DNA of 64,000 nt from the IMG/VR virus record IMGVR_UViG_3300004806_000019, positions 20,224 to 84,223 of that record. One strand, 5' to 3'. Below, in pieces: positions 1 to 64,000 of this stretch. Numbering within the stretch: the stretch's first letter is position 1; each line of letters begins with the position of its first letter. The position numbers and the translations under genes were made by a program. This DNA is from a virus. The notes under the pieces were generated by a model. It had not been told where the DNA came from. It did no database searches and saw only the letters and a program-made list of their open reading frames with translations.

Positions 1-1439
1 TTCCTGGTGGTGATTGGACGATACTTTTGGTTAGGGCGGGAAGAGGGTTTGGCAAGACGGAGATGTTAGTACAGGCGGGGTGGTGGGACTGTTACGAGTT
101 TCCGGGTTTGATTGTACATGCTTTGGCACCGACGCAGAGTGACGTTCGTGGGACATTGTTTGAGGGTCCGGTTGGTTTCTGCAATGTTGTACCGAAGGAG
201 TTATTGCTTGGGTGTAGTTTAGACAAGGCATACAACAAGAGCACCCATGAGTTGAGGTTTAAGAACGGGAGTTTGATTAGGGGGTTTAGCACGACGGAGC
301 AGGCCAATCGGTTGCGTGGTCCTCAGTGTAATTTGATGTTGGGTGATGAGTTAGCGGCTTGGGATGTACCTGCGGGAAATTTGGAGACGGCATTTAACGT
401 TAGTATGTTTGGTGTTCGGTTGCCTTATCCGAAGGGTTTGAACGGTGAGTTTTTGCCTGCGAGGGCTGTTTTGGGTACGACGCCTAGACCTATTGGCTTC
501 CTGAAGAGGTTAGAGAGGCGTGACGATGTTAAGGTTATTACGGGGAGTAGTTTTGAGAACATCAATAATTTGAGTGGTGCGTATCGCGCTCAGATTATGA
601 ATTTGGCTGGGACGAAAATTGGGAAGCAGGAGATTGAGGGGTTATACGTTGATGAGGAGAATGACCAGAGTATTTTCAAGCGGGGTTGGTTTCGGTTATG
701 GCCGTGTGAGAAGAAGTTGCCTGAGTTTAGTTTTGTGATGGAGGTTTATGACACGGCTTTTACGGAGGAGACGTTTGACAGGAAGCGTCAGGAGAGTGAC
801 CCGACTGCTTGTTTGATATTGGGGGTATTTAACATTAATGCGGCGTTTACGGAGAGTGAGCGTCGTCAGATGAATGTTCGTGCGAAGTACGGTGTTGTTA
901 TTTGCGATGCTTGGGCGGAGCGGTTGGGTTTTCCTGAGTTGATGGACAGGGCGAGGAAGCAGCATCGTCTGAAGTGGGGGGCGCAGGGAAAGCGGAGTGA
1001 CATAGTCCTCATTGAAGAGAAGGGTTCGGGGATTTCGTTACGTCAGAGCTTGGGGAAGCACGGTGTACCGACATGGCCTTATAATCCGGGGCGGCAGAGT
1101 AAGTTAATACGGGCTAACGCGATTAGTCCGATTGTGGCGCAGGGAATGGTGTTTGTTCCTGAATCGATGCGCCCGGAGAGGAAGGGTTTGCCTAGAGATT
1201 GGGTTGAGCCTTTTTTGGAACAGGTCTGTGCATATTACGGTCCTGGCACTACCGAGCATGATGACTATGTGGACGTTCTGAGTTCTGGTCTTTTATACCT
1301 TCGGAACAGAAGTATGCTCGAGTCTACCACTGAGAATAAGTATTTAGATATGGATGAAAAAAGGGAACAAGATGAACGCAAAGCTCAACAAATCTATTAC
1401 AACCAAAAGTCCTCTAGCAGAGGTAATCCCTACGGCTGA
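1..1439 (+). CDS. terL: Terminase large subunit (5' end lies outside the window)
   Basis: Frame is open from the window start. Walker A RAGRGFGKT, LRGPQ..GDE Walker B, TTP motif III, nuclease motifs YDTA, IEEKGSG and HDDYVD. Lies upstream of the portal. Confidence 0.95.
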   Translation, partial: PGGDWTILLVRAGRGFGKTEMLVQAGWWDCYEFPGLIVHALAPTQSDVRGTLFEGPVGFCNVVPKELLLGCSLDKAYNKSTHELRFKNGSLIRGFSTTEQANRLRGPQCNLMLGDELAAWDVPAGNLETAFNVSMFGVRLPYPKGLNGEFLPARAVLGTTPRPIGFLKRLERRDDVKVITGSSFENINNLSGAYRAQIMNLAGTKIGKQEIEGLYVDEENDQSIFKRGWFRLWPCEKKLPEFSFVMEVYDTAFTEETFDRKRQESDPTACLILGVFNINAAFTESERRQMNVRAKYGVVICDAWAERLGFPELMDRARKQHRLKWGAQGKRSDIVLIEEKGSGISLRQSLGKHGVPTWPYNPGRQSKLIRANAISPIVAQGMVFVPESMRPERKGLPRDWVEPFLEQVCAYYGPGTTEHDDYVDVLSSGLLYLRNRSMLESTTENKYLDMDEKREQDERKAQQIYYNQKSSSRGNPYG

Positions 1440-1974
1440 CCAAAACCAGATTGAGTTTGCCCAAGAGATTTTTGATAACATCGATGGTCGGTATGACAGC
1501 AAGATTATCACCAAGGTAGAGCCGGGTGATGACATCGAGTGGACATCGATATCATCTGCATGGACAGATGACCCACGAGAGGCGGCAAATGAAGTCATGG
1601 AGAAGTTCAACGCTTATGCCTCGGGGAAAGGAGGCGTATTGCTGTGGAGACTTCTCCCCGCCATGTATGCACGGGAAGGTAAGATCCAGATTAGAACGGT
1701 GCTTTCGATTTCTAATTTAGGGAAGGCAATCGAGGTCAAGGAAGAGGCCGATGAGAAGCTGGCTTCCTTGAAGGATATGTCCGTTGGACCTCTTACGCGC
1801 CGAAGCAAGGAAAGGAAATGCCCGACCTGCACTTTTTGGGATCGCAAAAGCGCAGAGCATAATGTCGGACTATGCCGCAAGAACCCCCCCGCATTCTGGC
1901 CAGAGACACCCTTGCAGAGGTGGGCCTATACAGCAGAAACCGATTGGTGCGGTGCCTATGAGGTGAAACCATGA
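1372..1974 (+). CDS. Hypothetical protein with C-terminal 4-Cys (CxxC...CRKNPP...WCG) metal-binding domain
   Basis: AGGGA upstream of ATG 1372; CPTC...CRKNPP...DWCG motif. Confidence 0.7.
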   Translation: MNAKLNKSITTKSPLAEVIPTADQNQIEFAQEIFDNIDGRYDSKIITKVEPGDDIEWTSISSAWTDDPREAANEVMEKFNAYASGKGGVLLWRLLPAMYAREGKIQIRTVLSISNLGKAIEVKEEADEKLASLKDMSVGPLTRRSKERKCPTCTFWDRKSAEHNVGLCRKNPPAFWPETPLQRWAYTAETDWCGAYEVKP

Positions 1975-2189
1975 ACTTCGGAAAGATCATTAGCTGCACA
2001 GATTGCGCCTATGCCGTCCCGGTTAAACTCCAAAGCGGAGCTAACCAGTGCAGAAAGAACCCGCCAATAGCCGTTCCCGTGCAAGGCCACGGAGGGTTGG
2101 GGTCCGTGTCAATGTACCCTATAGTCGGAAAAGGAGACGGGTGCGGCGAAGGGTGGAGCATTCCCGATGTCGGCGGTCTGGGAAAATGA
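1971..2189 (+). CDS. Small 4-Cys protein, paralogous to the C-terminus of the previous gene
   Basis: ATGA overlap with the previous stop, GAGG SD; CTDC...CRKNPP...DGCG. Confidence 0.75.
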   Translation: MNFGKIISCTDCAYAVPVKLQSGANQCRKNPPIAVPVQGHGGLGSVSMYPIVGKGDGCGEGWSIPDVGGLGK

Positions 2190-2247
2190 TTCCAACAATA
2201 AAGAGTTTGAGGTAAAAGTATAAATTCTCTTGCGAAGGACACCCGTC

Positions 2248-4830
2248 TTGGCTGATGACAAGAACCCCATTCCACCTGATCGCCGCGCTCCTACCGGAAG
2301 TCCAGATGACCCCGTCTACCAAAAGACAGGAATGGATTCCGGCGTAGATGTCGGAGAGTATATGTCCGTCGATACAAGCGAAGACGGGCCGGAAATCATC
2401 GATAGCCCTGACGGGGGCGCCTTCGTCGTAATCGGAGAGGCAAAGGAATCAAACCCACCAGACCTGGAGTTCTACGCAAACCTCGCGGAAACACTCCCTG
2501 AAGACATCATGTCTAAACTCGCTTCCGACCTCCTGAAGAAGATTGAGAATGACAAAGAGTCCAGAAAGAAACGCGACGAACTCTATGAAGAGGGACTGCG
2601 GAGAACAGGTCTAGGAAAAGACGCCCCCGGAGGCGCCGAGTTCGACGGAGCCTCTAAAGTCGTCCACCCAATGATGACTGAAGCCTGCATAGACTATTGC
2701 GCCCGTATTATGAAGGAAATCTACCCCGTCGCAGGGCCTGTAAGAGAACGCCTCATTGGCGCCCCTACACAGGAAAAAGCCGATAGAGCCAAGCGCAAAG
2801 TCGAGCATATGAACTATCAGTTCACAACACAGATCAAAGAAGCTCGGGGTGTGCTGGAACAAACCTTTACTCAAACCCCGCTCTCAGGATCCGAATATAT
2901 CCTCCTCTATCAGGATCACAGACTGAAACGCCCAAGAATGGAATGTATGCCCTCCGATAAGGTCTACATCCCAATCGCAGCAGCAGACTTCTATTCAGCA
3001 AATAGAAAGACGTGGGAAGAAAACCTGACCGACGTGGACTTCAAACAACGCGTCAACTCAGGTATGTACCGTGATCTGGAGTTGGGGAAATCAGACACAA
3101 CACCAGAACCAAGTAAGGCCGAAGCCGCCAATATGAAAATCGAAGGTATGGAGGATACCGGAGAGAATATCGATGGAGAAAGAACCCTCTATACCTCTAT
3201 GACCTATGTCGATGTCACAGAGGATATGGCTGACGAACTCGACGTGGAAGAAGCAGGGGAACTCTACCCGTACCTGATCACAATTGATAAGACGACAAAG
3301 AAAGTCTTGGCCATCTATCGTGATTGGGAGAAAAACGATGAGGCAAGAGAACCAATCGAACACCTATTCGAGTTCGGATTCATCCCATGGAGAGGAGCAT
3401 ACTCAATCGGGTTTGCACAAATTATTGGAGGACTTTCTGCTGCGGCTACTGGTGCTCTTCGTGCTCTACTCGATTCTGCTCATGCTAATAACGCTGTCAC
3501 AGCCTTCGTCCTCAAAGGGTCTGGAATTTCGGGACAGTCTTCTCGTCCTCAAATCGGTGAACTCATCGAGATCGACGCAGGACTAGAAACAGACGATATC
3601 CGTAAACGGGTAATGCCCCCACCATTCAATCAGCCGTCACCCGTTCTGTTCCAGCTTCTAGGACTCCTCGTCTCCGCCGCTCAAGGCGTCGTCCGTACAA
3701 CCATGGACGAAAACGCAACCAATATGAACTCACAGGTTCCCGTTGGAACCCAACTGTCCAGAGTGGAAGAAGGGCTGGTCGTCTTCTCACATATCCACGG
3801 ACGCGCTCATGCCGCCTTCAATAGACTGATAAACGGACTCCATAGACTGAACCGACTCTACCTCCCCGAAACTCTCAGGGTGGACAGAGAAGGAAAGGAA
3901 CTCATGGTCCGTAGATCTGACTATGATGGCCCCATCGACGCACAGCCCGTATCAGACCCGACACTCTATTCCGATCAGCAACGCTTCATGCAGATCACGG
4001 CTATCGAACAAGCCGCCGCTATGTTCCCGCAACTCTATAATATTCGGGAGATACAAAAGCGAAAGCTGAAGCTGTGGAAAGTTCCTGACCCCGATGCTCT
4101 CTTGAAGGATGAGCCTAAAGCAACCGAGATGAATGCCATTGCAGAAAACCTCGCAATGTCACTTGGAAAACCCGTGGTCGCCTTTCCAGAACAGGATCAC
4201 CTCGCTCATCTGAAGTGCATCCTAGACTTCATTCAAAACCCCGTGCTGGGCGCAAACCCACTCATTGCACCCAAATATCTCCCAATGGCATTGCAACATG
4301 CAGTCGAGCATATCGTGTTCTTCTATGTTAAACATGCCGTCGATACCGTGGAAAGCGCAGCAGGGGTTAAATCAATAACCGAACTGATGAGCAATGATAC
4401 CGGAGTAAAAGCGGAGTTCGATAAACTCCTGGCTAACGCCTCAACTGATGTCATGGGCGATATCACGCAAATCCTCCAACAGTACATGCCCGTCCTGCAA
4501 CAGGCGCAGCAGATGATGCAGTCCTTTATGCCCAAACCCCCCATGGATCCGGCAGAGGCTGCACTCCAGGCACAACAGATGGAGACACAAAGACGTTCCG
4601 CCGCCGATCAGGCAGAGAACCAGATCGAACAACAACGCGTGGCTATCGAACAGCAAAACGCGCAAATCAATGCTCTCAAAGTGCAAAATGCAGAAAAATC
4701 AGCTACAATTACCGCTTTGACAAAGCTAAAAACTACGCAGATGGATAACGCTACCGCCAGACAATCTATTGTAGATAAAGCGATGGCAGGACAACAAAAC
4801 CATATGGTCAATGGTGAAGGCTTGAAATAG
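2248..4830 (+). CDS. Portal protein
   Basis: About 860 aa after terL. FYANLAE, GASKVVHP and Q-rich coiled-coil C-terminus resemble P22-like portals. Likely TTG start behind GAAGGA. Confidence 0.9.
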   Translation: MADDKNPIPPDRRAPTGSPDDPVYQKTGMDSGVDVGEYMSVDTSEDGPEIIDSPDGGAFVVIGEAKESNPPDLEFYANLAETLPEDIMSKLASDLLKKIENDKESRKKRDELYEEGLRRTGLGKDAPGGAEFDGASKVVHPMMTEACIDYCARIMKEIYPVAGPVRERLIGAPTQEKADRAKRKVEHMNYQFTTQIKEARGVLEQTFTQTPLSGSEYILLYQDHRLKRPRMECMPSDKVYIPIAAADFYSANRKTWEENLTDVDFKQRVNSGMYRDLELGKSDTTPEPSKAEAANMKIEGMEDTGENIDGERTLYTSMTYVDVTEDMADELDVEEAGELYPYLITIDKTTKKVLAIYRDWEKNDEAREPIEHLFEFGFIPWRGAYSIGFAQIIGGLSAAATGALRALLDSAHANNAVTAFVLKGSGISGQSSRPQIGELIEIDAGLETDDIRKRVMPPPFNQPSPVLFQLLGLLVSAAQGVVRTTMDENATNMNSQVPVGTQLSRVEEGLVVFSHIHGRAHAAFNRLINGLHRLNRLYLPETLRVDREGKELMVRRSDYDGPIDAQPVSDPTLYSDQQRFMQITAIEQAAAMFPQLYNIREIQKRKLKLWKVPDPDALLKDEPKATEMNAIAENLAMSLGKPVVAFPEQDHLAHLKCILDFIQNPVLGANPLIAPKYLPMALQHAVEHIVFFYVKHAVDTVESAAGVKSITELMSNDTGVKAEFDKLLANASTDVMGDITQILQQYMPVLQQAQQMMQSFMPKPPMDPAEAALQAQQMETQRRSAADQAENQIEQQRVAIEQQNAQINALKVQNAEKSATITALTKLKTTQMDNATARQSIVDKAMAGQQNHMVNGEGLK

Positions 4831-4839
4831 GAGTGTGTG

Positions 4840-5061
4840 ATGGTAAAGAAAGCCAAAATGGAAAATGGTGGTCACTTGGACGTTGGCGCTTCTAAGCGTT
4901 TTGAAACTATGCGTGACTACAGTAAAGACGCTCCCATCCCCCAACATCGCCGTTTGGCAATGGGAGAGAAGGTAGATGGGACAACCTACCCTGCTGAAGA
5001 TAATATCTCCCTTAAACCGACGACAGGGGGAAATGGTCGTCATATTAAGGGAGCTTGGTAG
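4840..5061 (+). CDS. Small hypothetical virion-associated protein
   Basis: AGGAG SD, directly follows the portal. Confidence 0.65.
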   Translation: MVKKAKMENGGHLDVGASKRFETMRDYSKDAPIPQHRRLAMGEKVDGTTYPAEDNISLKPTTGGNGRHIKGAW

Positions 5062-5064
5062 AAC

Positions 5065-5232
5065 TTCTGGTGGCTGTCGCACTTTCAGTTTCTGGAACAG
5101 CCCACCAGAACGAAGCCGGGGATGTCACTCAACCTTAACCACCGTCTTTAGTCATTTGTGGTTGAAGTGATCAAGTGTCGCGGCAGCAGGGGTTTGGTCA
5201 TTGGCCCCCTGGATTTGGACATCAATCCCCGG
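5065..5232. other. Highly base-paired intergenic region between convergent genes (terminator or structured RNA)
   Basis: Inverted repeats TTCTGGTGGCTGT 5065-5077 / ACAGCCCACCAGAA 5097-5110; CCGGGGAT 5116-5123 / ATCCCCGG 5225-5232; internal stems. Confidence 0.5.
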
Positions 5233-5239
5233 AACGGGC

Positions 5240-6481
5240 TTATCCTTTACGGATTGAGTCAACCCATAGATATGCCTTAGCGATACAATCACCCCATTCG
5301 TAAAGCCTCTCCTGACGAATAATCTTCATACGAGGATACCAAGGTGACTTATCGCCAGTAGTAACAAGCCAACGCCAATCAGGAACGGCAGGAATAAGAA
5401 GGCAAACTGGAATATCCAATGCACCGGCAAGATGAGCAACTCCCGTATCACAAGTGACAAGAGCATCCATGGATTTTAAAAATGTCGCAGCAGCACTCCA
5501 CTTGGCTTCAATCAACCCAGATAAATCTGTCACCAAAGCTTGCGCTCCAGCATTCGCTATAGCAGCGGAATGCTTGCCAACCTGAAAGCTGAACAAATCC
5601 CAATCAGGGGAATTAGCTAAAGGAAGAAACTCCTCAAAGAGGATGGACCTCCAGCTATCACGCAAATGACCCGTGCTTCCCGCCCAACAGATTCCAACAT
5701 TGAACCCTGTGCGACTCTGAGGCTTGTCCATTTCAGCATAGGTAAGAAGACCAGGATCCGAAGGAAGCGTATCCGGCATAATGTCAAAAAGCTTCGGAAC
5801 ACTATGAAGAAGGATCTCTTCATCAACTCCATCAACCGCATATCCCTTTAAGGAAATGTCTCCATATTCTTTATATCCCTGGAATAAGGAGTACATCGAA
5901 GCTGGGACGGAAAATGTAACCTTGCTTGCATGTTCAGCAATCAAAGGAACAAACCGGGCAAACTGAATAGCGTCACCCGCACCCTGTTCACTGGAAATAA
6001 GAATATGCTTTCCCTTCAGATCGTCCGGATATCCGCCAAAAGGTTGAGCAACAAACCTATGATCAATTATATTGATCCTATGTTCGTACTCATTCCACCC
6101 CTCATCCCACTCCCCTAGAAGCATCAGAGAGGCCGAATAATCAATATGAAAGGCCGTATTCTCAGGATTATATAAAACAGAGGTTGCAAAAGAATCCCTC
6201 GATTCCTCAAACAACCCGATTGCACTCTGCGCTAAACCAAGGATGCTCCAAGCACCCCCAATATTCTGGTTCTTATCGAGAACCTCAGAAACCATAGAAA
6301 TGGATTCTTCTGGCTTTCCAACGCGCAAAAGAGTGCTGGCCAAATTTAATTGATAGCTAATCTGACTAGGGTCAATCGATACAGCACGACGCAGACAAGC
6401 CTCTGCCGCATGATGATTGCCTGCATTAATCCGGATAATACCTAGGCTTGCAAGCTCACGGGCATAAATCAAAGGGTCCAT
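5240..6481 (-). CDS. TPR-repeat glycosyltransferase (GT-B, GT9-like C-terminus; FlmG-like architecture)
   Basis: N-terminal TPRs, EQGAGDAIQFARF, VGICWAGS, DTGVAHLAGAL, DWRW, SPWYP. Confidence 0.85.
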   Translation of the reverse strand: MDPLIYARELASLGIIRINAGNHHAAEACLRRAVSIDPSQISYQLNLASTLLRVGKPEESISMVSEVLDKNQNIGGAWSILGLAQSAIGLFEESRDSFATSVLYNPENTAFHIDYSASLMLLGEWDEGWNEYEHRINIIDHRFVAQPFGGYPDDLKGKHILISSEQGAGDAIQFARFVPLIAEHASKVTFSVPASMYSLFQGYKEYGDISLKGYAVDGVDEEILLHSVPKLFDIMPDTLPSDPGLLTYAEMDKPQSRTGFNVGICWAGSTGHLRDSWRSILFEEFLPLANSPDWDLFSFQVGKHSAAIANAGAQALVTDLSGLIEAKWSAAATFLKSMDALVTCDTGVAHLAGALDIPVCLLIPAVPDWRWLVTTGDKSPWYPRMKIIRQERLYEWGDCIAKAYLWVDSIRKG

Positions 6482-6482
6482 G

Positions 6483-8246
6483 TTATTCCTTCACAGTAAA
6501 AGAGATGGGAGATTTCCCACTGATGTAGGAGAACCATGCAGAGGAAAAAACATTCTCCATGAGTTCTCCAAACTTTTTGATGTTGCAAAGCGGTGAGCTA
6601 AGAAGACGATCTCTCATTCCAAACCTTATCGCTCGTAAATAATTTGGATTCTCCGCAAGGGATATAGCCTTTTTGCGATATTCAGCAGGAGAGGAAGCAA
6701 TGAACTCATCAAGCCATATAGACTTTAAATAGGCTGATGAATGGCGGGAGGGGTAAGTGAACTTAGGAAGAGTGATAACCGGCAACCCCATCCATAAGCA
6801 TTCAGTCGTTGTAACCCCTCCTGCATAGGGAAAGCTATCAAGCGCAATGTCAACCTGACCCATTGCCTCTTGATGCTCCTCTGAAGAGGAATAGCCAAGA
6901 AAGGAAATCCTCTCAGGATTAATCCCCCGATCACTGAACATCTGGCGATAACGAGATACAGTGTCAGGACAGTCCAAAGCAGGAGACTTCATTAGAAGCT
7001 TAGACTTCGGAACAGAGGAAAGAATGTCAGACCACAACGTTATGACGTTAGAGCCAATCTTTTTCAGAACATTGAAGGATCCAAAGGTGATGTACCCATT
7101 CCTGTCAAAGGGTAAGGAAGGAAGAGGATCATAATAAGAAGGCTCAAAACATACCGTTGTATGAGGAAGCTTGATCAGCTTCTCAGTAAAATACTCGTCC
7201 AGGCCATCAAGCTCAGTCTTACTGGCAATCAGGTAATCCATTTGAGGGGAACCCGTAGTGCCAGGATACCCAAACCAAGTCATTTGAATCGGGGCAGGCT
7301 TTCTTGCAAAGACCTCGAGTCTATTCCCAGCCGTATACCCGGCGAGATCAACCAGAATATCAATTTCATCCAACATGATACGTTTGTGAAGCTCATCGTC
7401 ATCTAATCCATAAGCAGGAACAAAGGCCCCAACGTTCCTGAATCTCCTTGAGATATGATCCTCAAGTGGTGTTGTTGAATAGAAAAACAGGCTATAATTC
7501 ATGTCAGAAAGGTACTCAGCAACCGGAGCAACCGCTAATCCAACAGGGTGCTTTCTAAGGTCGCCAGAGACAAATCCGATTGTTGGTCTTGTATGCTCCC
7601 GTTTCTGATGGAGCGTAATCGGGTAATTCAGATGACGACGGGCGACAAACTCAGACTGAGCAAGGACAAGAACAGGATCATCCTGCCGATAAAGTTCTGA
7701 GAAGGCGATATTGAAAGAAGGGTTCTTAGCCATAGGGTCATGGCGCCCCGCTTCCGTAAAACACTGAATCGCTTCATCAACCCGTCCCTGATCGAGATAA
7801 ATATTGCCAAGATTGTTCCAGGCACTCGTAAAAAATGGGTTGAGTTCAAGTGCCTTCTTTAGGGAAACTTCCGCATCTCCAAGCTTGCGAAGGCTCTGAA
7901 GCGTAAGCCCAAGGTTGCTGTAAGACTCACTGCTGTTGGCATTCAAATGTATAGCCTCTCTGAAATGACGTTCAGCCTCCTCATACCTCATAAGAAGATG
8001 ACAAAGCAGACCGCAATTAATGTTGGAAGGAAGGTTATCTTTGTTGATAAGGATAGAGCGGCGATAGTCCTCAATCGCCTTCTTGATGATACCCGTCTGA
8101 TGCTCAATCATGGCAACATGGGCGTAAAGGTCAGACCGTTCAGGAGAGAGGCAGACGGCAGATCTGAATGTATCTGCCGCTGCTAAATATTCTCTCTTCA
8201 TAAAATGACGGGTTGCCTTGGCGAAAAGAGTTACAGCATTCACCAT
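6483..8246 (-). CDS. TPR + GT41 (OGT/SPINDLY/HMW1C-like) protein glycosyltransferase
   Basis: TPRs (AWNNLGNIY), IGFVSGDLRKHPV, DILVDLAGYT, PAPIQ..W.GYPGTTG, TFGSFN..KK, DIALDSFPY.GG.TT.ECLWMG. Confidence 0.9.
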   Translation of the reverse strand: MVNAVTLFAKATRHFMKREYLAAADTFRSAVCLSPERSDLYAHVAMIEHQTGIIKKAIEDYRRSILINKDNLPSNINCGLLCHLLMRYEEAERHFREAIHLNANSSESYSNLGLTLQSLRKLGDAEVSLKKALELNPFFTSAWNNLGNIYLDQGRVDEAIQCFTEAGRHDPMAKNPSFNIAFSELYRQDDPVLVLAQSEFVARRHLNYPITLHQKREHTRPTIGFVSGDLRKHPVGLAVAPVAEYLSDMNYSLFFYSTTPLEDHISRRFRNVGAFVPAYGLDDDELHKRIMLDEIDILVDLAGYTAGNRLEVFARKPAPIQMTWFGYPGTTGSPQMDYLIASKTELDGLDEYFTEKLIKLPHTTVCFEPSYYDPLPSLPFDRNGYITFGSFNVLKKIGSNVITLWSDILSSVPKSKLLMKSPALDCPDTVSRYRQMFSDRGINPERISFLGYSSSEEHQEAMGQVDIALDSFPYAGGVTTTECLWMGLPVITLPKFTYPSRHSSAYLKSIWLDEFIASSPAEYRKKAISLAENPNYLRAIRFGMRDRLLSSPLCNIKKFGELMENVFSSAWFSYISGKSPISFTVKE

Positions 8247-8860
8247 AGGAGGTACGAGCCTCCGCTAATGAGGAACTGAACTTCGTGATTGCCGTATAAG
8301 AGATCTGTCTCCAGGCTCATCTTCCTTATGCCCGTTGGTGGTCCCATATAAGCAATCACTTCGTCATAAGTCATGCCGTTCCGAAGGTGCTTGAATTTCT
8401 CATCAATCGTTTCAAGCCGCGAGAATGAAGCTTGTTGGACAACTGGCTTCCTGTCCTCCTCTGCCATTTTGTAGATGAGATCCCTGATCTGGCCAGGATC
8501 AAAGGAAACCTGTGCAATGCAGGAAACCCGAAGATGATCCTCCTCCATAGAGGGAACTACAGAAATCGGGGTTATCTTAACCACAGAGCCAACCCACGAC
8601 TTCACTCTCTGAAGAAGCTTCTCATCAACCTTGCCGCTGGATTCATTCGTGGTAATCGTCGTAGAAGCCGTAACGATTGTCCCTGACGCCTCAAGTGCTT
8701 TTCTCGCTGCTTTGGCGAAGCAAGCCGATCTTGCAGCGGAATTGGTGTCAGAATCAGAGGCAATATAGGATGCACTTTGCATGACTGTTGCCGCCTCAAC
8801 TGGGACAAATGAGGCAATAAGAGGGGTAATTATCGTAAGAAGTGGAATTAATTTCCTCAT
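8240..8860 (-). CDS. Secreted protein, LPP20/FlgT-N-like N-terminus and SmpA/BamE-like C-terminal motif
   Basis: Signal peptide (..VEA); C-terminal FKHLRNGMTYDEVIAYMGPP. Confidence 0.6.
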   Translation of the reverse strand: MRKLIPLLTIITPLIASFVPVEAATVMQSASYIASDSDTNSAARSACFAKAARKALEASGTIVTASTTITTNESSGKVDEKLLQRVKSWVGSVVKITPISVVPSMEEDHLRVSCIAQVSFDPGQIRDLIYKMAEEDRKPVVQQASFSRLETIDEKFKHLRNGMTYDEVIAYMGPPTGIRKMSLETDLLYGNHEVQFLISGGSYLLW

Positions 8861-8865
8861 AATGG

Positions 8866-9447
8866 TCACTCCTTAATGACTTCTGGACGAGGCGCAGAAG
8901 CCGGTTGAGGAGGCTCAGAAGCCTTCTTTATGTCGTTATCAAGCTCCTGATAGGCTTTTGAGGCGCGAAAATCATCCCGTGCAGTGTGATCAGACTGAGC
9001 AATTGCTTGCACCAGAGGGGCATTAAGTAAAACCCAAACCCGATAACCACCATTCTCAATGACGATCTTCTGATCCTTAACGATGTATCCGGAAATCGGC
9101 GCATTGATGGCCGTCTCTTTAACTGTCCTCTCAAAGTGAGAAGCAATGACTCTGGCGTCCTCAAGATGATCGGTTGTTTTTAGAGAGAGCTTTCCGGAAA
9201 TCTTTTCGGCAATCTGTCGTCTGGCCTGAAGGGAAGCCTTATCGATGGCCAACTGAAGATCCGAACTGGTAGCCGTTGCCACACCGATCAGCTTCCCGTC
9301 ATCATCAGGTGGGCTTGTGTACCAGCCAGGACTTTCGTCAGCAACCCGGCTGACTTGTTGCTCTATATAAGCAGGAGTCCCCGGCTTCGGGGATGAACAG
9401 GCCGTTAAAGCTATCGCAGAGACTGCGACATAAAGAACGTGTTTCAT
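8866..9447 (-). CDS. LPP20-like lipoprotein
   Basis: GGAGG SD, lipobox LTAC, P.WY..PP...G.A.S.D...A...A...AR..IA pattern. Confidence 0.75.
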   Translation of the reverse strand: MKHVLYVAVSAIALTACSSPKPGTPAYIEQQVSRVADESPGWYTSPPDDDGKLIGVATATSSDLQLAIDKASLQARRQIAEKISGKLSLKTTDHLEDARVIASHFERTVKETAINAPISGYIVKDQKIVIENGGYRVWVLLNAPLVQAIAQSDHTARDDFRASKAYQELDNDIKKASEPPQPASAPRPEVIKE

Positions 9448-9458
9448 AAAACCCTCCG

Positions 9459-9743
9459 TCATTTAATCCATTCAGTTTGCTGTCTTGCCCACTCAAGAAG
9501 ATCACTTTTGCGGTAACTCACATAGTTCCATCTGAACCGGATGTAAGGTGGGCCTCCCCCCGCATTGTTATTGATGGCCATGTTTGCCAAACGCTTTGTG
9601 GAAATTGGACACCCAATTGATTTCAGAAAGACGGTTGCCGCTTTCCGATTGAGCCATTCATCCCCATCCTCAAGAAGGAGTTTTGACTTCTTCATGTTCT
9701 CCCTAAACTCTTCCTTGAGCTTATCGGTTAAAACGCCAGCCAT
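9459..9743 (-). CDS. AlpA/excisionase-like helix-turn-helix DNA-binding protein
   Basis: WLNRKAAT.FL...S.K.LAN....GGGPPY.R....V.YRKSDL.EW signature; GAGG SD. Confidence 0.8.
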   Translation of the reverse strand: MAGVLTDKLKEEFRENMKKSKLLLEDGDEWLNRKAATVFLKSIGCPISTKRLANMAINNNAGGGPPYIRFRWNYVSYRKSDLLEWARQQTEWIK

Positions 9744-9763
9744 CTTGTAACCTCACTAAGAAA

Positions 9764-9792
9764 CCCATTGGATCAATCTTATCCCATTGGAT
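9764..9792. promoter_or_regulatory. 10-bp direct repeat in the divergent promoter region (candidate operator)
   Basis: CCCATTGGAT at 9764-9773 and 9783-9792. Confidence 0.4.
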
Positions 9793-9847
9793 TTAGATTA
9801 TCAAAAGGTTCTTGAACGTTCCCAACAAATCAAGACAATCTCTCCTA

Positions 9848-10021
9848 ATGACGCACTTTGAAAAACTGATACAGCAGGCACAGGCAGACTGTGTCGCGGC
9901 GATGATGAAGGCGGAATTAGGAAATTCCCACCTTCATGCGTTTCTCAAGGGGCAGCATGGAGGTTTAACCGTCGCCTTGCAGATTTTTAAAAAAGCAATG
10001 CGGCTTGATGCGGAGGAATGA
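9848..10021 (+). CDS. Small hypothetical head-module protein
   Basis: Helical ORF (..GQHGGL..AL..) coupled to the GroES-like gene. Confidence 0.6.
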   Translation: MTHFEKLIQQAQADCVAAMMKAELGNSHLHAFLKGQHGGLTVALQIFKKAMRLDAEE

Positions 10022-10479
10022 TGAGCTTACCGAAGAAAGAAGAAACAGTAGAGGATGTCTTTCCAGAGATCCCTTGTGGACATATACCCTTCGGAATGTT
10101 TGTCATTGTCCAGATTAAGTTATCCAAGCGCGTAACGTCTGGGGGCATCATCATCATTGATGATACCAAGCAGACAGAACAGGACAATACGCAGGTTGCC
10201 AAGGTCGTCGCTATCGGGCCAGCAGCATTTAAAGATCGTCGTACCTTTGAGCCATGGCCGGAAGGGGCTTGGTACAAGGTCGGTGATTATGTTCGTTGCC
10301 CGAAATATGGCGGTGATCGCTGGCGGGTAGATTATGAATATCAAGAGGAAGAGCGTAAGGTGGGGAACCTCGTTCTTGCTCCATCAGTTGTGCAGGGGAA
10401 AGTGGAGTTTGCCATGTTCAAGGACATGGACATCCGGTCCTCTGTAGAAGACCCCCTTAAAATCAAGGCGTATATCTAA
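10018..10479 (+). CDS. groES: Phage co-chaperonin GroES-like protein
   Basis: P.G..VIVQ, TSGGIII mobile loop, KVVAIGP, KVGD.V, KYGG. Confidence 0.9.
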   Translation: MMSLPKKEETVEDVFPEIPCGHIPFGMFVIVQIKLSKRVTSGGIIIIDDTKQTEQDNTQVAKVVAIGPAAFKDRRTFEPWPEGAWYKVGDYVRCPKYGGDRWRVDYEYQEEERKVGNLVLAPSVVQGKVEFAMFKDMDIRSSVEDPLKIKAYI

Positions 10480-11666
10480 TGGCTGGTAGAGAAGCACAGA
10501 TCCTGACTGACGACGATGACGATAGTGGCGTAGGCATCGCTGAAGCGGTATCCAGCAATGCACCGGCAGGGCTTGCCAACAATAATGTTGGATTAGGCTC
10601 CCGTATCGATAATCGTCCCCCGGAAGCCCCTCAGACTGAATTTGAGATCATCGAGACGGATGATAACTTCAATCCTCTCGATCAAGTCCATGTAGAGCCT
10701 GAGAATCGCAATGAAGGACAAGAGGAAACTCTTGTTCAGGAAACGCAGCAGGAACGTGAGGAACGCGCTCATCGTGGTAAGCGTCCTCCGAAAGCTGTTC
10801 GGCAGAGGGAAGCAAAGGACCGGACGGTAAGTGAGCTTAATTTCCTTCGTAGCCGGGTTCAGGAACTTGAGACAAAGGTAACGCAAAGCGTTGAGCCTCG
10901 TCTTTCTGAGTTCGATGAAAACCGTCGCCGGATGGAATTGACAGCGGTTGAAAATGCTCTTGCGGAAGCAGAGAGCCGCTCAATCCATGCTTATAAGAAA
11001 ATGTCAGAGGCAATGGTCAATGCTGATGGAGATGCTTTTGCAAAAGCTCTCCAAGAGCGGGATGAAGCCATTCTTCATGGGCAGCGGTTGCAACTCCGTA
11101 AGAACCAGATGACGACTGAAGCGCAGAGCATTCAGCAACGTCAGCAGCAACCCGCTCAACAAACGCAACCGACACAGCGTCAGTCTCCGCCGATCCCTTC
11201 GATGGTGCAAGAATACATCGATGACTTCACTGAAGAGTTCCCATGGTACAATCCAAAGTCTGGCGATGTAGATTCACAGATTGTCCTTATGCTCGACAAT
11301 GAAGTCGCCTCTGAAGGTTTTGATTCAAAGACTCCAGAGTATTGGGAAGAATTGCGCTATCGCATGGAGCGCAGGCTTCCTGATCGTTTTGAAAGCCAGA
11401 AAGCTCCAAAACAGGCACAAAGAGCAAGACCTCAGACCCAGCAGATTGCGCCTCAAAAACGTGGGCCGCAAATTGGAGGAGGGTCTGAGAGAAGTGCAGG
11501 AACACCTTCTAATCAAGTCTATATTAATCCCGACAGAAAGAGGGCGCTTATAGCTGCCGGGGCGCTAGACAGTGATGGAAGAACTGTGGTAAACAGAGAT
11601 AAGTTTAATGGGTACTTGAAACAGTACCGTGACTTTGATCGCGCAAACGGCGTGGTTCGGCAATGA
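10479..11666 (+). CDS. Probable capsid scaffolding protein
   Basis: Acidic N-terminus, long coiled coil, PWY..YWEEL motif, position before the capsid genes. Confidence 0.7.
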   Translation: MAGREAQILTDDDDDSGVGIAEAVSSNAPAGLANNNVGLGSRIDNRPPEAPQTEFEIIETDDNFNPLDQVHVEPENRNEGQEETLVQETQQEREERAHRGKRPPKAVRQREAKDRTVSELNFLRSRVQELETKVTQSVEPRLSEFDENRRRMELTAVENALAEAESRSIHAYKKMSEAMVNADGDAFAKALQERDEAILHGQRLQLRKNQMTTEAQSIQQRQQQPAQQTQPTQRQSPPIPSMVQEYIDDFTEEFPWYNPKSGDVDSQIVLMLDNEVASEGFDSKTPEYWEELRYRMERRLPDRFESQKAPKQAQRARPQTQQIAPQKRGPQIGGGSERSAGTPSNQVYINPDRKRALIAAGALDSDGRTVVNRDKFNGYLKQYRDFDRANGVVRQ

Positions 11667-12274
11667 GCGGAGATCTATACATGGAATCGTATGAAGAGCA
11701 GGATATGTCGGAGTCGCCCTCGGTTCGGCGTCAGGGACGTAAGCCTCGTTCAACGATTGCCCATGCAGTGGATGAGCGCCTGGAGACTGAACGGGGCTTT
11801 GATGAGCGTGATGTGCAGGAACGTGAGATCACTGAAGACGACCGTCTTGAGATGTTCCGCGACTCCTTGCAACAGTCGGTCTTACCGGACCTTCCTCCAA
11901 TGCCCGGTTTCCACGTCTGTTGGCTTAGTACATCAAACCCGCGAGATTCTATTCAGTGGCGCATCCGTATCGGATATGAATTGATCCGAACCGATGATCT
12001 CCCTGGATGGGATGGTGTGTCTCTTAAAACAGGGGATTACGCTGGTGTGATTGGCGTCAACGAAATGGTGGCGGCGAAAATCCCATTGGGCCTCTACAAT
12101 AAGTATATGCGAGAGGTTCATCACAACATGCCTTTGCATGAAGAAGAGAAGCTTCGGACTCGTACCGAACTCCTCAAAGATCAGGCAAAGGCAATGGGTA
12201 GCATTATTGAAGAAGGTGACGGTATGGCCGAGATCGTACAACGAGCTAGGCCAATGGCGGAGTTTGACGCCTAA
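11663..12274 (+). CDS. Phage head-module protein
   Basis: LPPMPGFHVCWLST..R.R.GYE motif; lies between scaffold and capsid genes. Confidence 0.7.
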   Translation: MSGDLYMESYEEQDMSESPSVRRQGRKPRSTIAHAVDERLETERGFDERDVQEREITEDDRLEMFRDSLQQSVLPDLPPMPGFHVCWLSTSNPRDSIQWRIRIGYELIRTDDLPGWDGVSLKTGDYAGVIGVNEMVAAKIPLGLYNKYMREVHHNMPLHEEEKLRTRTELLKDQAKAMGSIIEEGDGMAEIVQRARPMAEFDA

Positions 12275-12339
12275 AACGTCGTTACTTGCGTTCATGGACT
12301 AGCTCTTTTGGGTTAAAAACCTTTTGGAGCTAGACAAAG

Positions 12340-12963
12340 ATGGCATCAATTTCCTCGCCTTATGGCTTGGACCCCATCTCCAATCAGGAGGGGTTCAGCA
12401 ACCGTTCTCTGCGTATTCAGAACGGTATTGCAAACGGATACGCTACCAGCATCTTCAAAAATTCGCCTGTGACGATTAACCCGGTAACGGGTACAATCCA
12501 GGCTGTCACCACTGCTGGCACGACGGCAACGGCAACTGGCCCGACTCAGATCTTCGGTGTCTTCCAGGGTTGTGAATACACTCCGCTTGGTGGTCGCCCG
12601 GTTGTGTCGAACTTCTGGCCTGCTGGTACATCAATCGATCCGAACTATGACTTCATGGTGTATGTAACACCGCAGTTCGATTCGACCCTTCGTTTCAAAG
12701 TTCAGGCCAACGGCCCGATCACACAGGCGATGCTTGGCGCTCAATTCCAGCTTACAAACTTTGTGGGCAATACCGTAACTGGCCTGTCTCAGGTTCAGTT
12801 GGCGGCTTCCCCAATTGCGGCTGGTCAGTATGGCCAAGTCACTCTTGTAGAGTTCTTTGACAATACAGGCGTGTACGGGTCCATCGGTGATGCTTTCACG
12901 GATTGCATCGTCATTGTTAATGCCACCCAGCTTGGTGGTGCATCAGCGGCTTCCATCGGCTAA
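12340..12963 (+). CDS. Capsid-associated (decoration/cement) protein
   Basis: PYGL.P N-terminus, GVFQGCEY motif, immediately upstream of the major capsid gene. Confidence 0.7.
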   Translation: MASISSPYGLDPISNQEGFSNRSLRIQNGIANGYATSIFKNSPVTINPVTGTIQAVTTAGTTATATGPTQIFGVFQGCEYTPLGGRPVVSNFWPAGTSIDPNYDFMVYVTPQFDSTLRFKVQANGPITQAMLGAQFQLTNFVGNTVTGLSQVQLAASPIAAGQYGQVTLVEFFDNTGVYGSIGDAFTDCIVIVNATQLGGASAASIG

Positions 12964-12993
12964 TGGCCGTATAGCTAGAGAAGGAGATTAGTT

Positions 12994-13908
12994 ATGGCCA
13001 CTCCGATGAGGTCAACAGACTTTCGGGCCATCGTTGAGCCTATTCTTAATGAAGAGTTTGACGGTGTATATGAACAGCGCGTCGATGAATGGCGCGGCCC
13101 TTTCCGTGAACAGACCGGCATTCCGCGTAACTACCATGAAGAGCCTGTGCTGTACGGATTCGGCGCAGCCCCTGAACTTCCGGACGGTTCTCCGGTAACG
13201 TATCAGGCTGGTGGCGTTCTGTTTATGAAGCGTTACCAGTATCGTGTATGGGGTCTGGCTTTCGCCTTGACGCAAGTCCTGGTGGAAGACGGCGATCATA
13301 TCCGTATCGGTCAGATCTATGCGCGTCATCTTGGTCAGTCTTTGATTGAAACCAAGGAAACCCTTTGCGCCAACATTCTGAACCGCGCTTTCAATTCATC
13401 CTATCCGGGTGGTGATGGCGTGTCGTTAGTGAACTCGGCCCATCCTATTCAGGCTGGTACGTTCTCCAATCAGTTGTCTACAGCGGCTGCTTTGTCGCAG
13501 ACTTCTCTGGAGCAGATTCTGGTTCAGGTTCGTCAGGCAGTTGACAACAACGGCAAGCGCATTCGCTTGCAGCCTCGCGCTATCGTTGCTGCACCGTCTA
13601 ACGTGTTCCAGGCTGAAACCATCCTGAAGTCGGCTCTCCGCACTGGTACTGCCAATAATGACGTGAACCCGATCAAGACGATGGGTTTGCTGAATGAAGG
13701 CCAGTACAACATGAGCCGTCTGACCAGCAACACCGCTTGGTGGGTTGTCACTGACGCCCCCGAAGGTCTGAAGCTGATGATGCGCCGTGGTCTGAAGCGC
13801 AGCATGGAAGGTGACTTTGAGACTGACACCATGCGGTTCAAAGCTACGGAACGATATATTCCGGGTTGGACTGATCCCCGTGCCGCTTTTGGCACCCCCG
13901 GCCTGTAA
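12994..13908 (+). CDS. Major capsid protein (HK97 fold)
   Basis: 304 aa, AAGGAG SD, GFGAAPE..G..V.Y, DGVSL...HP, EGDFET...FKATERY..GW.DPR...G. Confidence 0.9.
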   Translation: MATPMRSTDFRAIVEPILNEEFDGVYEQRVDEWRGPFREQTGIPRNYHEEPVLYGFGAAPELPDGSPVTYQAGGVLFMKRYQYRVWGLAFALTQVLVEDGDHIRIGQIYARHLGQSLIETKETLCANILNRAFNSSYPGGDGVSLVNSAHPIQAGTFSNQLSTAAALSQTSLEQILVQVRQAVDNNGKRIRLQPRAIVAAPSNVFQAETILKSALRTGTANNDVNPIKTMGLLNEGQYNMSRLTSNTAWWVVTDAPEGLKLMMRRGLKRSMEGDFETDTMRFKATERYIPGWTDPRAAFGTPGL

Positions 13909-13919
13909 GGAGTATTGAG

Positions 13920-14294
13920 ATGTCGGCACAAAGACTTTCTCTTGCTGCTGGTTCAACTGCGTCGAACGTCGTTCGTTTACCGACTTCGTTCCAAACGTGG
14001 AATGGCACTGGCATCGCTTGCCTGTTGAACTTTTCCGGTCAGGGCGCCGCTGGCGGTACTGCTGCTGCCGGTAACGTAACGCTTCAGGTTTCTCTCGATC
14101 CGAACGCTAACCCGTCAAACACCCCGGCTGTCCTGGCGACGGCGCGTTGGAACAACCATGATACGCTTGCCAGCATCACTGCTGATAAGAACTCATCGAT
14201 TGTTTACCAATGTGCTTATGTCCGGTTGGTTGGGACTGTTACTGCCGGTGTAGTCACTTGTGATCTTGGGTATCCTGATAGTGGCAACCCGTAA
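13920..14294 (+). CDS. Virion structural protein (beta-rich)
   Basis: AAGGAG SD; LQVSLD...W and YVRL motifs. Confidence 0.65.
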   Translation: MSAQRLSLAAGSTASNVVRLPTSFQTWNGTGIACLLNFSGQGAAGGTAAAGNVTLQVSLDPNANPSNTPAVLATARWNNHDTLASITADKNSSIVYQCAYVRLVGTVTAGVVTCDLGYPDSGNP

Positions 14295-14305
14295 GGAGAT
14301 GTGAC

Positions 14306-14506
14306 ATGGCAAACGGTATTGCTGGTGATACCGCCGTCGTAGCTGCAAGCGGCTATCCCGCTGAAGATCTGATGGCGATTGAGCTTCGTGTTATTTCCAA
14401 CATTTTGCAGTTGCAGCAAGGCAACTTCTCGTTGGACGAACTGAAGCAGCTTCGTAATGATCAAGCTCTTGAATTGAGCTTGGCTGTACCCGTACCGGGT
14501 AACTAA
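14306..14506 (+). CDS. Small hypothetical virion protein
   Basis: AAGGAG SD, in the capsid operon. Confidence 0.65.
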   Translation: MANGIAGDTAVVAASGYPAEDLMAIELRVISNILQLQQGNFSLDELKQLRNDQALELSLAVPVPGN

Positions 14507-14550
14507 CCGATCCGGCGCTTCTCGGATCTTGACTAGGAAGGAAGAGTATT

Positions 14551-15204
14551 ATGCCTGTTATTTATGGTCAGGTGGCGGCTCCGTCCACCAGTTCTTTGGG
14601 TGACTCCACCAACGCTCCCCTGCTGCAAGGCAAGGCTGGCGAAGCCGTCGTCACTGAGTTGCATGGCAAGTGGTATACTGAAGCCTATCGTGGCCACGTT
14701 TTCACTGCCGCGACTGCGATTGCCGGTACTGCCGTTGGTACGGCCACCAGCACCAACCTCACCAGCTTGACGCTGTGGAACCCGCTGGGTTCGGGCGTTA
14801 ACTTTGAGTTGATCTCTGTTGACGTTAACATCCTGGCGACCATCGGTGTCGGCGGTCTGGGCCTGTCCTATGCGACCGGTTTGGGCGCCAACATTGGTAC
14901 TGGCGCTCCGGTGATTTCCGGTACGTTCATTACCCCGATCAACACCTTCATTGGTGCTTCGGCCACGGTTGCTGGTACTTCGGCTGCTAAAGCCGGAACC
15001 ACCGTGTCGTTGACGACTGCTCCGGTGTTGTTCACCAACTTGGGCATCAGCACTCAGTCTTCGACGGCTGGTACTGGCGCGTATATGACCCGTGTTGACG
15101 TTGATGGCAAGATCATCGTTGCTCCTGGCTCGTTGATCACTCTGGTCGCGGCTGCTGCTACGACTGCTTCTGCCAGCTTCTTCTGGGCGGAAATACCCGC
15201 CTGA
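14551..15204 (+). CDS. Virion structural protein (A/G/T-rich)
   Basis: Capsid-like codon usage; LWNP.GSG motif. Confidence 0.7.
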   Translation: MPVIYGQVAAPSTSSLGDSTNAPLLQGKAGEAVVTELHGKWYTEAYRGHVFTAATAIAGTAVGTATSTNLTSLTLWNPLGSGVNFELISVDVNILATIGVGGLGLSYATGLGANIGTGAPVISGTFITPINTFIGASATVAGTSAAKAGTTVSLTTAPVLFTNLGISTQSSTAGTGAYMTRVDVDGKIIVAPGSLITLVAAAATTASASFFWAEIPA

Positions 15205-15220
15205 GGAATCGGAATGGTTG

Positions 15221-15244
15221 GGAGGCACTCTTCGGGGTGCCTCC
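15221..15244 (+). terminator. GC-rich hairpin with UUCG loop closing the capsid operon
   Basis: GGAGGCACTC-TTCG-GGGTGCCTCC; no immediate U-tract. Confidence 0.55.
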
Positions 15245-15294
15245 TACTCCATATGATGATATATTTATTTGTTTCTAAATTTATCAGGTGAGCC

Positions 15295-15744
15295 ATGCGT
15301 CCGATTATTTATGCAGCAACGGCAACAGACGTAGCCAATGGCTTCACCGTAGCATTTCCGCTTGATTTTAACCGTGTGGCTGGAAGTTATTCCATTCAGT
15401 ATCTTACCTATGCTGGACAAGGAACGGTCTTGTTAAGCACAGGTTTATACTCTGGCCCTCCATTGGCGGCAGGGGCTACCTCAACGGCTCCTACTTCATC
15501 GATCACGGCAGGGACAGGTGCAGCAGGGGCTGGCACTGTTCAGCAAACCTATGATGATGTTTTTGCTGCTAATGCTTTAGCTCAAGCAATTGGGAGTGGA
15601 ACTCCTAACATTATTTGGACTAGCGTGACGCTTACATCTGGACGAGCGATTGTCTCTCCTCCAGTGAAAGCATTCAGAATTTTGTCTCCTACGCTTGGTG
15701 ATGTTATTACTATCATCGCGCAGGGCAGCAGTGTCGGCGGGTAA
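15295..15744 (+). CDS. Virion structural protein
   Basis: AGGTGAG SD; TVQQTYDDVF motif. Confidence 0.6.
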   Translation: MRPIIYAATATDVANGFTVAFPLDFNRVAGSYSIQYLTYAGQGTVLLSTGLYSGPPLAAGATSTAPTSSITAGTGAAGAGTVQQTYDDVFAANALAQAIGSGTPNIIWTSVTLTSGRAIVSPPVKAFRILSPTLGDVITIIAQGSSVGG

Positions 15745-15755
15745 GGAGCCATAGT

Positions 15756-16913
15756 ATGACCGCTAAATATTTGAAAGATGGCGAAGGCTTCAAGTTTCCA
15801 ACTGAGTTCGGATTTCGCGGCTCGGCGGAAGGTCGGCATGACGCCAAGCGTCAGCCTGTTATTGATGACCAGGAATATGGAGATGGGTCTTATATTTCTC
15901 GTCAGAAGAGGGCTAAGGGTGGCGACGTTGGTGCGGAGATTCATCCGAAAGAAGATATGAAGGTTCATGGTAGAAACGCTAAGAGTGAGCGATATGCCAA
16001 ACCTGAAGATCGTGATGAGAATGTGTTAGGGACTGAGAAAGAGAACTTCAAATCAGATCCTGATTCTTATAATGAGTATCGTGCTGCTGCTGAAGGTGGT
16101 CGTGCTCATTATGATGTTGGTGGGAATGTTGTTCCGCCTCCTGGTGCTCCTGGTGCTGGATGGCAGGGGCGTTTCCAGGGAGCGCCAATGCAGCGGCCAC
16201 CAATGCCAATGCCGCAACAAGGTGCAATGCCACAGGGCGCAATGCCGCAACGGCCTATGCCTCCCATGGGGCGTCCTATGCCGCAAGGAATGTCACCGCA
16301 GGCTATGCCACAAGGAATGTCACAGCAGGGAATGATGCAGCGTCCAGGCGGAATGCCTCCTGGTATGCCACAGCGTCCTGGTATGCCTCCAATGGGGGCG
16401 CCACAAGGTGGAATGCCGCAAGGTATGCCTTTAGCTAGGGCAAAAGGTGGCCGGATGTGTCGTGCCGATGGTGGGGCCTCTGAGCCTGAAAAGAAAGATG
16501 ATCCAATTTACGATGAGATGATGAGGCAGGATCAGGGTAGCCGGGATCATCAGATTCCTAATCCTGAGAAAAGTTCTCCTGCTGATGGACGGTTGCATCG
16601 TGCAGATGGTGGTCCTGCGGGACAAGAGCCAACTATTTCCATGCCATTATCTACGGCTCAGACAATGGCGCAGAATTTAGTTCAGGCAGGTAAGGCGGCT
16701 GGGCAACGTGCTCAATATGGTATGACAGGTGGTTTGGCTAATACCGCTAGGTTTGGCGCTCAAGGGAATCAAATCCCTCCATCTCACATTGCATTACCTC
16801 CGCAACCGAATGATATTAGCCGCCTAGGCCAGCAAAACACTGGATTAGGCTCCGGAGCACCGGGTAAGCCGGTTGCTATGGCCAAGGGTGGTCACGCAAA
16901 GAAGCGGTATTAA
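15756..16913 (+). CDS. Disordered P/M/Q/G-rich protein with repeated xAxGG motifs
   Basis: AAGGAG SD; PQG/PMG low-complexity block; seven xAxGG-type motifs. Confidence 0.75.
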   Translation: MTAKYLKDGEGFKFPTEFGFRGSAEGRHDAKRQPVIDDQEYGDGSYISRQKRAKGGDVGAEIHPKEDMKVHGRNAKSERYAKPEDRDENVLGTEKENFKSDPDSYNEYRAAAEGGRAHYDVGGNVVPPPGAPGAGWQGRFQGAPMQRPPMPMPQQGAMPQGAMPQRPMPPMGRPMPQGMSPQAMPQGMSQQGMMQRPGGMPPGMPQRPGMPPMGAPQGGMPQGMPLARAKGGRMCRADGGASEPEKKDDPIYDEMMRQDQGSRDHQIPNPEKSSPADGRLHRADGGPAGQEPTISMPLSTAQTMAQNLVQAGKAAGQRAQYGMTGGLANTARFGAQGNQIPPSHIALPPQPNDISRLGQQNTGLGSGAPGKPVAMAKGGHAKKRY

Positions 16914-16932
16914 GAGAAGAAAGGTTAAGGAT

Positions 16933-18036
16933 ATGGTTCATCATCTTAAAGACGGCGAGGACTTTGGCCCTAGCCATTTTTCCAAAGACTTCGGTTTCCA
17001 CGGAAGCTCATCTGGTGTCGGTCCTGGCAAGCATCATTCCAAGGCGACACATCTGCCAGAGCGTCAGAGTCCTTCGGATCTGAGCGCAAAGCATGTTTCC
17101 CCTGGAGACAATACCTACCGCAAAGGTGGTGAAGTCGGTCACGCTCATCCCCATGGCCATCATGTGGTTGAAGTCGAACACCATGAAGATGGTAGTGTTA
17201 CACATCACCATGCTCATGGTGGCATGACCCATCACCATGCAGATGGACACATCTCTCATCACCATGCTCATGGTGGGGAGATCAGCGCCCATGAAGGTCA
17301 TCAAGGACATCATGGCGGTCATTCATCCGTTCATGCTCATCCTCATGGTCATCATGTGACCCATGTAGAGTCTCTGCATGATGGCAGTGAAGTCCATCAT
17401 CATTCTCATGGTGGTTATACGATCCATCATGCTCATGGTGGCGTGTCTCATCACGGCGCTCATGGTGAGACTGCTGGCAATGGTCAGGCTGGCCATGCTC
17501 GTCATACAGAAGCTGAGTATATGCCGAAGGGTAAAAACGGCGGATTTGAGGATGAAGACCAGTATACTGAGTATGAAGCCCATGAGGCCAAGCTCCGTAA
17601 AGGGGGTCAACCGAAGCACGGTAAACACCCTTTTCAGACTGAGGAAGCATACGATGATGGAGAAGAGCATGAAGCGATGAGCGGGAAAGGTTCTTATGCT
17701 CGTGGCGGTCATGCTGGTCATCCTGACTATGCTGAAGATAAGGCGATGATTGAGAAGGGTTTCCGTCAGCATGACGAGCATATGCACGGCGGAAAGCATG
17801 AGCAAATTCATCTGGCTCGTGGTGGTCTTCCTCCTGCGTTACGCGCTGGTAAGCCTCCGATTGGTCAGGCTCCTCGCCCGTCTCGTCAGGTAACTCCTCG
17901 TCAGGCGGTTCCATTAGGTGGGGCGCCGATGGGTGTTGAGCCGAGTGCTGAACCGAATGCTGCCGGGTCCGAACAGGGTATTCCGCAGCTTCGCAAAGGT
18001 GGTCAGGCTCATCATAAGAAGCATCATCGGTATTAA
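16933..18036 (+). CDS. Histidine-rich disordered protein with repeated xxGG motifs; shares termini with the previous gene
   Basis: AAGGA before ATG 16933; LKDGE.F...FGF.GS N-terminus; HAHGG repeats. Confidence 0.8.
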   Translation: MVHHLKDGEDFGPSHFSKDFGFHGSSSGVGPGKHHSKATHLPERQSPSDLSAKHVSPGDNTYRKGGEVGHAHPHGHHVVEVEHHEDGSVTHHHAHGGMTHHHADGHISHHHAHGGEISAHEGHQGHHGGHSSVHAHPHGHHVTHVESLHDGSEVHHHSHGGYTIHHAHGGVSHHGAHGETAGNGQAGHARHTEAEYMPKGKNGGFEDEDQYTEYEAHEAKLRKGGQPKHGKHPFQTEEAYDDGEEHEAMSGKGSYARGGHAGHPDYAEDKAMIEKGFRQHDEHMHGGKHEQIHLARGGLPPALRAGKPPIGQAPRPSRQVTPRQAVPLGGAPMGVEPSAEPNAAGSEQGIPQLRKGGQAHHKKHHRY

Positions 18037-18037
18037 T

Positions 18038-18304
18038 ATGAATGGTCCTGTCTCTCAAGCTCAGATCCAGACACTTCTTGAATGGGCTGACTTCTGGGAC
18101 AGGGCCGTTGATATTGAAGGGAAAGATGAAATTTCCTTTCTTCTTCGCCGGGTAGCAATGAAGATTGCTGGAATTATGGGAGTTGAAAATGCCATACCGG
18201 AGCGAGTCTCAGAAGAGGTTGATGCTTGCATCAGCACACAACAAGAGTTTTGCTCAGAAGGTGGGGATCCCCCAGAAGACAGCAAAGAAGTTCGTGAAAG
18301 ATAG
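18038..18304 (+). CDS. Hypothetical protein
   Basis: ATG just after the previous stop; its 3' half overlaps the next gene. Confidence 0.4.
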   Translation: MNGPVSQAQIQTLLEWADFWDRAVDIEGKDEISFLLRRVAMKIAGIMGVENAIPERVSEEVDACISTQQEFCSEGGDPPEDSKEVRER

Positions 18305-18386
18305 TTCGGGACAAGACACTTCAAATCTTCCTGAACGTGTGGAAAAATGCTCTGGCGGGACTGCTTCCCGTCCTTTCAGGTGGTGA
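18189..18386 (+). CDS. Small basic phage protein (MP..S..Q.R.M...AHN..FA.KVGIPQ type)
   Basis: GGGAG SD; motif recognisable from phage morphogenesis regions. Confidence 0.7.
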   Translation: MPYRSESQKRLMLASAHNKSFAQKVGIPQKTAKKFVKDSSGQDTSNLPERVEKCSGGTASRPFRW

Positions 18387-18389
18387 GAT

Positions 18390-18692
18390 ATGGCGACTCT
18401 TTATATTACTGAGGTATCTGCCCTTGGATATGACATGACTCTTGGAACAGTCCCGGCTCCGAGAGTTCCTGCACTTGCTGAACAAGCTGTTCCCATTACA
18501 GGGGCATCTGTTCAAAGTAATCCATTTAATGTCTCCACCAGTATAATTCTTGTGAATACAGACTCTGCCTGTTCGTTGGCGTTTGGCCCAAATCCATTGG
18601 CTCAAATAACAGCGCATCGTTTGGGGGCAAACGAGACTCGGTTTTATTCGGTCATTCCTGGCCAATGCCTTGCTGTTATTGCAAATATGTAA
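18390..18692 (+). CDS. Small virion structural protein
   Basis: MATLYITE start; AFG.NP.A motif. Confidence 0.7.
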   Translation: MATLYITEVSALGYDMTLGTVPAPRVPALAEQAVPITGASVQSNPFNVSTSIILVNTDSACSLAFGPNPLAQITAHRLGANETRFYSVIPGQCLAVIANM

Positions 18693-18706
18693 TCGGAGTA
18701 AAAGAT

Positions 18707-19372
18707 ATGATGGGTGGTTCCTCTCCTCCGAATGCACAAGCGATTGACGGGTTTATCTCTCTCGTAAATGTTCTTAGCGATCCTGACGGTGTTAAGAAGA
18801 CAGTGGCCCAATTAGCTGAAGCTAAGAAGGCGCATGATACTTCTGCAAAGGTTGCTAAAGACGCTCATGCAAAGGCGATTGCAAAGGCGCGTGAGGTTGA
18901 TGCAAAGGTTTCCGATCTTGAAAAGCGGGAGAAGGCTCTTCAGGAATCATTGGCACGACACCTTGAAGATAAAGCTTCTTTGGAAGCTGCCCGTAAGACG
19001 CATGATGCGTTGATGGCTGCACATAACCAGCATGTTCAGAATCTTCATTCTCAGATCTCAGGGCAGAATCAGAATATGGTTCTGGCTCTGGAGGAAGAGA
19101 AGCGGAAGGTTGCTGAACTTACGGCGGCTTTAGAGCAAGAGCGTATGGAAGTTGCGCGTCAGGCTTCTGAGCTTGCTCGTCGCAGTAACGATATGCTGGC
19201 TCAACATACTCTTATGCAGAGTTCGGTAGATCAGCAGCTTAAAGAAGCTGCTAATAAAATGGATGAAGTAAATTCAAGATTGTCTGCATTGGAAAAGCGG
19301 GAGTCTCTGGTTTCTGCAAAGGAAGCAGATCTTCAGCTTAAACATAGCAAATTGCGCGACATTCTTAGTTAG
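18707..19372 (+). CDS. Coiled-coil protein
   Basis: GGAG SD; continuous heptad A/E/K/L/Q composition. Confidence 0.7.
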   Translation: MMGGSSPPNAQAIDGFISLVNVLSDPDGVKKTVAQLAEAKKAHDTSAKVAKDAHAKAIAKAREVDAKVSDLEKREKALQESLARHLEDKASLEAARKTHDALMAAHNQHVQNLHSQISGQNQNMVLALEEEKRKVAELTAALEQERMEVARQASELARRSNDMLAQHTLMQSSVDQQLKEAANKMDEVNSRLSALEKRESLVSAKEADLQLKHSKLRDILS

Positions 19373-19382
19373 GAGATGGTTA

Positions 19383-19823
19383 ATGCCAAAATCTACAAAC
19401 ACTTGTAACGCTATTTTGGCGTTGATCTTTAATGCGACGACATGGACATCGATGGCACAAAATGCTACGGCATCGCCATATACAAGTCTGTATCTATCTC
19501 TGCATAACTCCACAGGGCCGGGACTCACGGACTCTCAGACTGTGAACGAAACAGCTTATACAAACTATGCTCGGGTTGGCGTAACCCGTGCCTCTGGTGC
19601 TGGTGGCTGGACAGTTAGCACGAATACCTCAACCAATGCTTCTTTGACGCAGTTTGCTCAGTGCGGTGCTTCTGGCGACACATTGACATATGTGGCGATT
19701 GGAACGGCATCGAGTGGTACAGGGCATGTGCTGTATGAGGGGGCTTTGAATAGTAATCTTGTTGTGTCCAACGGGATTCAGCCTCAATTCGCCGCTACAA
19801 GCTTGACGATCACAGAGTCATAG
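19383..19823 (+). CDS. Tail/fibre-associated structural protein
   Basis: YLSLH...PG....E.AY.NYAR..V and LY.G.L motifs. Confidence 0.7.
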   Translation: MPKSTNTCNAILALIFNATTWTSMAQNATASPYTSLYLSLHNSTGPGLTDSQTVNETAYTNYARVGVTRASGAGGWTVSTNTSTNASLTQFAQCGASGDTLTYVAIGTASSGTGHVLYEGALNSNLVVSNGIQPQFAATSLTITES

Positions 19824-19867
19824 TGATATGATATTCCTCATTGGATTAAATTACCTGTGAGGAAAAA

Positions 19868-20668
19868 GTGATCAAGAAACGCAGTCAAGCTGAAATAGAT
19901 TTTGCACTTGAGCTTTATAATGAGCTTGGTAGCGCATACAAAGTTGCCACTCGTATGGGCCTATCAAACAAAGCGGTCTATCGTATGCTTCACGATGCTG
20001 GTGCAGATATTCCTGGTTGGACAGATCCTAAACCGCGAAAACTAAAGTTTGATGGGGATAGCGCGAAAGCAGTAATAGAAGACTATTTATCTGGCATGTC
20101 TTGGGCTGATATGCGGGTAAAATACGGGGCCGCTGACTATGCCATGCGTGAGTGTGTTCGGAGAGCAGGGATAAAACTTCGGGATCATGGCGGTCAGCGC
20201 CGCAGAATTACAGATCAGGAAGAACAAGAAATTGTTGGCTTGCTGAAATCTGGATTAAAGCAGGTTGCGGTATCTGCAAAGTTTGGTTGTCACCAAGGTA
20301 TCGTAAGCAAAATCGCCATTAAGCATGGAGTATCTGACGGTCGAAAAGCGTCTGGTGAAAGACATGGAAGCTGGAAGGGTGGGGTTGTCAAAAATGGCGA
20401 GGGATATGTTTTGGAGAGGATTTATCCAGACGATCCTAATTTCGGCATGGCGGGGCGCAGCGGGTACGTCCCACAGCATCGTTTGGTTATGGCTAGAAGT
20501 TTGAGGCGCAATATTTCGCCATATGAATCTGTCCACCATATCAATGGTGATAGAACAGATAATCGCCTTGAAAACCTTCAGCTTAGATATGGCAAGCATG
20601 GCAAAGGTGTTGTTCTTACCTGTCGCTGTTGCGGCTCTCATGACATAGAGGCATCTAATCTTGACTGA
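19868..20668 (+). CDS. HNH endonuclease (free-standing homing type) with N-terminal HTH repeats
   Basis: WKGG...GY, HRLVM, VHHINGDRTDNRLENL. Confidence 0.85.
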   Translation: MIKKRSQAEIDFALELYNELGSAYKVATRMGLSNKAVYRMLHDAGADIPGWTDPKPRKLKFDGDSAKAVIEDYLSGMSWADMRVKYGAADYAMRECVRRAGIKLRDHGGQRRRITDQEEQEIVGLLKSGLKQVAVSAKFGCHQGIVSKIAIKHGVSDGRKASGERHGSWKGGVVKNGEGYVLERIYPDDPNFGMAGRSGYVPQHRLVMARSLRRNISPYESVHHINGDRTDNRLENLQLRYGKHGKGVVLTCRCCGSHDIEASNLD

Positions 20669-20915
20669 TTGTCGCACTAAATTAGAGCGGTGGCTTGATA
20701 ATCATATCGGGCTACCGCTTTATTATTGTTCTGGTTGCCAACGGCCTGTGAAGGTCGTTAAGACAAAAATTCATCGCAAGTGTGATTGCACTGATATCGT
20801 AAATGCTCCTCGTAAGGTGTTTCTGCATGGAGCGCATGACAAGCCTAGCCTGGAATATCGCTTGATGGTAAAATTTCATCAAATTGCATCGTCTATTACA
20901 GGGAGGAATGTATGA
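20661..20915 (+). CDS. Small Cys-rich protein
   Basis: PLYYCSGC...V.V.....R.CDC...V.AP; overlaps both neighbours. Confidence 0.55.
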   Translation: MTDCRTKLERWLDNHIGLPLYYCSGCQRPVKVVKTKIHRKCDCTDIVNAPRKVFLHGAHDKPSLEYRLMVKFHQIASSITGRNV

Positions 20916-21115
20916 GTGTTTTTTATTGTGGTGAGTGTGATGCTCCTGCTGAGTGCAAAGACAATCCAGAGGGTGGAGTTGTTTTTGTTCGATCTTGTGA
21001 TCATGGCGAGGATAAGCCTGTTTTCTCTAGGGATAAGCCTCCAAATGTTCTTAAAGTGATTACTACTGACCCGAATATGGAAGCAAACCTGACGGGAACG
21101 AGTTCTCTGACGTGA
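20912..21115 (+). CDS. Small Cys-rich protein, similar to the previous gene
   Basis: GGAGG SD; FYCGEC.......VRSCDH. Confidence 0.6.
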   Translation: MSVFYCGECDAPAECKDNPEGGVVFVRSCDHGEDKPVFSRDKPPNVLKVITTDPNMEANLTGTSSLT

Positions 21116-21261
21116 CACACGCGGAAGAATTTGCTTTGATGAAGTCTGATCCGCAGGCTTTGTTCAATTATTATCTTGATCTCTTGCAGAGTGGAACTGT
21201 GCTGGACGATGCTCAAGTGGTAAAGCTTGAGTATTGCAAGTCTATGCTGGGGCTATTATGA
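21112..21261 (+). CDS. 49-aa hypothetical protein (below the ORF-track cut-off)
   Basis: GTGA and ATGA overlaps at both ends; reads MTHAEEFALMKSDPQALFNYY... Confidence 0.5.
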   Translation: MTHAEEFALMKSDPQALFNYYLDLLQSGTVLDDAQVVKLEYCKSMLGLL

Positions 21262-22592
21262 GCCTTTATAGCGTCAGTCAGTTAGCCTCGGCTGAGAACA
21301 ATGGGCAATCGTACTTTGCCTGTTGGAAGAAGGCTCCAACGCAAACGACGGGGGCGAATTACTGGTTTGATCTGAACATGTCACCAGGAAGCCCCCCTCC
21401 TAATTATTATATTGGCACACCCAGCAATTACGTCCCCAATGGGTATGTTGAGAATCTGGGGATTCCTCATGGACAGAACGTTAATGCTGTCGGTTATCAG
21501 AAGTATCTGAAGACGTTTATGCTGCTGAATGGAACGGCCTCGGCGGTTCCGTTGCCTTGCATTTTATATGATAACGTTGGGTTCTACCCGTTTCTTGACG
21601 AGTCAACTCCTGGTGTCCAGCCGACAGTACAAGGGAGCTTGCCTCAAAGATGGATACCCACACAGACGGCTTATCTTGGATCTGAAGTGGCGACACAGGT
21701 TCCTGTGAGTGGGACAACTGGGTTCACAGCATCAGCAAACTGCACTTTGTCTAATCCTGGGTCTGTGATCCAGATGAATGTGACTGCCGCATCTCCGTAT
21801 GCACAGACGACGATGACGGTTGTTCCTGAGCAGACATATCGATGTGAGTTTCAGTTTAGTGGATTTAGCTCTTCTGCTGGGGCTGTTACGGTGTATGGGG
21901 GAACGACATCGACCAATGGTGTTGGTGATAACTTCTCATTTGCGTTTGGGGCGAATGGAACGATTAACACCAACTTTTTTAACGTAACGAGGTCATTTAC
22001 GTTTGTTGCGAAGGGGACGACGTTTAACTTTAACTGGGGCATGGGGGCTTCAGCGCTTAATGGTGACACGTCAACATTAAACTATCTTTCTGTGAAGCCC
22101 GTTATGAACATGCTTCCTGCTTCTCAGAATCAATGTCTGCAAATGATGCCCACGGTTGTGGCCGGTCATTCGGGTATCCCTGTTTATTTTGTGCAGTATA
22201 CAAATCAGGATGGTTTGCCTAATCGCTGGGCTGGCCCGATTTATGGGACAACGCAAGCAGTTAATGGAACCATTCTTTCTGCGTCACCGAACTCTAGCGC
22301 CATGGCGAATACCCCATTTCTGACGCTTCAATATGGAGATATTGGCGTTAGGACGGTTGATTCGATTATGTTTACAACGCTTGATGTCGGGTTGATTTCG
22401 ATGGGTTTGGTTCGTCCGATAGTCAATTTTGCGTTACGAACTATTGATGCTCCGGTAGAAATGGATTTTTTTAAAGATTGGTCTAAACTGCCAACGATAC
22501 CGGATGATGCTGGTCTTGCTATAGTTTGCAATCCTCAAGGAACGTTAGCAGCAACGATATTTTGGGGATCGATCCAAACAATTTGGGGTTAA
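21258..22592 (+). CDS. Virion/tail structural protein, paralog A, with an inserted beta-rich domain
   Basis: W.K....A..W.DL, PF..LQ.GD.G.R, L.RP and terminal WG shared with the next gene. Confidence 0.7.
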   Translation: MSLYSVSQLASAENNGQSYFACWKKAPTQTTGANYWFDLNMSPGSPPPNYYIGTPSNYVPNGYVENLGIPHGQNVNAVGYQKYLKTFMLLNGTASAVPLPCILYDNVGFYPFLDESTPGVQPTVQGSLPQRWIPTQTAYLGSEVATQVPVSGTTGFTASANCTLSNPGSVIQMNVTAASPYAQTTMTVVPEQTYRCEFQFSGFSSSAGAVTVYGGTTSTNGVGDNFSFAFGANGTINTNFFNVTRSFTFVAKGTTFNFNWGMGASALNGDTSTLNYLSVKPVMNMLPASQNQCLQMMPTVVAGHSGIPVYFVQYTNQDGLPNRWAGPIYGTTQAVNGTILSASPNSSAMANTPFLTLQYGDIGVRTVDSIMFTTLDVGLISMGLVRPIVNFALRTIDAPVEMDFFKDWSKLPTIPDDAGLAIVCNPQGTLAATIFWGSIQTIWG

Positions 22593-22595
22593 AAA

Positions 22596-23807
22596 ATGAC
22601 TATTCTCAGTATGGATCAGCTAGTTGCCGCGATGTCGAATGGGCAGAGGTGGAGGGCTGACTGGAACAAGAACTGGTTGGGAACTTCTGCTCAGACGGCT
22701 GGTCTTTGGTATGACCTGTATCAGGGAGGCGGGAACCCAGCGGCTGGATCTCTGAACCCCGGTGGTCCTGCTTTGGCATTTCAGCCGATGTGGGATACAC
22801 AGCCGACAAACGCCTCTGGCATTCTGCACGGTGGTAATGTGGGGTTGGGTTATTCTGGATATACCAAAAGCATCCTTAACGCCTCAGTGTTCAGTGCGGC
22901 GGCAACGACGGCCCCTACTGTTCTGATGCTGGTTGATATCCAGGGCTTGTTTACGCTCGGTGGAACGACAACGGGTGCTCAGACGGTTGTGACCTCGGCA
23001 ACGGTCACAGCGACTAACTCTACAAACTTGTTGCTGACTTACTCCTCAACGTTTGATCCATATACCTCGATCTTCTGTTTTAGCATTTCCAACTCTGGTG
23101 GATCGCTACCGGGCAACCTTAATGCCAGTCAGGTTTACTATGGGGTGCGGCAGTCATCGACGACTTGCTGGGTATCGACCAGCTACTATAATGCGTTGAA
23201 TGCTGTTTATGTTGCTTACAGTTCGGCTGGTTCCGGCACGAACACAATTGTCCAGCAGATGCCGCGCTATAGTCAGAACTGGTCAACTGCCACGACCTCG
23301 ACAATCGGCCTGTCCTCGACGGCTGGCGCTGGTGTCCAGTGCTTTGCAGTTGCCGCTGGTGGCGCGATGGGTACAACTACTGGCACATTGACACTGACTT
23401 ATACGAACTCGGCTGGCACGGCTTCTCGTGCGACTCCGTCTTCCCCGGCTTTGCCGACATGTACGGCAACGGCTATTCAAGGTAACGTGGTTTATAGTGG
23501 TACGGCCTCTGGTAAGTACGGGCCATTCATGCCATTGCAGGCTGGTGACGCGGGTATTCGTGTTCCGACTGCTATTAACCTGTCGTCAACATATACGTCT
23601 GGAACTTTGGCGTTTGTTTTGGCGCGACCATTGTTGACCGTCCCCGTCACAACCGTTGGGGTCGCGGGTGAGAGAGATCTGGTTAATCAGCTTCCCAGCA
23701 TGCCAGTAGTACAGGATGGGGCCTGTTTAGCATGGATACAGTATGCAGGATCAGCAACGCCGACAAATAGTAGTTACTTTGGAAATCTGGACTTTGTTTG
23801 GGGATGA
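22596..23807 (+). CDS. Virion/tail structural protein, paralog B
   Basis: Same motifs as paralog A; S/T/G/A-rich. Confidence 0.7.
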   Translation: MTILSMDQLVAAMSNGQRWRADWNKNWLGTSAQTAGLWYDLYQGGGNPAAGSLNPGGPALAFQPMWDTQPTNASGILHGGNVGLGYSGYTKSILNASVFSAAATTAPTVLMLVDIQGLFTLGGTTTGAQTVVTSATVTATNSTNLLLTYSSTFDPYTSIFCFSISNSGGSLPGNLNASQVYYGVRQSSTTCWVSTSYYNALNAVYVAYSSAGSGTNTIVQQMPRYSQNWSTATTSTIGLSSTAGAGVQCFAVAAGGAMGTTTGTLTLTYTNSAGTASRATPSSPALPTCTATAIQGNVVYSGTASGKYGPFMPLQAGDAGIRVPTAINLSSTYTSGTLAFVLARPLLTVPVTTVGVAGERDLVNQLPSMPVVQDGACLAWIQYAGSATPTNSSYFGNLDFVWG

Positions 23808-23813
23808 TTTATT

Positions 23814-24881
23814 ATGGCGTTGTTAGGTAATTTCAGCGTCTATAATAAAGGCCCAGGTTTGTTTCTTGCTGGTGTTGGCAGTGGCGCAACCAATCCCGTA
23901 ACTGTTGAGGCTCAAGTAAGATCAACTTTCAACAAGGCTGGGGCTATTAGGAACTTTATCCTGATGGATGGAGCTTCTGGTGCGGCGGATACGTTAGCAA
24001 TTCCTACGGGGAACTATCCTCCTAATACCTGGATGATTCCAAAGACTGCTGGTGAGATGTCAACAGGGCCTAACGTTTCAGGGTCTGGCTCTACAGGCAC
24101 ACCTAATCTAGCTGGTGGCGTTAACATATCGGCAGGATTGACCGGGACAGGGTCAACGAATGTTGGCCTGAACGCTATTGCTATCTGCGCGGCAAGTTTG
24201 AGTGGCGCAGGAGACATTACGTCTTCAGTTATGAATGCGCTTGGTGTGATGCAGGCGGCACTGACGGGATCTGGGAATGTTGCCTCAACATTAAATGCGC
24301 TTGGAGCTTTAATCGCATCCGTCTCTGGATCTGGTGACGTTACCAATGCAGCATTAATTGGTGTGCAGTCTGCGTTTATGGTGGCTGCGTTGTCTGGGTC
24401 AGGAAGTGTATCGGCGCTTGTGAATGCGCTTGGGACGCTTCAGGCTTCAGTGAGCGGCAGTGGGAATATCACGAATGCAGCCGGGGTTGCTGCTCTACCT
24501 TTGGGCGCGTCTCTTTCTGGGTCTGGTGATATCACGGGCAATGCCAATTTGAATGCGCTCGGGAATTTGCTTGCTGGTCTTGCTGGCTCATCGTCTTTGT
24601 CTTCGACTTTAAATGCCATTGGTATTATGGGCGCGACGATCAGGTCTTACTCTGATCTTACGGCGCAGGGTGCTGCTGATGCTGTCTGGGCGCAGCTTCT
24701 TGAGGGCGGATATTCGGCAGAGCAATTGATGAGGCTTCTGTCTGCCGCACTTGCTGGGAAGGTATCAGGAGCAAGCGGAACAACGGTTACAATCCGTGAT
24801 ATTAACGACCTTGTAGACAGGATCGTTGCTACTGTTGACACATCAGGGGATCGCACCTCGATAACTTACGATGTGAACTGA
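23814..24881 (+). CDS. Fibre-like protein with A.L.GSG repeats
   Basis: About 21-aa (A/S)L(S/T)GSG repeats; C-terminal MRLL.A.LAGKVSGA...DRI.ATVD..G.R domain. Confidence 0.7.
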   Translation: MALLGNFSVYNKGPGLFLAGVGSGATNPVTVEAQVRSTFNKAGAIRNFILMDGASGAADTLAIPTGNYPPNTWMIPKTAGEMSTGPNVSGSGSTGTPNLAGGVNISAGLTGTGSTNVGLNAIAICAASLSGAGDITSSVMNALGVMQAALTGSGNVASTLNALGALIASVSGSGDVTNAALIGVQSAFMVAALSGSGSVSALVNALGTLQASVSGSGNITNAAGVAALPLGASLSGSGDITGNANLNALGNLLAGLAGSSSLSSTLNAIGIMGATIRSYSDLTAQGAADAVWAQLLEGGYSAEQLMRLLSAALAGKVSGASGTTVTIRDINDLVDRIVATVDTSGDRTSITYDVN

Positions 24882-24882
24882 T

Positions 24883-25287
24883 ATGGCTTATAACGCCGGT
24901 TCATATTTCTCCCCGAAATACTTTGCTAATAATTATTTTGCGACAGGAGTGGGGGTTGCTCCTTCAGGATATATGATTGCCTTTTTGTCAGGTTCTGGGG
25001 GTATATCAACATCAATAACTGGTATTGCAAACTTAGTATCTAATCTAACAGGGTCATCTTCATTAAATGGAGATATTACCGGCACTCTTAATTTATCTGC
25101 ATATCTTAGCGGAGAAGGTGATGTAAGCGGAGTTGTTATTGGTATTGGTTCAATGTCAGCAGCAATTAACGGTACGTCTAATGTAAAAGCTATCTTAACG
25201 TCTGGGGGTGGTGAAACTTCTCCTTCTTATCATGGTGGGTTCATAAAAAACACAGGTACGATGATGGGCCATGCCAGAATGAGTTAG
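24883..25287 (+). CDS. Short fibre-like protein with L.G.G repeats
   Basis: YF...YF...YF N-terminus; LSGSG-type repeats. Confidence 0.6.
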   Translation: MAYNAGSYFSPKYFANNYFATGVGVAPSGYMIAFLSGSGGISTSITGIANLVSNLTGSSSLNGDITGTLNLSAYLSGEGDVSGVVIGIGSMSAAINGTSNVKAILTSGGGETSPSYHGGFIKNTGTMMGHARMS

Positions 25288-25347
25288 TGAAGTTTCCATC
25301 ATTTAATTCTTTGTGGTAATGTTCATTGTTTTGACAGAGGCGACAGC

Positions 25348-26475
25348 ATGACCCTTCCAACAACATCTGGGACTGTATCCCAATATGGATTCACTCAAGG
25401 TCAGATAATCGATCATGCTTTTCGACGTGCAGGACTCCAACCTGAACAAGCGTCATCCGAGAATATCCAAATTGCCCAAGACTTGCTGTTCTCCATCCTT
25501 AGTGAGTGGAGCAATGCAGGCTTTCCTCTTTGGACAAAGCAATATCTGACCCTTGGTCCTGTTTTAGGATCTCCTGACGTTGCCTGCCCTCTTGGGACGG
25601 TTGATGTCATTCATGCCTATTGGCGAAACCTTAATCCATATAGGGGGCCTGCCGTTACAAGTGATGGTCAGGATGCAACGGTTTTATTCGGTGGGACAGT
25701 AAACTCTGACATTACAATAACCGGAACAACACCGCATGTTCAGGTAAGCTTTGGAAGCTCGACGGGTTTATACACGGTTGGAGTTTTGTTAGGTGGGACT
25801 TCTTCGATAACCACTTCCTTGCAGATCCTTGGATCTAATAACAACGTGACCTATACGGTTGTTCAAACGCTTCCGAGCACGACATTCACTCCGGGGGTTT
25901 GGCAATATTTTGACCTTAACCCTGTTCCCTCATATCCATATTTCCAGGTTCAATATGCTTCGGGAACGCCATGGGTTTTGAACCAATTGAATTTTGGGTT
26001 GGCCAATGCCTCTGACATTATGATTGGTCCCTTAAACATTGATGACTACTACAATCTTCCTAGCAAATTCCAGCAAGGGGATCGTGCTGTATCGGCTTGG
26101 GTTGATCGTCAGTTAAATTACCCGGTCATCAAGCTTTGGAATGTTCCGAACCAATTAGCTTTCTACAATGGATTAGTGTCTGTTCTGACGCGACGGTATA
26201 TCCAAGATCCCGGTCAGATGAGCAATGCGGTTGAGATTCCACAGCGATGCAATGAAGCTCTTATGTGGCGTCTTGCTTGTTCTTTGATCTATGAGATTAA
26301 AGATCGTGAGGATGCAAGTGCCGCCCAAGCGGGGTATATGGCTTTGATGCAAAGGCAGCAACGTATTCAGCAGATTGAAACAAAAGCAACAAAGGCTGAA
26401 TCTTTAATGTGGGCGGAAGAGAGATCAAAAGGGCCGATTAAGATTATGCCAAGAACCAGATGCTACACCAGATGA
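25348..26475 (+). CDS. Head-tail adaptor/tail tubular-like protein with an inserted beta-sandwich domain
   Basis: TTSGT...II..AF.R.G, EW.N.G..LWT, Y..LP.K...G, EIPQR..EA....LA motifs. Confidence 0.7.
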   Translation: MTLPTTSGTVSQYGFTQGQIIDHAFRRAGLQPEQASSENIQIAQDLLFSILSEWSNAGFPLWTKQYLTLGPVLGSPDVACPLGTVDVIHAYWRNLNPYRGPAVTSDGQDATVLFGGTVNSDITITGTTPHVQVSFGSSTGLYTVGVLLGGTSSITTSLQILGSNNNVTYTVVQTLPSTTFTPGVWQYFDLNPVPSYPYFQVQYASGTPWVLNQLNFGLANASDIMIGPLNIDDYYNLPSKFQQGDRAVSAWVDRQLNYPVIKLWNVPNQLAFYNGLVSVLTRRYIQDPGQMSNAVEIPQRCNEALMWRLACSLIYEIKDREDASAAQAGYMALMQRQQRIQQIETKATKAESLMWAEERSKGPIKIMPRTRCYTR

Positions 26476-26493
26476 CCGGATAGAGACTGAGTA

Positions 26494-27066
26494 ATGCCAA
26501 GGTACATCTCCACACAAGGTCTTTCCCCTATAGCCATTGGCATATGTGGGAGGTGTTCGAGAAAATTCCCGCTTGCGGATCTGACGGAAGATGGAAACAT
26601 TCCTGGGTTGTTAGTATGTCTTGAAGATTGGGATCGTATAGATCCGTGGAGATTGCCAGCTAGAGAGACAGAGGATATCTCTCTTCAGAATCCCAGACCT
26701 GACGTATCACTTAGTGTCGGACCTATGAATGTCGCTATTAACCCAATGCAGCTTGTGTTAGAGGCTGACAATATGGGTAATACGGTTGAGACGAATGATA
26801 CTCTTCAAGAGATCGGTTTTGGCAATTCAGTTTCTACAATTTATCCATCAACTCCATGGTTGGCAAACACGGTATATTCAGAAGGTCAGCAAGTTACGCC
26901 AACCATAGCTACGGGGCTAACTGCTGCTGGTCAAAACATCTATATTTATGTATGTTTGTATGCCGGAACATCGGGGGTATCTGCGCCTAATTGGCCACCG
27001 AATGATGGCGCGTTGATCATTGATAATACCGTTCTTTGGAAAAATGCGGGGCTATATTTGCCATGA
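26494..27066 (+). CDS. Zn-finger virion protein with a C-terminal CBM5/12-like module
   Basis: IC.RC..KF.L..L.......L.VC....D...PRPD; W.ANT.Y..G..V.P...Y.C..AGTSG...P.WP. Confidence 0.65.
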   Translation: MPRYISTQGLSPIAIGICGRCSRKFPLADLTEDGNIPGLLVCLEDWDRIDPWRLPARETEDISLQNPRPDVSLSVGPMNVAINPMQLVLEADNMGNTVETNDTLQEIGFGNSVSTIYPSTPWLANTVYSEGQQVTPTIATGLTAAGQNIYIYVCLYAGTSGVSAPNWPPNDGALIIDNTVLWKNAGLYLP

Positions 27067-28802
27067 CATCGCCTGTTTTTATAAGCGCATTGCCAGCAGC
27101 GACTTCATGGGGGAGCGGTGATTATACGTTAGTTTCACAACAGGGCGGGATAACTAAGAAGATTGGCATAAGTGCCATATTCACCGTTGGTACACCTGGA
27201 TATACGCCAAGCGGATCTAATGCCGCACAATTCACCGGAAACTCTAATAGCTATTATCAGATATCAATTCAGAACACGAACACAGGAACTTCTGCATCCT
27301 CAGACTTCGTGGCCACTTCTGACACTGGTAACGATGTAACTCATTATGCTGATTTTGGGATTAACAATAGTATCGGTGGCACGACGCCATTTCCCAATCC
27401 ATATTCCGGATATCTCTATGTCACAGACTCTGAATTGGATTTCGGTGTTTTAGGTAATGCCGGGGTTATTAATTTCTACGCAACCGGGGGAATGACTGCT
27501 CCTTATTATGTCGGGTCGATTAATTCTACCGGGCTTAATAATATGGCGATTGGTAATGCAACGCCATCCACAGGGAAATTCACGACTCTTTCTGCATCTG
27601 GGAATGTTACGGGTAGCCAGCTTGTTTCAACGATCTCTGGTCAGCCGCCGCTGGTTGTTGGTTCTACCTCACAAGTTGCAAACTTAAATGCTCAATATCT
27701 TGGCGGATATCTTCCGTCGTCATTTGCCAACGTCACGCTTCCAAACACATGGATGCAAACGCAGACCTTTGCAGATGGCGGGGCTTGGAGTTCGACGGGG
27801 ATACTTACGACCTATGCAGATATAGGTAACATGGGGACAGAAGGATCAAGCATCCTTCTAAATGGCGCGACTTATACTGCCGTCCTTAAAGCCTCTGATA
27901 TTGGGGCGATGAATCCTGTTCAAGAGATTCTGCATCGTCATTCGACTTCGTTAGAACCTATTTTCATGGGTGCTCGGAGTAACTCAGATACATCGGCTCA
28001 TGCGAATGTAACGAATGGACAGAATGTTCTGACGTTTATGGGATCTGGGTATGCTGGAACTAACGGATATGAGCAATTTGCCAGCATAAACTTTGCTGTA
28101 TCCAGTACGGGATCTATCAGCAATTCGTCATCTCCTGGCGCGATTAAGTTCAATACGACGCCAAATGGCAATAACTTCCCTGTGACGGCGGTAACGATAG
28201 ACCAAGATCAAAGCGTGACATTATCAGGGGCATTCAAACTTCCTGGTGGCACATTTTCTATTGGCGGCAACACGACCTTCTCTGGGGCATATACCTTTAC
28301 TGGGACGGTGACGAATAATACGACGGTGACGTTCCCAACAACGGGGACATTGTTAACGACCACAGGCTCTGGTTCGTCTCTGACCTTCGGGACAGGTTCT
28401 CTGTCGCTTGCTGGAAACCTGACAACCTCTGGCGCTTACAACATCGGCTTTACGATGCCGGGGGCTTATACCTACACGTTCCCATCATCGACAAGCACTC
28501 TTGCTATTCTTGGTGCTAACACGTTTACAGGGAAGCAAACGACGGTTGCCAGCGCCAGTGGTGCTGCTGGCCTTAATCTTCCTCCTGGTGCGGCCCCATC
28601 GGCGCCAGTTAATGGCGACATTTGGACAACGACAGCGGGTATTTACGTACAGATAAATGGTGGTACAGTTGGCCCACTTTCTGCGGGTGGAAGTGCTATC
28701 ACTGCCCTTACCGGCGATGTGACAGCTTCTGGAAGTGGTAGTGTTGCGGCTGCATTGGCATTGACGCCACAGACAGAGTTAATATCGTTATGGTTGAGGT
28801 GA
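27063..28802 (+). CDS. Tail fibre protein
   Basis: IS.LPAA start, IGNATPSTGKFTTL, P.VV.ST..VANLNA, APVNGDIW and LTGDVT fibre motifs. Confidence 0.8.
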   Translation: MTSPVFISALPAATSWGSGDYTLVSQQGGITKKIGISAIFTVGTPGYTPSGSNAAQFTGNSNSYYQISIQNTNTGTSASSDFVATSDTGNDVTHYADFGINNSIGGTTPFPNPYSGYLYVTDSELDFGVLGNAGVINFYATGGMTAPYYVGSINSTGLNNMAIGNATPSTGKFTTLSASGNVTGSQLVSTISGQPPLVVGSTSQVANLNAQYLGGYLPSSFANVTLPNTWMQTQTFADGGAWSSTGILTTYADIGNMGTEGSSILLNGATYTAVLKASDIGAMNPVQEILHRHSTSLEPIFMGARSNSDTSAHANVTNGQNVLTFMGSGYAGTNGYEQFASINFAVSSTGSISNSSSPGAIKFNTTPNGNNFPVTAVTIDQDQSVTLSGAFKLPGGTFSIGGNTTFSGAYTFTGTVTNNTTVTFPTTGTLLTTTGSGSSLTFGTGSLSLAGNLTTSGAYNIGFTMPGAYTYTFPSSTSTLAILGANTFTGKQTTVASASGAAGLNLPPGAAPSAPVNGDIWTTTAGIYVQINGGTVGPLSAGGSAITALTGDVTASGSGSVAAALALTPQTELISLWLR

Positions 28803-28806
28803 TAGC

Positions 28807-29160
28807 ATGGCTTCTTTAACTAAGATTGTTTTAAGTGGCGCGACTTACGGGGCGCCGATTCCTGTTGCGGGAACAACGATAACATCGCCTACGACGATCC
28901 ACACTTCGATTAATACGACAACTGCGGGGTTGGGTGATGAGGTCGTTCTCTACTGTGCAAACGTCGATACCGTTTCGCATACGTTGACGCTTGGAATCGG
29001 TGGGACGGTGACGGCTAACTTGGCTTATTTCATCGTTGCAGCGAATACAACGGCCCAAGTTCTTCCGGGGCATCTGCTTCTAAATGCACAGATTTTATAT
29101 GCCGTGTGTGACGTGACAAATAAAATGAATGTGTTTGGCTACTGCATTAGGTCTTCGTGA
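28807..29160 (+). CDS. Small tail-fibre adaptor/accessory protein
   Basis: DEV.LY..N.D motif; follows the fibre gene. Confidence 0.65.
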   Translation: MASLTKIVLSGATYGAPIPVAGTTITSPTTIHTSINTTTAGLGDEVVLYCANVDTVSHTLTLGIGGTVTANLAYFIVAANTTAQVLPGHLLLNAQILYAVCDVTNKMNVFGYCIRSS

Positions 29161-29231
29161 GTCATTATGGACGAACTCTCTCTACAATATGCGGCATCAC
29201 GCCTTTATAGCAAACAATATGGGGGTTTGCT

Positions 29232-29891
29232 ATGGCTACTAGCGTAACCTACAATACTCTGGTTCAGGACGTTCAGGCATATCTGGAGCGTGGCGCATCC
29301 TCTACGACTGATGCAACGGTTACGGCGCAGATCCCAAGGCTTATCAACGCAGCAGAGCGCAAGCTGGCTCAAATCCTCAAGCTTCTAGGTCAGATTGAGG
29401 TTTTATCTGACGTAACAGGACTCACTCCGGGGAATCCCGTTATTCCAAAGCCTGACAGGTGGCGCCAGACTGTATCTATGAATTATGGGGCAAGCTCGGA
29501 TTCTAACTTTAGAACGCCCTTGTTTCCTAGAAGCTATGAATATTGCAGAACATATTGGCCGGATGACTCCCTGACTTCTCCGCCAAAGTTTTACGCTGAC
29601 TATGGGTATACATCGTGGCTTATCGTCCCGACGCCTGATGTCACCTACCCCTTGGAGATCACTTGCTATATGCAGCCTCCTTTGTTGGATGCGAATAACC
29701 AATCTAACTTTTGGACGATATATTGCCCGAATGCTCTCCTTTATGGGACACTGGTTGAGGCAATGCCCTTCCTGAAGAATGATGAACGTATTCCTGTTTG
29801 GGAAAATATGTATAAGGCGGAGATCGCCACATTAAGCGGTCAGGATCTGCAACGGCAAATGGACCGGGCATCAGAGCGGAGGACCGTCTAA
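29232..29891 (+). CDS. Tail tubular protein A-like adaptor
   Basis: TY..L..D...YL.R, IP..I..AE, P.FYA.Y, .PTPD..Y, P.ALLYG.L.EA..FLK. Confidence 0.8.
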   Translation: MATSVTYNTLVQDVQAYLERGASSTTDATVTAQIPRLINAAERKLAQILKLLGQIEVLSDVTGLTPGNPVIPKPDRWRQTVSMNYGASSDSNFRTPLFPRSYEYCRTYWPDDSLTSPPKFYADYGYTSWLIVPTPDVTYPLEITCYMQPPLLDANNQSNFWTIYCPNALLYGTLVEAMPFLKNDERIPVWENMYKAEIATLSGQDLQRQMDRASERRTV

Positions 29892-30761
29892 ATGGCTGGG
29901 GGAAATTTTACAAATGTCTTCGGCGGTCAGGTAGTCCGACCTTCTCAATTGAGTTATCAGTCTATAACGATGTCGAGCAATACGACCTTGTTATGGCCTA
30001 CAGAGAGTTTGGAAGGCGCGGTTTATGTTGCCTCTGAAATCGATGTGACTGCAACGGCAACGCATTTGGCTTTGCTAATGCCGAGTGCTTTGATTGCAGC
30101 AACGGGACCGGCGACGACGATAACGAATGTCGGAACGAATACCTTCTCTGTTGCAGATAATACGGGGAACACAATCGTTAACATCGCTAGTGGTCAGGCT
30201 TGGATTATCACTCTCACGTCTAATACGACACAAGCGGGGACGTGGAGAACTTTACAGTTAGGATCAACGACGACTTCGGCGGTGGCTTCTCAGTTGGCCG
30301 ATGGGATTACGACTCAAGCCACAACACTGAACACGCTTCAGGTAGCTGAGTTTGTAAATACGTATTCCAATAGTGCCTTGCTGACGGCGGCAGTAAGGGG
30401 TGGTTGTTCGGTATTGGCTTCTGGTTCTGCTGCATCGACTTTTCAGATGGATTTGATTTTTAACCTTGGGGCTGGCTGGTATCAGGACATCGTAAATTTG
30501 AGTGGCAATACGTTGACTTTGTCGGGGTCATCGGGGCAGTTATTAAACTCGGCGCCGACCTTTGCGATGAGTGCTGGATCTTCAGCTAGGGTAATTGCGG
30601 GGGCATCATCGTTTACGGTTATCAACAATGTGAATGTGTCTGCGTTTGGTGTGGTAAATTCTGTTTTAGGGGGCAGCGGTATTCTTGCTTCAGGATCTAC
30701 CGTGATAACTGTAAGTGTGATTGATAACTACATGGAGTTGGCGCCGATATGGTGGCGCTAG
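29892..30761 (+). CDS. Tail fibre/spike-like structural protein
   Basis: S/T-rich beta protein following the adaptor. Confidence 0.65.
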   Translation: MAGGNFTNVFGGQVVRPSQLSYQSITMSSNTTLLWPTESLEGAVYVASEIDVTATATHLALLMPSALIAATGPATTITNVGTNTFSVADNTGNTIVNIASGQAWIITLTSNTTQAGTWRTLQLGSTTTSAVASQLADGITTQATTLNTLQVAEFVNTYSNSALLTAAVRGGCSVLASGSAASTFQMDLIFNLGAGWYQDIVNLSGNTLTLSGSSGQLLNSAPTFAMSAGSSARVIAGASSFTVINNVNVSAFGVVNSVLGGSGILASGSTVITVSVIDNYMELAPIWWR

Positions 30762-30785
30762 GATAGATAGATAAAGGTAACGGTT

Positions 30786-31172
30786 ATGAGTGATCGTCAG
30801 ATAGGTCTGAATGTAGTCTTAGGACAACCGATAGCCAGCGTTGGCGTCAACGGTGTCGGCTACCTGAGCATTCCCCAGAACTCTCAGAACGCCGGTTATA
30901 CCTGTGTCCTTGGTGACGCGGGGTATCACATCTATATGGCGACGGCGGGGACATTCACGATCCCGTCAAACGCGAGTGTGGCCTATCCGATTGGAACGGT
31001 GATTGCCTTCGTTAACCTGTCAGCATCCTCCAGCATCGCCATCACATCCGATACGATGTACCTGATGGGGTCTGGGTCTACCGGTACACGTACTCTAGCC
31101 CAATACGGCTGTGCGACGGCGCTAAAGACCGGCACAACCACATGGATCATCTCTGGTACAGGGTTAACTTGA
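30786..31172 (+). CDS. Tail-fibre adaptor domain protein
   Basis: IPQNSQ...YT.VL.D.G.HI, TIP.N.SVA.PIGT, RTLA.YG.ATA.K, W.ISG.GLT. Confidence 0.75.
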   Translation: MSDRQIGLNVVLGQPIASVGVNGVGYLSIPQNSQNAGYTCVLGDAGYHIYMATAGTFTIPSNASVAYPIGTVIAFVNLSASSSIAITSDTMYLMGSGSTGTRTLAQYGCATALKTGTTTWIISGTGLT

Positions 31173-31173
31173 T

Positions 31174-34100
31174 ATGTCAGGGGTAACTTCCGCATTACTC
31201 TGGGGCGGCAAAGCACCGGCAGCAGTGGGTCTGTTGGCGTGGGGGAATAATTCTTATGGTCAGCTAGGTCTTGGGAATACGACTTATTATTCAAGTCCTA
31301 AACAAGTTGGAGCGTTAACAAACTGGTCTAGCATTGTTGGTGGCGCCTATCATGGTGTTTCTATAAAGTCTGATGGCACTCTATGGGCGTGGGGATTAAA
31401 TCAATATGGTCAATTAGGTTTAGGAAATAGAACTTATTATTCCTCTCCAAAGCAAATCGGCGCTTTAACGAATTGGTCAAAAGTTGCTTGTGGCGGAAGG
31501 TTTACGACGGCCATTAAAACTGACGGAACCCTATGGACTTGGGGGTTTAATAATAATGGTCAACTTGGTTTAGGAAATAGAACTTATTATTCTTCTCCAA
31601 AGCAAATCGGAGCTTTAACTAATTGGTTAAAAGTCGCTTGTGGGTACTATCACACAATAGCGATAAAAACAGACGGAACACTATGGACTTGGGGACTAAA
31701 TCAATATGGTCAGTTAGGTTTAGGAAATATCACGAATTATTCTTCTCCGAAACAAGTTGGATTATTAACAAACTGGTCCAGTTGCGCTGGAGGGCAATCT
31801 CATACAATTGCCATTAAAACAGATGGGACTCTATGGACTTGGGGGTGGAACATTTTTGGTCAATTAGGGCTTGGAAACATTACGAATTATTCTTCTCCGA
31901 AACAAGTCGGCTTATTAACAAACTGGTCCAGTTGCGCTGGAGGGCATTATCATATAGTGGCAATTAAAACAGACGGCACCTTGTGGTCCTGGGGAAGAAA
32001 CAATTTTGGTCAATTAGGGCTTGGAAACATTACGAATTATTCTTCTCCGAAACAAGTCGGCTTATTAACAAACTGGTCTAGTTGCTCTGGAGGGCAATAT
32101 CATACAGTTGCCATTAAAACAGATGGGACTCTATGGACTTGGGGGTGGAACATTTTTGGTCAGCTTGGTTTAGGAAATATAACTTATTATTCCTCTCCAA
32201 AACAAGTTGGATCTCTTACTTCATGGGTAAAAGTCGCTTGTGGTTTTAACCAAACCCTCGCCATAGGCCGCCCCGTCCCCGTTGGCCTGATGTCGTGGGG
32301 GTATAATGGTTCTGGGCAGTTAGGTTTAGGAAATACGACTTATTATTCCAGTCCTAAAGCTGTGGGACAGTTGACGAACTGGTCAAAAATAGCAACAGGT
32401 AATACTTTTGTAGCTATAAAAACTGATGGGACACTTTGGGTTGGGGGATGGAATAATAATGGTCAATTAGGGCTTGGAAACATCACTTATTATTCTTCGC
32501 CTAAACAGGTTGGGGCATTGACTAACTGGTCTAGTGTGGCTTGCGGTCAATCCTCTACGGCAGCAATTAAAACTGACGGCACCTTGTGGTCCTGGGGAGG
32601 GAATCAATACGGTCAACTTGGTCTTGGAAATACCACAAGCTATTCAAGCCCCAAACAGGTAGGTGGTCTAACTAACTGGTTGGCTCTCGCTTGTGGTGAA
32701 TACTTTGCTATTGCCACCAAGACTGATGGCACATTATGGGCGTGGGGGCAGAATAATAGCGGTCAGTTAGGTCTTGGGAACAGAACCCATTATTCTTCTC
32801 CTAAACAAATAGGCGCTTTAACAAATTGGTTAAGTGTTGCCTGTGGGAACTATTACGTTTTATCAATTAAGACTGATGGATCTCTATGGGCTTGGGGTCA
32901 AAATAACTATGGTCAATTAGGGCTTGGAAATCAGACTTATTATTCTAGTCCCAAGCAAGTCGGTGGCCTGACGAATTGGTTAAAAGCTGTCCCTGGTGGT
33001 GGATACTTTGCTATTGCCACCAAGACTGATGGAACTTTATGGGCTTGGGGAAACAACCGATACGGCTCGTTAGGTCTTGGGAACATTACGAATTATTCTT
33101 CTCCAAAGCAAATCGGAGCTTTAACTAATTGGTTAAAAGTCGCTTGTGGGAGCTATCACGTTTTATCAATTAAGACTGATGGATCTCTATGGGCTTGGGG
33201 ATTAAATAATTATGGTCAATTAGGGCTTGGAAACATTACGAATTACTCCTCCCCCAAGCAAGTCGGCTCCCTCACCACATGGCAGAACGTCGCCTGCGGG
33301 CATTTTTCTGTCCTCGCCACGATAGTCCCCGTATCGCCGGGGCTGGCGGCTTGGGGGCAGAATAATTATGGTCAGCTAGGTCTTGGGAATCGGACTTATT
33401 ACTCTTCGCCTAAACAGGTTGGAGCGTTAACTAACTGGTCTAGCATTGCTGGCGGCATCTCTCATGTTGTTTCTATAAAGTCTGATGGAACCTTGTGGGC
33501 GTGGGGGGCTAATAACAATGGTCAGCTAGGTCTTGGGAATCGGACTTATTATTCAAGTCCTAAACAAGTTGGCGTTTTAACGAATTGGTCAAAAGTCGCT
33601 TGTGGGTACCTTAGCACAATGGCGATAAAAACTGACGGAACCTTGTGGGCATGGGGTCAAAATGCCCTTGGACAATTAGGGCTTGGGACCATTACGAATT
33701 ATTCTTCTCCAAAGCAAATCGGAGCTTTAACTAATTGGTTAAAAGTCGCTTGTGGGTACTATCACACAATAGCGATAAAAACAGACGGCACTTTATGGAC
33801 TTGGGGGTATAACTACTATGGTCAGTTAGGTTTAGGAAATATAACTTATTATTCCTCTCCGAAACAAGTCGGCTTATTAACAAACTGGTCCAGTTGCGCT
33901 GGATGGCAGTATTTTACAGTTGCCACCAAAACAGATGGCACTTTATGGACTTGGGGTCAAAATGCCTATGGTCAATTAGGGCTCGGAAACATTACGAATT
34001 ATTCTTCTCCAAAGCAGGTTGGAGCGTTAACTAACTGGTCTAGCATTGCTGGCGGCATCTCTCATGTTGTTTCTATAAAGTCTGATGGAACCTTGTGGTC

Positions 34101-34395
34101 CTGGGGGTATAATAACTTAGGTCAGTTAGGTTTAGGGAATCGGACTTATTATTCAAGTCCTAAACAAGTTGGCGTTTTAACGAATTGGTCAAGCGTTGCT
34201 TGTGGCGGAAGGTTTACGACGACCATTAAAACTGACGGAACCTTGTGGGCATGGGGTCAAAATGCCTATGGTCAATTAGGGCTCGGAAACATTACGAATT
34301 ATTCTTCTCCAAAGCAAATCGGAGCTTTAACTAATTGGTTAAAAGTCGCTTGTGGTGGATATACTACCATCGCCACCTTTGGGGTAATGACGTAA
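31174..34395 (+). CDS. RCC1-repeat protein, 21 blades (3 x 7-bladed propellers), probable receptor-binding protein
   Basis: 21 copies of an approximately 50-aa DG.LW.WG.N..GQLGLGN.T.YSSPKQ.G.LTNW repeat, with Pro-rich linkers after blades 7 and 14. Confidence 0.9.
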   Translation: MSGVTSALLWGGKAPAAVGLLAWGNNSYGQLGLGNTTYYSSPKQVGALTNWSSIVGGAYHGVSIKSDGTLWAWGLNQYGQLGLGNRTYYSSPKQIGALTNWSKVACGGRFTTAIKTDGTLWTWGFNNNGQLGLGNRTYYSSPKQIGALTNWLKVACGYYHTIAIKTDGTLWTWGLNQYGQLGLGNITNYSSPKQVGLLTNWSSCAGGQSHTIAIKTDGTLWTWGWNIFGQLGLGNITNYSSPKQVGLLTNWSSCAGGHYHIVAIKTDGTLWSWGRNNFGQLGLGNITNYSSPKQVGLLTNWSSCSGGQYHTVAIKTDGTLWTWGWNIFGQLGLGNITYYSSPKQVGSLTSWVKVACGFNQTLAIGRPVPVGLMSWGYNGSGQLGLGNTTYYSSPKAVGQLTNWSKIATGNTFVAIKTDGTLWVGGWNNNGQLGLGNITYYSSPKQVGALTNWSSVACGQSSTAAIKTDGTLWSWGGNQYGQLGLGNTTSYSSPKQVGGLTNWLALACGEYFAIATKTDGTLWAWGQNNSGQLGLGNRTHYSSPKQIGALTNWLSVACGNYYVLSIKTDGSLWAWGQNNYGQLGLGNQTYYSSPKQVGGLTNWLKAVPGGGYFAIATKTDGTLWAWGNNRYGSLGLGNITNYSSPKQIGALTNWLKVACGSYHVLSIKTDGSLWAWGLNNYGQLGLGNITNYSSPKQVGSLTTWQNVACGHFSVLATIVPVSPGLAAWGQNNYGQLGLGNRTYYSSPKQVGALTNWSSIAGGISHVVSIKSDGTLWAWGANNNGQLGLGNRTYYSSPKQVGVLTNWSKVACGYLSTMAIKTDGTLWAWGQNALGQLGLGTITNYSSPKQIGALTNWLKVACGYYHTIAIKTDGTLWTWGYNYYGQLGLGNITYYSSPKQVGLLTNWSSCAGWQYFTVATKTDGTLWTWGQNAYGQLGLGNITNYSSPKQVGALTNWSSIAGGISHVVSIKSDGTLWSWGYNNLGQLGLGNRTYYSSPKQVGVLTNWSSVACGGRFTTTIKTDGTLWAWGQNAYGQLGLGNITNYSSPKQIGALTNWLKVACGGYTTIATFGVMT
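31230..34375 (+). repeat. Approximately 150-bp coding tandem repeat array
   Basis: Identical or near-identical DNA blocks, e.g. 33421/34021, 33961/34261, 31801/32101. Confidence 0.9.
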
Positions 34396-34413
34396 TTCAA
34401 CGAAGGAGTTTTT

Positions 34414-36189
34414 ATGAACAAGACACTGCATTTCCTTAGTGGTATCCCCAGAAGTGGGAGCACTGTGTTAGCCGCCATTCTTAATCAAAACCCGCTAACC
34501 CATGTCTCTACCACCTCTGGCCTAGTACACGCCTTGGATGGGCTTGCGAATACGTGGCACTCAGGTCCACTTCTTGTAGACAAAGACCCGGATCATAAGC
34601 AGCTTTGCGCGGCTATGCGGGGCGTGATTGACAATTTCTACACCGATACCGACAAGCCCGTCATTATCGACAAGTCAAGAGGGTGGCCGATACCGATTAT
34701 TATGGGGGCGATGACGCAAGTGCTTGGGAGAAAGCCTCGTATCATTGCAACGGTCAGGTCGATCCCAGATTGCGCGGCGTCTTTCATTCGGGTTGCTAAA
34801 CCCCAAGATCTGGACAAGTTCATCGCTGACGGTCAGTTGATGGAGCATCTGAAGGCGGCTTACATCTCTCTGCAAGAGGGCTGGCAGGCTGCACCAGAGA
34901 ACTTCCTGATTGTTGAATATGAAGACCTGTTGGCTGATCCGAAAGAGGTCTTGAACAGGGTCCATGCTTTCCTTGGGCTTCCTGACTTCACCTATGACTT
35001 TGAGAATATCGACGGGGAGCCTGTTAAGGAAGACGACGAGAACCTTCACGGCTATGCTGGGATGCACGACATTAAGCCGAAGCTGGAACACCAGCATAAG
35101 CAGCATCCGAGAGATGTCCTGAAGGAGCATTATGGGAGCTTCTGCCAGCCTGAGTTCTGGTTGGATAAGCCCAGGACGATCCCTGACATCTCTGATCTTG
35201 ACCTCCAGCTTGTGGCGTCACGGACAGGGGACTTTGAAGAGGGTTGGCGTCTGGCGCAGAAGATGGAACGGGAGATCCCGAATAACCATCGTGCGGCTTT
35301 CAACCGTGGCTGGTATGCGCTTCGACAGGGCAAGATCCAAGAGGGCTATAAGCTGATGGAGCGCGGCAGATATGTACAAGTCTTTGGAGATCCGCCACCG
35401 GATGCGCCAACGAAGCCTTGGGACGGTCTGGCGAAGGGCATTGTGCTATTGAACCTTGAGCATGGGCTAGGTGATCAGATCCACCAGATCCGCTTTGCCA
35501 AGCATATTGCCAAACGGGCTGGTCGGTGCGTTGTGTCTTGCGCGGGTCAATTGGCGTCCTTGTTTGTGGATGTTGAGGGGGTTTCTGCTGTCGTCCAGAA
35601 AGAGGCCAACTTCGGTATCTACCATGACTTCTACGTCCAGGGGATGAGTGCAATCCTGCCGCTTGGGTTTGAACTGCCTGACATTACGGGTGAGGCTTAT
35701 ATCAGGAAGCCGAATGTCATTCGTGGCAAGAAGTTCCGCATTGGCCTGCGCTGGCTTGGTTCCACTCGCTTTGAGCCGGATCATGTGAAGAGGTTCCCCC
35801 ATGAACTGCTGTTCAATGCGGTCAAGGACATTCCTGACGTTGAGTTCGTAAGCCTCCAGAGGGATGAGGGTGCCGAGCATCGCCCCTATTGGTGCCGTGA
35901 GGTTCCGCTTCAGTCTTGGGAGGATACGCGCAATGCTGTCGCCTCCTGTGACTTGGTGATTTCGTCCTGCACCTCTATCTCTCACTTGTCAGCAGCGATG
36001 GGCGTTGAGACTTGGGTTATCACGCCAATCATGCCATACCACTTATATGCGCTTGATGGCGAGAAGACTCCTTACTATGACCATATGCGCCTGTTCAGGC
36101 AGGAAGTGTTTGGGGAGTGGGAGCATCCCTTCATCAACATAAACAAACGACTGATGGAACGGTTCAGTTCCAAGATGGCAGCGGAATAG
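34414..36189 (+). CDS. Sulfotransferase - degenerate TPR - GT-B (GT9-like) fusion
   Basis: PAPS-binding SGIPRSGSTVL, DKSR.W, R......AS, YEDL; then EHGLGDQI...RF, IGLRW.G, TSISHLSAAMG, TPYY..MRLFRQ. Confidence 0.85.
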   Translation: MNKTLHFLSGIPRSGSTVLAAILNQNPLTHVSTTSGLVHALDGLANTWHSGPLLVDKDPDHKQLCAAMRGVIDNFYTDTDKPVIIDKSRGWPIPIIMGAMTQVLGRKPRIIATVRSIPDCAASFIRVAKPQDLDKFIADGQLMEHLKAAYISLQEGWQAAPENFLIVEYEDLLADPKEVLNRVHAFLGLPDFTYDFENIDGEPVKEDDENLHGYAGMHDIKPKLEHQHKQHPRDVLKEHYGSFCQPEFWLDKPRTIPDISDLDLQLVASRTGDFEEGWRLAQKMEREIPNNHRAAFNRGWYALRQGKIQEGYKLMERGRYVQVFGDPPPDAPTKPWDGLAKGIVLLNLEHGLGDQIHQIRFAKHIAKRAGRCVVSCAGQLASLFVDVEGVSAVVQKEANFGIYHDFYVQGMSAILPLGFELPDITGEAYIRKPNVIRGKKFRIGLRWLGSTRFEPDHVKRFPHELLFNAVKDIPDVEFVSLQRDEGAEHRPYWCREVPLQSWEDTRNAVASCDLVISSCTSISHLSAAMGVETWVITPIMPYHLYALDGEKTPYYDHMRLFRQEVFGEWEHPFININKRLMERFSSKMAAE

Positions 36190-36198
36190 GAGAAGAAA

Positions 36199-36768
36199 AT
36201 GGGTTTGTGGGTTCAGGTTCAAAACAACCAAGTGACGGCTTGCATCGACACGCCTCCGGTCACGACGAACGATCCGAATTGGAAACCGGCTATTGAGATC
36301 AAGCCAGCTTTGAAGCCCTATGTTGAGTATTACGGGCAGGCTGTTTTTGATACGACGCAGAACCCGGTTACGATCACCTATCCGGTTCTTGAGTGGGATT
36401 CAACGACGGCTGCAAGGAATGAGGCTGACGCGAAAGCACAGGAAGCGAAGCAGGCTTATGCGTCTGCTATTGCGAATGGTCTGATTATTACGTCTGCTTC
36501 GACGCCTGCGATCAATGGGACTTACGCTCTTGAAGATAGCGATATTGCTAACCTCAATGCAGAGGCAAGCTTCATCAGCAATTTCCAAGAGTTCACGACG
36601 ATGAACACGAACGCCCTGCCGTGGATCACCATGACGGGCGTTGTGACCTTCCCGTCCCTGCCGTCGTTCATGTCGGTTGCTAAGGCTGTGGCTCAGTACG
36701 TCTCTGCCTGCAAGCTGGCGGCGAATGGCATTGGGACGTTCCCGGCTAACACGGTACAAGTGCCGTGA
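36199..36768 (+). CDS. Tail fibre assembly-like protein (DUF4376-like C-terminus)
   Basis: AGGAG SD; follows the fibre cluster. Confidence 0.55.
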   Translation: MGLWVQVQNNQVTACIDTPPVTTNDPNWKPAIEIKPALKPYVEYYGQAVFDTTQNPVTITYPVLEWDSTTAARNEADAKAQEAKQAYASAIANGLIITSASTPAINGTYALEDSDIANLNAEASFISNFQEFTTMNTNALPWITMTGVVTFPSLPSFMSVAKAVAQYVSACKLAANGIGTFPANTVQVP

Positions 36769-36776
36769 TAGAAAGG

Positions 36777-36917
36777 ATGCGAAAGAGGCTTGGCCTTCTG
36801 TTTGAGGAGCATAAGAAGCTGGAGGAAGAAATCCAGCTTCTCCTTGAACAGATAAAAGCTCTGGAGCATGAAGAGTATTCCCGTCGTCATCAGCTTGATG
36901 AACTCTGCCCGGACTGA
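36777..36917 (+). CDS. 46-aa coiled-coil peptide
   Basis: MRKRLGLLFEEHKKLEEEIQLLLEQIKALE... fills the intergenic gap. Confidence 0.45.
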   Translation: MRKRLGLLFEEHKKLEEEIQLLLEQIKALEHEEYSRRHQLDELCPD

Positions 36918-36922
36918 AGATT

Positions 36923-38515
36923 ATGAAGCTTGGAAAACTGCCTGCCGTTGTTGATCCGAAAGTCCCGGTATTTTCCAGAGCTTGCACTCCTCCTGTCCCT
37001 CCGGTAACGGCTGATTGGTGTTCAAAGGTCGCAGACTGGCCTTTGGATAAGAATGACACGGTGGGGGACTGCACGATTGCGGCGGCTCAACACTTGATCC
37101 AGGCATGGACGACTTATGCCGGGAACCCGGTGATAGTGTCTGAGGCTGACGTGTTAGCAGCGTATTCTGCGATCTCTGGATATAACGGGACGCCTGCGAC
37201 GGACGTTGGGTGTGTTGAGTTATCGGTTCTGAAATATTGGCAGGCGACGGGGATTGGGGGCCATAAGATTAACTCGTTTGCGGCTCTTAACATTGCCAAC
37301 CTGAATGAGATCAAGGCTGCGATTAATTGGTTCGGGGGAATTTATATCGGGGTGAGGTTGCCGATTTCGGCACAGACGCAACCGGCTGTCTGGGATGTCG
37401 TTCCGGGTTCAACGGGGATACCTGGATCGTGGGGAGGACATGCTGTTTGTGTCCAGTCTTATGATGCGACAGGCATAACCGTCATCTCGTGGGGCAAGAC
37501 GATCAAGATGACGTGGGCTTTCTGGCTGGCCTATGTTGACGAGGCGTATGCGGTTGTTTCGACGGATTTCTTGAATGCACAGGGTGTTGATCCGCAAGGG
37601 TTGACGCTGGCTAACCTCATCGCTGACGAGGCTCTCCTTGCTGCTAACGTGTCAGGACCGAGTGATGCCCTGGTGACGTTTATCAATGCGGCGACTGCGC
37701 CTTCAAGTGGCGTGGGTGCTTTATTGGCTCCTAACCTTCTTCTGACTGCCGCGCCTGAGATGGCTCTTGGCGGGATTAACTTCCCTATCTTGGCGGGTGG
37801 GACTCAGGTTGATGGCGTGACGGCGGTTCAGGCTGGGACGAGGTATGCGCTTGGGTTGCTGTCCACTCCCTATATGTGCAGCGGATATCTTGGGTACATG
37901 TCAGGATGGAGCGGCGGTCAGGCGACGATAGCTTATGGGAACAACCAGTTTGCGAGTCAGGTGTTTGCGCCTGACTTTACGACGACGGTTCTTGCTAATA
38001 GCGCGGGTGGTCTGGTGATCGTTGGTACGTCTATAGTTGGCGTGATGATCACGACAAGTTCGGCTTATATCTTTAGCTCTGCCGACATTGACCAGATAGA
38101 GAGTTTCATCACGACCCTGACGGGGGCGGCTCCTGCGATAGTCAGGTTATATGGCGGGATCTTAGGGCGTTACCCGACGATAGCTGAGAACCAGTGGTAC
38201 ACGAAGAACCTGTATCTTCCTGCCTATAACGCGTCACCAGGATCTGCGTTGCATGTGCTGGGAAACAATCTTGGTATTCTTTACTGCTTTACGCACTCGC
38301 CAGAGTTCATGGGTGGGAGTAGTGGTTATGGCAAAGACCCAGTAGCCTATGTGACATATTTGTACCAGAATGCCTTGGGGCGCTCTCCTTCTACTAGTGA
38401 GCTTACTTGGTATGTGGCACAATTAAAAAGCCGTGATCTCTGGGATGTTGTCGCACTGAACATCACTCAGAGCGATGAGGCCAGAGCTTACAACGGTGTT
38501 TGGAATCAGCAATAA
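36923..38515 (+). CDS. Papain-like (C1-type) cysteine peptidase + degenerate trypsin-like domain + DUF4214-like domain
   Basis: ND.VGDC, GGHAV, ISWG; ALLAPNLLLTAAP; YVTYLYQNALGRSPS..EL.WY. Confidence 0.7.
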   Translation: MKLGKLPAVVDPKVPVFSRACTPPVPPVTADWCSKVADWPLDKNDTVGDCTIAAAQHLIQAWTTYAGNPVIVSEADVLAAYSAISGYNGTPATDVGCVELSVLKYWQATGIGGHKINSFAALNIANLNEIKAAINWFGGIYIGVRLPISAQTQPAVWDVVPGSTGIPGSWGGHAVCVQSYDATGITVISWGKTIKMTWAFWLAYVDEAYAVVSTDFLNAQGVDPQGLTLANLIADEALLAANVSGPSDALVTFINAATAPSSGVGALLAPNLLLTAAPEMALGGINFPILAGGTQVDGVTAVQAGTRYALGLLSTPYMCSGYLGYMSGWSGGQATIAYGNNQFASQVFAPDFTTTVLANSAGGLVIVGTSIVGVMITTSSAYIFSSADIDQIESFITTLTGAAPAIVRLYGGILGRYPTIAENQWYTKNLYLPAYNASPGSALHVLGNNLGILYCFTHSPEFMGGSSGYGKDPVAYVTYLYQNALGRSPSTSELTWYVAQLKSRDLWDVVALNITQSDEARAYNGVWNQQ

Positions 38516-38519
38516 TGCC

Positions 38520-39002
38520 ATGGCAGATCCCGTATCCATTGATGTTGATCTCTTAGCCAAACAGATTGGTGGTTGGGCTGGGGCGATATTGGCGATGAGT
38601 GGTGCCTTGTATGGCATCCTCCGTATGCGGAATAATGACAAGCGGTCTGATGAGAAGAACTTTGAGATTGATCTGTTTTATCGGGGGATAACAGATCGGA
38701 TTAAGGAGTTAGAGCGTCGGATTGATGAGGGGAACACCAAATACGCGGAGCTATTGAAGAGTGCGGCTGAAGAGAGGATTCTGGCTCTTCAGGATAAAGT
38801 GAACCTAAGTAACAAGCTTCAAGTTATGACGGATGAGATTGATGAGCTTCGCATGAGCAATGCGATGCTGAGAAGTGAGGTTGAAGAGCTAAAAAAACAG
38901 GAGGTCGCCTTATTAGCTGAGAACGCTACATTGAAGGGGAAGACTCCAGGACGCAGGGCTGCTGATCCTCCTGCTGAAGAATGGTATATAACAGGGGGAT
39001 GA
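38520..39002 (+). CDS. Single-TM coiled-coil protein (holin/spanin-like topology)
   Basis: N-terminal hydrophobic helix, then a long coiled coil. Confidence 0.6.
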   Translation: MADPVSIDVDLLAKQIGGWAGAILAMSGALYGILRMRNNDKRSDEKNFEIDLFYRGITDRIKELERRIDEGNTKYAELLKSAAEERILALQDKVNLSNKLQVMTDEIDELRMSNAMLRSEVEELKKQEVALLAENATLKGKTPGRRAADPPAEEWYITGG

Positions 39003-39003
39003 C

Positions 39004-39366
39004 ATGAGCATGATCAATTTAATCCCCTGGCAGCATGGAGTTCTATGGACATTAACGTTGTTCTGCCTCTTTGTTCATTCACAGGTTGTAATTGTTGGGG
39101 CGATTATTGCGTATAAGGCAATAGAGAATAAGGCCGCACGAGCAGCCAGAGATACAATTTATATATCTTGTCTCTCTTTGTTATTTGTTGCATTGCAAGC
39201 AGACTGGATTATCGAGGGGTATACTGTTACAAAGATAAAGGCTATTTCCGATATCGGGTGGCGTCTTTTCGATTGTGGTGTCGGTGTTGCTTTATTGAGG
39301 CATATGAATGTCAGACGATGCTTCGCATGTGCATACTGGGGGAAAGGACGCTCGAATGACTGTTAA
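39004..39366 (+). CDS. Three-TM membrane protein
   Basis: Three hydrophobic segments; GGGGA SD. Confidence 0.6.
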   Translation: MSMINLIPWQHGVLWTLTLFCLFVHSQVVIVGAIIAYKAIENKAARAARDTIYISCLSLLFVALQADWIIEGYTVTKIKAISDIGWRLFDCGVGVALLRHMNVRRCFACAYWGKGRSNDC

Positions 39367-40063
39367 AGCTGTCGTTGCTGCTGTCTTTGTCTCGATTGGT
39401 CTTGGTTCTTTTATTGTCTGGCTTGATGTCATACGACCTATGAGACTAGTTACACAGATTCACCCTCCTTATCAGACGCTGAGTGGAAACCGTGTTGGAG
39501 GCTCTCTTACTGAGATTGTGCTTTGTGCCGCAACGAAGGTCGGCCATCCATTCACATTAGAATGGGGTCCGTGGGCTGAGATGCAGGATAGAGTTTATAA
39601 CAGTAAAGCAGACGCTTTCTTTGGGGCATTCAGGACAACGTGGCGGGACAGTTTTGCGACGGCCTCAAACCCTATTCTTCCTGCGCGGATCGTGAAGATC
39701 GTTGCTAATCACCTCCCTCATTACCCTCCTATCATTGGCGTCAAGATGGGTGCGGGAGTAAGTTCTCAAGCGATAACATCTGGGGCTGTTGCGATACGCC
39801 ACGAGTTCATGGACAATTATGAGATCGTTGATGCTTTGCTTGATGATACGATTGATTTTGCATTCTTGGATATCGTGATCTTAAATGAGATCCTGATGGA
39901 GAAGAGGCTTCCCCTGGACACCTTTAAGACAAGCTACATATACGATGAAAGCTATTCGGTGTATTTTTCCAATAAGTTTCTGGAAACCCATCCAGGGTTT
40001 TTGAGTTCATTTAATAAATCTTTGATAGAATGTAATCCTGCGTCTCAGGAGAGAGTTAAATGA
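39356..40063 (+). CDS. Membrane-anchored periplasmic solute-binding protein (SBP family 3-like)
   Basis: AAGGA SD, N-terminal TM, RLVT...PPY....G...EIV..A...G......PW, D.FF....T..R, F...FN..L. Confidence 0.75.
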   Translation: MTVKAVVAAVFVSIGLGSFIVWLDVIRPMRLVTQIHPPYQTLSGNRVGGSLTEIVLCAATKVGHPFTLEWGPWAEMQDRVYNSKADAFFGAFRTTWRDSFATASNPILPARIVKIVANHLPHYPPIIGVKMGAGVSSQAITSGAVAIRHEFMDNYEIVDALLDDTIDFAFLDIVILNEILMEKRLPLDTFKTSYIYDESYSVYFSNKFLETHPGFLSSFNKSLIECNPASQERVK

Positions 40064-40076
40064 ATGGTATTGTGAA

Positions 40077-41651
40077 GTGACAGCCATACCTATCGATATA
40101 AGCTTTGCTCCTGGTGTATCCAGAGACACCACATTATTTGATACGCAAACTGCGCTTGATGTGTTGTGGTGCAGATTCCGTAATGGTCGCCCTCGTAAGA
40201 TGGGTGGATATCAACGTATTACGGATAATCTTTCAGGCGTCCCTAGGCGCATCCATATTTTCTATCAAGGTTCTCAGGCAATCATTCACATCGGAACGAC
40301 AGCGGGGTTGCAGCAGGTCGTTATCGATTACAATGGTAACTTCATAAGTTCTGCGGATAGAACCCCTGTATCAGGGTTTACGCCTAGCGCGAATATCGGG
40401 TGGACCTTAGACTCGATCTTCGATACCAATACTGGCGTCGTGAACCTTATAGCTCACGCTACCGCTGATTCAAACGCTCCGTATAATCTGACCCAGACCG
40501 TTCCATTTATCGGGCAGATTACGCTGACTACTGTTCTGGTGAAGTTTTCAGATCCGGGGTCTTACGGTGGTGGGGCGTGGACTCAGCCTGATGTTGCTGG
40601 GGGTATCGTTTGTGTTCAGCCTTATGTCTTTGATTATGATGCTGCGGGATTGGTTGGGTGGAGCGCCCCAAACATCCCTCTCTATTTAGGGATAACCGGG
40701 GGAAGTTCTGGTGCTGGTCAAGCAAGGATTTCTTCTCAGAAGATTATGGCTGGCGCTCCTTTGCGAGGGGGTGGTGTTCAACAGCCATCGGTATTGTTCT
40801 GGAGTTTGTCCGAAGTTATAACCGGGACATTCGTTGGAAGTAATGCGGGTTATTTCGCTTTCTCCACGATTTCAAACTCATCATCGATCATCTCGACAAA
40901 GGCCAATATTGAATATGACGGACTGCATTACTGGTGCGGGATCGACAGGTTTCTGGTTTACAACGGAACCGCTCAAGAAGTGGCAAATCCTCATAACCAG
41001 GATTGGTTTTTCAATAATCTCAATTGGACTTATGCGGGTAAAGTCCAGGCTTTTAAAGTTCCTCGTTATGGAGAGATCTGGTGGTTAGCTCCGTTATTCG
41101 GGGCGACTGAATGCTCTCATGCGATTATCTACAATGTAAGAGAGGGAACTTGGTATGACACCGAGCTTCCCGATGGGGGGCGTTCCTGTGGTGCTTTTGC
41201 CCAAGGATTAAGATATCCGATTATGGGTGGCACGGCTCAGAACGCAAATGGATATAAGTTATGGCTGCATGAATCCGGTACGGATGAGGTCGATGGTAAT
41301 GTGACTAATCCTGTACGGTCTTACTTTGAAACGCCATATATGGGTGGACCTAGGCAGCAACAACCAAACGATAAGGGGTTGTCTTATCAGCAGTTAGAGC
41401 CTGATTTCATCCAAACTGGAGATATGACGGTTTCTATTGTTGGTACGGCGAATGCCAGAAGCCCTGTGTCGAATGGAACGGCTGTTCCTTTGAAGGCTGT
41501 CCCCGGAGTACCACAAGAGCAATTGGTTTCGTTTAAAGAAGGACATCGGTTAGGAAGCCTTCATATTGAATCAAATGTGTTAGGTGGGAGCTACATCTGT
41601 GGGAAAAACCTCCTTCATGTAGAGCCAGCGGAAGCAAGGATTGTATCGTGA
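40077..41651 (+). CDS. Tail nozzle / packaged-DNA stabilisation protein (P22 gp10/T7 gp12-like)
   Basis: PGV.RD.T, RF..G.P.KMGG, F.VYNG, YGEIWW, IYN..E..WY, EPDF.Q.G. Confidence 0.8.
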   Translation: MTAIPIDISFAPGVSRDTTLFDTQTALDVLWCRFRNGRPRKMGGYQRITDNLSGVPRRIHIFYQGSQAIIHIGTTAGLQQVVIDYNGNFISSADRTPVSGFTPSANIGWTLDSIFDTNTGVVNLIAHATADSNAPYNLTQTVPFIGQITLTTVLVKFSDPGSYGGGAWTQPDVAGGIVCVQPYVFDYDAAGLVGWSAPNIPLYLGITGGSSGAGQARISSQKIMAGAPLRGGGVQQPSVLFWSLSEVITGTFVGSNAGYFAFSTISNSSSIISTKANIEYDGLHYWCGIDRFLVYNGTAQEVANPHNQDWFFNNLNWTYAGKVQAFKVPRYGEIWWLAPLFGATECSHAIIYNVREGTWYDTELPDGGRSCGAFAQGLRYPIMGGTAQNANGYKLWLHESGTDEVDGNVTNPVRSYFETPYMGGPRQQQPNDKGLSYQQLEPDFIQTGDMTVSIVGTANARSPVSNGTAVPLKAVPGVPQEQLVSFKEGHRLGSLHIESNVLGGSYICGKNLLHVEPAEARIVS

Positions 41652-41884
41652 TTGATCCTAGAGGAATGACGTTTCAATCATGGGCTTGTCAGACAGTTCC
41701 TAGGTTTATGCAATATGGTTTCATCCCCACTCCACAAGGGGAAAAAAACTGGAAGCAATGGGCGAGTTACATTGTTGGGTTGTCTCAACTTTCTGCGATA
41801 AATCCTCCTCGACCAGAAAGTTATAAAGAGTGGAGAGATTGGGCTGTGAGATTTAACGGGTCAGTCGTAGCTCTTGGACTTTAA
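41648..41884 (+). CDS. Small tail protein (DPRGM..W..W type)
   Basis: GTGA overlap; Trp-rich pattern. Confidence 0.65.
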   Translation: MIDPRGMTFQSWACQTVPRFMQYGFIPTPQGEKNWKQWASYIVGLSQLSAINPPRPESYKEWRDWAVRFNGSVVALGL

Positions 41885-41932
41885 GAGAGTTTTTGGGTAT
41901 TATCCGAAAGTTATGCTTGGAAGGCGCGGCAT

Positions 41933-44395
41933 ATGCAGTCCACCGATTTTCAGAACTTGACACAACCATCCATGGATATGGTGGATTTGGTTCGTCATGC
42001 TTATGAGAAAGGTGGGAAAGCAGAGAGGGAATCGCAGAAGGAAAAAGGCAAGAAGAGTGGCGTGACGATTGCGATTGTCCTTCCTCAGATGCCTCATCCT
42101 GCTGTGCTTGGTGCGTTATCCCAGCCGTTGCTAGAGCAACATATGGCGGAGCAACAAGGCCAGGAACAACCGAAGCAGATGGCCAAGGGCGGAGGGGTCC
42201 GTAAGCACTTTGCCAGCGGTGGTGCAAACGATCCGACATCTGCCACTAACCTTGCCGGGGATGCCATAACAGGTGGGATGGCTGTATATAGTGGATCAAC
42301 AGGTGCCGGTGCTGGTTTAGGTAATTGGATTGATACAAGCCAACTTGGTCAATCCGTTGGTTTAGGGACATCAACCGCTCCATCTGCTGATGCCATTGCT
42401 TCTGCCGCAGCAGCCCCAAATGCTGATATTGGTCCTTCATTAGCAGATGCAACATTGCCATCGGTTCCAACGGAAACTGGAGCGGCTCTATCTTCAGCCA
42501 TGGCTGATGCCGGTTGGGGTGGGATTGGAACTGTCATTGGAAATGTTGCCGGTCTTCCTTCTAATCAAAACCCTCTTGTAAATGCAGGAATGAATATTGC
42601 CGGGTCATTGGGTGGCGCGGCATTAGGTTCGGCTGCTGGTGGGGCTTTGGGAGGAACAATTGCGGGGATGGAGGCAGGGAGTGTTCTTGGCCCCATCGGA
42701 GCTATTGGCGGGGCTTTAATTGGAACACTTGCAGGGTCATTGTTCGGCCCTAATCCCTCTGTAGGTCCAGATGCCAATACAACCATATCTGGTTGGGATT
42801 CAACCAATAACCAACCTACCTATGCTCAGGGCGCCGGAAATGGCGGAAGCTCTGCAATCTCAAATGCTTTGATGCAGCAAGCATATCAAAACGCAAACAA
42901 TTATATCAGTAAATTAGGTGGGCAGATTACAAACACGGCTCCATTGTCTACGGGGTATTTCAAGGGGAAATACTTTGTATCAGACACAAATGCCGGTGGT
43001 AATGCTACATATACTGGAAATCAGTTTTCCGATCCAAATGCTGCTATTCAAGATCTTACTCAAAGGATCGTTGAGGCAAGCGTTATTAATGGTCTGACGC
43101 CAACTCAATTGGCTGGCATCGGAAATTATGCAACTCCGACATCGCCAAATTATTCAGGGGATTATACGTCAGGTCCATTAAAGGGAGGCACAATAGATGC
43201 GTATAATCCAGCAACATATGCCAATGGAGTTCCGTCTATTGCGTCTTTAACGAATGGGGCAAATACCAGTGGTGGGAACGGAAGTTCTGGTGGAACTGGG
43301 GGAACTGGGGCTGGTGCGACGGCTGCAAATCCAACGTTAGATCAGCAGATAACAAATGACTATTTAAGCACTCTAGGACGCGCTCCATCATCGTCAGAGT
43401 TGTCTTATTATGAGTCTGATCCCAATTATGCGGCTCATATCGCTGCCTCACCGGAAGCATCTAGTTTAACGTCTAATATTCAAAAGACGTTTACAGCCGA
43501 TACAGGGCGTCCAGCAGATGCTGCAACGTTGGCATATTACGCAGCGGATCCGAACTATGCCGCTCATATCGCCGCCGCTCCTGAATCTCAAAATTATACA
43601 GCGAATGCGACAACGATTAATAATGCAGCAAATACTGTCCTTGGACAGCCTGCCGATCCGGCAACAGTAGCGGCATTAAATACAGCCCTTAATAATGGTA
43701 CATTAACGACTGCCGGTATTCCTGCTGCGTTAAAGGCAACCTCTCAATATACTAATAATGTCAATGCTGGAACGGTCGGTCCTCAAGGGAACTTTGCTCC
43801 TAGTTATACGGTTCCTTCTCAGGGCAGGGACGCCTATACGGTAGCTACGGCTAATTCAGCGGCTAATTCGCTGGTCCCAACATGGGGTCAGAATGCAGCA
43901 ATTGGTGCGGCAGATGCTCTTGGCGTTAATCATTCTCAGATTGGTGCCTTGAATGGGTACATGCCCTACACGCCTCCGCCTGGAACGGGTGCTGGAGCTT
44001 TTGCGCCATCGAGTCCTTTAAACGGAGGCGTTGCTGCTCCGCCTACTCCGTCAGCATCTAATCCATTAGGTGCTTTGAATAGCGCGAATCCTTCAGGGAC
44101 ATATTCAGGCCCTGCCTTACCTAGCACAGGAACTCCTGTAGATCTTGGTGCTGGAGTGACGGGTAGTAGTGGCTCCTATAGCCCTCCTAGCACAGAAAAT
44201 CCTGTGGCTCTTAATAGGACGGTAACGGGAGGCGTTCCTGCTAGTCCTGCATATTTACGGGCTGTATCTGGTCAGAGCACCCCTGTTGGATATGGAACTC
44301 CGATGGTGTTGCCTGATTCGACATTGATTGACCCGATTACCGGATTGCCGATCACGGCTGCATCTGGTGCGTTAAACCAAGCGGCTGGAGCGTAG
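41933..44395 (+). CDS. Ejection/internal virion protein with glycine zipper and three DUF4214-like repeats
   Basis: GG.LG..AG zipper; LGRAPS..EL.YY and TGRPAD...LAYY repeats. Confidence 0.65.
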   Translation: MQSTDFQNLTQPSMDMVDLVRHAYEKGGKAERESQKEKGKKSGVTIAIVLPQMPHPAVLGALSQPLLEQHMAEQQGQEQPKQMAKGGGVRKHFASGGANDPTSATNLAGDAITGGMAVYSGSTGAGAGLGNWIDTSQLGQSVGLGTSTAPSADAIASAAAAPNADIGPSLADATLPSVPTETGAALSSAMADAGWGGIGTVIGNVAGLPSNQNPLVNAGMNIAGSLGGAALGSAAGGALGGTIAGMEAGSVLGPIGAIGGALIGTLAGSLFGPNPSVGPDANTTISGWDSTNNQPTYAQGAGNGGSSAISNALMQQAYQNANNYISKLGGQITNTAPLSTGYFKGKYFVSDTNAGGNATYTGNQFSDPNAAIQDLTQRIVEASVINGLTPTQLAGIGNYATPTSPNYSGDYTSGPLKGGTIDAYNPATYANGVPSIASLTNGANTSGGNGSSGGTGGTGAGATAANPTLDQQITNDYLSTLGRAPSSSELSYYESDPNYAAHIAASPEASSLTSNIQKTFTADTGRPADAATLAYYAADPNYAAHIAAAPESQNYTANATTINNAANTVLGQPADPATVAALNTALNNGTLTTAGIPAALKATSQYTNNVNAGTVGPQGNFAPSYTVPSQGRDAYTVATANSAANSLVPTWGQNAAIGAADALGVNHSQIGALNGYMPYTPPPGTGAGAFAPSSPLNGGVAAPPTPSASNPLGALNSANPSGTYSGPALPSTGTPVDLGAGVTGSSGSYSPPSTENPVALNRTVTGGVPASPAYLRAVSGQSTPVGYGTPMVLPDSTLIDPITGLPITAASGALNQAAGA

Positions 44396-44399
44396 AAAG

Positions 44400-45689
44400 A
44401 TGGCTGAAGATCTTTTATCAGGTTGGCTATCCCCGGATATCACGTCATCTTTTGACGGTAGCTCTCTTGATACATCAAGTCTTTTTACTGGTTCTCCAGG
44501 CTTGGCGAGTTTTGACTCATCATCTCTTCCAGGGGCTTCTGGTATAGATTATTCAGTTGGTGGCGTTGGATCGTCGGGAACGATAGGTCTTGGAAGTGGT
44601 TTGCCTGTTGGGGCAGGGTCTTCAGTTGGGGCTGGAGCAATACCAGGAGATGTGTTTTTACCTGCTGGACAAACGATTAATGACCAAAATCTTAGCATTA
44701 TTAATTCGTTTTCTGAGGGCAATTACACACTTGATAAGAATGGTTTGCTGTCCGGAAAAGGCGCTTTAAATGGAATGTCCCCTGAAGAGGGGATGGCGCA
44801 GCTAGGTCTTGCTCCGCAGGCTCCAAGTGGCGGTATTCTTAGTGGAGTTCTAGGAACCAGTACTCCCTATGCTAATGACACTTCTGGGTTTTCTATCGGA
44901 AAATCAGGAACAGTGACAGGCGCTCCAGATGCTGCATTAGGGGCGGCAGCAACGAAAGGTCTTGTTTCAGCTTCTTCTTCCGGGGCTTCCGCAGATAATT
45001 CAGGAAATCCATCAAACAGTTCAACTGATAGCAATAGCGGCAAAGGGGCCTTGAACAGCATATTTGGTGGTGGGAATGGAATTAATGTTGGAACGGGTGC
45101 TTTAGCCCTTGGGGCTTTGGCTGGACTTGCTGCCGCCCTTGGAGGGTCGCCTAAACAAAACTCCGTATCTCAAACTGCAAACTCCGTCGCTAATGCAAAC
45201 GCTGCTACACAGACTCCTCAGTGGAATGCTCAATTGAGTAATAAGCTTTACACTCCTCCCGTTCCTAATCCTAACTATGTCGCAGGAACGGCGGCGAATA
45301 ATTATAAGAGTGTTGGTCTTCCCACTATGGGGGGTGGCTTTAATTTTGCTCATGGTGGAGCTTTAAGCAACCCAAGGATATATACGACTGACCCTGACCA
45401 TAATGAAGCTGTTCATGGTGGTCCGATGTTTGATAGTCGGAAAGGTGATCGTTATGTCCAAGGCCCCGGAGACGGTCAAGAGGATGCAATTCCTGCTGCA
45501 TTGAGTGATGGAGAGTACGTTGTCGATGCCCAGACCACTTCAATCCTAGGAGGGGGGTCGAATAAGAAGGGTGCCGAGCTACTCGATAAGTTTAGGGATG
45601 AAGTCCTGAAGAAAGCTCATAGCCAGAAGTTTTTACCAAAGGGACTTGGTAAAGGTGCATTGAGCAAATTAGCAAGTGGAGCGGCATAA
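44400..45689 (+). CDS. Ejection/internal virion protein with C-terminal GPGDG..D.IPA.LSDGEYV domain
   Basis: S/G-rich, one hydrophobic helix, tape-measure-associated motif at the C-terminus. Confidence 0.7.
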   Translation: MAEDLLSGWLSPDITSSFDGSSLDTSSLFTGSPGLASFDSSSLPGASGIDYSVGGVGSSGTIGLGSGLPVGAGSSVGAGAIPGDVFLPAGQTINDQNLSIINSFSEGNYTLDKNGLLSGKGALNGMSPEEGMAQLGLAPQAPSGGILSGVLGTSTPYANDTSGFSIGKSGTVTGAPDAALGAAATKGLVSASSSGASADNSGNPSNSSTDSNSGKGALNSIFGGGNGINVGTGALALGALAGLAAALGGSPKQNSVSQTANSVANANAATQTPQWNAQLSNKLYTPPVPNPNYVAGTAANNYKSVGLPTMGGGFNFAHGGALSNPRIYTTDPDHNEAVHGGPMFDSRKGDRYVQGPGDGQEDAIPAALSDGEYVVDAQTTSILGGGSNKKGAELLDKFRDEVLKKAHSQKFLPKGLGKGALSKLASGAA

Positions 45690-46960
45690 TGTCAGGCATA
45701 GGTAGCTTATTAACTGGCTCTCCCACTCCTCCGCAGCCAACAAGTGCTGATGCAACGTCATCATTTCCTGTATGGCTACAAGATTATTTGTCCAATATGG
45801 TCAGTGGGGCGAATAGCCTCATCGATACCACCCCTATGTCTGTTTATGGAGATGCAGCGAGTGGCTCTCCGTCTTTGGTGGCAACTCCTTCAGCCAACAC
45901 ACAGGCTGCATGGCAAAGTGCTGTAAACAATCAAGGTAGTTGGAAACCAGCTTTAGCAGATGCTGGTGGTCTAACAATGTCAGCAGCTTCCCCGATATCT
46001 GCTGACACAATGGGTTCTAATACTAACGCATATAACACAGATGCTTTAGGAAGTGTTGGTCAGTACGGAAGTGCAATGCAGGGCCAGACTTTGGGGAATC
46101 AATCTGCATATTCTGGAAATACCACAGGAAATCTTATCAATTCAGGAAATCAAATTACCGGGGCACTGAACAATGCTGTTCAGAGTAACGTTGGTGGGTA
46201 TTTAAACCCTTATACAGAGAACGTTATAGGTGGCATTGAGAGTTCAATGAACACCAATCTGATGCAGAATGTTCTACCTCAGATTCAAGATCGGATGGTT
46301 CAATCTGGTCAGGTTGCTTCTCCACAGCAGATGCAAGCTGAAAACAATGCTGTTTATCAAAACCAACAAGCTATTGGTCAAGCGATTGCCCAACCGTTGC
46401 AGTCTGGATATACAACGGCTCTTGGTGCCGCTCAGAACTCTGCAAACAATGCGTTTGGATATGGGAACCAAGGCGCTTTGTCATCTTTGACCACAGGTGC
46501 GGGTCAAGCTGGTCAGGCAGTGTCAAGCGCCCAAACGGGAGCAAGCGCCGGGAACCAGATGTCTCAGGCAGAACAGGCTGCTGCCCTTCAGGGTGGTTCT
46601 CAGATGGGGCAGATTGCAAGCCTCAATTCCAATCTAAATGCTTCAGATGTTGGACAGCTTGCAGCAGCAGGTGCAGCGCAGGATTCAGTAAACCAAGCGA
46701 ATATCAATGCGACGGCAAATCTGTACAACACAAGCCAACAGATGCCATATCAGCAGCTTGGATTTATGTCCAACTTGATCCGTGGTCAGAATATGCCAAC
46801 GAACGTACAAACGACTGCCTTGAGTTATCAACCTCAGTCTATGTACTCACCGTCTCCTTTATCCACGGCCGTTGGAACAACGGCTTTGGCCAGTGGGTTA
46901 GGGTTAGCTAAAGGTGGTAAGGTTAAGCCTAGGGGGGCTTTGTCCCTCTATGCAGCGTGA
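45689..46960 (+). CDS. DNA-transfer/pilot-type ejection protein
   Basis: Q/A/S/N-rich; YLNPYT.NV and PYQQL.F motifs. Confidence 0.7.
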   Translation: MSGIGSLLTGSPTPPQPTSADATSSFPVWLQDYLSNMVSGANSLIDTTPMSVYGDAASGSPSLVATPSANTQAAWQSAVNNQGSWKPALADAGGLTMSAASPISADTMGSNTNAYNTDALGSVGQYGSAMQGQTLGNQSAYSGNTTGNLINSGNQITGALNNAVQSNVGGYLNPYTENVIGGIESSMNTNLMQNVLPQIQDRMVQSGQVASPQQMQAENNAVYQNQQAIGQAIAQPLQSGYTTALGAAQNSANNAFGYGNQGALSSLTTGAGQAGQAVSSAQTGASAGNQMSQAEQAAALQGGSQMGQIASLNSNLNASDVGQLAAAGAAQDSVNQANINATANLYNTSQQMPYQQLGFMSNLIRGQNMPTNVQTTALSYQPQSMYSPSPLSTAVGTTALASGLGLAKGGKVKPRGALSLYAA

Positions 46961-46970
46961 GGGACGGAAA

Positions 46971-48098
46971 ATGGTTGGGATGTTAAACGCAATTGCTGGC
47001 AGATATCATTATGATGAAGGCGGCTCTACTGGAGATGACGACCAGCAGAGAGGTCCACTCTCCACTTATGACCCGTCTGTTCTTGGCAATATGCAGAATG
47101 CAGTCCTAGGGGGAACACCTGAATCTGCCTTGCAGAAATATAAGGATGCCCAATCAGCACAGGAAGCAGCGGCCCAAGCAAAGAAGGATCGTATCCAACA
47201 GGCAATGGATACACTGAGTGCAAATCGCTCCAATCTCCCGATGATGGCTTTTGGCGCAGGGATGATGAAGCCAACCCACACTGGCACGTTTGGCGAAACA
47301 CTTAGTAATGCAATGAGCGATACAATCCCCGCCATTGATAAGCAGCGTCAATATGAGGCGCAGCTTCAGCAGATGGGGGTTTCAGCGGCTGACGTTGATC
47401 TGGCCCAGAAGACTAAAGCGGCCCAAGATTGGACAGACCGGATGAAGCTTGGGTTGACTACGGCAGAAACAAACCAGAGATTGCAGCAAAGTGATCAGCA
47501 ACATCAGGATTCGCTTAATCTTCAGAGGCAGCAGCTTCAAGGACAAAAAGGATATTATGATTATTTGAAGCAAGAAGACCCTGACGAAGTTTCCTCATGG
47601 GTGCCATTGTATGAAAAACCGGGCGTTCAAAAGATGGACCCTGTAAGTGGCTTGCCGTTATATCAAGGCATGAGCAAAACAGAGAAGCCCGTCGGTCAGC
47701 CTCGGATTGTTAGAAGTGATGATTTGGATAGCAGCAATACAAGTTCCCGTGCAGATCCGATTATTTCGCAGTATAATTCGGCTCAGAAGGCGCTTGATGC
47801 TGCTATTAGCAAAAGGTACGTTATATTAGGATCAAATCCTAAAGCCGATACGAAAATGTTAGATGAGCAAATCGCTCGTCAAAGAGAGCTTGTTGAACAA
47901 TTGAGAGTTGCGGCTACGACAAGGTTGGGAGGCTCAACCACAACGCAGCCTGTATCGCCGGATCCCTTAGCGGCAGGATTAGGGGGAAACGGAAGTGTTC
48001 CTTCTAAGAAGCCAAACATTGATCCTGGCATATATTCTCCTTCTCAAGAAGCAGCTAGGTCTGGAGCATTTCCCGCCCCACAGCCAGGAATTGATTGA
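46971..48098 (+). CDS. Ejection/internal virion protein
   Basis: GAGGG SD; FG.GM..PT.TG.FGE motif; Q-rich helices. Confidence 0.65.
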   Translation: MVGMLNAIAGRYHYDEGGSTGDDDQQRGPLSTYDPSVLGNMQNAVLGGTPESALQKYKDAQSAQEAAAQAKKDRIQQAMDTLSANRSNLPMMAFGAGMMKPTHTGTFGETLSNAMSDTIPAIDKQRQYEAQLQQMGVSAADVDLAQKTKAAQDWTDRMKLGLTTAETNQRLQQSDQQHQDSLNLQRQQLQGQKGYYDYLKQEDPDEVSSWVPLYEKPGVQKMDPVSGLPLYQGMSKTEKPVGQPRIVRSDDLDSSNTSSRADPIISQYNSAQKALDAAISKRYVILGSNPKADTKMLDEQIARQRELVEQLRVAATTRLGGSTTTQPVSPDPLAAGLGGNGSVPSKKPNIDPGIYSPSQEAARSGAFPAPQPGID

Positions 48099-51000
48099 TG
48101 CCTGAAGATCGCGCAGATGCTCCCCTACCGGAATCAGTGGACATTTCGGAGGCTACTCCTGCACCTGTTATAAACTATGTTAATTACACTCCCGCCCCGA
48201 CTCAGGCGCCAATAAAATCATCATTGCCTCCTTTGACACCGCGTCCAACAGAAAAGCCAGCACAAGGTCTTCCGTTAGACGTTGTTAAGCAGAAAGTGGC
48301 AAAGTTAAAAGATGCCGGTTATTCGCAGGATGAGATTGCTGAATCTCTTATGAAGAATCCTTTTTTCGGCCCTCGTATATCTGAGGCGGCTGATAAAGGA
48401 TGGGAATATCCAGAAATTTTTTCGAGATTTGGCCTCGATGGATATGATCCAACGGAAGGTGGTCCGTTAAAGACTCCATGGCGATATGTCAAAGCAGGCG
48501 TTGAATCTGCTGGGGAAATGATTGGAAACACTCTCCAGGGCGGAGCTATCGCTTCAGACCGAAGATCTTTATATGCTCCATATTATGAGGACTACACCTC
48601 GTTTAAGAGCAAGTCTCCTGAAGAGCAGCAGCAGATTCTTAGTAAGATCGCTAATAGTGATATGGACTTGGAGGCCAGACAGAATCTTACAAAAGAGTTC
48701 CGCAGGCTTCAAGAGGGGGCAAATCCTAGACAATTTGACATGCTGGCAAATCAGCCAGTTGAACAATTGCCTGGATACAAAGTTGGACAATGGTTCAAAG
48801 ACACCACACAGGGACTGCTTAATCCTGAAGAGGAAAAGCTAACTGGCGTTAGGATTGCTAAAGCTGCTGCCCCTATCGTTCCTGCTATGGCTGCAACAGC
48901 ACTTGCCGGTCCTGCTGGCCCAATGGCTCTGTTTGGCGGGTCTTCTTATCAAGAGGGTTATGAGAAGGCAAAAAAGGTTGGCGCCTCAGAAGAAGCTGCC
49001 CGTGACGCTGCTATGAAAGAAGCCGGTATTGGTGCTGCCGCTGGTGTTCTGGATGTTGGAGCCATATTAGGCCCAATAGCAAAATACTCTCCTGAACTCC
49101 TTAATAGGGCGCAAGCAATCCTTTATAAAGGTATTCAAAGCGGTGTCATTGGAAGTTCAGTCGGAGAAGCTCAAAAGTGGCTGAATGCTCAGATTGAACG
49201 CACAACTTATGATCCAAATGCACAATATAAATTTGATCCGACAGAAGCTGCGATTGGATTTGCAGGGATGGCAATTCCAGGTGCAGTTCATGGGGCATTC
49301 CATGAGCAAGCCCCAAAAGAAACCGCTCCGACAGGAACAGATATTCCTCATCCATCATTGATTGCCCATGCTTATTGGAGGATTGATGAGCTTGAGTCTA
49401 TCTACAATGGAACAGAGGGAAACCCTCCAAGGGATCTAACTCCTGCTGAAGCTGCCGAATACGCATTTCTTCAGAAGAACAAAAATAAGCCCGAAGAGCT
49501 TTCTAAAGTGATTCGTGGGACTGAGCCTTCTGAGCAACCGGAGCCGACTCAAGCGCCAACAGTTACGCCAGCCCCAACTGTTTCTAAATCTAATAAGCCT
49601 CCGAAAGCGACAAAGGCTCCTGTGCAGGCTGAGATACAAGCTCAACCTGAAGCGCAAGTTCAACCGGAAACACAGGATAAGGTTCAAGAGGCTGCTAACG
49701 CCCTTGTCGAAGAGGCAAAGCAGAATCCTACGGTTACAACACCTGAAAAAGATAGTGATATCTCCGCTCAAATTAAGGAGATGATCAACCCAAACAACCC
49801 GAGAGATTCTGTCTACATTGCTCCAGGGAATGAGCATGAAATCCCTGTCAGTGCTTTAGATCATCCAGGTGTTGAGCTTGCTGAAAATCCCGTTAGTAAG
49901 GCTTTGTTGCTAACGACCAATATGGACAAAGCCATAGATTTTCAGAAGAACAGAGATCTCACAGAAGAAGAGAAAGCCAATTTGCTGGGTCTTTCTCAAC
50001 CCAAAACTGAGGCGTTAAAAGATCCTAATGCTGTCGTCGTTCAAGGGAAGAATGAGGATGGCGCTATTGTTCATCAGGAGCTTACCTCACAGGATAACCT
50101 GCCTAACTCTGTAGAGAACACAGCGAATAGGACTCCTGAAACTGGTCAAGTTGAAGTCGCCAGCACAACAGGAGCGCAAGCCCATAGAGTTGGTGGTGAT
50201 GATCAAGCTGTTCCTGTGGCAAAAGGAAAGGTTCCGACTCCCGATCCTGAGATACAGATTGCTGAGATCCGTAAGCAGATTGAATCATTTGAAGAACATC
50301 GGGATCAAGCTCTTGAAGTTGGGGATACTCCTACGGCTCAGAATTGGCATAACCGTATAAGGGAGGCTAATGAACAAATAGCCGAGCTTCAAAGAGGTCA
50401 ACCGTTAGAAAAAGAGCCAGCAGTTCAAGAGAGTGAACCCGCTTCTCCGCAGGCTCCGTCAACCGATATTCCTTGGGAAAATCATTATCAACGAGCAGTT
50501 GATGTCGTTGGGAGCGAGAGTTTCCCGCTTAAAAGCAAACCACTTGCAGATAAGCTTGGGGTTGATGAGGCTATGGCAACAAGGCTTTTACAAGCCATGG
50601 CGTCCAGGGGAGCTATTAGGCAAACAAAGAATGGTGGGTTTTCACGAAATCCAGATAGAGGCCCGTTAGACTTTCTTACATTCTTGGCAGCAAAGGGAGG
50701 TCTTCGGGATGATGAAGGCCATCTTCTTGCTCAAAGTATGGACGCTCAGAGGATGGTTCCGAATTACGGACCTTTAATCCGTAAGAATGGAATGGGGATT
50801 GATCAGGCAGGGGAAGCTTTGTGGCAGGCCGGATATTTTGGCCCGACTGATTCTACGCCAAGGCCAACAGAGACAGAAGTATTAAACAAGCTAAGTGAAG
50901 CCCTGAATGGGAGACTTCCTCTTGAAGAGCGGTATTCTGAATATGACCGAGATCGGGTGCAAAAGATTCAGGACACCAAGACCGCTAAAGATCGGGAGAA

Positions 51001-54000
51001 GCTTGAAAAAACAGCTAGGGCTGACATTGAGAAGCTTAATGAAGAAAAGACATATGGATTAACCCCAGAAGAAAAAGCTAGAGCGATTGAGCTTTTGGTT
51101 GAGCATCCAGAGGATTTCTCTCCAGAGGAGGCTGTTGTTCACGTTCTCGATACGTCAATGATTGAGGATCTTCATGGGGCTATTGACGTAGCAAGGGATG
51201 CACATGATGACGAGTTTTCCGATATACCGTTTGAGTGGCCAGCAGAGGTTGAACCTCCTCAACGAGGCGAAGAGGAGGGTAAAGGGACAGAAGTCTCTAT
51301 CCCCACTTCAGAGGAGGAATCTGGCACGGTTGGCAAAGAACCTGGAGAAGGTGAACGCCAAGATCTCCGTGACAAAGAAATAGGTGATGTCATTGGTGCA
51401 GGGGAACGGACAGCCCCACCAATGGACAGAGAGCGTCAGCAGGCGGAAATAAGGGCGCGACAGGCAGGTAAGAAAAGAAGCGGAAAAGAACAAGAAGAAC
51501 CGGGCGGGATGTTTGCCACGGAAGAAAAGGGGTTATTTTCCGAACCGAAGAAAACCGCTGATTATGGAACTCAGAATAAGGTCATTACAGCAGACGCGGC
51601 GGAGAAAGCTAGAGAGCTTCTTCGCAAGAAATCAAATCAGATTAATGCTGGTATTGACCCTGAAACCATGTTGGCTGGTGTTACGCTTGCTGCCTATCAC
51701 ATAGAGGCAGGAACAAGAAAGTTCGTAGATTTTGCAAGGGCTATGGTTTCTGATGTCGGCGCATGGATTAAGCCGTACCTGAAGTCATGGTATAATGCGA
51801 TCCGCGATTATCCGGGGTTGGAGGAAGCTGCCAAGGACATGACGCCGCATGAAGAAATGAATGCGGCCATGGATCAATTGGAAAGGGAAGGCTATGTATC
51901 AAGCGAATCCAGAGGTCTGGAACAAACTGGCGAGGGACCAAAAACTGAAAACGCCATGGGCAAAGAGGCTCTTCCCACTGAAGAGAGAGGAGCTTCACAA
52001 GGCGTTAGAGAAAGAAACGGAGAAGCTGAAGCAAGAGGGAATAACAAGCCCTCAAGTGAGGAGCAGCTTCCTTCAGATGGCGCCTCTTCTGTGGGAGAGA
52101 GAGGCAATAGCGAAAGAGACGCAGGAGAACCCGGCTTTGGGGCAGTGCCTGCCGAACGTGGAGGACGCCCAGGAGGCTACGATGTTAGCCAGCATGGACC
52201 GGCCATTGAGCATATCGAACCAGAAGAAGTTAATAAAACTGCTGGAGACTCCAAGACAGTAGCTCAGAGGTTTGCAGAGCAGAAGATTGCAAACTCTCGT
52301 CCAGTTGTCTGGAACGATATTAATAACATCAGAGAGACATTACCCGCTCTATTCCCTGATCAACAAGATGATGTTCATAAGTCTGAAAAACGTCTGAGTG
52401 TTGCTCATGGGATTATGATTACCAACGGAACTGGCACCGGCAAGACATGGAGTGCTGGTGGTGTAATCGCTAGATTTGTCCGTCAGGGAAAAGAAGACAT
52501 TCTTGTTGTTGCCCCCTCTCAGGACATCCTCACTGATTGGAAAGCTGCCCTTAAACATCTTGGTGTCGATGCCTCCGTTTTAGAAGGGACGCAGAAGTCT
52601 GGTAAGGGCGTAACACTTACTACCTATGCTAATCTTGGGGAAAATCGCCATATAGCGGATCGGAACTGGCATTTAGTTGTCGCAGACGAAAGCGATAATC
52701 TTATGTCAGATCAAAAAGGGAATACCACAAAAGCTCTAAATAGCTTCAGGGCGATCACGAACCATCCCGACGCATTGTATATTAGAGCGGATATGGCTTT
52801 GAGGGATCTTAATGATCGTGTTGCAGATCTCTCAGAGCGTGTTCATAAAAATTATAACAACAAAGAACTGACCTCTCAGTGGATAAACGCCCAGAGAGAG
52901 CTTGAGCAAAAACGCAAAGAGTTGGTTGATGTATACAAAGATCAACCGCGATCAAAGGCTATATTCCTTTCGGCCACTCCATTTTCATATGACAAAACAA
53001 CTGACTATGGAAATGGCTATCTGTTCGATTATCAAAAAGAAGGTAATAGAAGTGGGTATAACGTAGCTGAAGGTCGTAACCTTTTTATGGTTCAGAACTT
53101 TGGCTATCGGATGAGAAATGGGAAACTCACGGCTCCAGAAGCAAATGTTAATAGTGAGGTTCTTGAAAGAGATTTTCATGAACGCCTGAAGAAAGAAGGG
53201 GCTTTGATCGGGAGACGGTTGGAGGTTGATTCTGACTATGATCGTAAGTTCATATTAGTTAATGACGCTATTGGGAATAACATTGACCGGCTTCTTGAGT
53301 TTTTGCGTGAATCTGATGACGGGAAATTCCGTCCGATCTATTCATTCGTTAATGATAGATTTGATTATCTTTCAAGGCAGAGGTTGCTTGAGGCAATCAA
53401 GGCCAATCACGCAATCCCTATTATTCGGGAACACCTTGCTCTTGGCAGAAAGGTTGTTGTCTTCCATGACTTCAATGAAGGTGGTGGATTCCATCCTTTT
53501 GATACGAGTGAAATTCCAAATAACCCTGTCTTTGTTACCGTCAATGGAAAGTCACATGAGTTCAATTTAAAAGACCTCGCAAACGAATTTCACGACAGGA
53601 ACCCTGACGCAATAAAAATGGACTTCTCATCTATGAAAAGTCCGATTGAAACGATGACCAAGGCTTTTCCAGAAGCTCTTGTCTACAATGGAACGGTAAG
53701 TTCCAAGAACAGGGCCACCATCAAGCAACTCTTTAATCAAGATGGTTCTGGCAGAGATGTCATTGTTATTCAATCGGCTGCTGGTAGAGCGGGAATAAGC
53801 CTGCACGACACAACGGGAGTCCATCAAAGGGTTTTAATTAATCTTGGTATGCCCACTCGGCCAACAACCTCAATTCAACAAGAGGGGCGCATTTATCGTA
53901 CAGGGCAAAAGTCCGATGCAATGTTCCGGTATATGAATACTGGCACAGCATGGGAGCGGGAAGCATTTGCCAGTAGGATTGCTGAACGGGCAAGCTCAGT

Positions 54001-57000
54001 TGAAAACCTTGGAATGGGGAACCAAGCACGTCAATTGAAGCAATCATTCATTGATGCCTTCAATGACACATCTGAGTACCCTCCTTCTCCTGAAGAGGGA
54101 AAAGGTGGGAAATCATTAGACCGTCAGACATTCAGTGATATGTCTGATTTTGAAAGAGCTAAAACTTATTACTTTGCAGAGCAGAAGAAGACGGGTCGCA
54201 GAGATCAGCGTGAGGGTGTTGACTATTTTCCAACACCAGAACCGTTGGCACAGAAGATGGTTGAATGGGCAAATGTTAAGCCCGGAGAGAAAATCCTTGA
54301 ACCATCTGCTGGTCATGGCGCGATATCTCGTTATTTCCCAGAATCTACAGAACGCACTATCGTTGAGCCGTCTAAGGATCTTGCAACCAGAGCCAGCCTA
54401 ATGACTCCTGGCGCTAGAGTGGTGAACGATAAGTTTGAGAATCTGCATATCTCAAATAAGTACGATGGGATTGTTATGAATCCACCTTTTGGCATTGGTG
54501 GAAAAATGGCAATTGAACATCTGGCTAAAGCTGCTTCCCATGTTCGGGAAGGAGGGAGGATCGTTGCCCTTCTCCCAGAAGGACCGGCAACCGATAAACG
54601 TCTTGCTGCATTTAGAGATAGTGATGCGGCAAAAGACCTTCATCTAGTTGGAACGGTATCCTTGCCGACTCATATGTTTGATCGGGCAGGAACAAACGTT
54701 AAGTCTCATGTTCTTATATTTGAAAAGCATACCGTTCCAAAACAGGCAAATCAGTATGGCTCTGATGTCGGAGATAAGATCCGATCTGTTGTACACCATG
54801 CAGATCTGTCTAACTCTCCAAGCATTAACGATACGTTCAATCGACTTGAGCATTTGTCGATGCCTGATCGTATTGAGCCGGTGACTAAAGAGGTTGAGGC
54901 TCCAGAAGTTCCATCAAATGGAAAGGTTGTCGTTAGTGGGCTGGCCCTGAGTTCAATAACCAATAAAGACGGGTCTATCATGGTCAGCCCGACCAAGCGT
55001 CTTGGCGCCAATGATTATGCTCGGTTTATGCGGGTTGGTGAGAGATATGGGGGGGTCGAAAATGATTATTATAGTGGATTATCATTTAAATCTCCCGATG
55101 AGCGCAGTGCGTTTTTTAATGCTTTAGAGCGTGGTGAAACAGGGAATGAGCCTTCCGCTGAAGCTCAAAGGCAAATTGATAATGGTGGATTAGGCGTTAC
55201 CTTTGATCGTAAGCAAGGGTTGCGTGAAGATGGTGCTGTTTATGAGAAACTTCATACTCAGACCAGAAAAAAGCTTTTTTATGCAAAGCCTGATAACAGA
55301 GTATCCCCTGAGACTTATCAAAAGCTAAAACAGATTGCTGGAGAAAATGGCGGAGGATTCTGGGACCGCTATGAGAAAGCATTCAGGTTTAATGACGAAG
55401 ATAGCCGTCAAGCATTTATGAATAAAGTTACAGGGTCACTCCCCCTGAAGAGTGGAGACTTGCGGGTTGGCAAGAAAATGGACGCATTATATGTCCATAA
55501 GTCTGCCATCGATACGCTTCCAAAGGATGCTCAAAATCGTATTGAAAGAGCAAAGCCTCCGTTTGATTGGGATGTTGCCAAGATAAAAAGAGACAAAGAT
55601 GGCGCTCTTGAGAATGTCTCTCTTATTGAGGCAAAAGATTTTGATGAAGCTGATGAGCCGAGTGTCGGAAGATCCTTTGTCATAGATAGAGACGGAGAGA
55701 CTCGTATCATCCCAGCTTCTGGGAAAATTTATCATGGTAAATGGCAAATGGTTAAGTCCGACTATCAGGGCTTTGATGTTGATGCCAGCAAGGAAAGAAC
55801 ACGGCTTCTTGACAGCGTAACGTCAACTGAGGACAAGAGACGGTACGGTCAAAAAGATTACATGGATAATGTTGTCGCGCCTAAGCTGTCTAACAATGCA
55901 AAATTAGCAGATCGGTTCTTAACTGATCGGGACAAAGTTCCTGAGACAGTAACAACTCTCGACTACAACCCAAAAGATGGGATTGTTCAAAAAATTAGCT
56001 CGGCTAACACGGTGCGTCGTCAAGCTGCACAAGTTTTCGGCAATGATAAGTTTTATCCTAGATCCGAAACGCCGTCTTTTAATCTTGATCTTGGTGGCGG
56101 AAAATTCCCTGAAGGAACAGAACGACTTGCTGAAAAGGGAATAACCAATCTCATCCATGATAAATATAATCAGAGTGAGCAGCATAACAGGGATGTTGTT
56201 GAGAAGGTAAAGGCTGAGAAGGGAACCGGAATCGTTTCTGCCACTAATGTTCTAAATGTCATCAAGGAACCAATGGCAAGGCTTGACCTTATTCGCCAAG
56301 CTGCAAAAGGTTTGAAGGATGATGGGGTCGCTTATTTCCAAATCCATGAAGGTGATAAGAGTGGAGAAGGGAAAGAGACAAGTGATGGGTGGCAAGCCAA
56401 TAAGCTGACATCAACCTATCTTCCTATGGTCAGGCAGTATTTTGGCAAGGTTAAGCAGGTTGGCAGGCCAGATGCTCCTAAAGGCAATCTAATTATTGCC
56501 GCAGAGCCTAAGAGAATACCGGGACAAACTATTTGGGAAGGCACTGAGCCTTGGGATACCAAAGGCAATACCGTGCCTATGTTCTCGGGGGACGTGCGTA
56601 ATGAGCATTACTTCCCTGAAGATGGTGAGGGCCTGATTGCTCATAATGAATCTTTAAGCCCAGGAGATGCTGAGTTAGTTCATAACGATGCACGGGCATA
56701 TGTTTTGGATCGAGGAAACGAAACCGGCCATGAGCATGGGATTGCTGTTCATTCTGATGGGCGAGTTGAACATTTTACGGAAGGAAAAGAGGATACTCTT
56801 TCTATAAAGAAAGTTGCTCCAGAGCTATATCGTGAGATGGAGCAAGCTGGTAACAACATTGACGTTCATCATAATCACCCAGAGGGAACGAGCGCCCCAC
56901 TATCTGAAAGTGATTTGCAGCTATCGACTCTTGATGGTGTCAATCGTGTAATTGCCCATGCTGGAGACGGTGTATTTTCCGTTGCAAAATGTTCGGACGC

Positions 57001-59863
57001 CTTAAACCAATTCGGCAATGCTGGAGATCGGCAAAAGCTTATCCGAAATTCATACAGAGATGCTCTTCGGGCCATACAAGAAAGGATATTCACTGGTATC
57101 CGAGATGGAGAGATTTCTGAAGAGGGGATCCATAACATTGGTGATTATGAGCATATTATAAACATGGCCCTGGATCGGGTTGGGTTGATTGATTATGTTT
57201 CAAACCATCAGATTGAAGACACTCCTCTCAATCGGGAACTTGCTCAGAAGGCAATTCTTGCTGCATGGGATAGCGCAAATGAAAATGGATTTAGAGTAAG
57301 GAGTAGCCAGGATGCTGTCAGGCTTGATGCTAAATTATTCCATGATGGAACCTTTGCCGAAGTTGCGAAAAATTTTGGTGAACCTTCAGGAACTCTCCAA
57401 GGAGGATCCAGAGGCGAAGGAAGAATTGGAGAAACTGCGAGAGACTATCCGCTGGAGAGAGAAAATAAATCTTCTTCCCAAGAAGGAGCAGCGGAATCGT
57501 TAGGTCTTAAATCTGGCGACCTAAGAACAGAAGATGAGAAACGTGGGGCTGTAACAATCTCTCATGTCATCGATAAGTGGAGCGCGGAAGGACCGGGGAA
57601 GGGTCCACTTCGGCGCCCTGTTCAAGTCCTTGAGGGAGCGGCTGATTATGTTAAGGAAACACTTCCTATAACGAGTCAAATTTGGAAATGGGCAAGTCGT
57701 CGCATTTTCCCTGGTTCAGCAGATGCTTTCGCTAAATCAGCAGCAAGAACAATCCGTCATATGTATGGGCAGTCCTATCTCTGGGAGATCCAGATGGGAC
57801 ATAAGCTCGATGAAATATCCAATCGCCTCGATGCTCTTCCTGTCGATGAATGGAACAAGATCGGGATTGCTTGGGCCAAAGGGGACTATGAATCAATTCC
57901 GGAAGAATACCGCGAGGCGTTTAAACAAGCAGATGACTTTACAAAGAAAGCCACAGAGAGGCTTCAGTCTCTTGGGGTTCTGAAAGATGCAATGGGGCAT
58001 TATGTAGGAAGAATTTGGAAGAAGCGTGGAGAGAATGCCCCGTCAACTGATGAGGAAGGAAAGAAGATATTCAATCAGTTGATGAGCAAGTTCCCCCTTC
58101 TTGGAAGGAAATCCTTCCTGAAGAAAAGATATTTTGATGAGTATGAGGATGCTATCGCGGCAGGAATGGAGCCTGTCTACAACCCTCTGAAGACACAGAT
58201 GGTTAAGATTGCTGAGATGAACAGATATTATACAGGGACAACTCTTGTCCGTGCGGCGAAAGAAAGCGGTATAGCAAAGTTCTTTGCAAGAGGATCTCAG
58301 GTACCGGACGGTATGTTAGAGTTGGCTGGTCCTGAATTTCAACGCCCATTTATGAAGGTCATTGAGGGAGAAAAGACTACGTCTGTTCTTCCTGGCGCTT
58401 GGTATGCCCCAGAGGGATTTGCTCGGGTCTACAACAATCATGTTTCAAGAGGGTTCTCTGGAACACCAGAAGGTGAACCTGTGCAGATGCTTAGGAGCAT
58501 TGGTGGGTTTATGAACCAAGCACAGTTGGGTTTGTCTATGTTCCACCCTGTCTTTACAACGTTTGACGCCATGAGTAGCACCATGGCTATTGCCGTTGAT
58601 CAGGCTGTTCGTAAAGATTTTGGTCTTGCTGCTCAGACATTTGCAAAATCTATGAACCCATTCGGTGTTTATAAGGACGGGGATAATTTCCTAAAGGCAG
58701 TCCTTGATCCTGACAAGGCAACTCCAGATCAGAAGTTACTGATTAATGCTCTTGGAGAGGGTGGCGGAAGAGTTTGGATGGAGAGAGTTCTGCGCCCGAC
58801 TGATGAAGGGGCAATGGTTGCTAAAAGGATTTCGGATATACCCGCAACATTAGGAACGGCATGGAAGCTTGCGTCTCATAAGTATGACGGAAGTGGGATG
58901 ACTAATCAAATGAGGCGAGTGTTTAATGTCGCCGGTCGGGTTATGGAGACGATGTCGTCTCCGATTATGAACCATTTGGTTCCTCGTCAGAAGTTAGGTG
59001 TGTTCTCTCGTATGGCGGCTGATTGGCTTGCTGCAAATCCAAATGCAGGAAGTTTAGAGCGTATCACTAAAATGCAAGATATCTGGGAAAGCGTAGATAA
59101 CCGTTTGGGTCAAATGGTTTATGACAACCTTTTCTGGGACAAGACTCTTAAAGAAGCAAGCTTCCTTGCTGTCCGGTCTGTTGGTTGGAACATGGGGTCG
59201 ATCCGAGAGATTGGTGGAGGACTGACTGATTTCACAGGAGCCATAAAGGATAAGATTGCTGGTAGAGAGGCCGAGTGGACAAACAGAATGTCATATCTCA
59301 TCGCTATGACAGCTAGTACGGCCATCACCGGGGCAATAATGAATCGTCTCTTTACGGGAGAAGGTCCAAAAGAATTAAAGGATTATTTCTTCCCTCGTAC
59401 TGGAGAAACGAGGTTGGTTAAACTTCCAGGTCGCAATCACCCTGTGATGGAAGTTCCTGAGAGGTTGTCGATCCCCTCTTACTTCAAAGACATTATGGCT
59501 TGGACAACCCAACCGGGTCAGACTGCGAAGAATAAGATTCATCCCTTATTTAGTGCAATGGCTCAAGCTTGGGATAACCATGATTACTACGGTGATATCA
59601 TCTGGAATAGAGATGACCCTGCTTATAAACAGGCATTGGATATGGCAAAGTTTGCTGGCTCAACATTGATTCCGTTCTCAATCACCGGAACAATGAAAAT
59701 GTGGAAAGAGCGTCCAGGTCCAGTTGCCACTATGGGTATGCTTGGGTTCCAGCCTGCACCTGGATATATAGCCGCCCCAGAAGCAAGACAAGCATGGGAT
59801 GATTACATCCATGCTCAAGAGGTTAGAAAGAAAGCAGCGCGTGAGCTTAAAAATAGTAACTAG
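48095..59863 (+). CDS. Giant polyvalent internal virion protein (DarB-like): winged helix, SF2 helicase, N6-adenine MTase, second SAM-dependent MTase, JAB/MPN domain, helical C-terminal domain
   Basis: GTGTGKT (about 52427), ADESD, SAT, QQEGRIYR; LEPSAGHG + NPPF (about 54479); LDLGGG + NVLNV (about 56246); HNHP....LS..D (about 56870). Confidence 0.85.
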   Translation: MMPEDRADAPLPESVDISEATPAPVINYVNYTPAPTQAPIKSSLPPLTPRPTEKPAQGLPLDVVKQKVAKLKDAGYSQDEIAESLMKNPFFGPRISEAADKGWEYPEIFSRFGLDGYDPTEGGPLKTPWRYVKAGVESAGEMIGNTLQGGAIASDRRSLYAPYYEDYTSFKSKSPEEQQQILSKIANSDMDLEARQNLTKEFRRLQEGANPRQFDMLANQPVEQLPGYKVGQWFKDTTQGLLNPEEEKLTGVRIAKAAAPIVPAMAATALAGPAGPMALFGGSSYQEGYEKAKKVGASEEAARDAAMKEAGIGAAAGVLDVGAILGPIAKYSPELLNRAQAILYKGIQSGVIGSSVGEAQKWLNAQIERTTYDPNAQYKFDPTEAAIGFAGMAIPGAVHGAFHEQAPKETAPTGTDIPHPSLIAHAYWRIDELESIYNGTEGNPPRDLTPAEAAEYAFLQKNKNKPEELSKVIRGTEPSEQPEPTQAPTVTPAPTVSKSNKPPKATKAPVQAEIQAQPEAQVQPETQDKVQEAANALVEEAKQNPTVTTPEKDSDISAQIKEMINPNNPRDSVYIAPGNEHEIPVSALDHPGVELAENPVSKALLLTTNMDKAIDFQKNRDLTEEEKANLLGLSQPKTEALKDPNAVVVQGKNEDGAIVHQELTSQDNLPNSVENTANRTPETGQVEVASTTGAQAHRVGGDDQAVPVAKGKVPTPDPEIQIAEIRKQIESFEEHRDQALEVGDTPTAQNWHNRIREANEQIAELQRGQPLEKEPAVQESEPASPQAPSTDIPWENHYQRAVDVVGSESFPLKSKPLADKLGVDEAMATRLLQAMASRGAIRQTKNGGFSRNPDRGPLDFLTFLAAKGGLRDDEGHLLAQSMDAQRMVPNYGPLIRKNGMGIDQAGEALWQAGYFGPTDSTPRPTETEVLNKLSEALNGRLPLEERYSEYDRDRVQKIQDTKTAKDREKLEKTARADIEKLNEEKTYGLTPEEKARAIELLVEHPEDFSPEEAVVHVLDTSMIEDLHGAIDVARDAHDDEFSDIPFEWPAEVEPPQRGEEEGKGTEVSIPTSEEESGTVGKEPGEGERQDLRDKEIGDVIGAGERTAPPMDRERQQAEIRARQAGKKRSGKEQEEPGGMFATEEKGLFSEPKKTADYGTQNKVITADAAEKARELLRKKSNQINAGIDPETMLAGVTLAAYHIEAGTRKFVDFARAMVSDVGAWIKPYLKSWYNAIRDYPGLEEAAKDMTPHEEMNAAMDQLEREGYVSSESRGLEQTGEGPKTENAMGKEALPTEERGASQGVRERNGEAEARGNNKPSSEEQLPSDGASSVGERGNSERDAGEPGFGAVPAERGGRPGGYDVSQHGPAIEHIEPEEVNKTAGDSKTVAQRFAEQKIANSRPVVWNDINNIRETLPALFPDQQDDVHKSEKRLSVAHGIMITNGTGTGKTWSAGGVIARFVRQGKEDILVVAPSQDILTDWKAALKHLGVDASVLEGTQKSGKGVTLTTYANLGENRHIADRNWHLVVADESDNLMSDQKGNTTKALNSFRAITNHPDALYIRADMALRDLNDRVADLSERVHKNYNNKELTSQWINAQRELEQKRKELVDVYKDQPRSKAIFLSATPFSYDKTTDYGNGYLFDYQKEGNRSGYNVAEGRNLFMVQNFGYRMRNGKLTAPEANVNSEVLERDFHERLKKEGALIGRRLEVDSDYDRKFILVNDAIGNNIDRLLEFLRESDDGKFRPIYSFVNDRFDYLSRQRLLEAIKANHAIPIIREHLALGRKVVVFHDFNEGGGFHPFDTSEIPNNPVFVTVNGKSHEFNLKDLANEFHDRNPDAIKMDFSSMKSPIETMTKAFPEALVYNGTVSSKNRATIKQLFNQDGSGRDVIVIQSAAGRAGISLHDTTGVHQRVLINLGMPTRPTTSIQQEGRIYRTGQKSDAMFRYMNTGTAWEREAFASRIAERASSVENLGMGNQARQLKQSFIDAFNDTSEYPPSPEEGKGGKSLDRQTFSDMSDFERAKTYYFAEQKKTGRRDQREGVDYFPTPEPLAQKMVEWANVKPGEKILEPSAGHGAISRYFPESTERTIVEPSKDLATRASLMTPGARVVNDKFENLHISNKYDGIVMNPPFGIGGKMAIEHLAKAASHVREGGRIVALLPEGPATDKRLAAFRDSDAAKDLHLVGTVSLPTHMFDRAGTNVKSHVLIFEKHTVPKQANQYGSDVGDKIRSVVHHADLSNSPSINDTFNRLEHLSMPDRIEPVTKEVEAPEVPSNGKVVVSGLALSSITNKDGSIMVSPTKRLGANDYARFMRVGERYGGVENDYYSGLSFKSPDERSAFFNALERGETGNEPSAEAQRQIDNGGLGVTFDRKQGLREDGAVYEKLHTQTRKKLFYAKPDNRVSPETYQKLKQIAGENGGGFWDRYEKAFRFNDEDSRQAFMNKVTGSLPLKSGDLRVGKKMDALYVHKSAIDTLPKDAQNRIERAKPPFDWDVAKIKRDKDGALENVSLIEAKDFDEADEPSVGRSFVIDRDGETRIIPASGKIYHGKWQMVKSDYQGFDVDASKERTRLLDSVTSTEDKRRYGQKDYMDNVVAPKLSNNAKLADRFLTDRDKVPETVTTLDYNPKDGIVQKISSANTVRRQAAQVFGNDKFYPRSETPSFNLDLGGGKFPEGTERLAEKGITNLIHDKYNQSEQHNRDVVEKVKAEKGTGIVSATNVLNVIKEPMARLDLIRQAAKGLKDDGVAYFQIHEGDKSGEGKETSDGWQANKLTSTYLPMVRQYFGKVKQVGRPDAPKGNLIIAAEPKRIPGQTIWEGTEPWDTKGNTVPMFSGDVRNEHYFPEDGEGLIAHNESLSPGDAELVHNDARAYVLDRGNETGHEHGIAVHSDGRVEHFTEGKEDTLSIKKVAPELYREMEQAGNNIDVHHNHPEGTSAPLSESDLQLSTLDGVNRVIAHAGDGVFSVAKCSDALNQFGNAGDRQKLIRNSYRDALRAIQERIFTGIRDGEISEEGIHNIGDYEHIINMALDRVGLIDYVSNHQIEDTPLNRELAQKAILAAWDSANENGFRVRSSQDAVRLDAKLFHDGTFAEVAKNFGEPSGTLQGGSRGEGRIGETARDYPLERENKSSSQEGAAESLGLKSGDLRTEDEKRGAVTISHVIDKWSAEGPGKGPLRRPVQVLEGAADYVKETLPITSQIWKWASRRIFPGSADAFAKSAARTIRHMYGQSYLWEIQMGHKLDEISNRLDALPVDEWNKIGIAWAKGDYESIPEEYREAFKQADDFTKKATERLQSLGVLKDAMGHYVGRIWKKRGENAPSTDEEGKKIFNQLMSKFPLLGRKSFLKKRYFDEYEDAIAAGMEPVYNPLKTQMVKIAEMNRYYTGTTLVRAAKESGIAKFFARGSQVPDGMLELAGPEFQRPFMKVIEGEKTTSVLPGAWYAPEGFARVYNNHVSRGFSGTPEGEPVQMLRSIGGFMNQAQLGLSMFHPVFTTFDAMSSTMAIAVDQAVRKDFGLAAQTFAKSMNPFGVYKDGDNFLKAVLDPDKATPDQKLLINALGEGGGRVWMERVLRPTDEGAMVAKRISDIPATLGTAWKLASHKYDGSGMTNQMRRVFNVAGRVMETMSSPIMNHLVPRQKLGVFSRMAADWLAANPNAGSLERITKMQDIWESVDNRLGQMVYDNLFWDKTLKEASFLAVRSVGWNMGSIREIGGGLTDFTGAIKDKIAGREAEWTNRMSYLIAMTASTAITGAIMNRLFTGEGPKELKDYFFPRTGETRLVKLPGRNHPVMEVPERLSIPSYFKDIMAWTTQPGQTAKNKIHPLFSAMAQAWDNHDYYGDIIWNRDDPAYKQALDMAKFAGSTLIPFSITGTMKMWKERPGPVATMGMLGFQPAPGYIAAPEARQAWDDYIHAQEVRKKAARELKNSN
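51204..51383 (+). CDS. Candidate nested (+1 frame) basic helical protein inside the giant gene
   Basis: AAGGGA 5 nt upstream; amphipathic sequence; host frame is a disordered linker. Confidence 0.4.
   Translation: MMTSFPIYRLSGQQRLNLLNEAKRRVKGQKSLSPLQRRNLARLAKNLEKVNAKISVTKK
51894..52262 (+). CDS. Candidate nested (+1 frame) 122-aa protein inside the giant gene
   Basis: Purine-rich SD GGAAAGGGAAGG; globular-looking sequence; host frame is a G/E/R linker. Confidence 0.55.
   Translation: MYQANPEVWNKLARDQKLKTPWAKRLFPLKREELHKALEKETEKLKQEGITSPQVRSSFLQMAPLLWEREAIAKETQENPALGQCLPNVEDAQEATMLASMDRPLSISNQKKLIKLLETPRQ
57312..57503 (+). CDS. Candidate nested (+1 frame) 63-aa helical protein directly after the JAB domain
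   Basis: TAAGGAG SD 8 nt upstream of ATG; amphipathic helices. Confidence 0.5.
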   Translation: MLSGLMLNYSMMEPLPKLRKILVNLQELSKEDPEAKEELEKLRETIRWREKINLLPKKEQRNR

Positions 59864-59907
59864 ACAAGTTCTTTTATGTGGTGATAAGATTTTTTATGGA
59901 GGCAATT

Positions 59908-60222
59908 GTGCCTGAGATTGATGTTGGTCTTTACCAAGATGTCGGCGCTCTGAAGGCCATGTCTGAAGAACGTGGCAAGCAGATCGAGGCTCTCTTTGCC
60001 CTGACAAGAGAGATCTCTTCAAAGATGCTGACCAAGGATGACCTCTCTAAATATTCCGCAGACTGCGCGACAACCTGTGCTGATAATGATGCTCTTGTTG
60101 AGCGGGTTCTTAGCCTTGAGACTGACCGTAAAATGGTCAAACGGGCTTTTGCTGCGAGTGTAGGCGTCCCAGCCTTTCTAGCGTCGGTTATTGAAACCGC
60201 ACGTTATATCGTAGGGAAATAA
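59908..60222 (+). CDS. Holin/XhlA-like protein with C-terminal TM
   Basis: GGAGG SD + GTG; coiled coil then hydrophobic tail; directly before the endolysin. Confidence 0.55.
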   Translation: MPEIDVGLYQDVGALKAMSEERGKQIEALFALTREISSKMLTKDDLSKYSADCATTCADNDALVERVLSLETDRKMVKRAFAASVGVPAFLASVIETARYIVGK

Positions 60223-60226
60223 TCAT

Positions 60227-60661
60227 ATGAATGGACAGGATCTAACAAAATCCTACGAGGGATGTACTCTCGTAGCGATTAAGGATTCCCGTGGGGTGGA
60301 GATTGGTTGGGGGCATAATTCTCCTGATATCCAGCTTGGGATGACATGGACTCAGTCACAGGCTGATCAGGCTTTTGATTATGATTATGGCAAGGCTATG
60401 GATAATGCCAGAAGGATCCTTGGTATTGCAGTTTGGTCAATGCTTAATGAACCTCGCAAAGCCGTTGTTGCCGACATGATCTATGAGCTTGGTCCGAGTG
60501 GGTTTTCTGCTTTTAAGCAATTGATAGCTGCAATTGATGCCGGGAATTATTCAGCGGCTGAATCTGCAATGCTCGATAGCTTATGGGCGAAACAAGTTCC
60601 GAACAGAGCTAACCAGAATGCCAAAATTATGCTAACCGGAGAATGGCCAAATGGACAATAA
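60227..60661 (+). CDS. Endolysin, T4-lysozyme-like (GH24)
   Basis: EG-x7-D...IG.GH, L...R.AV..DM.Y.LG..G...F, A...MLDS.WAKQV..RA. Confidence 0.85.
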   Translation: MNGQDLTKSYEGCTLVAIKDSRGVEIGWGHNSPDIQLGMTWTQSQADQAFDYDYGKAMDNARRILGIAVWSMLNEPRKAVVADMIYELGPSGFSAFKQLIAAIDAGNYSAAESAMLDSLWAKQVPNRANQNAKIMLTGEWPNGQ

Positions 60662-60878
60662 CACGACTGCTATTACGACAACGATGTCGGCAGGGCTTGG
60701 GACGGCACAGGTTGCCGATCTCGTCCTGTGGGCGCTTGATGGTTTTCCGAAAGAGGGAAATCAGACTGCTGCATTTGCGATTGCAGCGGCTTTGATCATT
60801 GCGGCTCATGGTGTTCAGAAAGGCGTATCTGCCCTTCTTGCGAAGAAAGCCACTCCTGAAGTTACTCCTACTCCATAA
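60651..60878 (+). CDS. Probable two-TM holin
   Basis: 75 aa, two hydrophobic helices, overlaps the endolysin stop. Confidence 0.6.
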   Translation: MDNNTTAITTTMSAGLGTAQVADLVLWALDGFPKEGNQTAAFAIAAALIIAAHGVQKGVSALLAKKATPEVTPTP

Positions 60879-61050
60879 GGAATCTTATGTTTTAACACCT
60901 TCCCCGCCCTAAAGGACGGGGATTTCCGCAACCGGAGGCGCATGCTCGCGCCCGAGAATATTACAAGCAGCATTAACGTCACGGTCATGGATGGTTCCGC
61001 AATGCTCACAAGTCCATTCTCTTACTCCAAGGTCTGCGATACCTCTCGGC
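60872..61050 (-). ncRNA. Predicted omegaRNA (scaffold overlapping the tnpB 3' end/right end, guide from the flank); 5' boundary approximate
   Basis: Established TnpB locus architecture; right-end hairpin followed by TTAA, then AACATAAGATTCCTTATGGA. Confidence 0.5.
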
Positions 61051-62152
61051 CTCCCATTGGGCAACGCGCCACAACAGGAGCAGACTTGGGAACTGTATGC
61101 TTCGTTGACAATGCTGAACTTCCGGCCAAGCGCAATCGCTTTATAAGCAAGCTGGTTTCTAAACATCGTCCATCCGGCATCGCTGACGGATTTCGCCATT
61201 TTGGTTTTCATCAATCGGGATGGGCTGACGTTACCAACCACGATATGTCCGTATTGACGGACAATTCTTGTGCTTTCGACATGCAGGAAATGCCTGCGCT
61301 GTCTGGCAATCTTGGCCTGAATATCTCTGGCGCGACGTTTTTGTTTGCGCCGTTGATACAGAGCCAACTTTTCCTGAGAGGATCGGAAAAACTTTGGAGA
61401 CTCGATCTTGGTTCCGTCGCTCATAGTGGCGAAAGTTTTCAAGCCAAGATCAATCCCAACGGCGAGGCCATCCTGTTTTTCCCCATCTGGCAACTCGATC
61501 TGGATGTTGACAAACCAATGTCCTTGGCTATCGCAGGACAAGTTCCACGATTTAGGATTTCCGTTCTCTGGAATGGGGCGAGACAACCAAAGCCGGTAGT
61601 CACGACCAAGAAAACGCAGAGTATCCCCGTCCAATTTAGCAGGACGTTTGAAATTGCTGAATGGAATCCAGTCGAGGTTGCGCTTGGCCGACCGGAAGCG
61701 CGGCGTCTTTGGAAAACATGCGCTCCGAGAATCGGCAAACTTGGCACAAACCGCATCAACCGTGTCGGAGTGAATACCAAGTTCTTTGGTCACACCTCGG
61801 CACAAATTGGCAAGATCGAACGCAGAAGGACGCTTGATAGTCATCCCGGCGCGGTATCTGGATGCGGCAACGCGGTCAGTTTCGCAACAATAATTCCAGA
61901 CGAAATTAACCGCTCTAGCCTGCGTCCTAAGCGCACGACGAACGGCTTTATTTCCATCCTTGATTCGGTATTGGTGCGTCAATATCATCGAAAAGGGCGT
62001 CTTTCTGGTAATGACAGAAGCTCGTCTAGGGACTGTGCGACGTTGCAAGCGTCCACAGTCCCGATCAATTTACCCCACTTTTGTCTCAACATCAACAAGG
62101 GAGCGGCTTTCCTCCCCGGCCTAAACGCCGGGGTTTCCAGCCGAAACATCGG
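60892..62152 (-). mobile_element. Non-autonomous IS200/IS605-family (IS1341-like) element carrying only tnpB
   Basis: Sub-terminal hairpins TCCCCGCCCTAAAGGACGGGGA (about 60901-60922) and CCCCGGCCTAAACGCCGGGG (about 62114-62133); TCAT target on the minus strand at 62153-62156; no tnpA. Confidence 0.85.
60909..61988 (-). CDS. tnpB: TnpB RNA-guided endonuclease
   Basis: VGIDLGLK, SVSDAGW..F..QL.YKA, VNEAYSSQ.CS.CG, W.C..CG..HDRDVNAA.NI; probable start MILTHQYRIKD. Confidence 0.95.
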   Translation of the reverse strand: MILTHQYRIKDGNKAVRRALRTQARAVNFVWNYCCETDRVAASRYRAGMTIKRPSAFDLANLCRGVTKELGIHSDTVDAVCAKFADSRSACFPKTPRFRSAKRNLDWIPFSNFKRPAKLDGDTLRFLGRDYRLWLSRPIPENGNPKSWNLSCDSQGHWFVNIQIELPDGEKQDGLAVGIDLGLKTFATMSDGTKIESPKFFRSSQEKLALYQRRKQKRRARDIQAKIARQRRHFLHVESTRIVRQYGHIVVGNVSPSRLMKTKMAKSVSDAGWTMFRNQLAYKAIALGRKFSIVNEAYSSQVCSCCGALPNGRPRGIADLGVREWTCEHCGTIHDRDVNAACNILGREHAPPVAEIPVL

Positions 62153-62500
62153 ATGAGAAAATTATTTATCGTCCCTCTGCTTCTCTTAGCTGGGTGCAAC
62201 AGTGACGGAACCCTGAAGCCGGGTGTCCTGACATTCGTCAACAACGTCGTCACTGCTTCTTGTCAGATTGATCAGGCAATTCCTGGTCTTGTGTCACAGG
62301 GGGCGCTTATTACAGCTTTGGTTGCTCCTGAATATGCCCCAGAGGTTGCTTTGGCAACGAAGGTTGATCAGTTGGCGCATCCTGCTGTTGTCGCTGCGTG
62401 TAATGCGGCAGCGGCGGCTCAAGCGAATGCTGCTGCAAATCATCCTGTGGCTGTAGCTGTAACCCCGATCTCAACAACGGTAACGGTTCCTGCGCGATGA
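62153..62500 (+). CDS. Lipoprotein in the lysis cassette
   Basis: MRKLFIVPLLLLAG-C lipobox. Confidence 0.75.
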   Translation: MRKLFIVPLLLLAGCNSDGTLKPGVLTFVNNVVTASCQIDQAIPGLVSQGALITALVAPEYAPEVALATKVDQLAHPAVVAACNAAAAAQANAAANHPVAVAVTPISTTVTVPAR

Positions 62501-63222
62501 CGACACCAGATTTTCAGAGGCTTCACCAGCTTGCTCAGTTGGCAAGCCTCGTCTATCAGACAGATGCAAATGTCCTGGCTAAGGGCGCCGAGAACTTAGG
62601 GTTTGAGTTTGTCGGTCTGGTTGGGAATAAAGAATGCCAAGCAATGGTTCTCACTGAGTTTGGTGGGCAACTTATTGTAATCCGGGGAACTCAAGTGGAA
62701 GAGAATTTCTCTCCATGGGAGTTATGGGATGACGCCAACCCAAATCATACTGAGGTTGGTGGTGGTGCAAAGGTTCGGTCAGGGGCGTTTGATCCTCTGA
62801 AGGATCTATGGAAAGACATCTGGGATCTTGTAGATCCGAGTGAACCGCTTACCATCACAGGACACTCTCTTGGTGGTCAGAGGGCGGCGATATCAGCCTT
62901 CCTCGTTCCTAGGGGGGTTAAGTTATCGGTTGTTGCATTTGCCCCTCCGAAGGGAGGAAATAAGGAGTTCTGGACAGCGGCTTATTCTGGTCGGACTCTT
63001 CCTGTTATCGTTGGTAGAAGCAATGACTTTGCCCTTAGTTGGGCCTCTCTTGATACCGTGACCTGTCAACCATGCCCGGTTCTTCACCTTAAAGAAGACG
63101 GTGGGTGGGAGATGTTATCCTCCTGGCCGTTCCTCACTGCTTCGATTCCGGATCACGATGTTGATAAGTATGTTTCGGATCTTGAGTCCCTCCTCCCTAA
63201 GAAGGAAGCTCCCAAAGAATGA
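62497..63222 (+). CDS. Class 3 lipase (alpha/beta hydrolase)
   Basis: IRGT, TGHSLGG nucleophile elbow, F.PPK.GN, DH...Y catalytic His. Confidence 0.85.
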   Translation: MTTPDFQRLHQLAQLASLVYQTDANVLAKGAENLGFEFVGLVGNKECQAMVLTEFGGQLIVIRGTQVEENFSPWELWDDANPNHTEVGGGAKVRSGAFDPLKDLWKDIWDLVDPSEPLTITGHSLGGQRAAISAFLVPRGVKLSVVAFAPPKGGNKEFWTAAYSGRTLPVIVGRSNDFALSWASLDTVTCQPCPVLHLKEDGGWEMLSSWPFLTASIPDHDVDKYVSDLESLLPKKEAPKE

Positions 63223-63380
63223 GTGATTGGCAGAAGCAATGGGAAGCCGCTGTCGTCGCAAGTTGGGTTGCGGCTCAGATGGGAATTGCTCTCTGGACTA
63301 AGACTTTGATTGGCTCTCTTGAACAGGAGAAGCCAAAATTAAAACTCGTAACGATGAATGGGAGACGGATTGATGACTGA
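63219..63380 (+). CDS. 53-aa hypothetical protein
   Basis: ATGA overlap, AAGGA SD; MSDWQKQWEAAVVASWVAAQMG... Confidence 0.45.
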   Translation: MSDWQKQWEAAVVASWVAAQMGIALWTKTLIGSLEQEKPKLKLVTMNGRRIDD

Positions 63381-63864
63381 CCCTGCTAATGAACACCTAC
63401 AGAAGCAAACCCTGACTATTCAGGTCTATGCTCCTGACCACCCAGATCGTACCACGACGCCGATTTTCAATCATACCAGGGACAAACTGATTGCTAATAA
63501 CCCGAACGCAAAGTGCTGGATCGACAATGAGCATTGTGACAAAGACAACCCGCTTGAATTGCACCATAGCGTCGTCGAGTGGTGTGACAGTACGGCTGTT
63601 GATTGGGCCAAAGTGGCTGTCCTTGTCCCTGAGTTCGACTGGAAATCTTTTGACCCGTCAAAACCAGAAACATTTATCGATTCCGAATGGAACGCTAACC
63701 TCGTCTTATGCAAGAAGCATCATGTCGGGGCTGACCACGGCATCCATATGATGCCATATCCGTTGTGGCGTTTGCAGAAGCTGAAGCTGGCGTCGTTTGT
63801 CTATTCGCCCGACGAAGAAGCCTTGGCAAACGCTGCCATTGGCGCTTTAAGCGCAGGATCATAA
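63373..63864 (+). CDS. HNH-like Zn-binding protein
   Basis: CWI...C....LELHH...LVLCKKHH...HGIH; GGAG SD. Confidence 0.6.
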   Translation: MTDPANEHLQKQTLTIQVYAPDHPDRTTTPIFNHTRDKLIANNPNAKCWIDNEHCDKDNPLELHHSVVEWCDSTAVDWAKVAVLVPEFDWKSFDPSKPETFIDSEWNANLVLCKKHHVGADHGIHMMPYPLWRLQKLKLASFVYSPDEEALANAAIGALSAGS

Positions 63865-64000
63865 CCCACCGTTTGTATCTCAGGAATTGCCACCCATGGG
63901 CGCGAAAGAGTTGTTTCTTCAGACCAATCGGCCGGCACAACCATCATTTCTTCGCCATAACGCTGGTGGCAAATGGCTTTGATGATGTTCGGCAAATCGT

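What the first reader, a model, noticed from the sequence alone, without database searches (positions are those of the whole stretch)
15756..48098. A shared x-[AR]-x-GG peptide code across at least seven virion proteins
Seen: RAKGG x2, AAEGG, YDVGG, RADGG x2, MAKGG (gene 15756); YRKGG, LRKGG x2, YARGG, LARGG, HAHGG x3 (16933); KCSGG (18189); YEKGG, MAKGG, FASGG (41933); FAHGG (44400); LAKGG near the C-terminus (45689); YDEGG near the N-terminus (46971). The motifs punctuate otherwise disordered sequence. I found no canonical prohead protease in the head module. Inference: a common cleavage or capsid-loading signal that turns these proteins into peptide-releasing polyproteins. LRKGG/LARGG resemble ubiquitin-like di-Gly ends. 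Candidate readers are the GPGDG..LSDGEYV domain, the papain-like peptidase or the JAB domain.
Basis: partly seen in the sequence, partly recalled or inferred. Interest (0 to 1): 0.8.

Follow-up and report, generated by a model that had tools for sequence, protein, structure and literature searches.

The report
Shared Gly-Gly peptide on phage internal proteins
A short peptide (bulky residue, Ala/Lys/Arg, any residue, Gly-Gly, any residue, Val/Ala) really does recur on several internal proteins of this uncultured 84-kb phage and of many relatives, and it most likely helps these proteins assemble or dock inside the particle rather than marking where they are cut, though no experiment has tested either idea.

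Summary
The strings are all there. The real motif, defined from relatives, is narrower and longer than x-[AR]-x-GG: [YMFL]-[A/K/R]-x-G-G-x-[V/A]. Ten canonical copies sit in five of the seven named proteins. KCSGG and YDEGG cannot be told from chance.

- **Composition does not explain it.** Over all 103 ORFs of the genome there are 15 copies against 5.3 expected (0/1000 shuffles).
- **Relatives show it far more strongly.** In 80 related loci, ORFs between the capsid gene and the adaptor-like gene hold 149 copies against 2.7 expected; core head genes hold 2 against 3.7.
- **Carriers.** They are very basic "array" proteins (the family of 15756 and 16933), polyvalent cargo proteins, and the first ejection protein.
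- **Link to one module.** In the ejection protein the motif is a fixed flank of the GPGDG..LSDGEYV module (109/120 homologues against 2.9 expected).
- **Candidate readers.** The papain-like and JAB domains are absent from 4/4 complete motif-bearing relatives.
- **Protease.** None was found.

Docking or assembly is favoured over cleavage, and neither is tested. The scan noted the same motif earlier on an HMO-2011-type phage (e1-3537959).

The parts
15756..16913 (+). Pro/Gln/Gly/Met-rich paralogue of the post-capsid 'array' protein family. It has one canonical copy (MAKGG, nt 16878-16892) eight residues before the stop, plus degenerate R-A-[KD]-GG copies.
   Evidence: Translation. It shares the N-terminal LKDGE..FGF.GS and the C-terminal ..KGG.A.KK..RY with 16933. 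The alignment shows invariant GG columns. pI 9.5.
16933..18036 (+). His-rich (18% His) member of the array family with five canonical copies (nt 17116-17130, 17593-17607, 17695-17709, 17812-17826, 17989-18003) and H-[AS]-H-GG hairpin-like repeats.
   Evidence: Orthologues in L001, L002 and L014 keep the GG columns and a DKAMIKK..QH core. In relatives, 26 distinct array proteins carry at least 6 copies, with pI 9.9-10.6 and net charge +26 to +46.
41933..44395 (+). First ejection-module protein, Gly/Ala-rich with glycine-zipper-like segments. Two canonical copies lie near the N-terminus (MAKGG nt 42179-42193, FASGG nt 42209-42223). YEKGG at residue 24 is non-canonical.
   Evidence: In relatives, the equivalent of this protein and 44400 form one fused protein.
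44400..45689 (+). Ejection protein whose C-terminal 80-110 residues form the conserved GPGDG..IPA.LSDGEYV module (about nt 45448-45689). The motif copy FAHGG (nt 45345-45359) lies 48 residues upstream of the GEYV core.
   Evidence: The module is found in 5/5 complete genomes, in RLK and in 10 of 50,697 phage records. The GG of FAHGG is at least 90% conserved in 60 diverse homologues. A motif lies within 70 aa upstream in 109/120 homologues against 2.9 expected. No Pfam family matches.
45689..46960 (+). Gln/Asn/Ser/Ala-rich ejection-module protein with one canonical copy (LAKGGKVK, nt 46904-46918) 14 residues before the stop.
   Evidence: A similar C-terminus (..LAKGGKVKSKC) occurs in L073.
18189..18386 (+). 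Small basic protein with the N-terminal KS..Q.RLM module. Its KCSGG is not a canonical copy, so membership is doubtful.
   Evidence: phrog_16759. Five of 6 homologues in related loci carry at least one canonical copy, but this one does not.
46971..48098 (+). Coiled-coil-like ejection-module protein. Its YDEGG near the N-terminus is not a canonical copy, so membership is doubtful.
48095..59863 (+). 3922-aa polyvalent cargo protein (ResIII/Strawberry-notch helicase, methyltransferase, RadC-like JAB motif near residue 2926). It has no canonical copy apart from VREGG inside the methyltransferase region. It was listed as a candidate reader and is rejected as one.
   Evidence: The JAB region (nt 56600-57200) is found in 1/5 complete genomes.
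36923..38515 (+). Protein with papain-like Cys/His motifs (read by eye) at the N-terminus and DUF4214 at the C-terminus. It was a candidate reader and is rejected as a general one.
   Evidence: The N-domain is found in 1/5 complete genomes, the window's own only.

Best explanation
The motif is a short, protein-level assembly or docking element, [YMFL]-[A/K/R]-x-G-G-x-[V/A], probably a strand-turn-strand.

Its constant home is the N-terminal flank of the GPGDG..IPA.LSDGEYV module. That module ends the first ejection protein (44400 here) and also occurs in some tape measure proteins. Copies of the same element have spread to other proteins carried inside the particle. These are the very basic 'array' proteins encoded just after the capsid gene (15756 and 16933 here), polyvalent cargo proteins in relatives, and neighbouring ejection proteins (41933 and 45689 here).

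I infer that these copies let such proteins bind a common partner during head assembly, so that they are packaged and later leave with the DNA. The partner would be the GEYV module itself or whatever that module's own flank binds.

Shown: the motif, its selection, its carriers, and its linkage to the module.
Inferred: binding, the identity of the partner, and a role in packaging.
For: 1. Selection acts on the protein, not on composition or DNA.
- Within-protein shuffles do not reproduce the counts.
- Gly codons in 437 copies follow background usage, and only 31/437 contain a Shine-Dalgarno-like core.

2. Both sides of GG are constrained. In 406 non-redundant copies from 80 loci, the second residue after GG is V in 162 and A in 96, the next is enriched in K and H, and position -4 is enriched in K, H and G.

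3. No ORF ends at GG. The shortest tail is 2 residues.

4. Carriers are accessory proteins of the virion gene block, not the shell.
- ORFs between the capsid gene and the 25348-homologue: 149 against 2.7 expected.
- ORFs upstream of the portal gene: 46 against 1.9.
- Core head and tail homologues: 2 against 3.7.
- Minus-strand ORFs, as a control: 4 against 3.6.
- The pre-portal carriers are polyvalent proteins (ART-PolyVal, PcfJ, GP88), a class described as packaged and injected (Iyer et al. 2017, PMC5512222, passages read).

5. Cis linkage to the GEYV module.
- 117/120 near-length homologues carry at least one copy.
- With a query that excludes the motif, 109/120 longer homologues have one within 70 aa upstream against 2.9 expected, at preferred distances of 15-20 and 40-45 aa.
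- 24/27 short forms keep it.
- The Nitrincola phage 1M3-16 tape measure protein (1472 aa) has a single copy, lying directly upstream of its GEFV core.

6. Phyletic association. After excluding the GEYV protein itself, 7 of 9 genomes with the module are enriched and 0 of 6 without it are (Fisher p = 0.007). DSL-LC04 (capsid 39% identical) has both the module and the motif. Equally distant HTVC023P, CRP-902, QDWS535 and MW202785 have neither.

7. Motif positions are orthologously conserved while the sequence between them is not.
Against:
- In 80 loci chosen by the GEYV module, the 1175 neighbouring ORFs are not enriched: 104 against 96.6 expected, and 16 against 17.5 for the longer form. Ejection-module neighbours such as 41933 and 45689 are therefore not general carriers, and the copies in this window could be partly lineage-specific.
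- Caulobacter phage RLK has the module but no enrichment elsewhere: whole record 5 against 5.7, and 2 against 1.06. Pag-Yong1 is only borderline: 6 against 2.84, with 24/500 shuffles reaching it.
- The largest cargo of this phage, the 3922-aa protein, has no canonical copy outside a folded domain. The motif cannot be the only route into the head.
- The 15 genomes in the association test are related to one another, so p = 0.007 overstates independence.
- That the carriers are in the virion at all is inferred from gene position and family names, not from proteomics.
Confidence: 0.45

Rival explanations
1. Cleavage signal. A phage or host protease cuts after G-G, trimming or fragmenting internal proteins during head maturation or after injection, as adenain does with adenovirus core precursors.
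For: - Small residues at the putative P2-P1 suit many Cys proteases. This is recalled knowledge of adenain, C39 and deubiquitinases, not tested here.
- Copies lie in low-complexity linkers and, in polyvalent proteins of relatives, between recognised domains. In L067 the copies are at residues 213, 497 and 638, with ART-PolyVal at 30-195 and GP88 at 726-972.
- Iyer et al. 2017 argue that polyvalent proteins are processed.
- The head module holds a conserved 180-aa protein of unknown function (11663-12274; 496 clusters) with near-invariant H84, D95, E134 and H153. It could be an unrecognised enzyme.
Against: - No protease was detected in the head module by Pfam, PHROGs or PDB profiles.
- The papain-like and JAB candidates are absent from 4/4 complete motif-bearing relatives.
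- The strong preference after GG (V or A in 258/406 copies) and the fixed placement as a flank of a folded module are unusual for a pure cleavage site.
- Scaffold-like, portal and capsid proteins, the usual substrates of head proteases, carry none.
- Arrays spaced 9-12 residues apart (77 of 325 spacings) would yield peptides of about 10 residues.
- No orthologue ends at GG.
- Cys86 of the 11663 family is not conserved at 90%.
Confidence: 0.2
2. Intrinsic structural repeat with no dedicated reader. The element is simply a beta-turn unit. In the basic array proteins it would organise Lys/His-rich hairpins that neutralise or bind packaged DNA or metal ions. Its presence in the GEYV flank and elsewhere would reflect common structural grammar rather than a shared signal.
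For: - Array proteins are extremely basic: 26 proteins, pI 9.9-10.6, net charge +26 to +46.
- They are periodic, with spacing peaks at 9-12 and 33-39 residues.
- 16933 carries conserved His-rich hairpin-like units.
- The LSDGEYV core of the module itself resembles the motif pattern (h, small, polar, G, G/E, x, V).
- Hydrophobic-x-x-GG strand-turns also occur in the RCC1 propeller of this window (VACGG x3).
Against: - The same element occurs in acidic contexts (YAEGGLV, FADGGSV, MAEGGSVD) on polyvalent and ejection proteins. Charge neutralisation therefore cannot be its common role.
- The association with the GEYV module across genomes is not expected for generic structural grammar.
- Core folded proteins are depleted, not enriched: 8 against 24.6 expected.
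Confidence: 0.2
3. Chance or composition. Gly-rich disordered proteins throw up x-A-x-GG by accident, and the reader saw a pattern.
For: - Several listed strings (KCSGG, YDEGG, YDVGG, AAEGG) fit no consistent pattern.
- The loose form x[AR]xGG is at expectation outside the named proteins: 25 against 24.5.
- In this genome alone the excess is about ten copies.
Against: - Composition-preserving shuffles never reach the observed counts (0/2000, 0/1000).
- There is 55-fold enrichment in one positional gene class across 80 loci, with controls at expectation.
- GG columns are conserved in orthologues.
- Unrelated control phages are at expectation for the form with V or A after GG: T7 0 against 0.46, VP4B 0 against 0.43.
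Confidence: 0.03

Closest known systems
Capsid targeting sequence (CTS) of phage T4 internal proteins
   Same: A short conserved peptide shared by otherwise diverse proteins that are encapsidated and injected. It is sufficient to load foreign proteins into the head (Rao and Black 2010, PMC3012670, passages read).
   Different: As I recall it, the T4 CTS is a single N-terminal peptide that is removed by the prohead protease. Here the element is internal or C-terminal, often in many copies, has a different sequence, no protease is evident, and packaging dependence is untested.
Adenovirus protease (adenain) sites (M/I/L)XGG-X on core and cement precursors
   Same: A hydrophobic residue followed by G-G on several internal, partly very basic, virion proteins. 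The consensus is recalled, and is also quoted in the scan note seen.
   Different: The hydrophobic residue here is one position further from GG, with A/K/R in between. The side after GG is constrained. No clan CE or other protease was found. Cleavage is unproven.
Encapsulin cargo-loading peptides
   Same: Short Gly-containing peptides that dock cargo onto the inner face of an HK97-fold shell. This is the closest analogy for the proposed way of working, and it is recalled knowledge.
   Different: Those peptides are terminal and usually single, and they bind the shell protein. Here the best-supported partner is an ejection-protein module, not the capsid protein. RLK shares a 77% identical capsid protein yet lacks the spread of the motif.
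Polyvalent proteins of phages and conjugative elements, and the P1 Dar loading system (Iyer et al. 2017, PMC5512222)
   Same: The giant protein of this window and the pre-portal proteins of relatives carry the diagnostic domains: Strawberry-notch helicase and methyltransferase here, ART-PolyVal, PcfJ and GP88 in relatives. They are the cargo class on which the motif sits in relatives.
   Different: The passages I read discuss embedded peptidases and DarA/Hdf-type loading, not a recurrent Gly-Gly peptide. This window's own polyvalent protein lacks a canonical copy.
Double-glycine leaders (C39 peptidase) and ubiquitin-like LRGG tails read by JAB or deubiquitinase enzymes
   Same: A G-G preceded by hydrophobic and basic residues.
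   Different: There is no N-terminal leader architecture, no beta-grasp domain and no ABC-transporter C39 domain. The JAB-like region here is of the RadC type, which Iyer et al. consider unlikely to hold a ubiquitin tail, and it is not conserved in relatives.

Membership tests
T4-type capsid targeting sequence | Single peptide at the extreme N-terminus of the cargo | tested here: not met
   Copies are spread evenly along proteins: 11.6% lie within 30 aa of the N-terminus and 13.8% within 30 aa of the C-terminus, against 11.8% expected. There are up to 12 copies per protein.
T4-type capsid targeting sequence | Necessary and sufficient for encapsidation, and removed by the prohead protease | not testable with these tools
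   Needs virion proteomics and reporter fusions. No prohead protease was found.
Adenain-type cleavage sites | Hydrophobic residue (M/I/L) at P4 with G at P2 | tested here: not met
   The hydrophobic residue is at P5 (Y, M or F in 314 of 406 copies). P4 is K or A in 395 of 406.
Adenain-type cleavage sites | A cognate cysteine protease encoded by the virus | tested here: not met
   No peptidase family appears in Pfam scans of 37 window proteins. The only papain-like candidate (36923-38515, motifs read by eye) is absent from 4/4 complete relatives. Sensitivity is limited because no fold search was possible.
Ubiquitin-like tail plus JAB/deubiquitinase | G-G at the end of a beta-grasp domain, read by a conserved JAB peptidase | tested here: not met
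   Copies sit in low-complexity sequence and are repeated. The JAB-like region is found in 1/5 complete genomes.
Double-glycine leader / C39 | N-terminal 15-30 aa leader ending in GG, with a C39-ABC exporter nearby | tested here: not met
   Positions are internal or C-terminal. No C39 or ABC transporter appears in the Pfam scans.
Encapsulin-like cargo-loading peptide (way of working, not membership) | Peptide binds the inner surface of the HK97-fold shell protein | not testable with these tools
   The capsid protein is Phage_capsid_4 / Mu gpT-like. No solved relative exists. Co-folding was unavailable.
GEYV-module flank (family defined here) | Canonical copy within 70 residues upstream of the ..IPA.LSDGEYV core | tested here: met
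   FAHGG lies 48 residues upstream in 44400. 109/120 homologues meet this against 2.9 expected. G319 and G320 are at least 90% conserved in 60 sequences.
Post-capsid basic array protein family (defined here) | Gene between the capsid and adaptor-like genes, several canonical copies, DKAMIKK..QH core, terminal copy plus a basic tail | tested here: met
   16933 has the position, five copies, the core (EDKAMIEKGFRQHD) and the tail (LRKGGQAHHKKHHRY). 15756 has the position, both termini and one canonical copy. Unlike 26 relatives (pI 9.9-10.6), 16933 is not basic (pI 6.6, 18% His).

The most novel reading that the evidence does not exclude
The motif is a portable 'boarding pass'. A single strand-turn-strand unit would dock in trans, by beta-strand addition, onto the GEYV module of the first ejection protein, which sits on the portal axis. 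Any protein that acquires a copy would then be loaded into the head and leave with the DNA. Basic array proteins with 8-12 copies would cross-link many modules into an internal core. This would be a general, evolvable cargo-loading code for an abundant clade of aquatic short-tailed phages. Because the module also occurs in tape measure proteins, the same interaction might operate in long-tailed phages.
Probability: 0.2. Interest if true: 0.8.

Novelty: new variant of a known kind. Interest (0 to 1): 0.55.

Why it matters
How short-tailed phages choose which proteins to enclose with their DNA is largely unknown outside T4 and P1. This applies to ejection proteins, anti-defence polyvalent enzymes and basic core proteins alike.

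A seven-residue element that marks exactly these accessory proteins would give a concrete handle on the question.

- It predicts which uncharacterised proteins travel in the particle.
- It names one uncharacterised module as the likely partner.
- If docking is confirmed, it could be used to load foreign proteins into phage heads.

If it proves to be a cleavage site instead, it would point to an unrecognised protease in a head module that now appears to have none.

Tried and rejected
- **Nucleotide-level signal (internal Shine-Dalgarno or start sites):** rejected. Gly codons follow background usage, and SD-like cores occur in 31/437 copies.
- **Papain-like peptidase or JAB domain as reader:** rejected as general readers.
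- **Prohead protease hunt:**
  - 10479-11666 looks like a coiled-coil scaffold; only designed helical bundles match it in the PDB.
  - 11663-12274 has no Pfam, PHROG-function or PDB match.
  - A profile search gave 496 clusters, all stand-alone proteins of about 180 aa, so no informative fusion. The ESM Atlas gave only unnamed viral clusters.
- **crAss cargo protein lead for the GEYV module:** Atlas score 0.78, below the tool's own threshold. It was not borne out: 0 of 60 homologues hit PF25725.
- **Solved structures:** none for the capsid or portal proteins.
- **Literature:**
  - A string search for six motif variants found 35 papers. The 25 listed, judged by title, concern other subjects.
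  - Searches on HTVC023P, HMO-2011 with cryo-EM, and Caulobacter podoviruses found no virion proteomics for this group in the listings.
  - PMC10386132 was searched for cleavage and glycine terms with no hits.
  - The motif is not in print within these searches only. Supplementary files were not consulted.
- **GroEL-binding idea:** I considered a likeness to the GroEL-binding loop of GroES, since the phage encodes a GroES-like protein at 10018-10479. I dropped it. The likeness is recalled and partial, and GroES is also present in relatives without the motif.
- **Neighbourhood test around GEYV genes:** negative. It is reported under evidence against.

Full report
**What the window is.**
- The window is bases 20224-84223 of a single 84,223-bp phage contig.
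- The head module reads terminase, portal (2230-4830, phrog_1216), a reversed glycosyltransferase cassette, a GroES-like gene (10018-10479), three conserved genes of unknown function, and then the major capsid protein (12994-13908; Phage_capsid_4 / Mu gpT-like).
- The same GroES-to-capsid order is annotated in Pelagibacter phage HTVC023P and Roseobacter phage CRP-902.
- The nearest cultured relatives by capsid protein are Caulobacter phages GB2A, RW, RLK and KcrB (77% identity). HTVC023P-type phages are at about 41%.
Of those stretches, 599 were confirmed as relatives, and the 80 kept are 77-86% identical.
- The ejection module runs 41933-59863 and ends in a 3922-aa polyvalent protein with a Strawberry-notch helicase and a methyltransferase.

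**Checking the observation.**
- All listed strings are present.
- In the seven named proteins the loose pattern x[AR]xGG occurs 24 times against 8.1 expected from within-protein shuffles (0/2000). The other 96 ORFs sit at expectation, 25 against 24.5. GG itself is not in excess, 63 against 53.5, with 144/2000 shuffles reaching it.
- To remove the selection bias I scored all 103 ORFs. h[AKR][polar]GG gives 15 against 5.30 (0/1000). With V or A two residues after GG it gives 7 against 1.30 (0/1000), and 6 of those 7 fall in 15756, 16933, 41933 and 45689.

**What the motif is.**
- In 80 capsid-centred loci of relatives there are 990 plus-strand ORFs and 2500 isolated GG sites. The residues around GG are biased: Y, H, M and F at -3, K and A at -2, K at -1, and V two residues after.
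- I then looked at 406 non-redundant matches to the five-residue core. Among positions the search did not constrain, the second residue after GG is V in 162 and A in 96. The third is enriched in K and H. Position -4 is enriched in K, H and G.
- The motif is therefore about eight residues long and is constrained on both sides of GG.
- No ORF ends at GG; the shortest tail is 2 residues. Copies are not concentrated at termini.
- Gly codons in the motif match background usage, and SD-like cores are rare at 31/437, so selection acts on the protein.
- By this definition the window holds ten canonical copies in five proteins. KCSGG (18189), YDEGG (46971), YDVGG and AAEGG are not members.

**Who carries it.**
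- I sorted the ORFs of the 80 loci by position.

| ORF class | Observed (form with V/A after GG) | Expected |
|---|---|---|
| Between the capsid gene and the 25348-homologue | 149 | 2.7 |
| Upstream of the portal gene | 46 | 1.9 |
| Homologues of this window's core head/tail genes | 2 | 3.7 |
| Minus-strand ORFs (control) | 4 | 3.6 |

- For the five-residue core, the core-gene class holds 8 against 24.6 expected, so it is depleted.
- The post-capsid carriers form one family. It has an MGQFKPM.. N-terminus, a DKAMIKKAFKQHD core, and 6-12 copies with spacing peaks at 9-12 and 33-39 residues.
- Twenty-six distinct members have pI 9.9-10.6 and net charge +26 to +46.
- Genes 16933 and 15756 are divergent paralogues of this family. 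They share both termini, and their GG columns are invariant in an alignment with three orthologues, while the sequence between varies with large indels.
- The pre-portal carriers are polyvalent proteins (ART-PolyVal, PcfJ, GP88). Iyer et al. 2017 describe this class as packaged and delivered with the DNA (passages read).
- Their copies are acidic (YAEGGLV, FADGGSV), so charge is not the common denominator.

**The link to the GPGDG..LSDGEYV module.**
- The C-terminal module of 44400 has no Pfam family.
- It is found in 5/5 complete genomes examined, in RLK, and in 10 of 50,697 phage records. Those ten are four Caulobacter phages, three cyanophage records, one spring-water genome, and two records of Nitrincola phage 1M3-16.
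- At least 497 IMG/VR stretches encode it.
- Of 120 near-length homologues, 117 carry at least one copy.
- I repeated the search with a query region that excludes the motif. Of 120 longer homologues, 109 have a copy within 70 residues upstream of the GEYV core against 2.9 expected, at 15-20 or 40-45 residues.
- 24 of 27 short forms keep it. The two glycines are at least 90% conserved in 60 diverse homologues.
- In the Nitrincola tape measure protein, the only copy in 1472 residues sits directly upstream of ..IPAWLSNGEFV.
- The motif is therefore an integral flank of this module. The module's own LSDGEYV core follows the same h-small-polar-G-x-x-V pattern.

**Which reader?**
- The papain-like N-domain of 36923-38515 shows Cys and His motifs that I read by eye. 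Pfam sees only DUF4214 there.
- The RadC-like JAB region of the giant protein was located by pattern search.
- Each of these two is found in the window's own genome only, among five complete genomes. The other four carry the motif. They cannot be the common reader.
- The GEYV module tracks the motif instead. After excluding the GEYV protein itself, seven genomes with the module are enriched: own, G001-G004, MW202545 and DSL-LC04. Each has at most 5/500 shuffles reaching the observed count.
- RLK and Pag-Yong1 have the module but are not enriched.
- None of six genomes without the module is enriched: HTVC023P, CRP-902, QDWS535, MW202785, T7 and VP4B.
- The Fisher test gives p = 0.007, after a hand correction for Pag-Yong1.
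- The genomes are related, so this is suggestive rather than proof. DSL-LC04 is the most independent point: its capsid protein is 39% identical, and it has both the module and the motif.

**Results against my reading.**
- In 80 loci centred on GEYV genes, the 1175 other ORFs show no excess: 104 against 96.6, and 16 against 17.5. Ejection-module neighbours are therefore not general carriers. In relatives the spread of the motif lies mainly in the head-module accessory genes.
- RLK has the module but no spread.
- The window's own giant cargo protein has no canonical copy.

**Cleavage versus docking.**
- Against cleavage:
  - no protease was found in the head module;
  - the residues after GG are constrained;
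  - the motif is fixed as a flank of a folded module;
  - it is absent from scaffold-like, portal and capsid proteins;
  - arrays are too dense to yield sensible products;
  - no orthologue ends at GG.
- For cleavage:
  - Gly-Gly suits many cysteine proteases (recalled);
  - copies lie in linkers between domains of polyvalent proteins;
  - an unexplained conserved 180-aa head protein exists (11663-12274).
- I put docking or assembly at about 0.45, cleavage at 0.2, a reader-less structural or charge role at 0.2, and chance at 0.03. The remainder is unassigned.

**Comparison with what is known.**
- The nearest functional analogue is the T4 capsid targeting sequence (PMC3012670, passages read).
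- Other analogues, all recalled, are encapsulin cargo-loading peptides, adenain sites on adenovirus core precursors, double-glycine leaders and ubiquitin-like tails.
- The motif fails the defining features of each of the four that I could test. It is not N-terminal or single. The hydrophobic residue is at P5, not P4. There is no beta-grasp domain and no leader. No conserved cognate enzyme was found. For encapsulin peptides the defining feature, binding to the shell protein, could not be tested.
- No paper in the searchable library uses these strings for a phage.
I did not examine that genome.
- What is new here is the anchoring of the motif to the GEYV module, the exclusion of two proposed readers, the definition of the basic array family, and the negative neighbourhood result.

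**Verdict.** This is a real, selected, clade-wide peptide element on accessory internal proteins. The function is untested. I class it as a new variant of a known kind, a shared tag on packaged proteins, with interest 0.55.

Noticed in passing
11663-12274 (+): A conserved head-module protein of about 180 aa between the scaffold-like gene and the capsid gene. It forms 496 clusters at 50% identity, all stand-alone. G104, Y105 and E134 are invariant, and H84, W87, D95 and H153 are near-invariant. There is no Pfam or PDB match. It could be an unrecognised enzyme or assembly factor.
   Followed up: partly
10018-10479 (+): A GroES-like co-chaperonin gene (phrog_3188) just upstream of the scaffold-like gene. 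The same placement is annotated in HTVC023P, CRP-902, Pag-Yong1, QDWS535, DSL-LC04 and two Manatee Spring genomes.
   Followed up: partly
16933-18036 (+), residues about 70-175: Repeated His-rich units (HPHGH.V..VE..DG.V.HHH.HGG.T.HH.DG) are conserved in orthologues in L001, L002 and L014. They suggest a metal- or pH-responsive element inside a virion-module protein.
   Followed up: no
L009, L058, L064, L073, L023, L055, L006, L004, L003 (relatives): Many motif carriers in relatives end in a short basic tail with a C-terminal Cys (..KKGGRC, ..KGGRAC, ..KVKSKC, ..ECSCHG). The window's two paralogues end in ..RY instead.
   Followed up: no
L084, L086, L087 (G002-G004): The N-termini of the fused ejection proteins carry [FM]ARGGLA followed by a conserved GD.[IM]LAHI.P.EA..L...GGSG.INP.TGLPE[YF] module. 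This module is absent from the window's 41933.
   Followed up: no
L111 (Nitrincola phage 1M3-16, tape measure protein): The motif plus GEFV module occurs about 140 residues from the C-terminus of a 1472-aa tape measure protein. The unit is therefore not restricted to short-tailed phages or to proteins stored in the head.
   Followed up: partly
36923-38515 (+): The N-terminus shows papain-like Cys and His motifs (GDC.., GGHAV.., ..SWG, read by eye) fused to DUF4214. It is unique to this genome among five complete relatives, and Pfam does not recognise the peptidase part.
   Followed up: partly
5240-8246 (-) and 34414-36189 (+): There are two TPR glycosyltransferases (GT41-type and GT9-like) on the opposite strand inside the head module, and a sulfotransferase next to a 21-repeat RCC1 protein (31174-34395). 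Other notes of this scan cover these.
   Followed up: no
18189-18386 (+): The small basic protein's N-terminal KS..Q.RLM...H module (phrog_16759) also matches the N-termini of two 'virion structural protein' PHROGs (25121, 22033). It may be a second portable module.
   Followed up: no
L006:380-1198: A 272-aa protein far upstream of the capsid gene in one relative carries an H.H..(13)..S..D JAB-like pattern and ends in YAKGG plus a Cys-containing tail. Pfam finds nothing.
   Followed up: partly

Follow-up and report, generated by a model that had tools for sequence, protein, structure and literature searches.

Phage proteins with RCC1 repeats are usually annotated as 'regulator of chromosome condensation', and their role is left unexplained. 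RCC1 itself, UVR8, HERC1/2 and RPGR belong to the same repeat family and have the same seven-bladed fold as the phage protein described here. The latter differs from them in being phage-encoded, in carrying three propellers on one chain with no other domain, and in having blades that are far more alike; photoreceptor or GEF activity is not to be expected of it, nor would one expect a bacteriophage to catalyse guanine-nucleotide exchange on Ran, as RCC1 proper does. In the DGR system of Bordetella phage BPP-1, Mtd is a phage host-recognition protein whose variability is focused on the binding surface. The present gene has neither a reverse transcriptase nor a template repeat and its variation is not adenine-directed, which makes it a contrast to this class and not a member of it. 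Mosaic phage tail-fibre and RBP genes, such as PollyC gp38, have the position at the tail-fibre locus in common with the present gene; in its relatives, likewise, the start is conserved, the distal part has been replaced and the recombination boundaries are sharp. Unlike the PollyC-type fibres, the protein has no N-terminal fibre domain, exchange occurs also between repeats within one gene, and the propeller genes have a conserved enzyme gene between them. Among highly repetitive propellers, those of RCC1/BLIP-II were described as the group ranking third in size, with mainly bacterial and a few viral members, and BLIP-II as a secreted binder (Pereira & Lupas 2022, PMC9218822, in the sections drawn on here); in contrast, the phage protein is repetitive at the protein level only, with recent identity in patches. 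The NWD WD40 domains of the fungal proteins HET-D/HET-E are described, in the part of Paoletti et al. 2007 (PMC1805685) cited here, as exchanging propeller repeats that have few variable residues each, located on the interaction surface. As propeller repeat domains that exchange units they work alike, but the fungal repeats differ little in DNA sequence and their number changes from allele to allele, whereas the phage blades are 51-89% identical; repeat family and biology also differ, and the evidence for positive selection in the phage gene is not firm.

The window analyzed is a stretch of 64,000 nucleotides (positions 20,224 to 84,223 of IMG/VR record IMGVR_UViG_3300004806_000019). The virus is an uncultured, freshwater and podophage-like one, with Caulobacter phages RW, GB2A, RLK and KcrB as its nearest cultured relatives by capsid. 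The triple RCC1 propeller gene (31174..34395) lies within a variable island of ~9 kb at the tail-fibre locus and is on the + strand, as are all features given below. The tail module starts with a head-to-tail adaptor gene (29232..29891; Pfam SU10_adaptor, 1.3e-25), the product of which is 51% identical to gp070c of Caulobacter phage RW. It is followed by the gene of a 289-aa protein (29892..30761), a probable tail-fibre anchor as judged by synteny and by its N-terminal 147 aa, which are 35% identical (E 5e-24) to the N-terminus of RW gp069c, a 789-aa protein encoded next after the adaptor in that phage. A 128-aa ORF (30786..31172) has a weak match (6.3e-8) to the C-terminus of the PHROG 'minor tail protein' phrog_8780, and its stop lies 1 nt ahead of the RCC1 start codon. 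The gene order adaptor, 289-aa protein, 128-aa ORF and RCC1 identifies the tail-fibre locus in the structural module. Further downstream, a 189-aa DUF4376 protein is encoded (36199..36768; Pfam DUF4376), the N-terminal 65 aa of which are kept in related loci, directly behind the downstream RCC1 gene (38-40% identity by tblastn in L035, L045, L060, L076 and L099). The next conserved structural gene is at 40077.

The propeller gene encodes 1073 aa in a frame that is open throughout and consists of 21 RCC1 blades. PF00415 (RCC1) matches the protein in 21 stretches with 853.7 bits (cut-off 21.7), and PF25390 (RCC1-like domain) with 959.4 bits (cut-off 150). The 'SSPK' anchor occurs in 21 copies, 49-52 aa apart, and two proline-rich linkers, GRPVPV at the end of blade 7 (32266-32283) and IVPVSP at the end of blade 14 (33322-33339), divide the blades into 7+7+7. 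The Pfam stretches, the SSPK spacing and the two linkers bear out the arrangement proposed in a first-pass annotation made from the sequence alone. By blade parsing, propeller 1 comprises blades 1-7 (31228..32283), propeller 2 blades 8-14 (32284..33339) and propeller 3 blades 15-21 (33340..34395); the amino acid sequence of propeller 1 is 80% identical to that of propeller 3 and 69% to that of propeller 2. The linkers, described at first reading as visibly more GC-rich than the blades, have a GC content of 0.65-0.71 against ~0.43, because of their Pro, Gly, Ala and Val codons. UVR8 structures match the protein at E 3e-65 and RCC1 (1A12) at E 7e-33. An AF2 model (pLDDT 69.9, pTM 0.41) has four strands in most blades, and seven four-stranded blades per propeller are supported by these strands, the 7+7+7 parsing and the homology to UVR8. 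Blade 1 is preceded by an N-terminal stretch of only 18 aa (31174..31227, from blade parsing; pLDDT <50 for residues 1-20), in which neither Pfam nor PHROG matched a virion-anchor domain. This counts against a host-recognition role; attachment via a neighbouring protein is possible.

In an alignment of the 21 blades, 20 of the 50 columns of the 50-aa blade are invariant. The most variable columns, with 5-10 residue types each, are 7, 9 and 10 in WG-x-N-x-x-G and 41-45 after C/G-G, the same two places that had been singled out at first reading; identical columns top the variability across 479 blades from 23 homologues. The accompanying description of the scaffold as almost invariant holds for the protein and not for the DNA, where blades are 51-89% identical and synonymous sites between them are saturated (pS 0.70). 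With this value the blades are on average old, and most are not recent copies of one another. The variable positions are composed of Y (24%), N (13%), Q (11%) and F (10%), among others; Y+W+F+H amount to 44% there versus 14% overall, and D+E+K+R to 4%. Loop 1 comprises blade positions 7, 9 and 10, where the C-D loop starts, and loop 2 is the A-B loop (40-44); both are predicted to be exposed, and they are almost uncharged, with many Tyr, Phe, His, Asn and Gln residues. Strands in the AF2 model are located at blade positions 2-6, 21-26, 33-38 and 42-47, so that one end of the meander holds both 7-10 and 39-41. When aligned with UVR8, blade position 7 corresponds to W94 and positions 41-42 to the W-R of 'GWRHT' (W233/R234), so that variable positions of the phage protein match residues reported to form the UVR8 dimer interface (PMC4501546, in the portion consulted). 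Strand topology and the UVR8 alignment thus support the predicted location of both variable loops on one propeller face, so that the check which the first reading had set for itself came out in its favour, the mapping being based on topology and homology with a model of moderate quality (pLDDT 69.9, pTM 0.41). Between blades, the dN/dS of the scaffold is 0.05. In five pairs from related loci, dN/dS was 0.64-1.58 at the variable columns and 0.20-0.31 in the rest of the blade; the loop value exceeded 1 in one of the five pairs, with small counts. Blades 16 and 20 differ in codons 4, 7 and 10, with no synonymous change in codons 1-12.

Four pairs of recurring coordinates had been quoted in the first-pass annotation, and each was found to lie inside an exact in-register repeat of 55-91 nt. 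Blades 15 and 19 share 84 nt with the loop 2 'ISHVV' (33415..33498 = 34015-34098), blades 19 and 21 share 65 nt with the loop 1 'QNAY' (33952..34016 = 34252-34316), and blades 3 and 17 share 91 nt with the loop 2 'YYHTI' (31586..31676 = 33698-33788), 58 nt of which are present again at 34298-34355. The fourth repeat is of 55 nt (31808-31862 = 32108-32162), and an additional one of 75 nt (31854..31928 = 32004-32078) covers interloop scaffold of blades 5 and 6. Every exact repeat of 30 nt or longer (24 in all) is in register. Blade 19 is like blade 21 up to 34016 and like blade 15 from 34015; its 65-nt and 84-nt repeats abut with an overlap of 2 nt, which makes it a clean two-parent chimera. In total, 1544 of 3165 nt belong to exact runs of 24 nt or more that blades have in common. 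Propeller 3 is the most mosaic of the three, with 111-138 of the 150-153 nt in blades 15, 17, 19 and 21 tiled by two or three other blades, and propeller 2 has the fewest shared tracts (0-30 nt in such runs in blades 8-12). Recombination analysis placed the patchwork beyond chance: PHI was 0.99 versus 1.36 ± 0.035 after permutation (0 of 1000 permutations that low), and 39 of the 210 pairs of blades had concordant runs at p ≤ 0.01 when tested with 500 site shuffles. The longest run spanned 62 polymorphic sites against a shuffle maximum of 42. Four variants of loop 1 and three of loop 2 are used twice each and no pairing is repeated, in agreement with the shuffling of loops that had been suggested. 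The patchwork is a true signature of in-register recombination or gene conversion between blades.

The triple propeller is probably a mosaic host-recognition or adhesion protein encoded at the tail-fibre locus, its patchwork having arisen by interblade recombination with no dedicated diversifier. The scaffold of each blade determines the fold and is under strong purifying selection, and the variable face would bind a host-surface structure, most likely a glycan, so that the protein may act as a host-recognition or adhesion component alongside the tail fibre. Homologous recombination or gene conversion between blades, in tracts of 24-91 nt, is overlaid on blades that are otherwise old; such exchange re-pairs loop-1 and loop-2 variants and has turned propeller 3 in part into a copy of propeller 1. 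The gene is a fused form of a widespread aquatic-phage module, in which a conserved gene for a sulfotransferase-TPR-glycosyltransferase-like enzyme stands between two or three RCC1 genes of one propeller each, and the propeller genes are replaced or patched between otherwise near-identical phages. DNA packing was proposed as the role of phage RCC1-repeat proteins in one paper (PMC7247149, in the part cited); the tail-fibre locus, the aromatic-rich variable face and the replacement of propellers in relatives point to host recognition instead. If this is true, RCC1 propellers would serve aquatic phages widely as a modular scaffold for host recognition, one useful for host-range prediction. We class the protein as a mosaic phage host-recognition protein, which is a known type; its linkage to the enzyme is new in the literature searched, where no description of it was found.

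The partner enzyme (34414..36189) has 591 aa, with a TPST-like sulfotransferase domain, TPR helices and a GT-B-like domain. It matches Sulfotransfer_3/1 in Pfam and TPST2/TPST1 among PDB profiles; with a model of pLDDT 63.6, tyrosylprotein sulfotransferases make up the whole Foldseek top 10, ahead of SPINDLY and GT9. Eighty metagenome relatives have 64-75% amino acid identity to it, and 76 of these 80 loci also hold RCC1 genes; among the 22 loci with flanks long enough, the enzyme gene is preceded by two RCC1 genes and followed by one in 15. The linkage crosses lineages, being found also in marine virus AG-345-E08 and in cyanophages S-SRM01 and BUCT-ZZ01, the latter with the order tail fibre, 166-aa gene, RCC1 and enzyme homologue. 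The enzyme gene is 89-95% identical at the nucleotide level in 13 of 15 compared pairs, and in those 13 identity is 63-70% for the RCC1 B genes and mostly 66-72% for the C genes, with one at 86%, which supports a far faster turnover of the propeller genes than of the enzyme gene between them in related phages. Where the enzyme genes share 92-95% identity, the figure for most propeller genes is only 63-73%. L057 and L059 are 100% identical over ~3150 nt and then 56-78% within the downstream RCC1 gene; in L076 and L099 the RCC1 genes keep their first ~100 nt, and the propeller body behind has been replaced. A search for a close relative of the window's own RCC1 gene found none.

So tight a linkage, in 76 of 80 loci and in S-SRM01, BUCT-ZZ01 and AG-345-E08, also fits a possible though rather doubtful reading, by which the RCC1 protein is not a virion RBP but a substrate or working partner of the neighbouring enzyme; it may, for example, be sulfated or glycosylated in the cytoplasm and then mask receptors, exclude superinfection or modify the envelope. 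The nearest solved relatives of the enzyme (TPST, then SPINDLY) modify proteins, and the window's propeller protein is without an anchor domain. The RCC1 protein of L034, the locus with the closest enzyme relative, carries a Tat export signal (23.4 bits versus a cut-off of 22.7), which suits such a partner and misfits a virion part. The RCC1 genes of S-SRM01 lie outside the tail genes, among glycan-modifying genes (glycosyltransferase, sugar epimerase), and this likewise counts against host recognition. However, the gene of the window is flanked on the same strand by tail-fibre-anchor and virion structural genes, and relatives that keep the first ~100 nt and swap the propeller body show the usual build of phage RBPs. 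Moreover, Pseudomonas phage PollyC carries RCC1 repeats inside its tail-fibre gene (gp38, in the position of T7 gp17), and inspection of the window's protein by eye turned up no export signal. The two readings are compatible, as a modified protein could still be part of the virion. It is unlikely that the TPST-like sulfotransferase-TPR-GT-B-like enzyme sulfates and/or glycosylates the propellers in the cytoplasm while its gene serves as the homology anchor for cassette exchange. If the propellers are substrates, the chemistry of host recognition would be set by post-translational modification; we know of no phage receptor-binding protein with such sulfation or glycosylation. The Tyr-rich variable face and the N-x-T and Y-S-S-P motifs present in almost every blade are candidate modification sites.

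The source record is a metagenome assembly, and the blade order across the 65-91-nt repeats comes from one short-read assembly. Populations were compared using Logan contigs from four sequencing runs (X1-X4), all of which break inside the propeller gene. The exact repeats of 55-91 nt are longer than common k-mer sizes, and the sole multi-base variant, in X3, is a path via the 84-nt repeat that joins blade 15 directly to blade 20; this contig fits either a 600-bp deletion or a path switch, and the X3 differences fit repeat ambiguity. That the patchwork, or at least the blade order, is an artefact of short-read assembly through repeats, possibly of mixed strains, is nevertheless quite unlikely. 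Assemblers permute paths at shared words but cannot create them, and with an overlap of 2 nt between the 65-nt and the 84-nt repeat in blade 19, the chimeric junction would have to be in the reads. The 1073 codons are open, the blades fall exactly into 7+7+7 with proper linkers, pieces of up to 716 nt (32169-32884) are reproduced with 0 differences in separate runs, and a like mosaic is present in independent contigs of related phages.

The first-pass annotation had described the shuffling as ongoing, RT-independent and reminiscent of repeat-based immune receptors. Its independence of reverse transcriptase was confirmed: a scan of all 84,223 bp of the record with PF00078 gave 0 matches, with controls that did respond, and RT was also absent from the Pfam scans of the window ORFs. 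Template or donor copies, sought by blastn-short, an nhmmer blade profile and a protein blade HMM, were not found outside the gene. The other two attributes were not upheld. The contig pieces of X1, X2 and X4 show 0 differences from the propeller gene, the X3 variant is as described above, and together with the age of the blades this leaves ongoing shuffling in this phage unsupported. There is no sign of a dedicated diversifier like that of immune receptors, and homologous recombination on repeated DNA with selection, as in other phage tail-fibre genes, suffices. A dedicated and currently active generator (DGR- or lamprey VLR-like) that shuffles blades every phage generation at a high rate would agree with sub-blade tracts in register, with loop variants reused in new combinations and with changes confined to loop codons in otherwise identical DNA (blades 16 versus 20). 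It is very unlikely, however, as the gene has no RT, no template or donor and no blade-like sequence beyond itself, most blade pairs are synonymously saturated, the contig pieces of three runs are unchanged and propeller 2 is almost without shared tracts. Two population observations were counted against the proposed host-recognition protein as well: its gene is without population variation in the contigs of the four runs, and near-identical contigs of one related lineage differ mostly outside the RCC1 genes (only 1 of 31 and 2 of 12 differences inside).

Recent amplification need not lie behind a 'highly repetitive' propeller, since here constraint together with patchy gene conversion produces the same look. 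Recent amplification of one blade with point divergence and no recombination, as highly repetitive RCC1/BLIP-II propellers are described in the cited sections of PMC9218822 and as the high amino acid identity between blades might suggest, is hardly credible here in view of the pS of 0.70, the rejection of a single tree by the PHI and run tests, the two parents of blade 19 and a blade consensus that is common family-wide to the 23 homologues and indicates similarity from constraint, not youth.

The window spans bases 20224-84223 of an IMG/VR virus record of 84,223 bp, rated complete by CheckV. The RCC1 gene is an ORF at 31174-34395 (+) and encodes 1073 aa, in which Pfam detects 21 RCC1 repeats (853.7 bits versus a cut-off of 21.7) and an RCC1-like domain (959 bits). 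The motif SSPK occurs 21 times at a spacing of 49-52 aa and, with the Pro-rich linkers GRPVPV and IVPVSP as dividers, bears out the 21 blades in 7+7+7 proposed by the first-pass annotation. Only 18 aa precede blade 1, nothing follows blade 21, and no anchor domain was found in the protein. The nearest solved structures are UVR8 (E 3e-65), HERC1/2, RPGR and RCC1, and its place in the RCC1-like propeller family is clear. Proteins with several RCC1 propellers abound: E<=0.001 was reached by 7975 of 7999 scored candidates. Megablast of positions 29000-37000 against phage records gave no match. The scaffold, first described as almost invariant, is so as protein, with 20 of the 50 blade columns invariant, but not as DNA, in which the blades are 51-89% identical. 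Variability is greatest at positions 7, 9 and 10 and at alignment columns 41-45. N-x-T is present at blade columns 17-19 in 20 of the 21 blades (Asn occupies column 17 in 20, Thr column 19 in all 21) and Y-S-S-P-K in 21 of 21; the role of these motifs may be structural, or they may be modification sites repeated from blade to blade.

Most blades are four-stranded in the AlphaFold2 model (24 aligned homologues; pLDDT 69.9, pTM 0.41), with strands at blade positions 2-6, 21-26, 33-38 and 42-47. By these strands, the long C-D loop opens with positions 7, 9 and 10, the A-B loop comprises 39-41, and strand B starts with 42-44. Both loops would lie at the same sheet end of the four-strand meander, with the B-C turn (invariant T-D-G) and the D-A loop opposite, a placement taken from strand topology rather than from model coordinates. 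HMMER aligns position 7 with W94 of UVR8 and positions 41-42 with the W-R of GWRHT. In the available text of PMC4501546, W233, W285 and W337 of UVR8 are reported to pack on W94 of the other monomer, and R286 and R338 to hold the dimer together; all being dimer contacts, they belong to one shared interface face. The claim that the variable residues share one face is supported by the strand topology and, independently, by this alignment. At six variable positions over 21 blades the commonest residues are Tyr (24%), Asn (13%), Gln (11%), Phe (10%), Ser (9%) and His (9%); Y, W, F and H together account for 44% versus 14% overall, and charged residues for 4%. This composition suggests that the loops may bind sugars.

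The structural region of the window encodes a terminase, a capsid protein, a GP4-type fibre protein, an SU10-type adaptor, a lysozyme and a 3922-aa helicase/methylase-like protein. The capsid protein shares 77% identity with its counterparts in Caulobacter phages RW, GB2A, RLK and KcrB and ~41% with those in Roseobacter and Pelagibacter phages. The gene order in RW is adaptor, 789-aa protein, gp068c. The window's adaptor is 51% identical to that of RW, the first 147 aa of a 289-aa protein correspond to the N-terminus of the 789-aa protein (35%, E 5e-24), and a gp068c homologue (40% identity) is found at 40077. Between the 289-aa protein and the gp068c homologue lie ~9.3 kb that have no RW counterpart, holding a 128-aa ORF, the RCC1 gene, the adjoining enzyme gene, DUF4376 and DUF4214 proteins and three small ORFs. 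A conserved fibre start with a non-homologous remainder is the usual signature of a host-range region, and the gene order suggests that the island is one. A link between RCC1 repeats and tail fibres has two precedents. In Pseudomonas phage PollyC, gp38 occupies the position of T7 gp17, has RCC1 repeats (87 bits) and weakly matches the N-terminal domain of the T7 fibre (23.1 bits, slightly below the cut-off of 25.2); in cyanophage BUCT-ZZ01 the order is tail fibre, 166-aa gene, 700-aa RCC1 protein and a homologue of the enzyme's C-terminal half. A programmed frameshift from the 128-aa ORF into the RCC1 gene is not favoured, as the junction resembles ordinary stop-start coupling. Complex prediction with the 289-aa protein, the 128-aa ORF and RCC1 residues 1-380 scored 0.00, which bears neither way. 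Other genes of the window are a Cpn10 (GroES)-like gene at 10018-10479, which lies upstream of the capsid genes, one at 19868-20668, within the structural region, for an HNH endonuclease that carries an HTH domain, and one for a class-3 lipase domain protein (62497-63222) close to the lysozyme gene (60227-60661). The 3922-aa ORF (48095-59863), with ResIII/helicase and methyltransferase-like domains, terminates the structural operon; it matches PHROG 10691 and a DarB-like antirestriction PHROG, and its product may be an ejected anti-restriction protein.

The RCC1 gene would work like the mosaic receptor-binding genes of phages. There is a sizeable chance, however, that the propellers act with the enzyme or are modified by it, and need not be on the virion. 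In L034, the locus with the closest enzyme relative listed (75%), a tailspike gene (pectate-lyase-like plus Peptidase_S74) is followed by a 547-aa gene and then by an RCC1 protein (405 aa, 5774-6991) with a Tat signal (23.4 bits versus a cut-off of 22.7). This RCC1 gene stands between the tailspike-like gene and the enzyme gene, and it is not obvious that an exported protein of this kind would be a virion part. Because of this Tat signal and the missing anchor in the window's protein, a partnership with the enzyme is retained beside the receptor-binding role. Highly repetitive RCC1/BLIP-II propellers, a few of them viral, have already been described (PMC9218822, available text), and DNA condensation was proposed for phage RCC1 proteins (PMC7247149, available text). 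The literature searched did not describe a tail-fibre island whose variable part is RCC1 propellers and which also carries a conserved TPST-like enzyme. PMC12906663 was set aside, since its 26 occurrences of "RCC1" are culture-collection strain numbers.

The enzyme (591 aa, 34414-36189) has at least 80 marine and freshwater metagenomic relatives with 64-75% aa identity, and RCC1 propeller genes are present in 76 of the 80 enzyme loci listed. The adaptor-to-gp068c-like synteny is shared with related loci at only 24-30% identity, so that the enzyme is far more conserved than the adjoining structural genes. Among the 22 loci with enough flank, 15 have two RCC1 genes upstream (A and B) and one downstream (C) of the enzyme gene, five have one on each side, and two have one upstream and none downstream. 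As the usual module consists of three separate propeller genes, the window's gene is a fused three-propeller version. Compared with A, B and C in relatives, its propellers 1-3 show 48-63% aa identity regardless of position, and no orthology between them could be traced. The best solved-structure match of the enzyme family profile is to protein-tyrosine sulfotransferases (TPST2, E 1e-5, 27.6 bits). With the enzyme model (pLDDT 63.6), all of the top 10 Foldseek matches are tyrosylprotein sulfotransferases (E 5e-8 to 1e-6), followed by other sulfotransferases, SPINDLY (TPR + GT41) and GT9 enzymes. The layout is an N-terminal sulfotransferase domain, then TPR helices, then a GT-B-like domain; the evidence for this predicted sulfotransferase-TPR-GT-B build is moderate, and as a guide to the substrate the sulfotransferase-like matches are only a lead. 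In Synechococcus phage S-SRM01 the genes after an RCC1 gene encode a sulfotransferase, a glycosyltransferase and a sugar epimerase. Its locus at 224777-237484 (L114) contains two RCC1 genes, clustered with those for a TPR protein, a 2OG-Fe(II) oxygenase, a sulfotransferase, a beta-1,4-glycosyltransferase and a nucleotide-sugar epimerase. Two adjoining TPR-glycosyltransferase genes are located at 5240-8246 (-) of the window, one encoding TPR + GT41 (PF13844, 3.4e-53) with a weak NCBIfam N-glucosyltransferase match, the other TPR with a weak GT9/heptosyltransferase match; with the enzyme, the phage has three TPR-linked transferase-like proteins. GT41 beside RCC1 genes spaced as in the module was seen in 0 of 5 viral records, all of them fragments 7-63% complete.

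The four sub-blade recurrences quoted at first pass each lie inside an exact repeat of 55-91 nt: 33415-33498 = 34015-34098 (84 nt), 33952-34016 = 34252-34316 (65 nt), 31808-31862 = 32108-32162 (55 nt) and 31586-31676 = 33698-33788 (91 nt, with 58 nt again at 34298-34355). All 24 exact repeats of at least 30 nt are in blade register. The patchwork exceeds chance both by PHI (0.99 observed versus 1.36 +/- 0.035 permuted; 0 of 1000 permutations this low) and by shuffled-run tests, in which concordant runs exceed the site shuffles for 39 of 210 blade pairs (500 shuffles, p<=0.01) and the longest run spans 62 polymorphic sites versus a shuffle maximum of 42. With every blade painted by whichever exact match in register was best, 1544 of 3165 nt fell in shared runs of 24 nt or more. 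Blades 3, 5, 15, 17, 19 and 21 are tiled nearly fully by two or three other blades, and blades 8-12 have next to no shared runs. Blade 19 has two parents, being like blade 21 up to 34016 and like blade 15 from 34015. Coverage is lowest at loop 1 (4-6 of 21 blades) and highest at the inter-loop scaffold (14-16 of 21). In all, 17 loop-1 and 18 loop-2 variants yield 21 different blades; LNQY, WNIF, QNNY and QNAY in loop 1 and GRFTT, YYHTI and ISHVV in loop 2 are each used twice, the pairings always differing. As protein, propellers 1 and 3 share 80% identity and either shares 69% with propeller 2, versus 55-57% among the propellers of one locus in related phages, so that exchange in the fused gene has partly homogenised 1 and 3. 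The linkers are richer in GC than the blades, as claimed (0.65-0.71 versus about 0.43), because of their Pro, Gly, Ala and Val codons. A foreign origin of the gene by GC was not supported, as its GC3 of 0.367 is low, yet inside the range of the other genes (0.326-0.621).

Synonymous sites between blades are saturated (Nei-Gojobori pS 0.70), with a dN/dS of 0.05 in the scaffold and a pN of 0.55 in the loops, where saturation makes dN/dS between blades not computable. The blade consensus AIKTDGTLW-WG-N--GQLG ... SSP-Q-G is common to 23 homologues from other organisms; in their 479 blades the same columns are the most variable, and Tyr is the commonest residue at four. Saturation and the family-wide consensus indicate that the blades are alike chiefly through constraint and not through youth. 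Recent origin is confined to the identical patches, because a 91-nt exact run cannot persist on a saturated background; the rest of the blade background is old. Fungal NWD WD40 domains are alike in repeat logic, although the near-identical DNA repeats and demonstrated number polymorphism in the available text of PMC1805685 are theirs and not those of the window's gene.

The whole record holds no reverse transcriptase (controls positive), in line with the suggested RT-independent diversification, and no blade-like DNA or protein outside the RCC1 gene; any exchange is therefore strictly intragenic, and the gene is not a DGR target. The stretch occurs in 13 freshwater or lake sequencing runs, eight with at least half its words, and Logan contigs were compared from four (X1-X4). 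The flanking contigs end at 31615 and 34326, with only short pieces inside the gene. In X1, X2 and most of X4 the listed pieces match without any difference, one of them over 716 nt (32169-32884). The single difference cluster is 10 bases at 33499-33534 in an X3 contig; all 10 match blade 20, so this contig passes from blade 15 via the 84-nt repeat into blade 20. It is either a graph path switch, which is favoured because a three-bladed third propeller is unlikely, or a 600-bp deletion variant. Ongoing shuffling in the window's phage is thus unsupported: the contigs give weak evidence of stability and no evidence of shuffling, bearing in mind that contigs drop rare variants and that the runs may share one campaign. 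Logan contigs of X1-X4 fragment at repeats, where joints have sides of only 20-35 nt, and across the 65-91-nt repeats the blade order stands as assembled, unconfirmed by contigs that break there. An exact 33-nt pattern from the gene start had 0 matches in metagenome contigs, so no second assembly of the gene was found. The chimeric junctions cannot be an invention of the assembler, since the two repeats of blade 19 overlap by only 2 nt.

Fifteen pairs of related loci were compared for propeller turnover. In 13 of them the enzyme gene is 89-95% identical (nt), RCC1 gene B 63-70% and gene C 66-72% (86% in one pair). In L076/L099 gene A (92%) is like the enzyme gene (92%), B and C are 69-70% identical, and in both of these the propeller body is replaced behind a conserved start of ~100 nt; L075/L082 are near-identical throughout. 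L057 and L059 are 100% identical over ~3150 nt, a stretch that takes in gene B and most of the enzyme gene, and fall to 56-78% from ~110-160 nt into gene C (L057 3150-4260), apart from an island of 92-100% at 3660-3760; after gene C identity returns to 86-100%, with one window of 68%. Here recombination in nature has left a sharp boundary. Along gene C of L080/L081, identity in 50-nt windows swings between 66% and 100%. Such sharp boundaries indicate that propeller-level and sub-blade exchange occurs naturally between close relatives in the family. In five orthologous pairs dN/dS is 0.64-1.58 in the variable columns versus 0.20-0.31 in the rest of the blade, exceeding 1 only in the closest pair (2.5 synonymous and 15.5 non-synonymous differences). 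Between near-identical contigs, 5 of 5 differences over 15 kb are in RCC1 genes for L004 versus L006/L007, but only 1 of 31 and 2 of 12 for L010 versus L011 and L012; the mostly non-RCC1 differences of the L010 lineage speak against a general rule. Many module proteins have an N-terminal motif before the propeller, ...SG-x-W-x-L...(Q/E)A...G-x-WP-x-P..., which is absent from the window's RCC1 protein. This type of motif occurs in RCC1 genes B and C, for example at 5850-6000 and 8770-8950 of L079, and may be a docking element of their proteins.

Follow-up and report, generated by a model that had tools for sequence, protein, structure and literature searches.

The Rz/Rz1 pair of phage lambda is a known case of a phage gene that is wholly nested, out of frame and on the same strand, in another gene and that has its own start. 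Here the i-spanin gene contains the o-spanin gene in its +1 frame, and the two products act together. In potyviruses, the conserved P3N-PIPO ORF is located inside the polyprotein gene and was missed by annotation; as it lacks its own start, ribosomes gain access to it through slippage (PMC4761962, PMC5009743). Viral overprinting, in which a new gene originates in an alternative frame of an older one, results in dual-coding regions in which the two frames are under asymmetric constraint, and in the classical case the short new frame is the disordered and weakly constrained one (PMC8227390, PMC6195259). Polyvalent or DarB-like proteins, such as P1 DarB, Bcep22 gp75 and JC1 gp69, are multidomain giants that combine a helicase with a methyltransferase and whose genes are found at the end of the virion module (PMC5512222). 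For JC1 gp69 and Bcep22 gp75, which are more distant relatives of the protein described below, association with the virion has been detected by mass spectrometry (PMC9144972). A search through the paper on polyvalent proteins (Iyer et al., 2017; PMC5512222) turned up no overlapping or out-of-frame gene, and in the literature searched, whose coverage was limited, we came across no report of such an overlap for polyvalent or DarB-like proteins.

The 64,000-nucleotide stretch of viral DNA that we analyzed (the window) contains a gene for such a giant protein. It consists of a single ORF on the plus strand (48095..59863, host frame or frame 0), encodes 3922 amino acids and is situated after the virion and tail genes. 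The protein contains ResIII/Helicase_C_4 domains (aa 1421-1995) and methyltransferase matches (aa 2104-2171). It thus has many effector-type domains, including a helicase and a DNA methyltransferase, in one polypeptide, which places it in the polyvalent class. We found 79 homologues, among which the polyvalent-protein-associated Pfam families PF18857, PF18823, PF18760 and PF18763 are represented. The closest named relatives, from the phages Parlo and Skulduggery, are annotated as DarB-like antirestriction proteins.

A preliminary description of the window had claimed that three genes are overprinted on the giant ORF in its +1 frame, in regions that encode linkers. Sequence comparison and structure prediction indicate that one of them, termed ORF2 (122 aa plus a TAG stop, 51894..52262, plus strand), is a genuine and conserved gene that codes for a protein and lies nested within the giant one. 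The best explanation overall, to which we assign a probability of about 0.88, is that ORF2 is a real nested gene, that the linker at this site (linker 2) is its read-through, and that ORF1 and ORF3 are by-products. Like Rz1, ORF2 would be a same-strand gene with its own start. It differs from Rz1 in being outside a lysis cassette, in its product, which is predicted to be a soluble helical domain, and in its host, an 11.8-kb polyvalent gene whose frame is the uninformative one. ORF2 shares with PIPO its conservation, its location inside a polyprotein gene and its absence from annotation, but unlike PIPO it has a universal ATG, an SD and often a stop just upstream. Finally, the overlap resembles other overprinted regions in its dual coding and asymmetric constraint, but with the opposite polarity: here it is the short frame that is predicted to be folded, is strongly constrained and occurs in frame elsewhere, whereas the long host frame appears to be a disordered passenger that is merely kept open.

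The ORF listing contains all three ORFs, each in the +1 frame relative to the giant ORF, as had been described. ORF1 is listed as 51198-51383 (61 aa), its second ATG being at 51204 (59 aa), the start given previously; ORF2 is listed as 51861-52262 (133 aa), and the start given previously (51894, 122 aa) is an internal ATG; ORF3 is listed as 57312-57503 (63 aa). SD-like purine-rich strings are also found, namely AAGGGA before 51198/51204, GGAAAGGGAAGG at 51880-51891 and TAAGGAG approximately 10 nt before 57312. Moreover, the main frame is indeed G/E/R/S-rich at the three sites, the fraction of L/I/V/M being 0.11-0.12 versus 0.19 overall. All 138 +1-frame stops of the giant gene fall on L, M, I or V codons, and a hydrophobic-poor disordered linker therefore leaves the +1 frame open. 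In 2000 synonymous-codon shuffles the longest +1 open stretch was 164 ± 30 codons, with a probability of 0.86 of reaching at least 133 codons, and the per-site probabilities of the observed lengths were 0.73 for ORF1, 0.37 for ORF2 and 0.60 for ORF3. Thus, the lengths of the ORFs and their position in linkers are no more than expected by chance. What raises ORF2 above chance is solely the comparison with related sequences, which is decisive for this ORF but adds nothing in favor of ORF1 and ORF3.

We searched for the nested family in the window, in IMG/VR contigs, in six cultured phages and in two Negativicutes genomes. Its HMM gave exactly one match per source, and each of these matches was in the giant ORF's +1 frame (86/86; 87/87 with the two bacterial genomes). 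The two bacterial loci were found using a single family member (P0288) as the query. A single-protein query scan of viral contigs gave no match, whereas an alignment-based scan did. Among 2069 alternative-frame ORFs, the nested cluster is the sole universal one. The hosts of the cultured phages that carry ORF2, among them Serratia phage Parlo, Pseudomonas phage Skulduggery, Klebsiella phage vB_KpnP_ZX1 and Ruegeria phage 45A6, are Proteobacteria. In contigs from four further freshwater metagenome runs the nested ORF is identical, the only two differences in 4 kb being in the helicase; none of the sequencing runs listed as containing the stretch is an RNA run. Plasmids did not yield a match, and neither did the nested HMM in the fetched stretches of Bcep22, Atu_ph08, Ralstonia UAM5 and Itty13. 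The absence of the nested gene from the examined stretches of these four phages suggests that it marks one subfamily rather than polyvalent proteins in general. That standard annotation would miss such genes had been anticipated, and none of the six GenBank records of cultured phages with ORF2 lists it as a gene. Where the nested protein is called in metagenome and MAG records, mostly on short contigs, it is labeled just "hypothetical protein".

ORF2 is located exactly between two conserved modules of the giant protein. Upstream of it lies a main-frame helical domain (51563..51844, plus strand; aa ~1157-1250) with the motif ...HIEAG.R.F...KPYLKSWY..., which gave no match in Pfam. It is retained in relatives with invariant G89, E98, R102, F104, L123 and Y127 (numbering of alignment A4). 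Downstream is the helicase-methyltransferase module, whose helicase part (52268..54079, plus strand) resumes its conservation within two codons of the nested stop.

The pattern of substitutions in the overlap is that of the nested frame. Nucleotide diversity at the first, second and third nested codon positions is 0.505, 0.420 and 0.549 (p2 < p1 < p3), so that the third position of the main frame is the most conserved one. In the adjacent helicase, used as a control, the main frame shows the normal coding signature (0.449/0.367/0.628; p3 > p1 > p2). Amino-acid identity in the overlap is 0.367 for the nested and 0.231 for the main frame, and the nested value is the higher one in 99.5-99.8% of the 2346 pairs, irrespective of the frame on which the alignment was based. 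Frame-specific constraint, which had been proposed as a check, is thus seen for ORF2 in both the reversed position pattern and the higher identity: purifying selection acts in the nested frame of the overlap, which carries a coding signature. Codon usage in the window favors the main frame (0.31, versus -0.01 for the nested one), although in 57 of 69 loci the nested frame scores higher.

AF2 predicts eight helices for the nested frame, with a pLDDT of 96.0 and a pTM of 0.89. When these bases are read in the main frame, with the same 68 loci, the corresponding values are 50.1 and 0.14, and the segment is predicted to be disordered. The nested product is therefore modeled as a compact all-helical protein of ~14 kDa. 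Its pI varies from 4.1 to 9.7. The family comprises 596 clusters at 50% identity among 1.84 billion representative proteins. Nothing credible was recovered in Pfam, PHROGs, NCBIfam and PADLOC, nor in PDB sequences, by Foldseek against the PDB or among the predicted viral folds in BFVD; in VIA-align wide the best Z was 4.5. With a confident prediction that resembles no solved fold and no predicted viral one, the protein lends itself well to structural and functional work. Ordinary proteins (e.g., P0204 and P0205) contain the nested domain in frame as well, and in others it is fused in frame with an upstream-type domain in both orders (P0096, P0105, P0113 and P0203; P0138, P0184 and P0190). An embedded spanin of the Rz1 type was considered and rejected, since the nested sequences (start MYQVP..VWNEIA...) have neither a signal peptide nor a lipobox and since the gene is in the virion module, not in a lysis cassette. 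As a separate observation, phage Parlo, one of the carriers of the nested gene, also has an annotated embedded spanin pair.

Conservation begins exactly at the nested Met and is absent from the preceding +1 sequence; the start given in the preliminary description, 51894, coincides exactly with this conserved start. Conservation of start and SD had been set as a check beforehand. An ATG is present at the aligned nested start, or at most two codons away, in 76/76 sources, and nested lengths range from 116 to 141 aa. The core SD motif is found in 60/69 distinct loci (87%), compared to 8% at other +1-frame ATGs (p = 4e-56), and an SD-like motif occurs at -16..-5 of the nested ATG in 65/69. The putative site of the window itself (51880..51891, plus strand), assigned from its sequence and from the motif counts in relatives, is just the looser purine-rich SD-like form. 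The position of the nested stop is conserved among relatives as well.

These features also bear on the question of how the nested frame might be reached. Programmed +1 ribosomal frameshifting would produce, instead of or besides a free 14-kDa protein, a truncated N-terminal polyvalent protein ending in the helical domain. P0096, P0105, P0113 and P0203, which run from the upstream-type domain directly into the nested domain in one frame, resemble such a product, and with a median distance of 16 codons between the preceding +1 stop and the ATG, many loci could accommodate a shift site. However, in 9/69 loci a +1 stop is found at most three codons before the ATG, and frameshifting needs neither the universal ATG nor an SD in 87% of the loci. 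The onset of conservation exactly at the Met, after unconserved +1 sequence, argues against it as well. These features speak against a programmed frameshift product, and we consider frameshifting improbable. The SD and the ATG, together with the +1 stops just upstream in the nine loci, point to independent initiation, in which the nested protein would be translated from the internal SD and ATG on the mRNA of the giant gene.

Could the conserved element be a nucleic-acid signal, such as an RNA structure or a DNA site, rather than a second protein? The nucleotides of the overlap are more conserved than the main-frame protein would need, as such a signal would have it. The three-base periodicity in the nested frame speaks against it, as do the conserved start, SD and stop, the confident fold obtained from a deep alignment and the in-frame occurrence of the domain elsewhere, which leaves this reading with hardly any probability.

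Equally implausible is that all three ORFs, including ORF2, are chance frames of hydrophobic-poor, purine-rich linkers, and that the similarity among ORF2 sequences is a by-product of the main frame. The length statistics taken alone would fully fit chance, and alternative-frame tblastn matches can indeed be by-products: an antisense ORF (54334-54639) matches 82 loci. This ORF, which served as a control, fails the further tests, since its most variable position is the third one of the main frame (0.619) and since stops interrupt it in 24/28 homologues; we rejected it as a hidden gene. ORF2, in contrast, passes all of them, with its identity above that of the main frame, the reversed position pattern, an ATG in every source, the SD, the stop position and a pLDDT of 96. 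For ORF2, the chance reading is already refuted by the codon-position and identity results and by the predicted fold.

The main-frame segment that corresponds to the nested gene, linker 2 (aa 1267-1388; 51893..52258, plus strand), is free of stops in 69/69 distinct loci, compared to 1.45 stops expected. The median probability of its being open is 0.20, and that for the window 0.02. This indicates that both frames are kept, that is, dual coding. The conserved main-frame motifs in linker 2 are out-of-frame echoes of the nested protein. The earlier proposal that the linkers are the shadow of nested genes thus stands for linker 2, as judged from the predicted fold and these echoes, but not for the sites of ORF1 and ORF3. 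Linker 2 is the nested DNA read one base earlier, a region in which the giant frame would have no sequence information of its own. This frame would need only to stay stop-free, so that the N-terminal modules are joined to the helicase via a spacer that is disordered. Of the two frames, the nested one is most likely the more ancient, and the giant ORF probably originated or expanded by running through a small gene that already existed in a different frame. The strict location of the nested gene and the in-frame database fusions with an upstream-type domain weakly suggest that the nested protein may be an accessory partner of the flanking modules, in assembly, packaging or regulation. The proposal of the preliminary description, that such a protein would be a cognate inhibitor or chaperone of a neighboring effector domain, in the manner of a toxin-immunity pair, would draw on this positional linkage and these fusions. 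A more specific proposal is that the helicase-methyltransferase giants of the subfamily came about when a long ORF ran across a small gene already present in another frame and that, in addition, the product of this small gene is a partner devoted to the flanking modules, be it a chaperone, a packaging adaptor or an inhibitor. We regard this combination as possible but tentative, with the odds against it. If it were true, some polyvalent linkers would hide the genes of cognate partners, and a single piece of DNA would yield both a tether and a factor that acts on the tethered parts.

ORF1 (51198..51383, plus strand) and ORF3 (57312..57503, plus strand), both in the +1 frame, are most likely chance ORFs, by-products of hydrophobic-poor linkers as far as their sequences tell. 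Homologues of ORF1 were found in neither frame among 82 loci and 50,697 phage records; for ORF3 the same holds for these two sets and for 5.8 billion proteins. The region of ORF1 can be aligned in four relatives, one of them partly, and the closest, L002, is interrupted by a +1 stop where it aligns and shows no similarity; the sole relative that spans ORF3, L004, carries a +1 stop. The check for peptide homology, which had been proposed for all three ORFs, thus went against these two. Might one or both be young, lineage-specific overprinted genes that are invisible to comparative analysis? Each has an ATG with a purine-rich string upstream, and with so few alignable relatives (four and one) the negative comparative test is a weak one. 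Set against this are lengths that do not exceed the shuffle expectation, the lack of homologues, the +1 stops in the nearest alignable relatives and the fact that SD-like strings are to be expected anyway in purine-rich DNA, and we give this possibility a small chance only. Of the three overprinted genes originally claimed, comparative evidence therefore supports ORF2, while the missing homologues, the +1 stops and the chance lengths speak against ORF1 and ORF3.

Our analysis thus points to a conserved gene that is missing from annotation and that all examined members of a widespread family of phage and prophage genes possess. The overlap of 366 nt is unusually long and deeply conserved for two genes on the same strand in dsDNA phages, and it provides a concrete model of how giant multidomain proteins may fuse across an intervening gene. 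It follows that deleting or truncating these DarB-like giants in functional studies would also hit a second protein. The results call for caution as well: ORF length and linker position proved nothing, and two of the three candidates, as well as the seemingly conserved antisense ORF, failed the codon-position or stop tests. A further alternative-frame cluster, absent from the window, consists of +2-frame ORFs in GC-rich relatives.

The giant polyvalent-type gene (48095-59863, + strand, 3922 aa) lies in the window, the terminal 64 kb of an IMG/VR virus record that is 84 kb long; this sequence is also present in freshwater metagenomes. Virion and tail genes precede it. Its product has ResIII/Helicase_C_4 helicase matches at aa 1421-1995 and methyltransferase matches at aa 2104-2171. 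Of the named relatives, giants labelled 'DarB-like antirestriction' in Serratia phage Parlo and Pseudomonas phage Skulduggery match it best; the top match among 79 giant homologues shows 47% identity across 41% of the length, and Pfam families associated with polyvalent proteins occur in the homologues. A more distant relative, JC1 gp69, was found to be virion-associated by mass spectrometry (PMC9144972). The giant protein also contains a conserved helical domain (51563-51844, aa ~1157-1250) with the motif …HIEAG.R.F…KPYLKSWY…, which has no Pfam match.

A preliminary description proposed that three overprinted genes reside in linkers of this protein, each encoding an inhibitor or chaperone of the neighbouring domain. 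The three ORFs (ORF1, 51204-51383; ORF2, 51894-52262; ORF3, 57312-57503) are indeed present, all in the +1 frame and with the described Shine-Dalgarno (SD)-like strings, and at each site G, E, R and S are abundant in the main frame. However, a +1 stop requires a T at the second position of the host codon, and all 138 +1 stops in the giant gene fall on L (67), M (27), I (24) or V (20) codons, which make up a fraction of 0.11-0.12 at the three sites vs 0.19 overall. In 2000 synonymous-codon permutations that hold protein sequence and codon usage fixed, the mean length of the longest open +1 stretch is 164 ± 30 codons (P(≥133) = 0.86), and approximately 16 stretches of at least 60 codons are expected vs 14 observed. 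The lengths of ORF1, ORF2 and ORF3 are reached in 73%, 37% and 60% of the shuffles, respectively. ORF length and linker location carry no information on gene status.

ORF2, which encodes 122 aa, is a gene: its bases are dual-coding with the nested frame dominant, its start, SD and stop are conserved, and its product is predicted to fold. Relatives were collected by an alignment-based scan of IMG/VR (357 relatives, 80 loci kept), and phage records added further sources. The ORF2 peptide has tblastn matches at E < 1e-3 in 75 of 82 loci; identity reaches 64% across 122 aa, and every match is in frame +1 relative to the local giant ORF, whereas the main-frame peptide of the same bases reaches this threshold in only three loci, with at most 43% identity. 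An HMM of the ORF2 family finds a single match per source, invariably in the +1 frame (86/86 sources); the main-frame sequences of 80 giant proteins contain no match. Moreover, when 2069 alternative-frame ORFs within giant genes were compared all-against-all, ORF2 formed the sole universal cluster, with one member in each of 87 sources. Carriers include Megasphaera intestinihominis (L090; giant ORF 3039-15437, 4132 aa; +1 nested gene 9001-9378) and an Acidaminococcus MAG (L091; giant ORF 2835-16058, 4407 aa; nested gene 9001-9372), and the giant genes in these gut Negativicutes presumably belong to prophages or integrative elements. The nested HMM had no match in the examined stretches of Bcep22, Atu_ph08, Ralstonia UAM5 and Itty13, and plasmids gave no match for the nested gene. 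An assembly error as the cause of the frame relation is ruled out by contigs from four other freshwater runs, which are identical to the window across the nested ORF; the relation recurs in 86 other sources.

Conservation begins exactly at the Met, and the +1 sequence 5' of it is unconserved. An ATG coincides with the aligned start column, or lies no more than two codons away, in 76/76 sources; in the window this column is 51894, the start chosen in the preliminary description. Products of the family are 116-141 aa long. A core SD motif (GGAG, GAGG or AGGA) is found at -16 to -5 in 60 of 69 distinct loci, against a rate of 8% among 5299 +1-frame ATGs elsewhere in these genes (p = 4e-56). In nine of the 69 loci a +1 stop is located no more than three codons upstream of the ATG, which favours independent initiation over frameshifting. 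Main-frame helicase conservation restarts no more than two codons from the nested stop. The conserved main-frame Leu/Val just before the helicase module (52260-52262 and homologous places) is an out-of-frame image of this stop (C/T/G-TA-G/A).

Across the overlap, diversity at nested codon positions 1/2/3 is 0.505/0.420/0.549, meaning that the main-frame third position is the most conserved and the first the most variable. Re-alignment by the main frame gives the same outcome (0.549/0.504/0.437 in main-frame terms), and in the neighbouring helicase the pattern is normal (0.449/0.367/0.628). Within the overlap the nested frame has an amino-acid identity of 0.367 and the main frame one of 0.231, the nested value being higher in 99.5-99.8% of 2346 pairs; for the helicase the values are 0.249 in the +1 and 0.423 in the main frame. 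AlphaFold2 predicts an eight-helix domain from the 68-sequence nested alignment (pLDDT 96.0, pTM 0.89), whereas the main-frame translation of the identical bases and loci yields pLDDT 50.1 and pTM 0.14. Codon usage prefers the nested frame in 57/69 loci, the window itself being among the exceptions. Permuting the codons of each nested protein among themselves leaves the main frame without a stop in a median of 20% of cases (2% in the window), and 1.45 stops would be expected. Since it is open in 69/69 distinct loci, both frames are maintained: the nested frame is kept for its sequence, the giant frame for continuity.

The overprinting claim thus holds for ORF2 on homologues, signals and constraint, but is not supported for ORF1 and ORF3. 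Neither has a tblastn homologue in either frame among the 82 loci, or a homologue in 50,697 phage records, and ORF3 has none in 5.8 billion proteins. At the place equivalent to ORF1, a +1 stop is present in L002, the closest relative; three further relatives, one partly aligned, are open there with unrelated sequence. ORF3 is spanned by one relative only (L004), in which the +1 frame contains a stop. Taken together with the shuffle lengths, this makes chance the best reading for both. Few relatives align at these sites, so the comparison is thin there, and a young, lineage-specific gene, though unlikely, keeps a small probability.

Similarity in an alternative frame is insufficient alone, as illustrated by an antisense ORF of 102 codons in the methyltransferase region (54334-54639, - strand). 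It has tblastn matches in 82 loci with up to 59% identity, but main-frame position 3 is the most variable there (0.619) and 24 of 28 homologues contain stops in the antisense frame. Strong conservation of the main frame produces this similarity as a by-product, and ORF2 passes the tests that the antisense ORF fails. Long open stretches in the +2 frame were also seen over the helicase N-terminus, just 3' of the nested gene, in L003 (10888-11490) and 62 other loci (63 loci, median identity 49%), the window having no member. We suspect a by-product of helicase conservation, to which base composition possibly contributes.

No Pfam, PHROG, NCBIfam or PADLOC family matches the nested protein, nor does any PDB sequence, and its predicted fold finds nothing convincing in the PDB (Foldseek E > 1; best VIA-align Z 4.5) or BFVD. 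Searching 1.84 billion representative proteins with a profile recovers 596 clusters at E ≤ 1e-3, of which 115 reach E ≤ 1e-30; the majority of the 596 are 115-140 aa long, with the start at residue 1. Members looked up are mainly on short contigs and named 'hypothetical protein' at most; gene callers seem to choose the nested ORF once contig ends cut the giant gene. As anticipated, annotation misses ORF2 in the six cultured carriers, whose records show the giant CDS alone (Parlo, Skulduggery, vB_KpnP_ZX1, Ruegeria 45A6, Vibrio 1.232.O and Vibrio D274). The nested domain also occurs in-frame within longer proteins (two copies in P0204, one in P0205), and is therefore an ordinary protein domain outside the overlap. 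In seven proteins it is fused in-frame to a domain of the 51563-51844 type, either in one order (P0096, P0105, P0113, P0203) or the opposite one (P0138, P0184, P0190), which hints at a functional link between the two. Relatives seem to have two types of this upstream domain, the second with …MKPYIRRFTEDV…, and database proteins show in-frame fusions of the nested domain with either type. One lineage (P0088, P0096, P0113) has lost the stop of the nested domain, which runs into an extra C-terminal domain of ~165 aa; two of these three also have the upstream-type domain in-frame.

We infer that the nested protein is translated independently from the internal SD and ATG, and that its frame is probably older than the giant ORF. 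The giant ORF would read across the nested gene, tethering the N-terminal modules to the helicase-methyltransferase module. Speculatively, the small protein might be an accessory partner of the flanking modules, such as a chaperone, adaptor or regulator, a tentative suggestion that is a weaker form of the original idea. Nested genes are known in phages, e.g. Rz/Rz1; our literature search found none reported within polyvalent or DarB-like genes. What is unusual here is the reversed polarity: the folded frame is the nested one, and the host frame is the passenger.

Elsewhere in the window, 3' of the giant gene, a 379-aa ORF (60909-62048, - strand) and a 404-aa ORF (60942-62156, + strand; no PHROG match) occupy the same 1.1 kb on opposite strands. 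Finally, a 1073-aa protein (31174-34395, + strand) with many 'regulator of chromosome condensation' PHROG matches, plus tail-protein PHROGs, is probably a tail fibre or receptor-binding protein.
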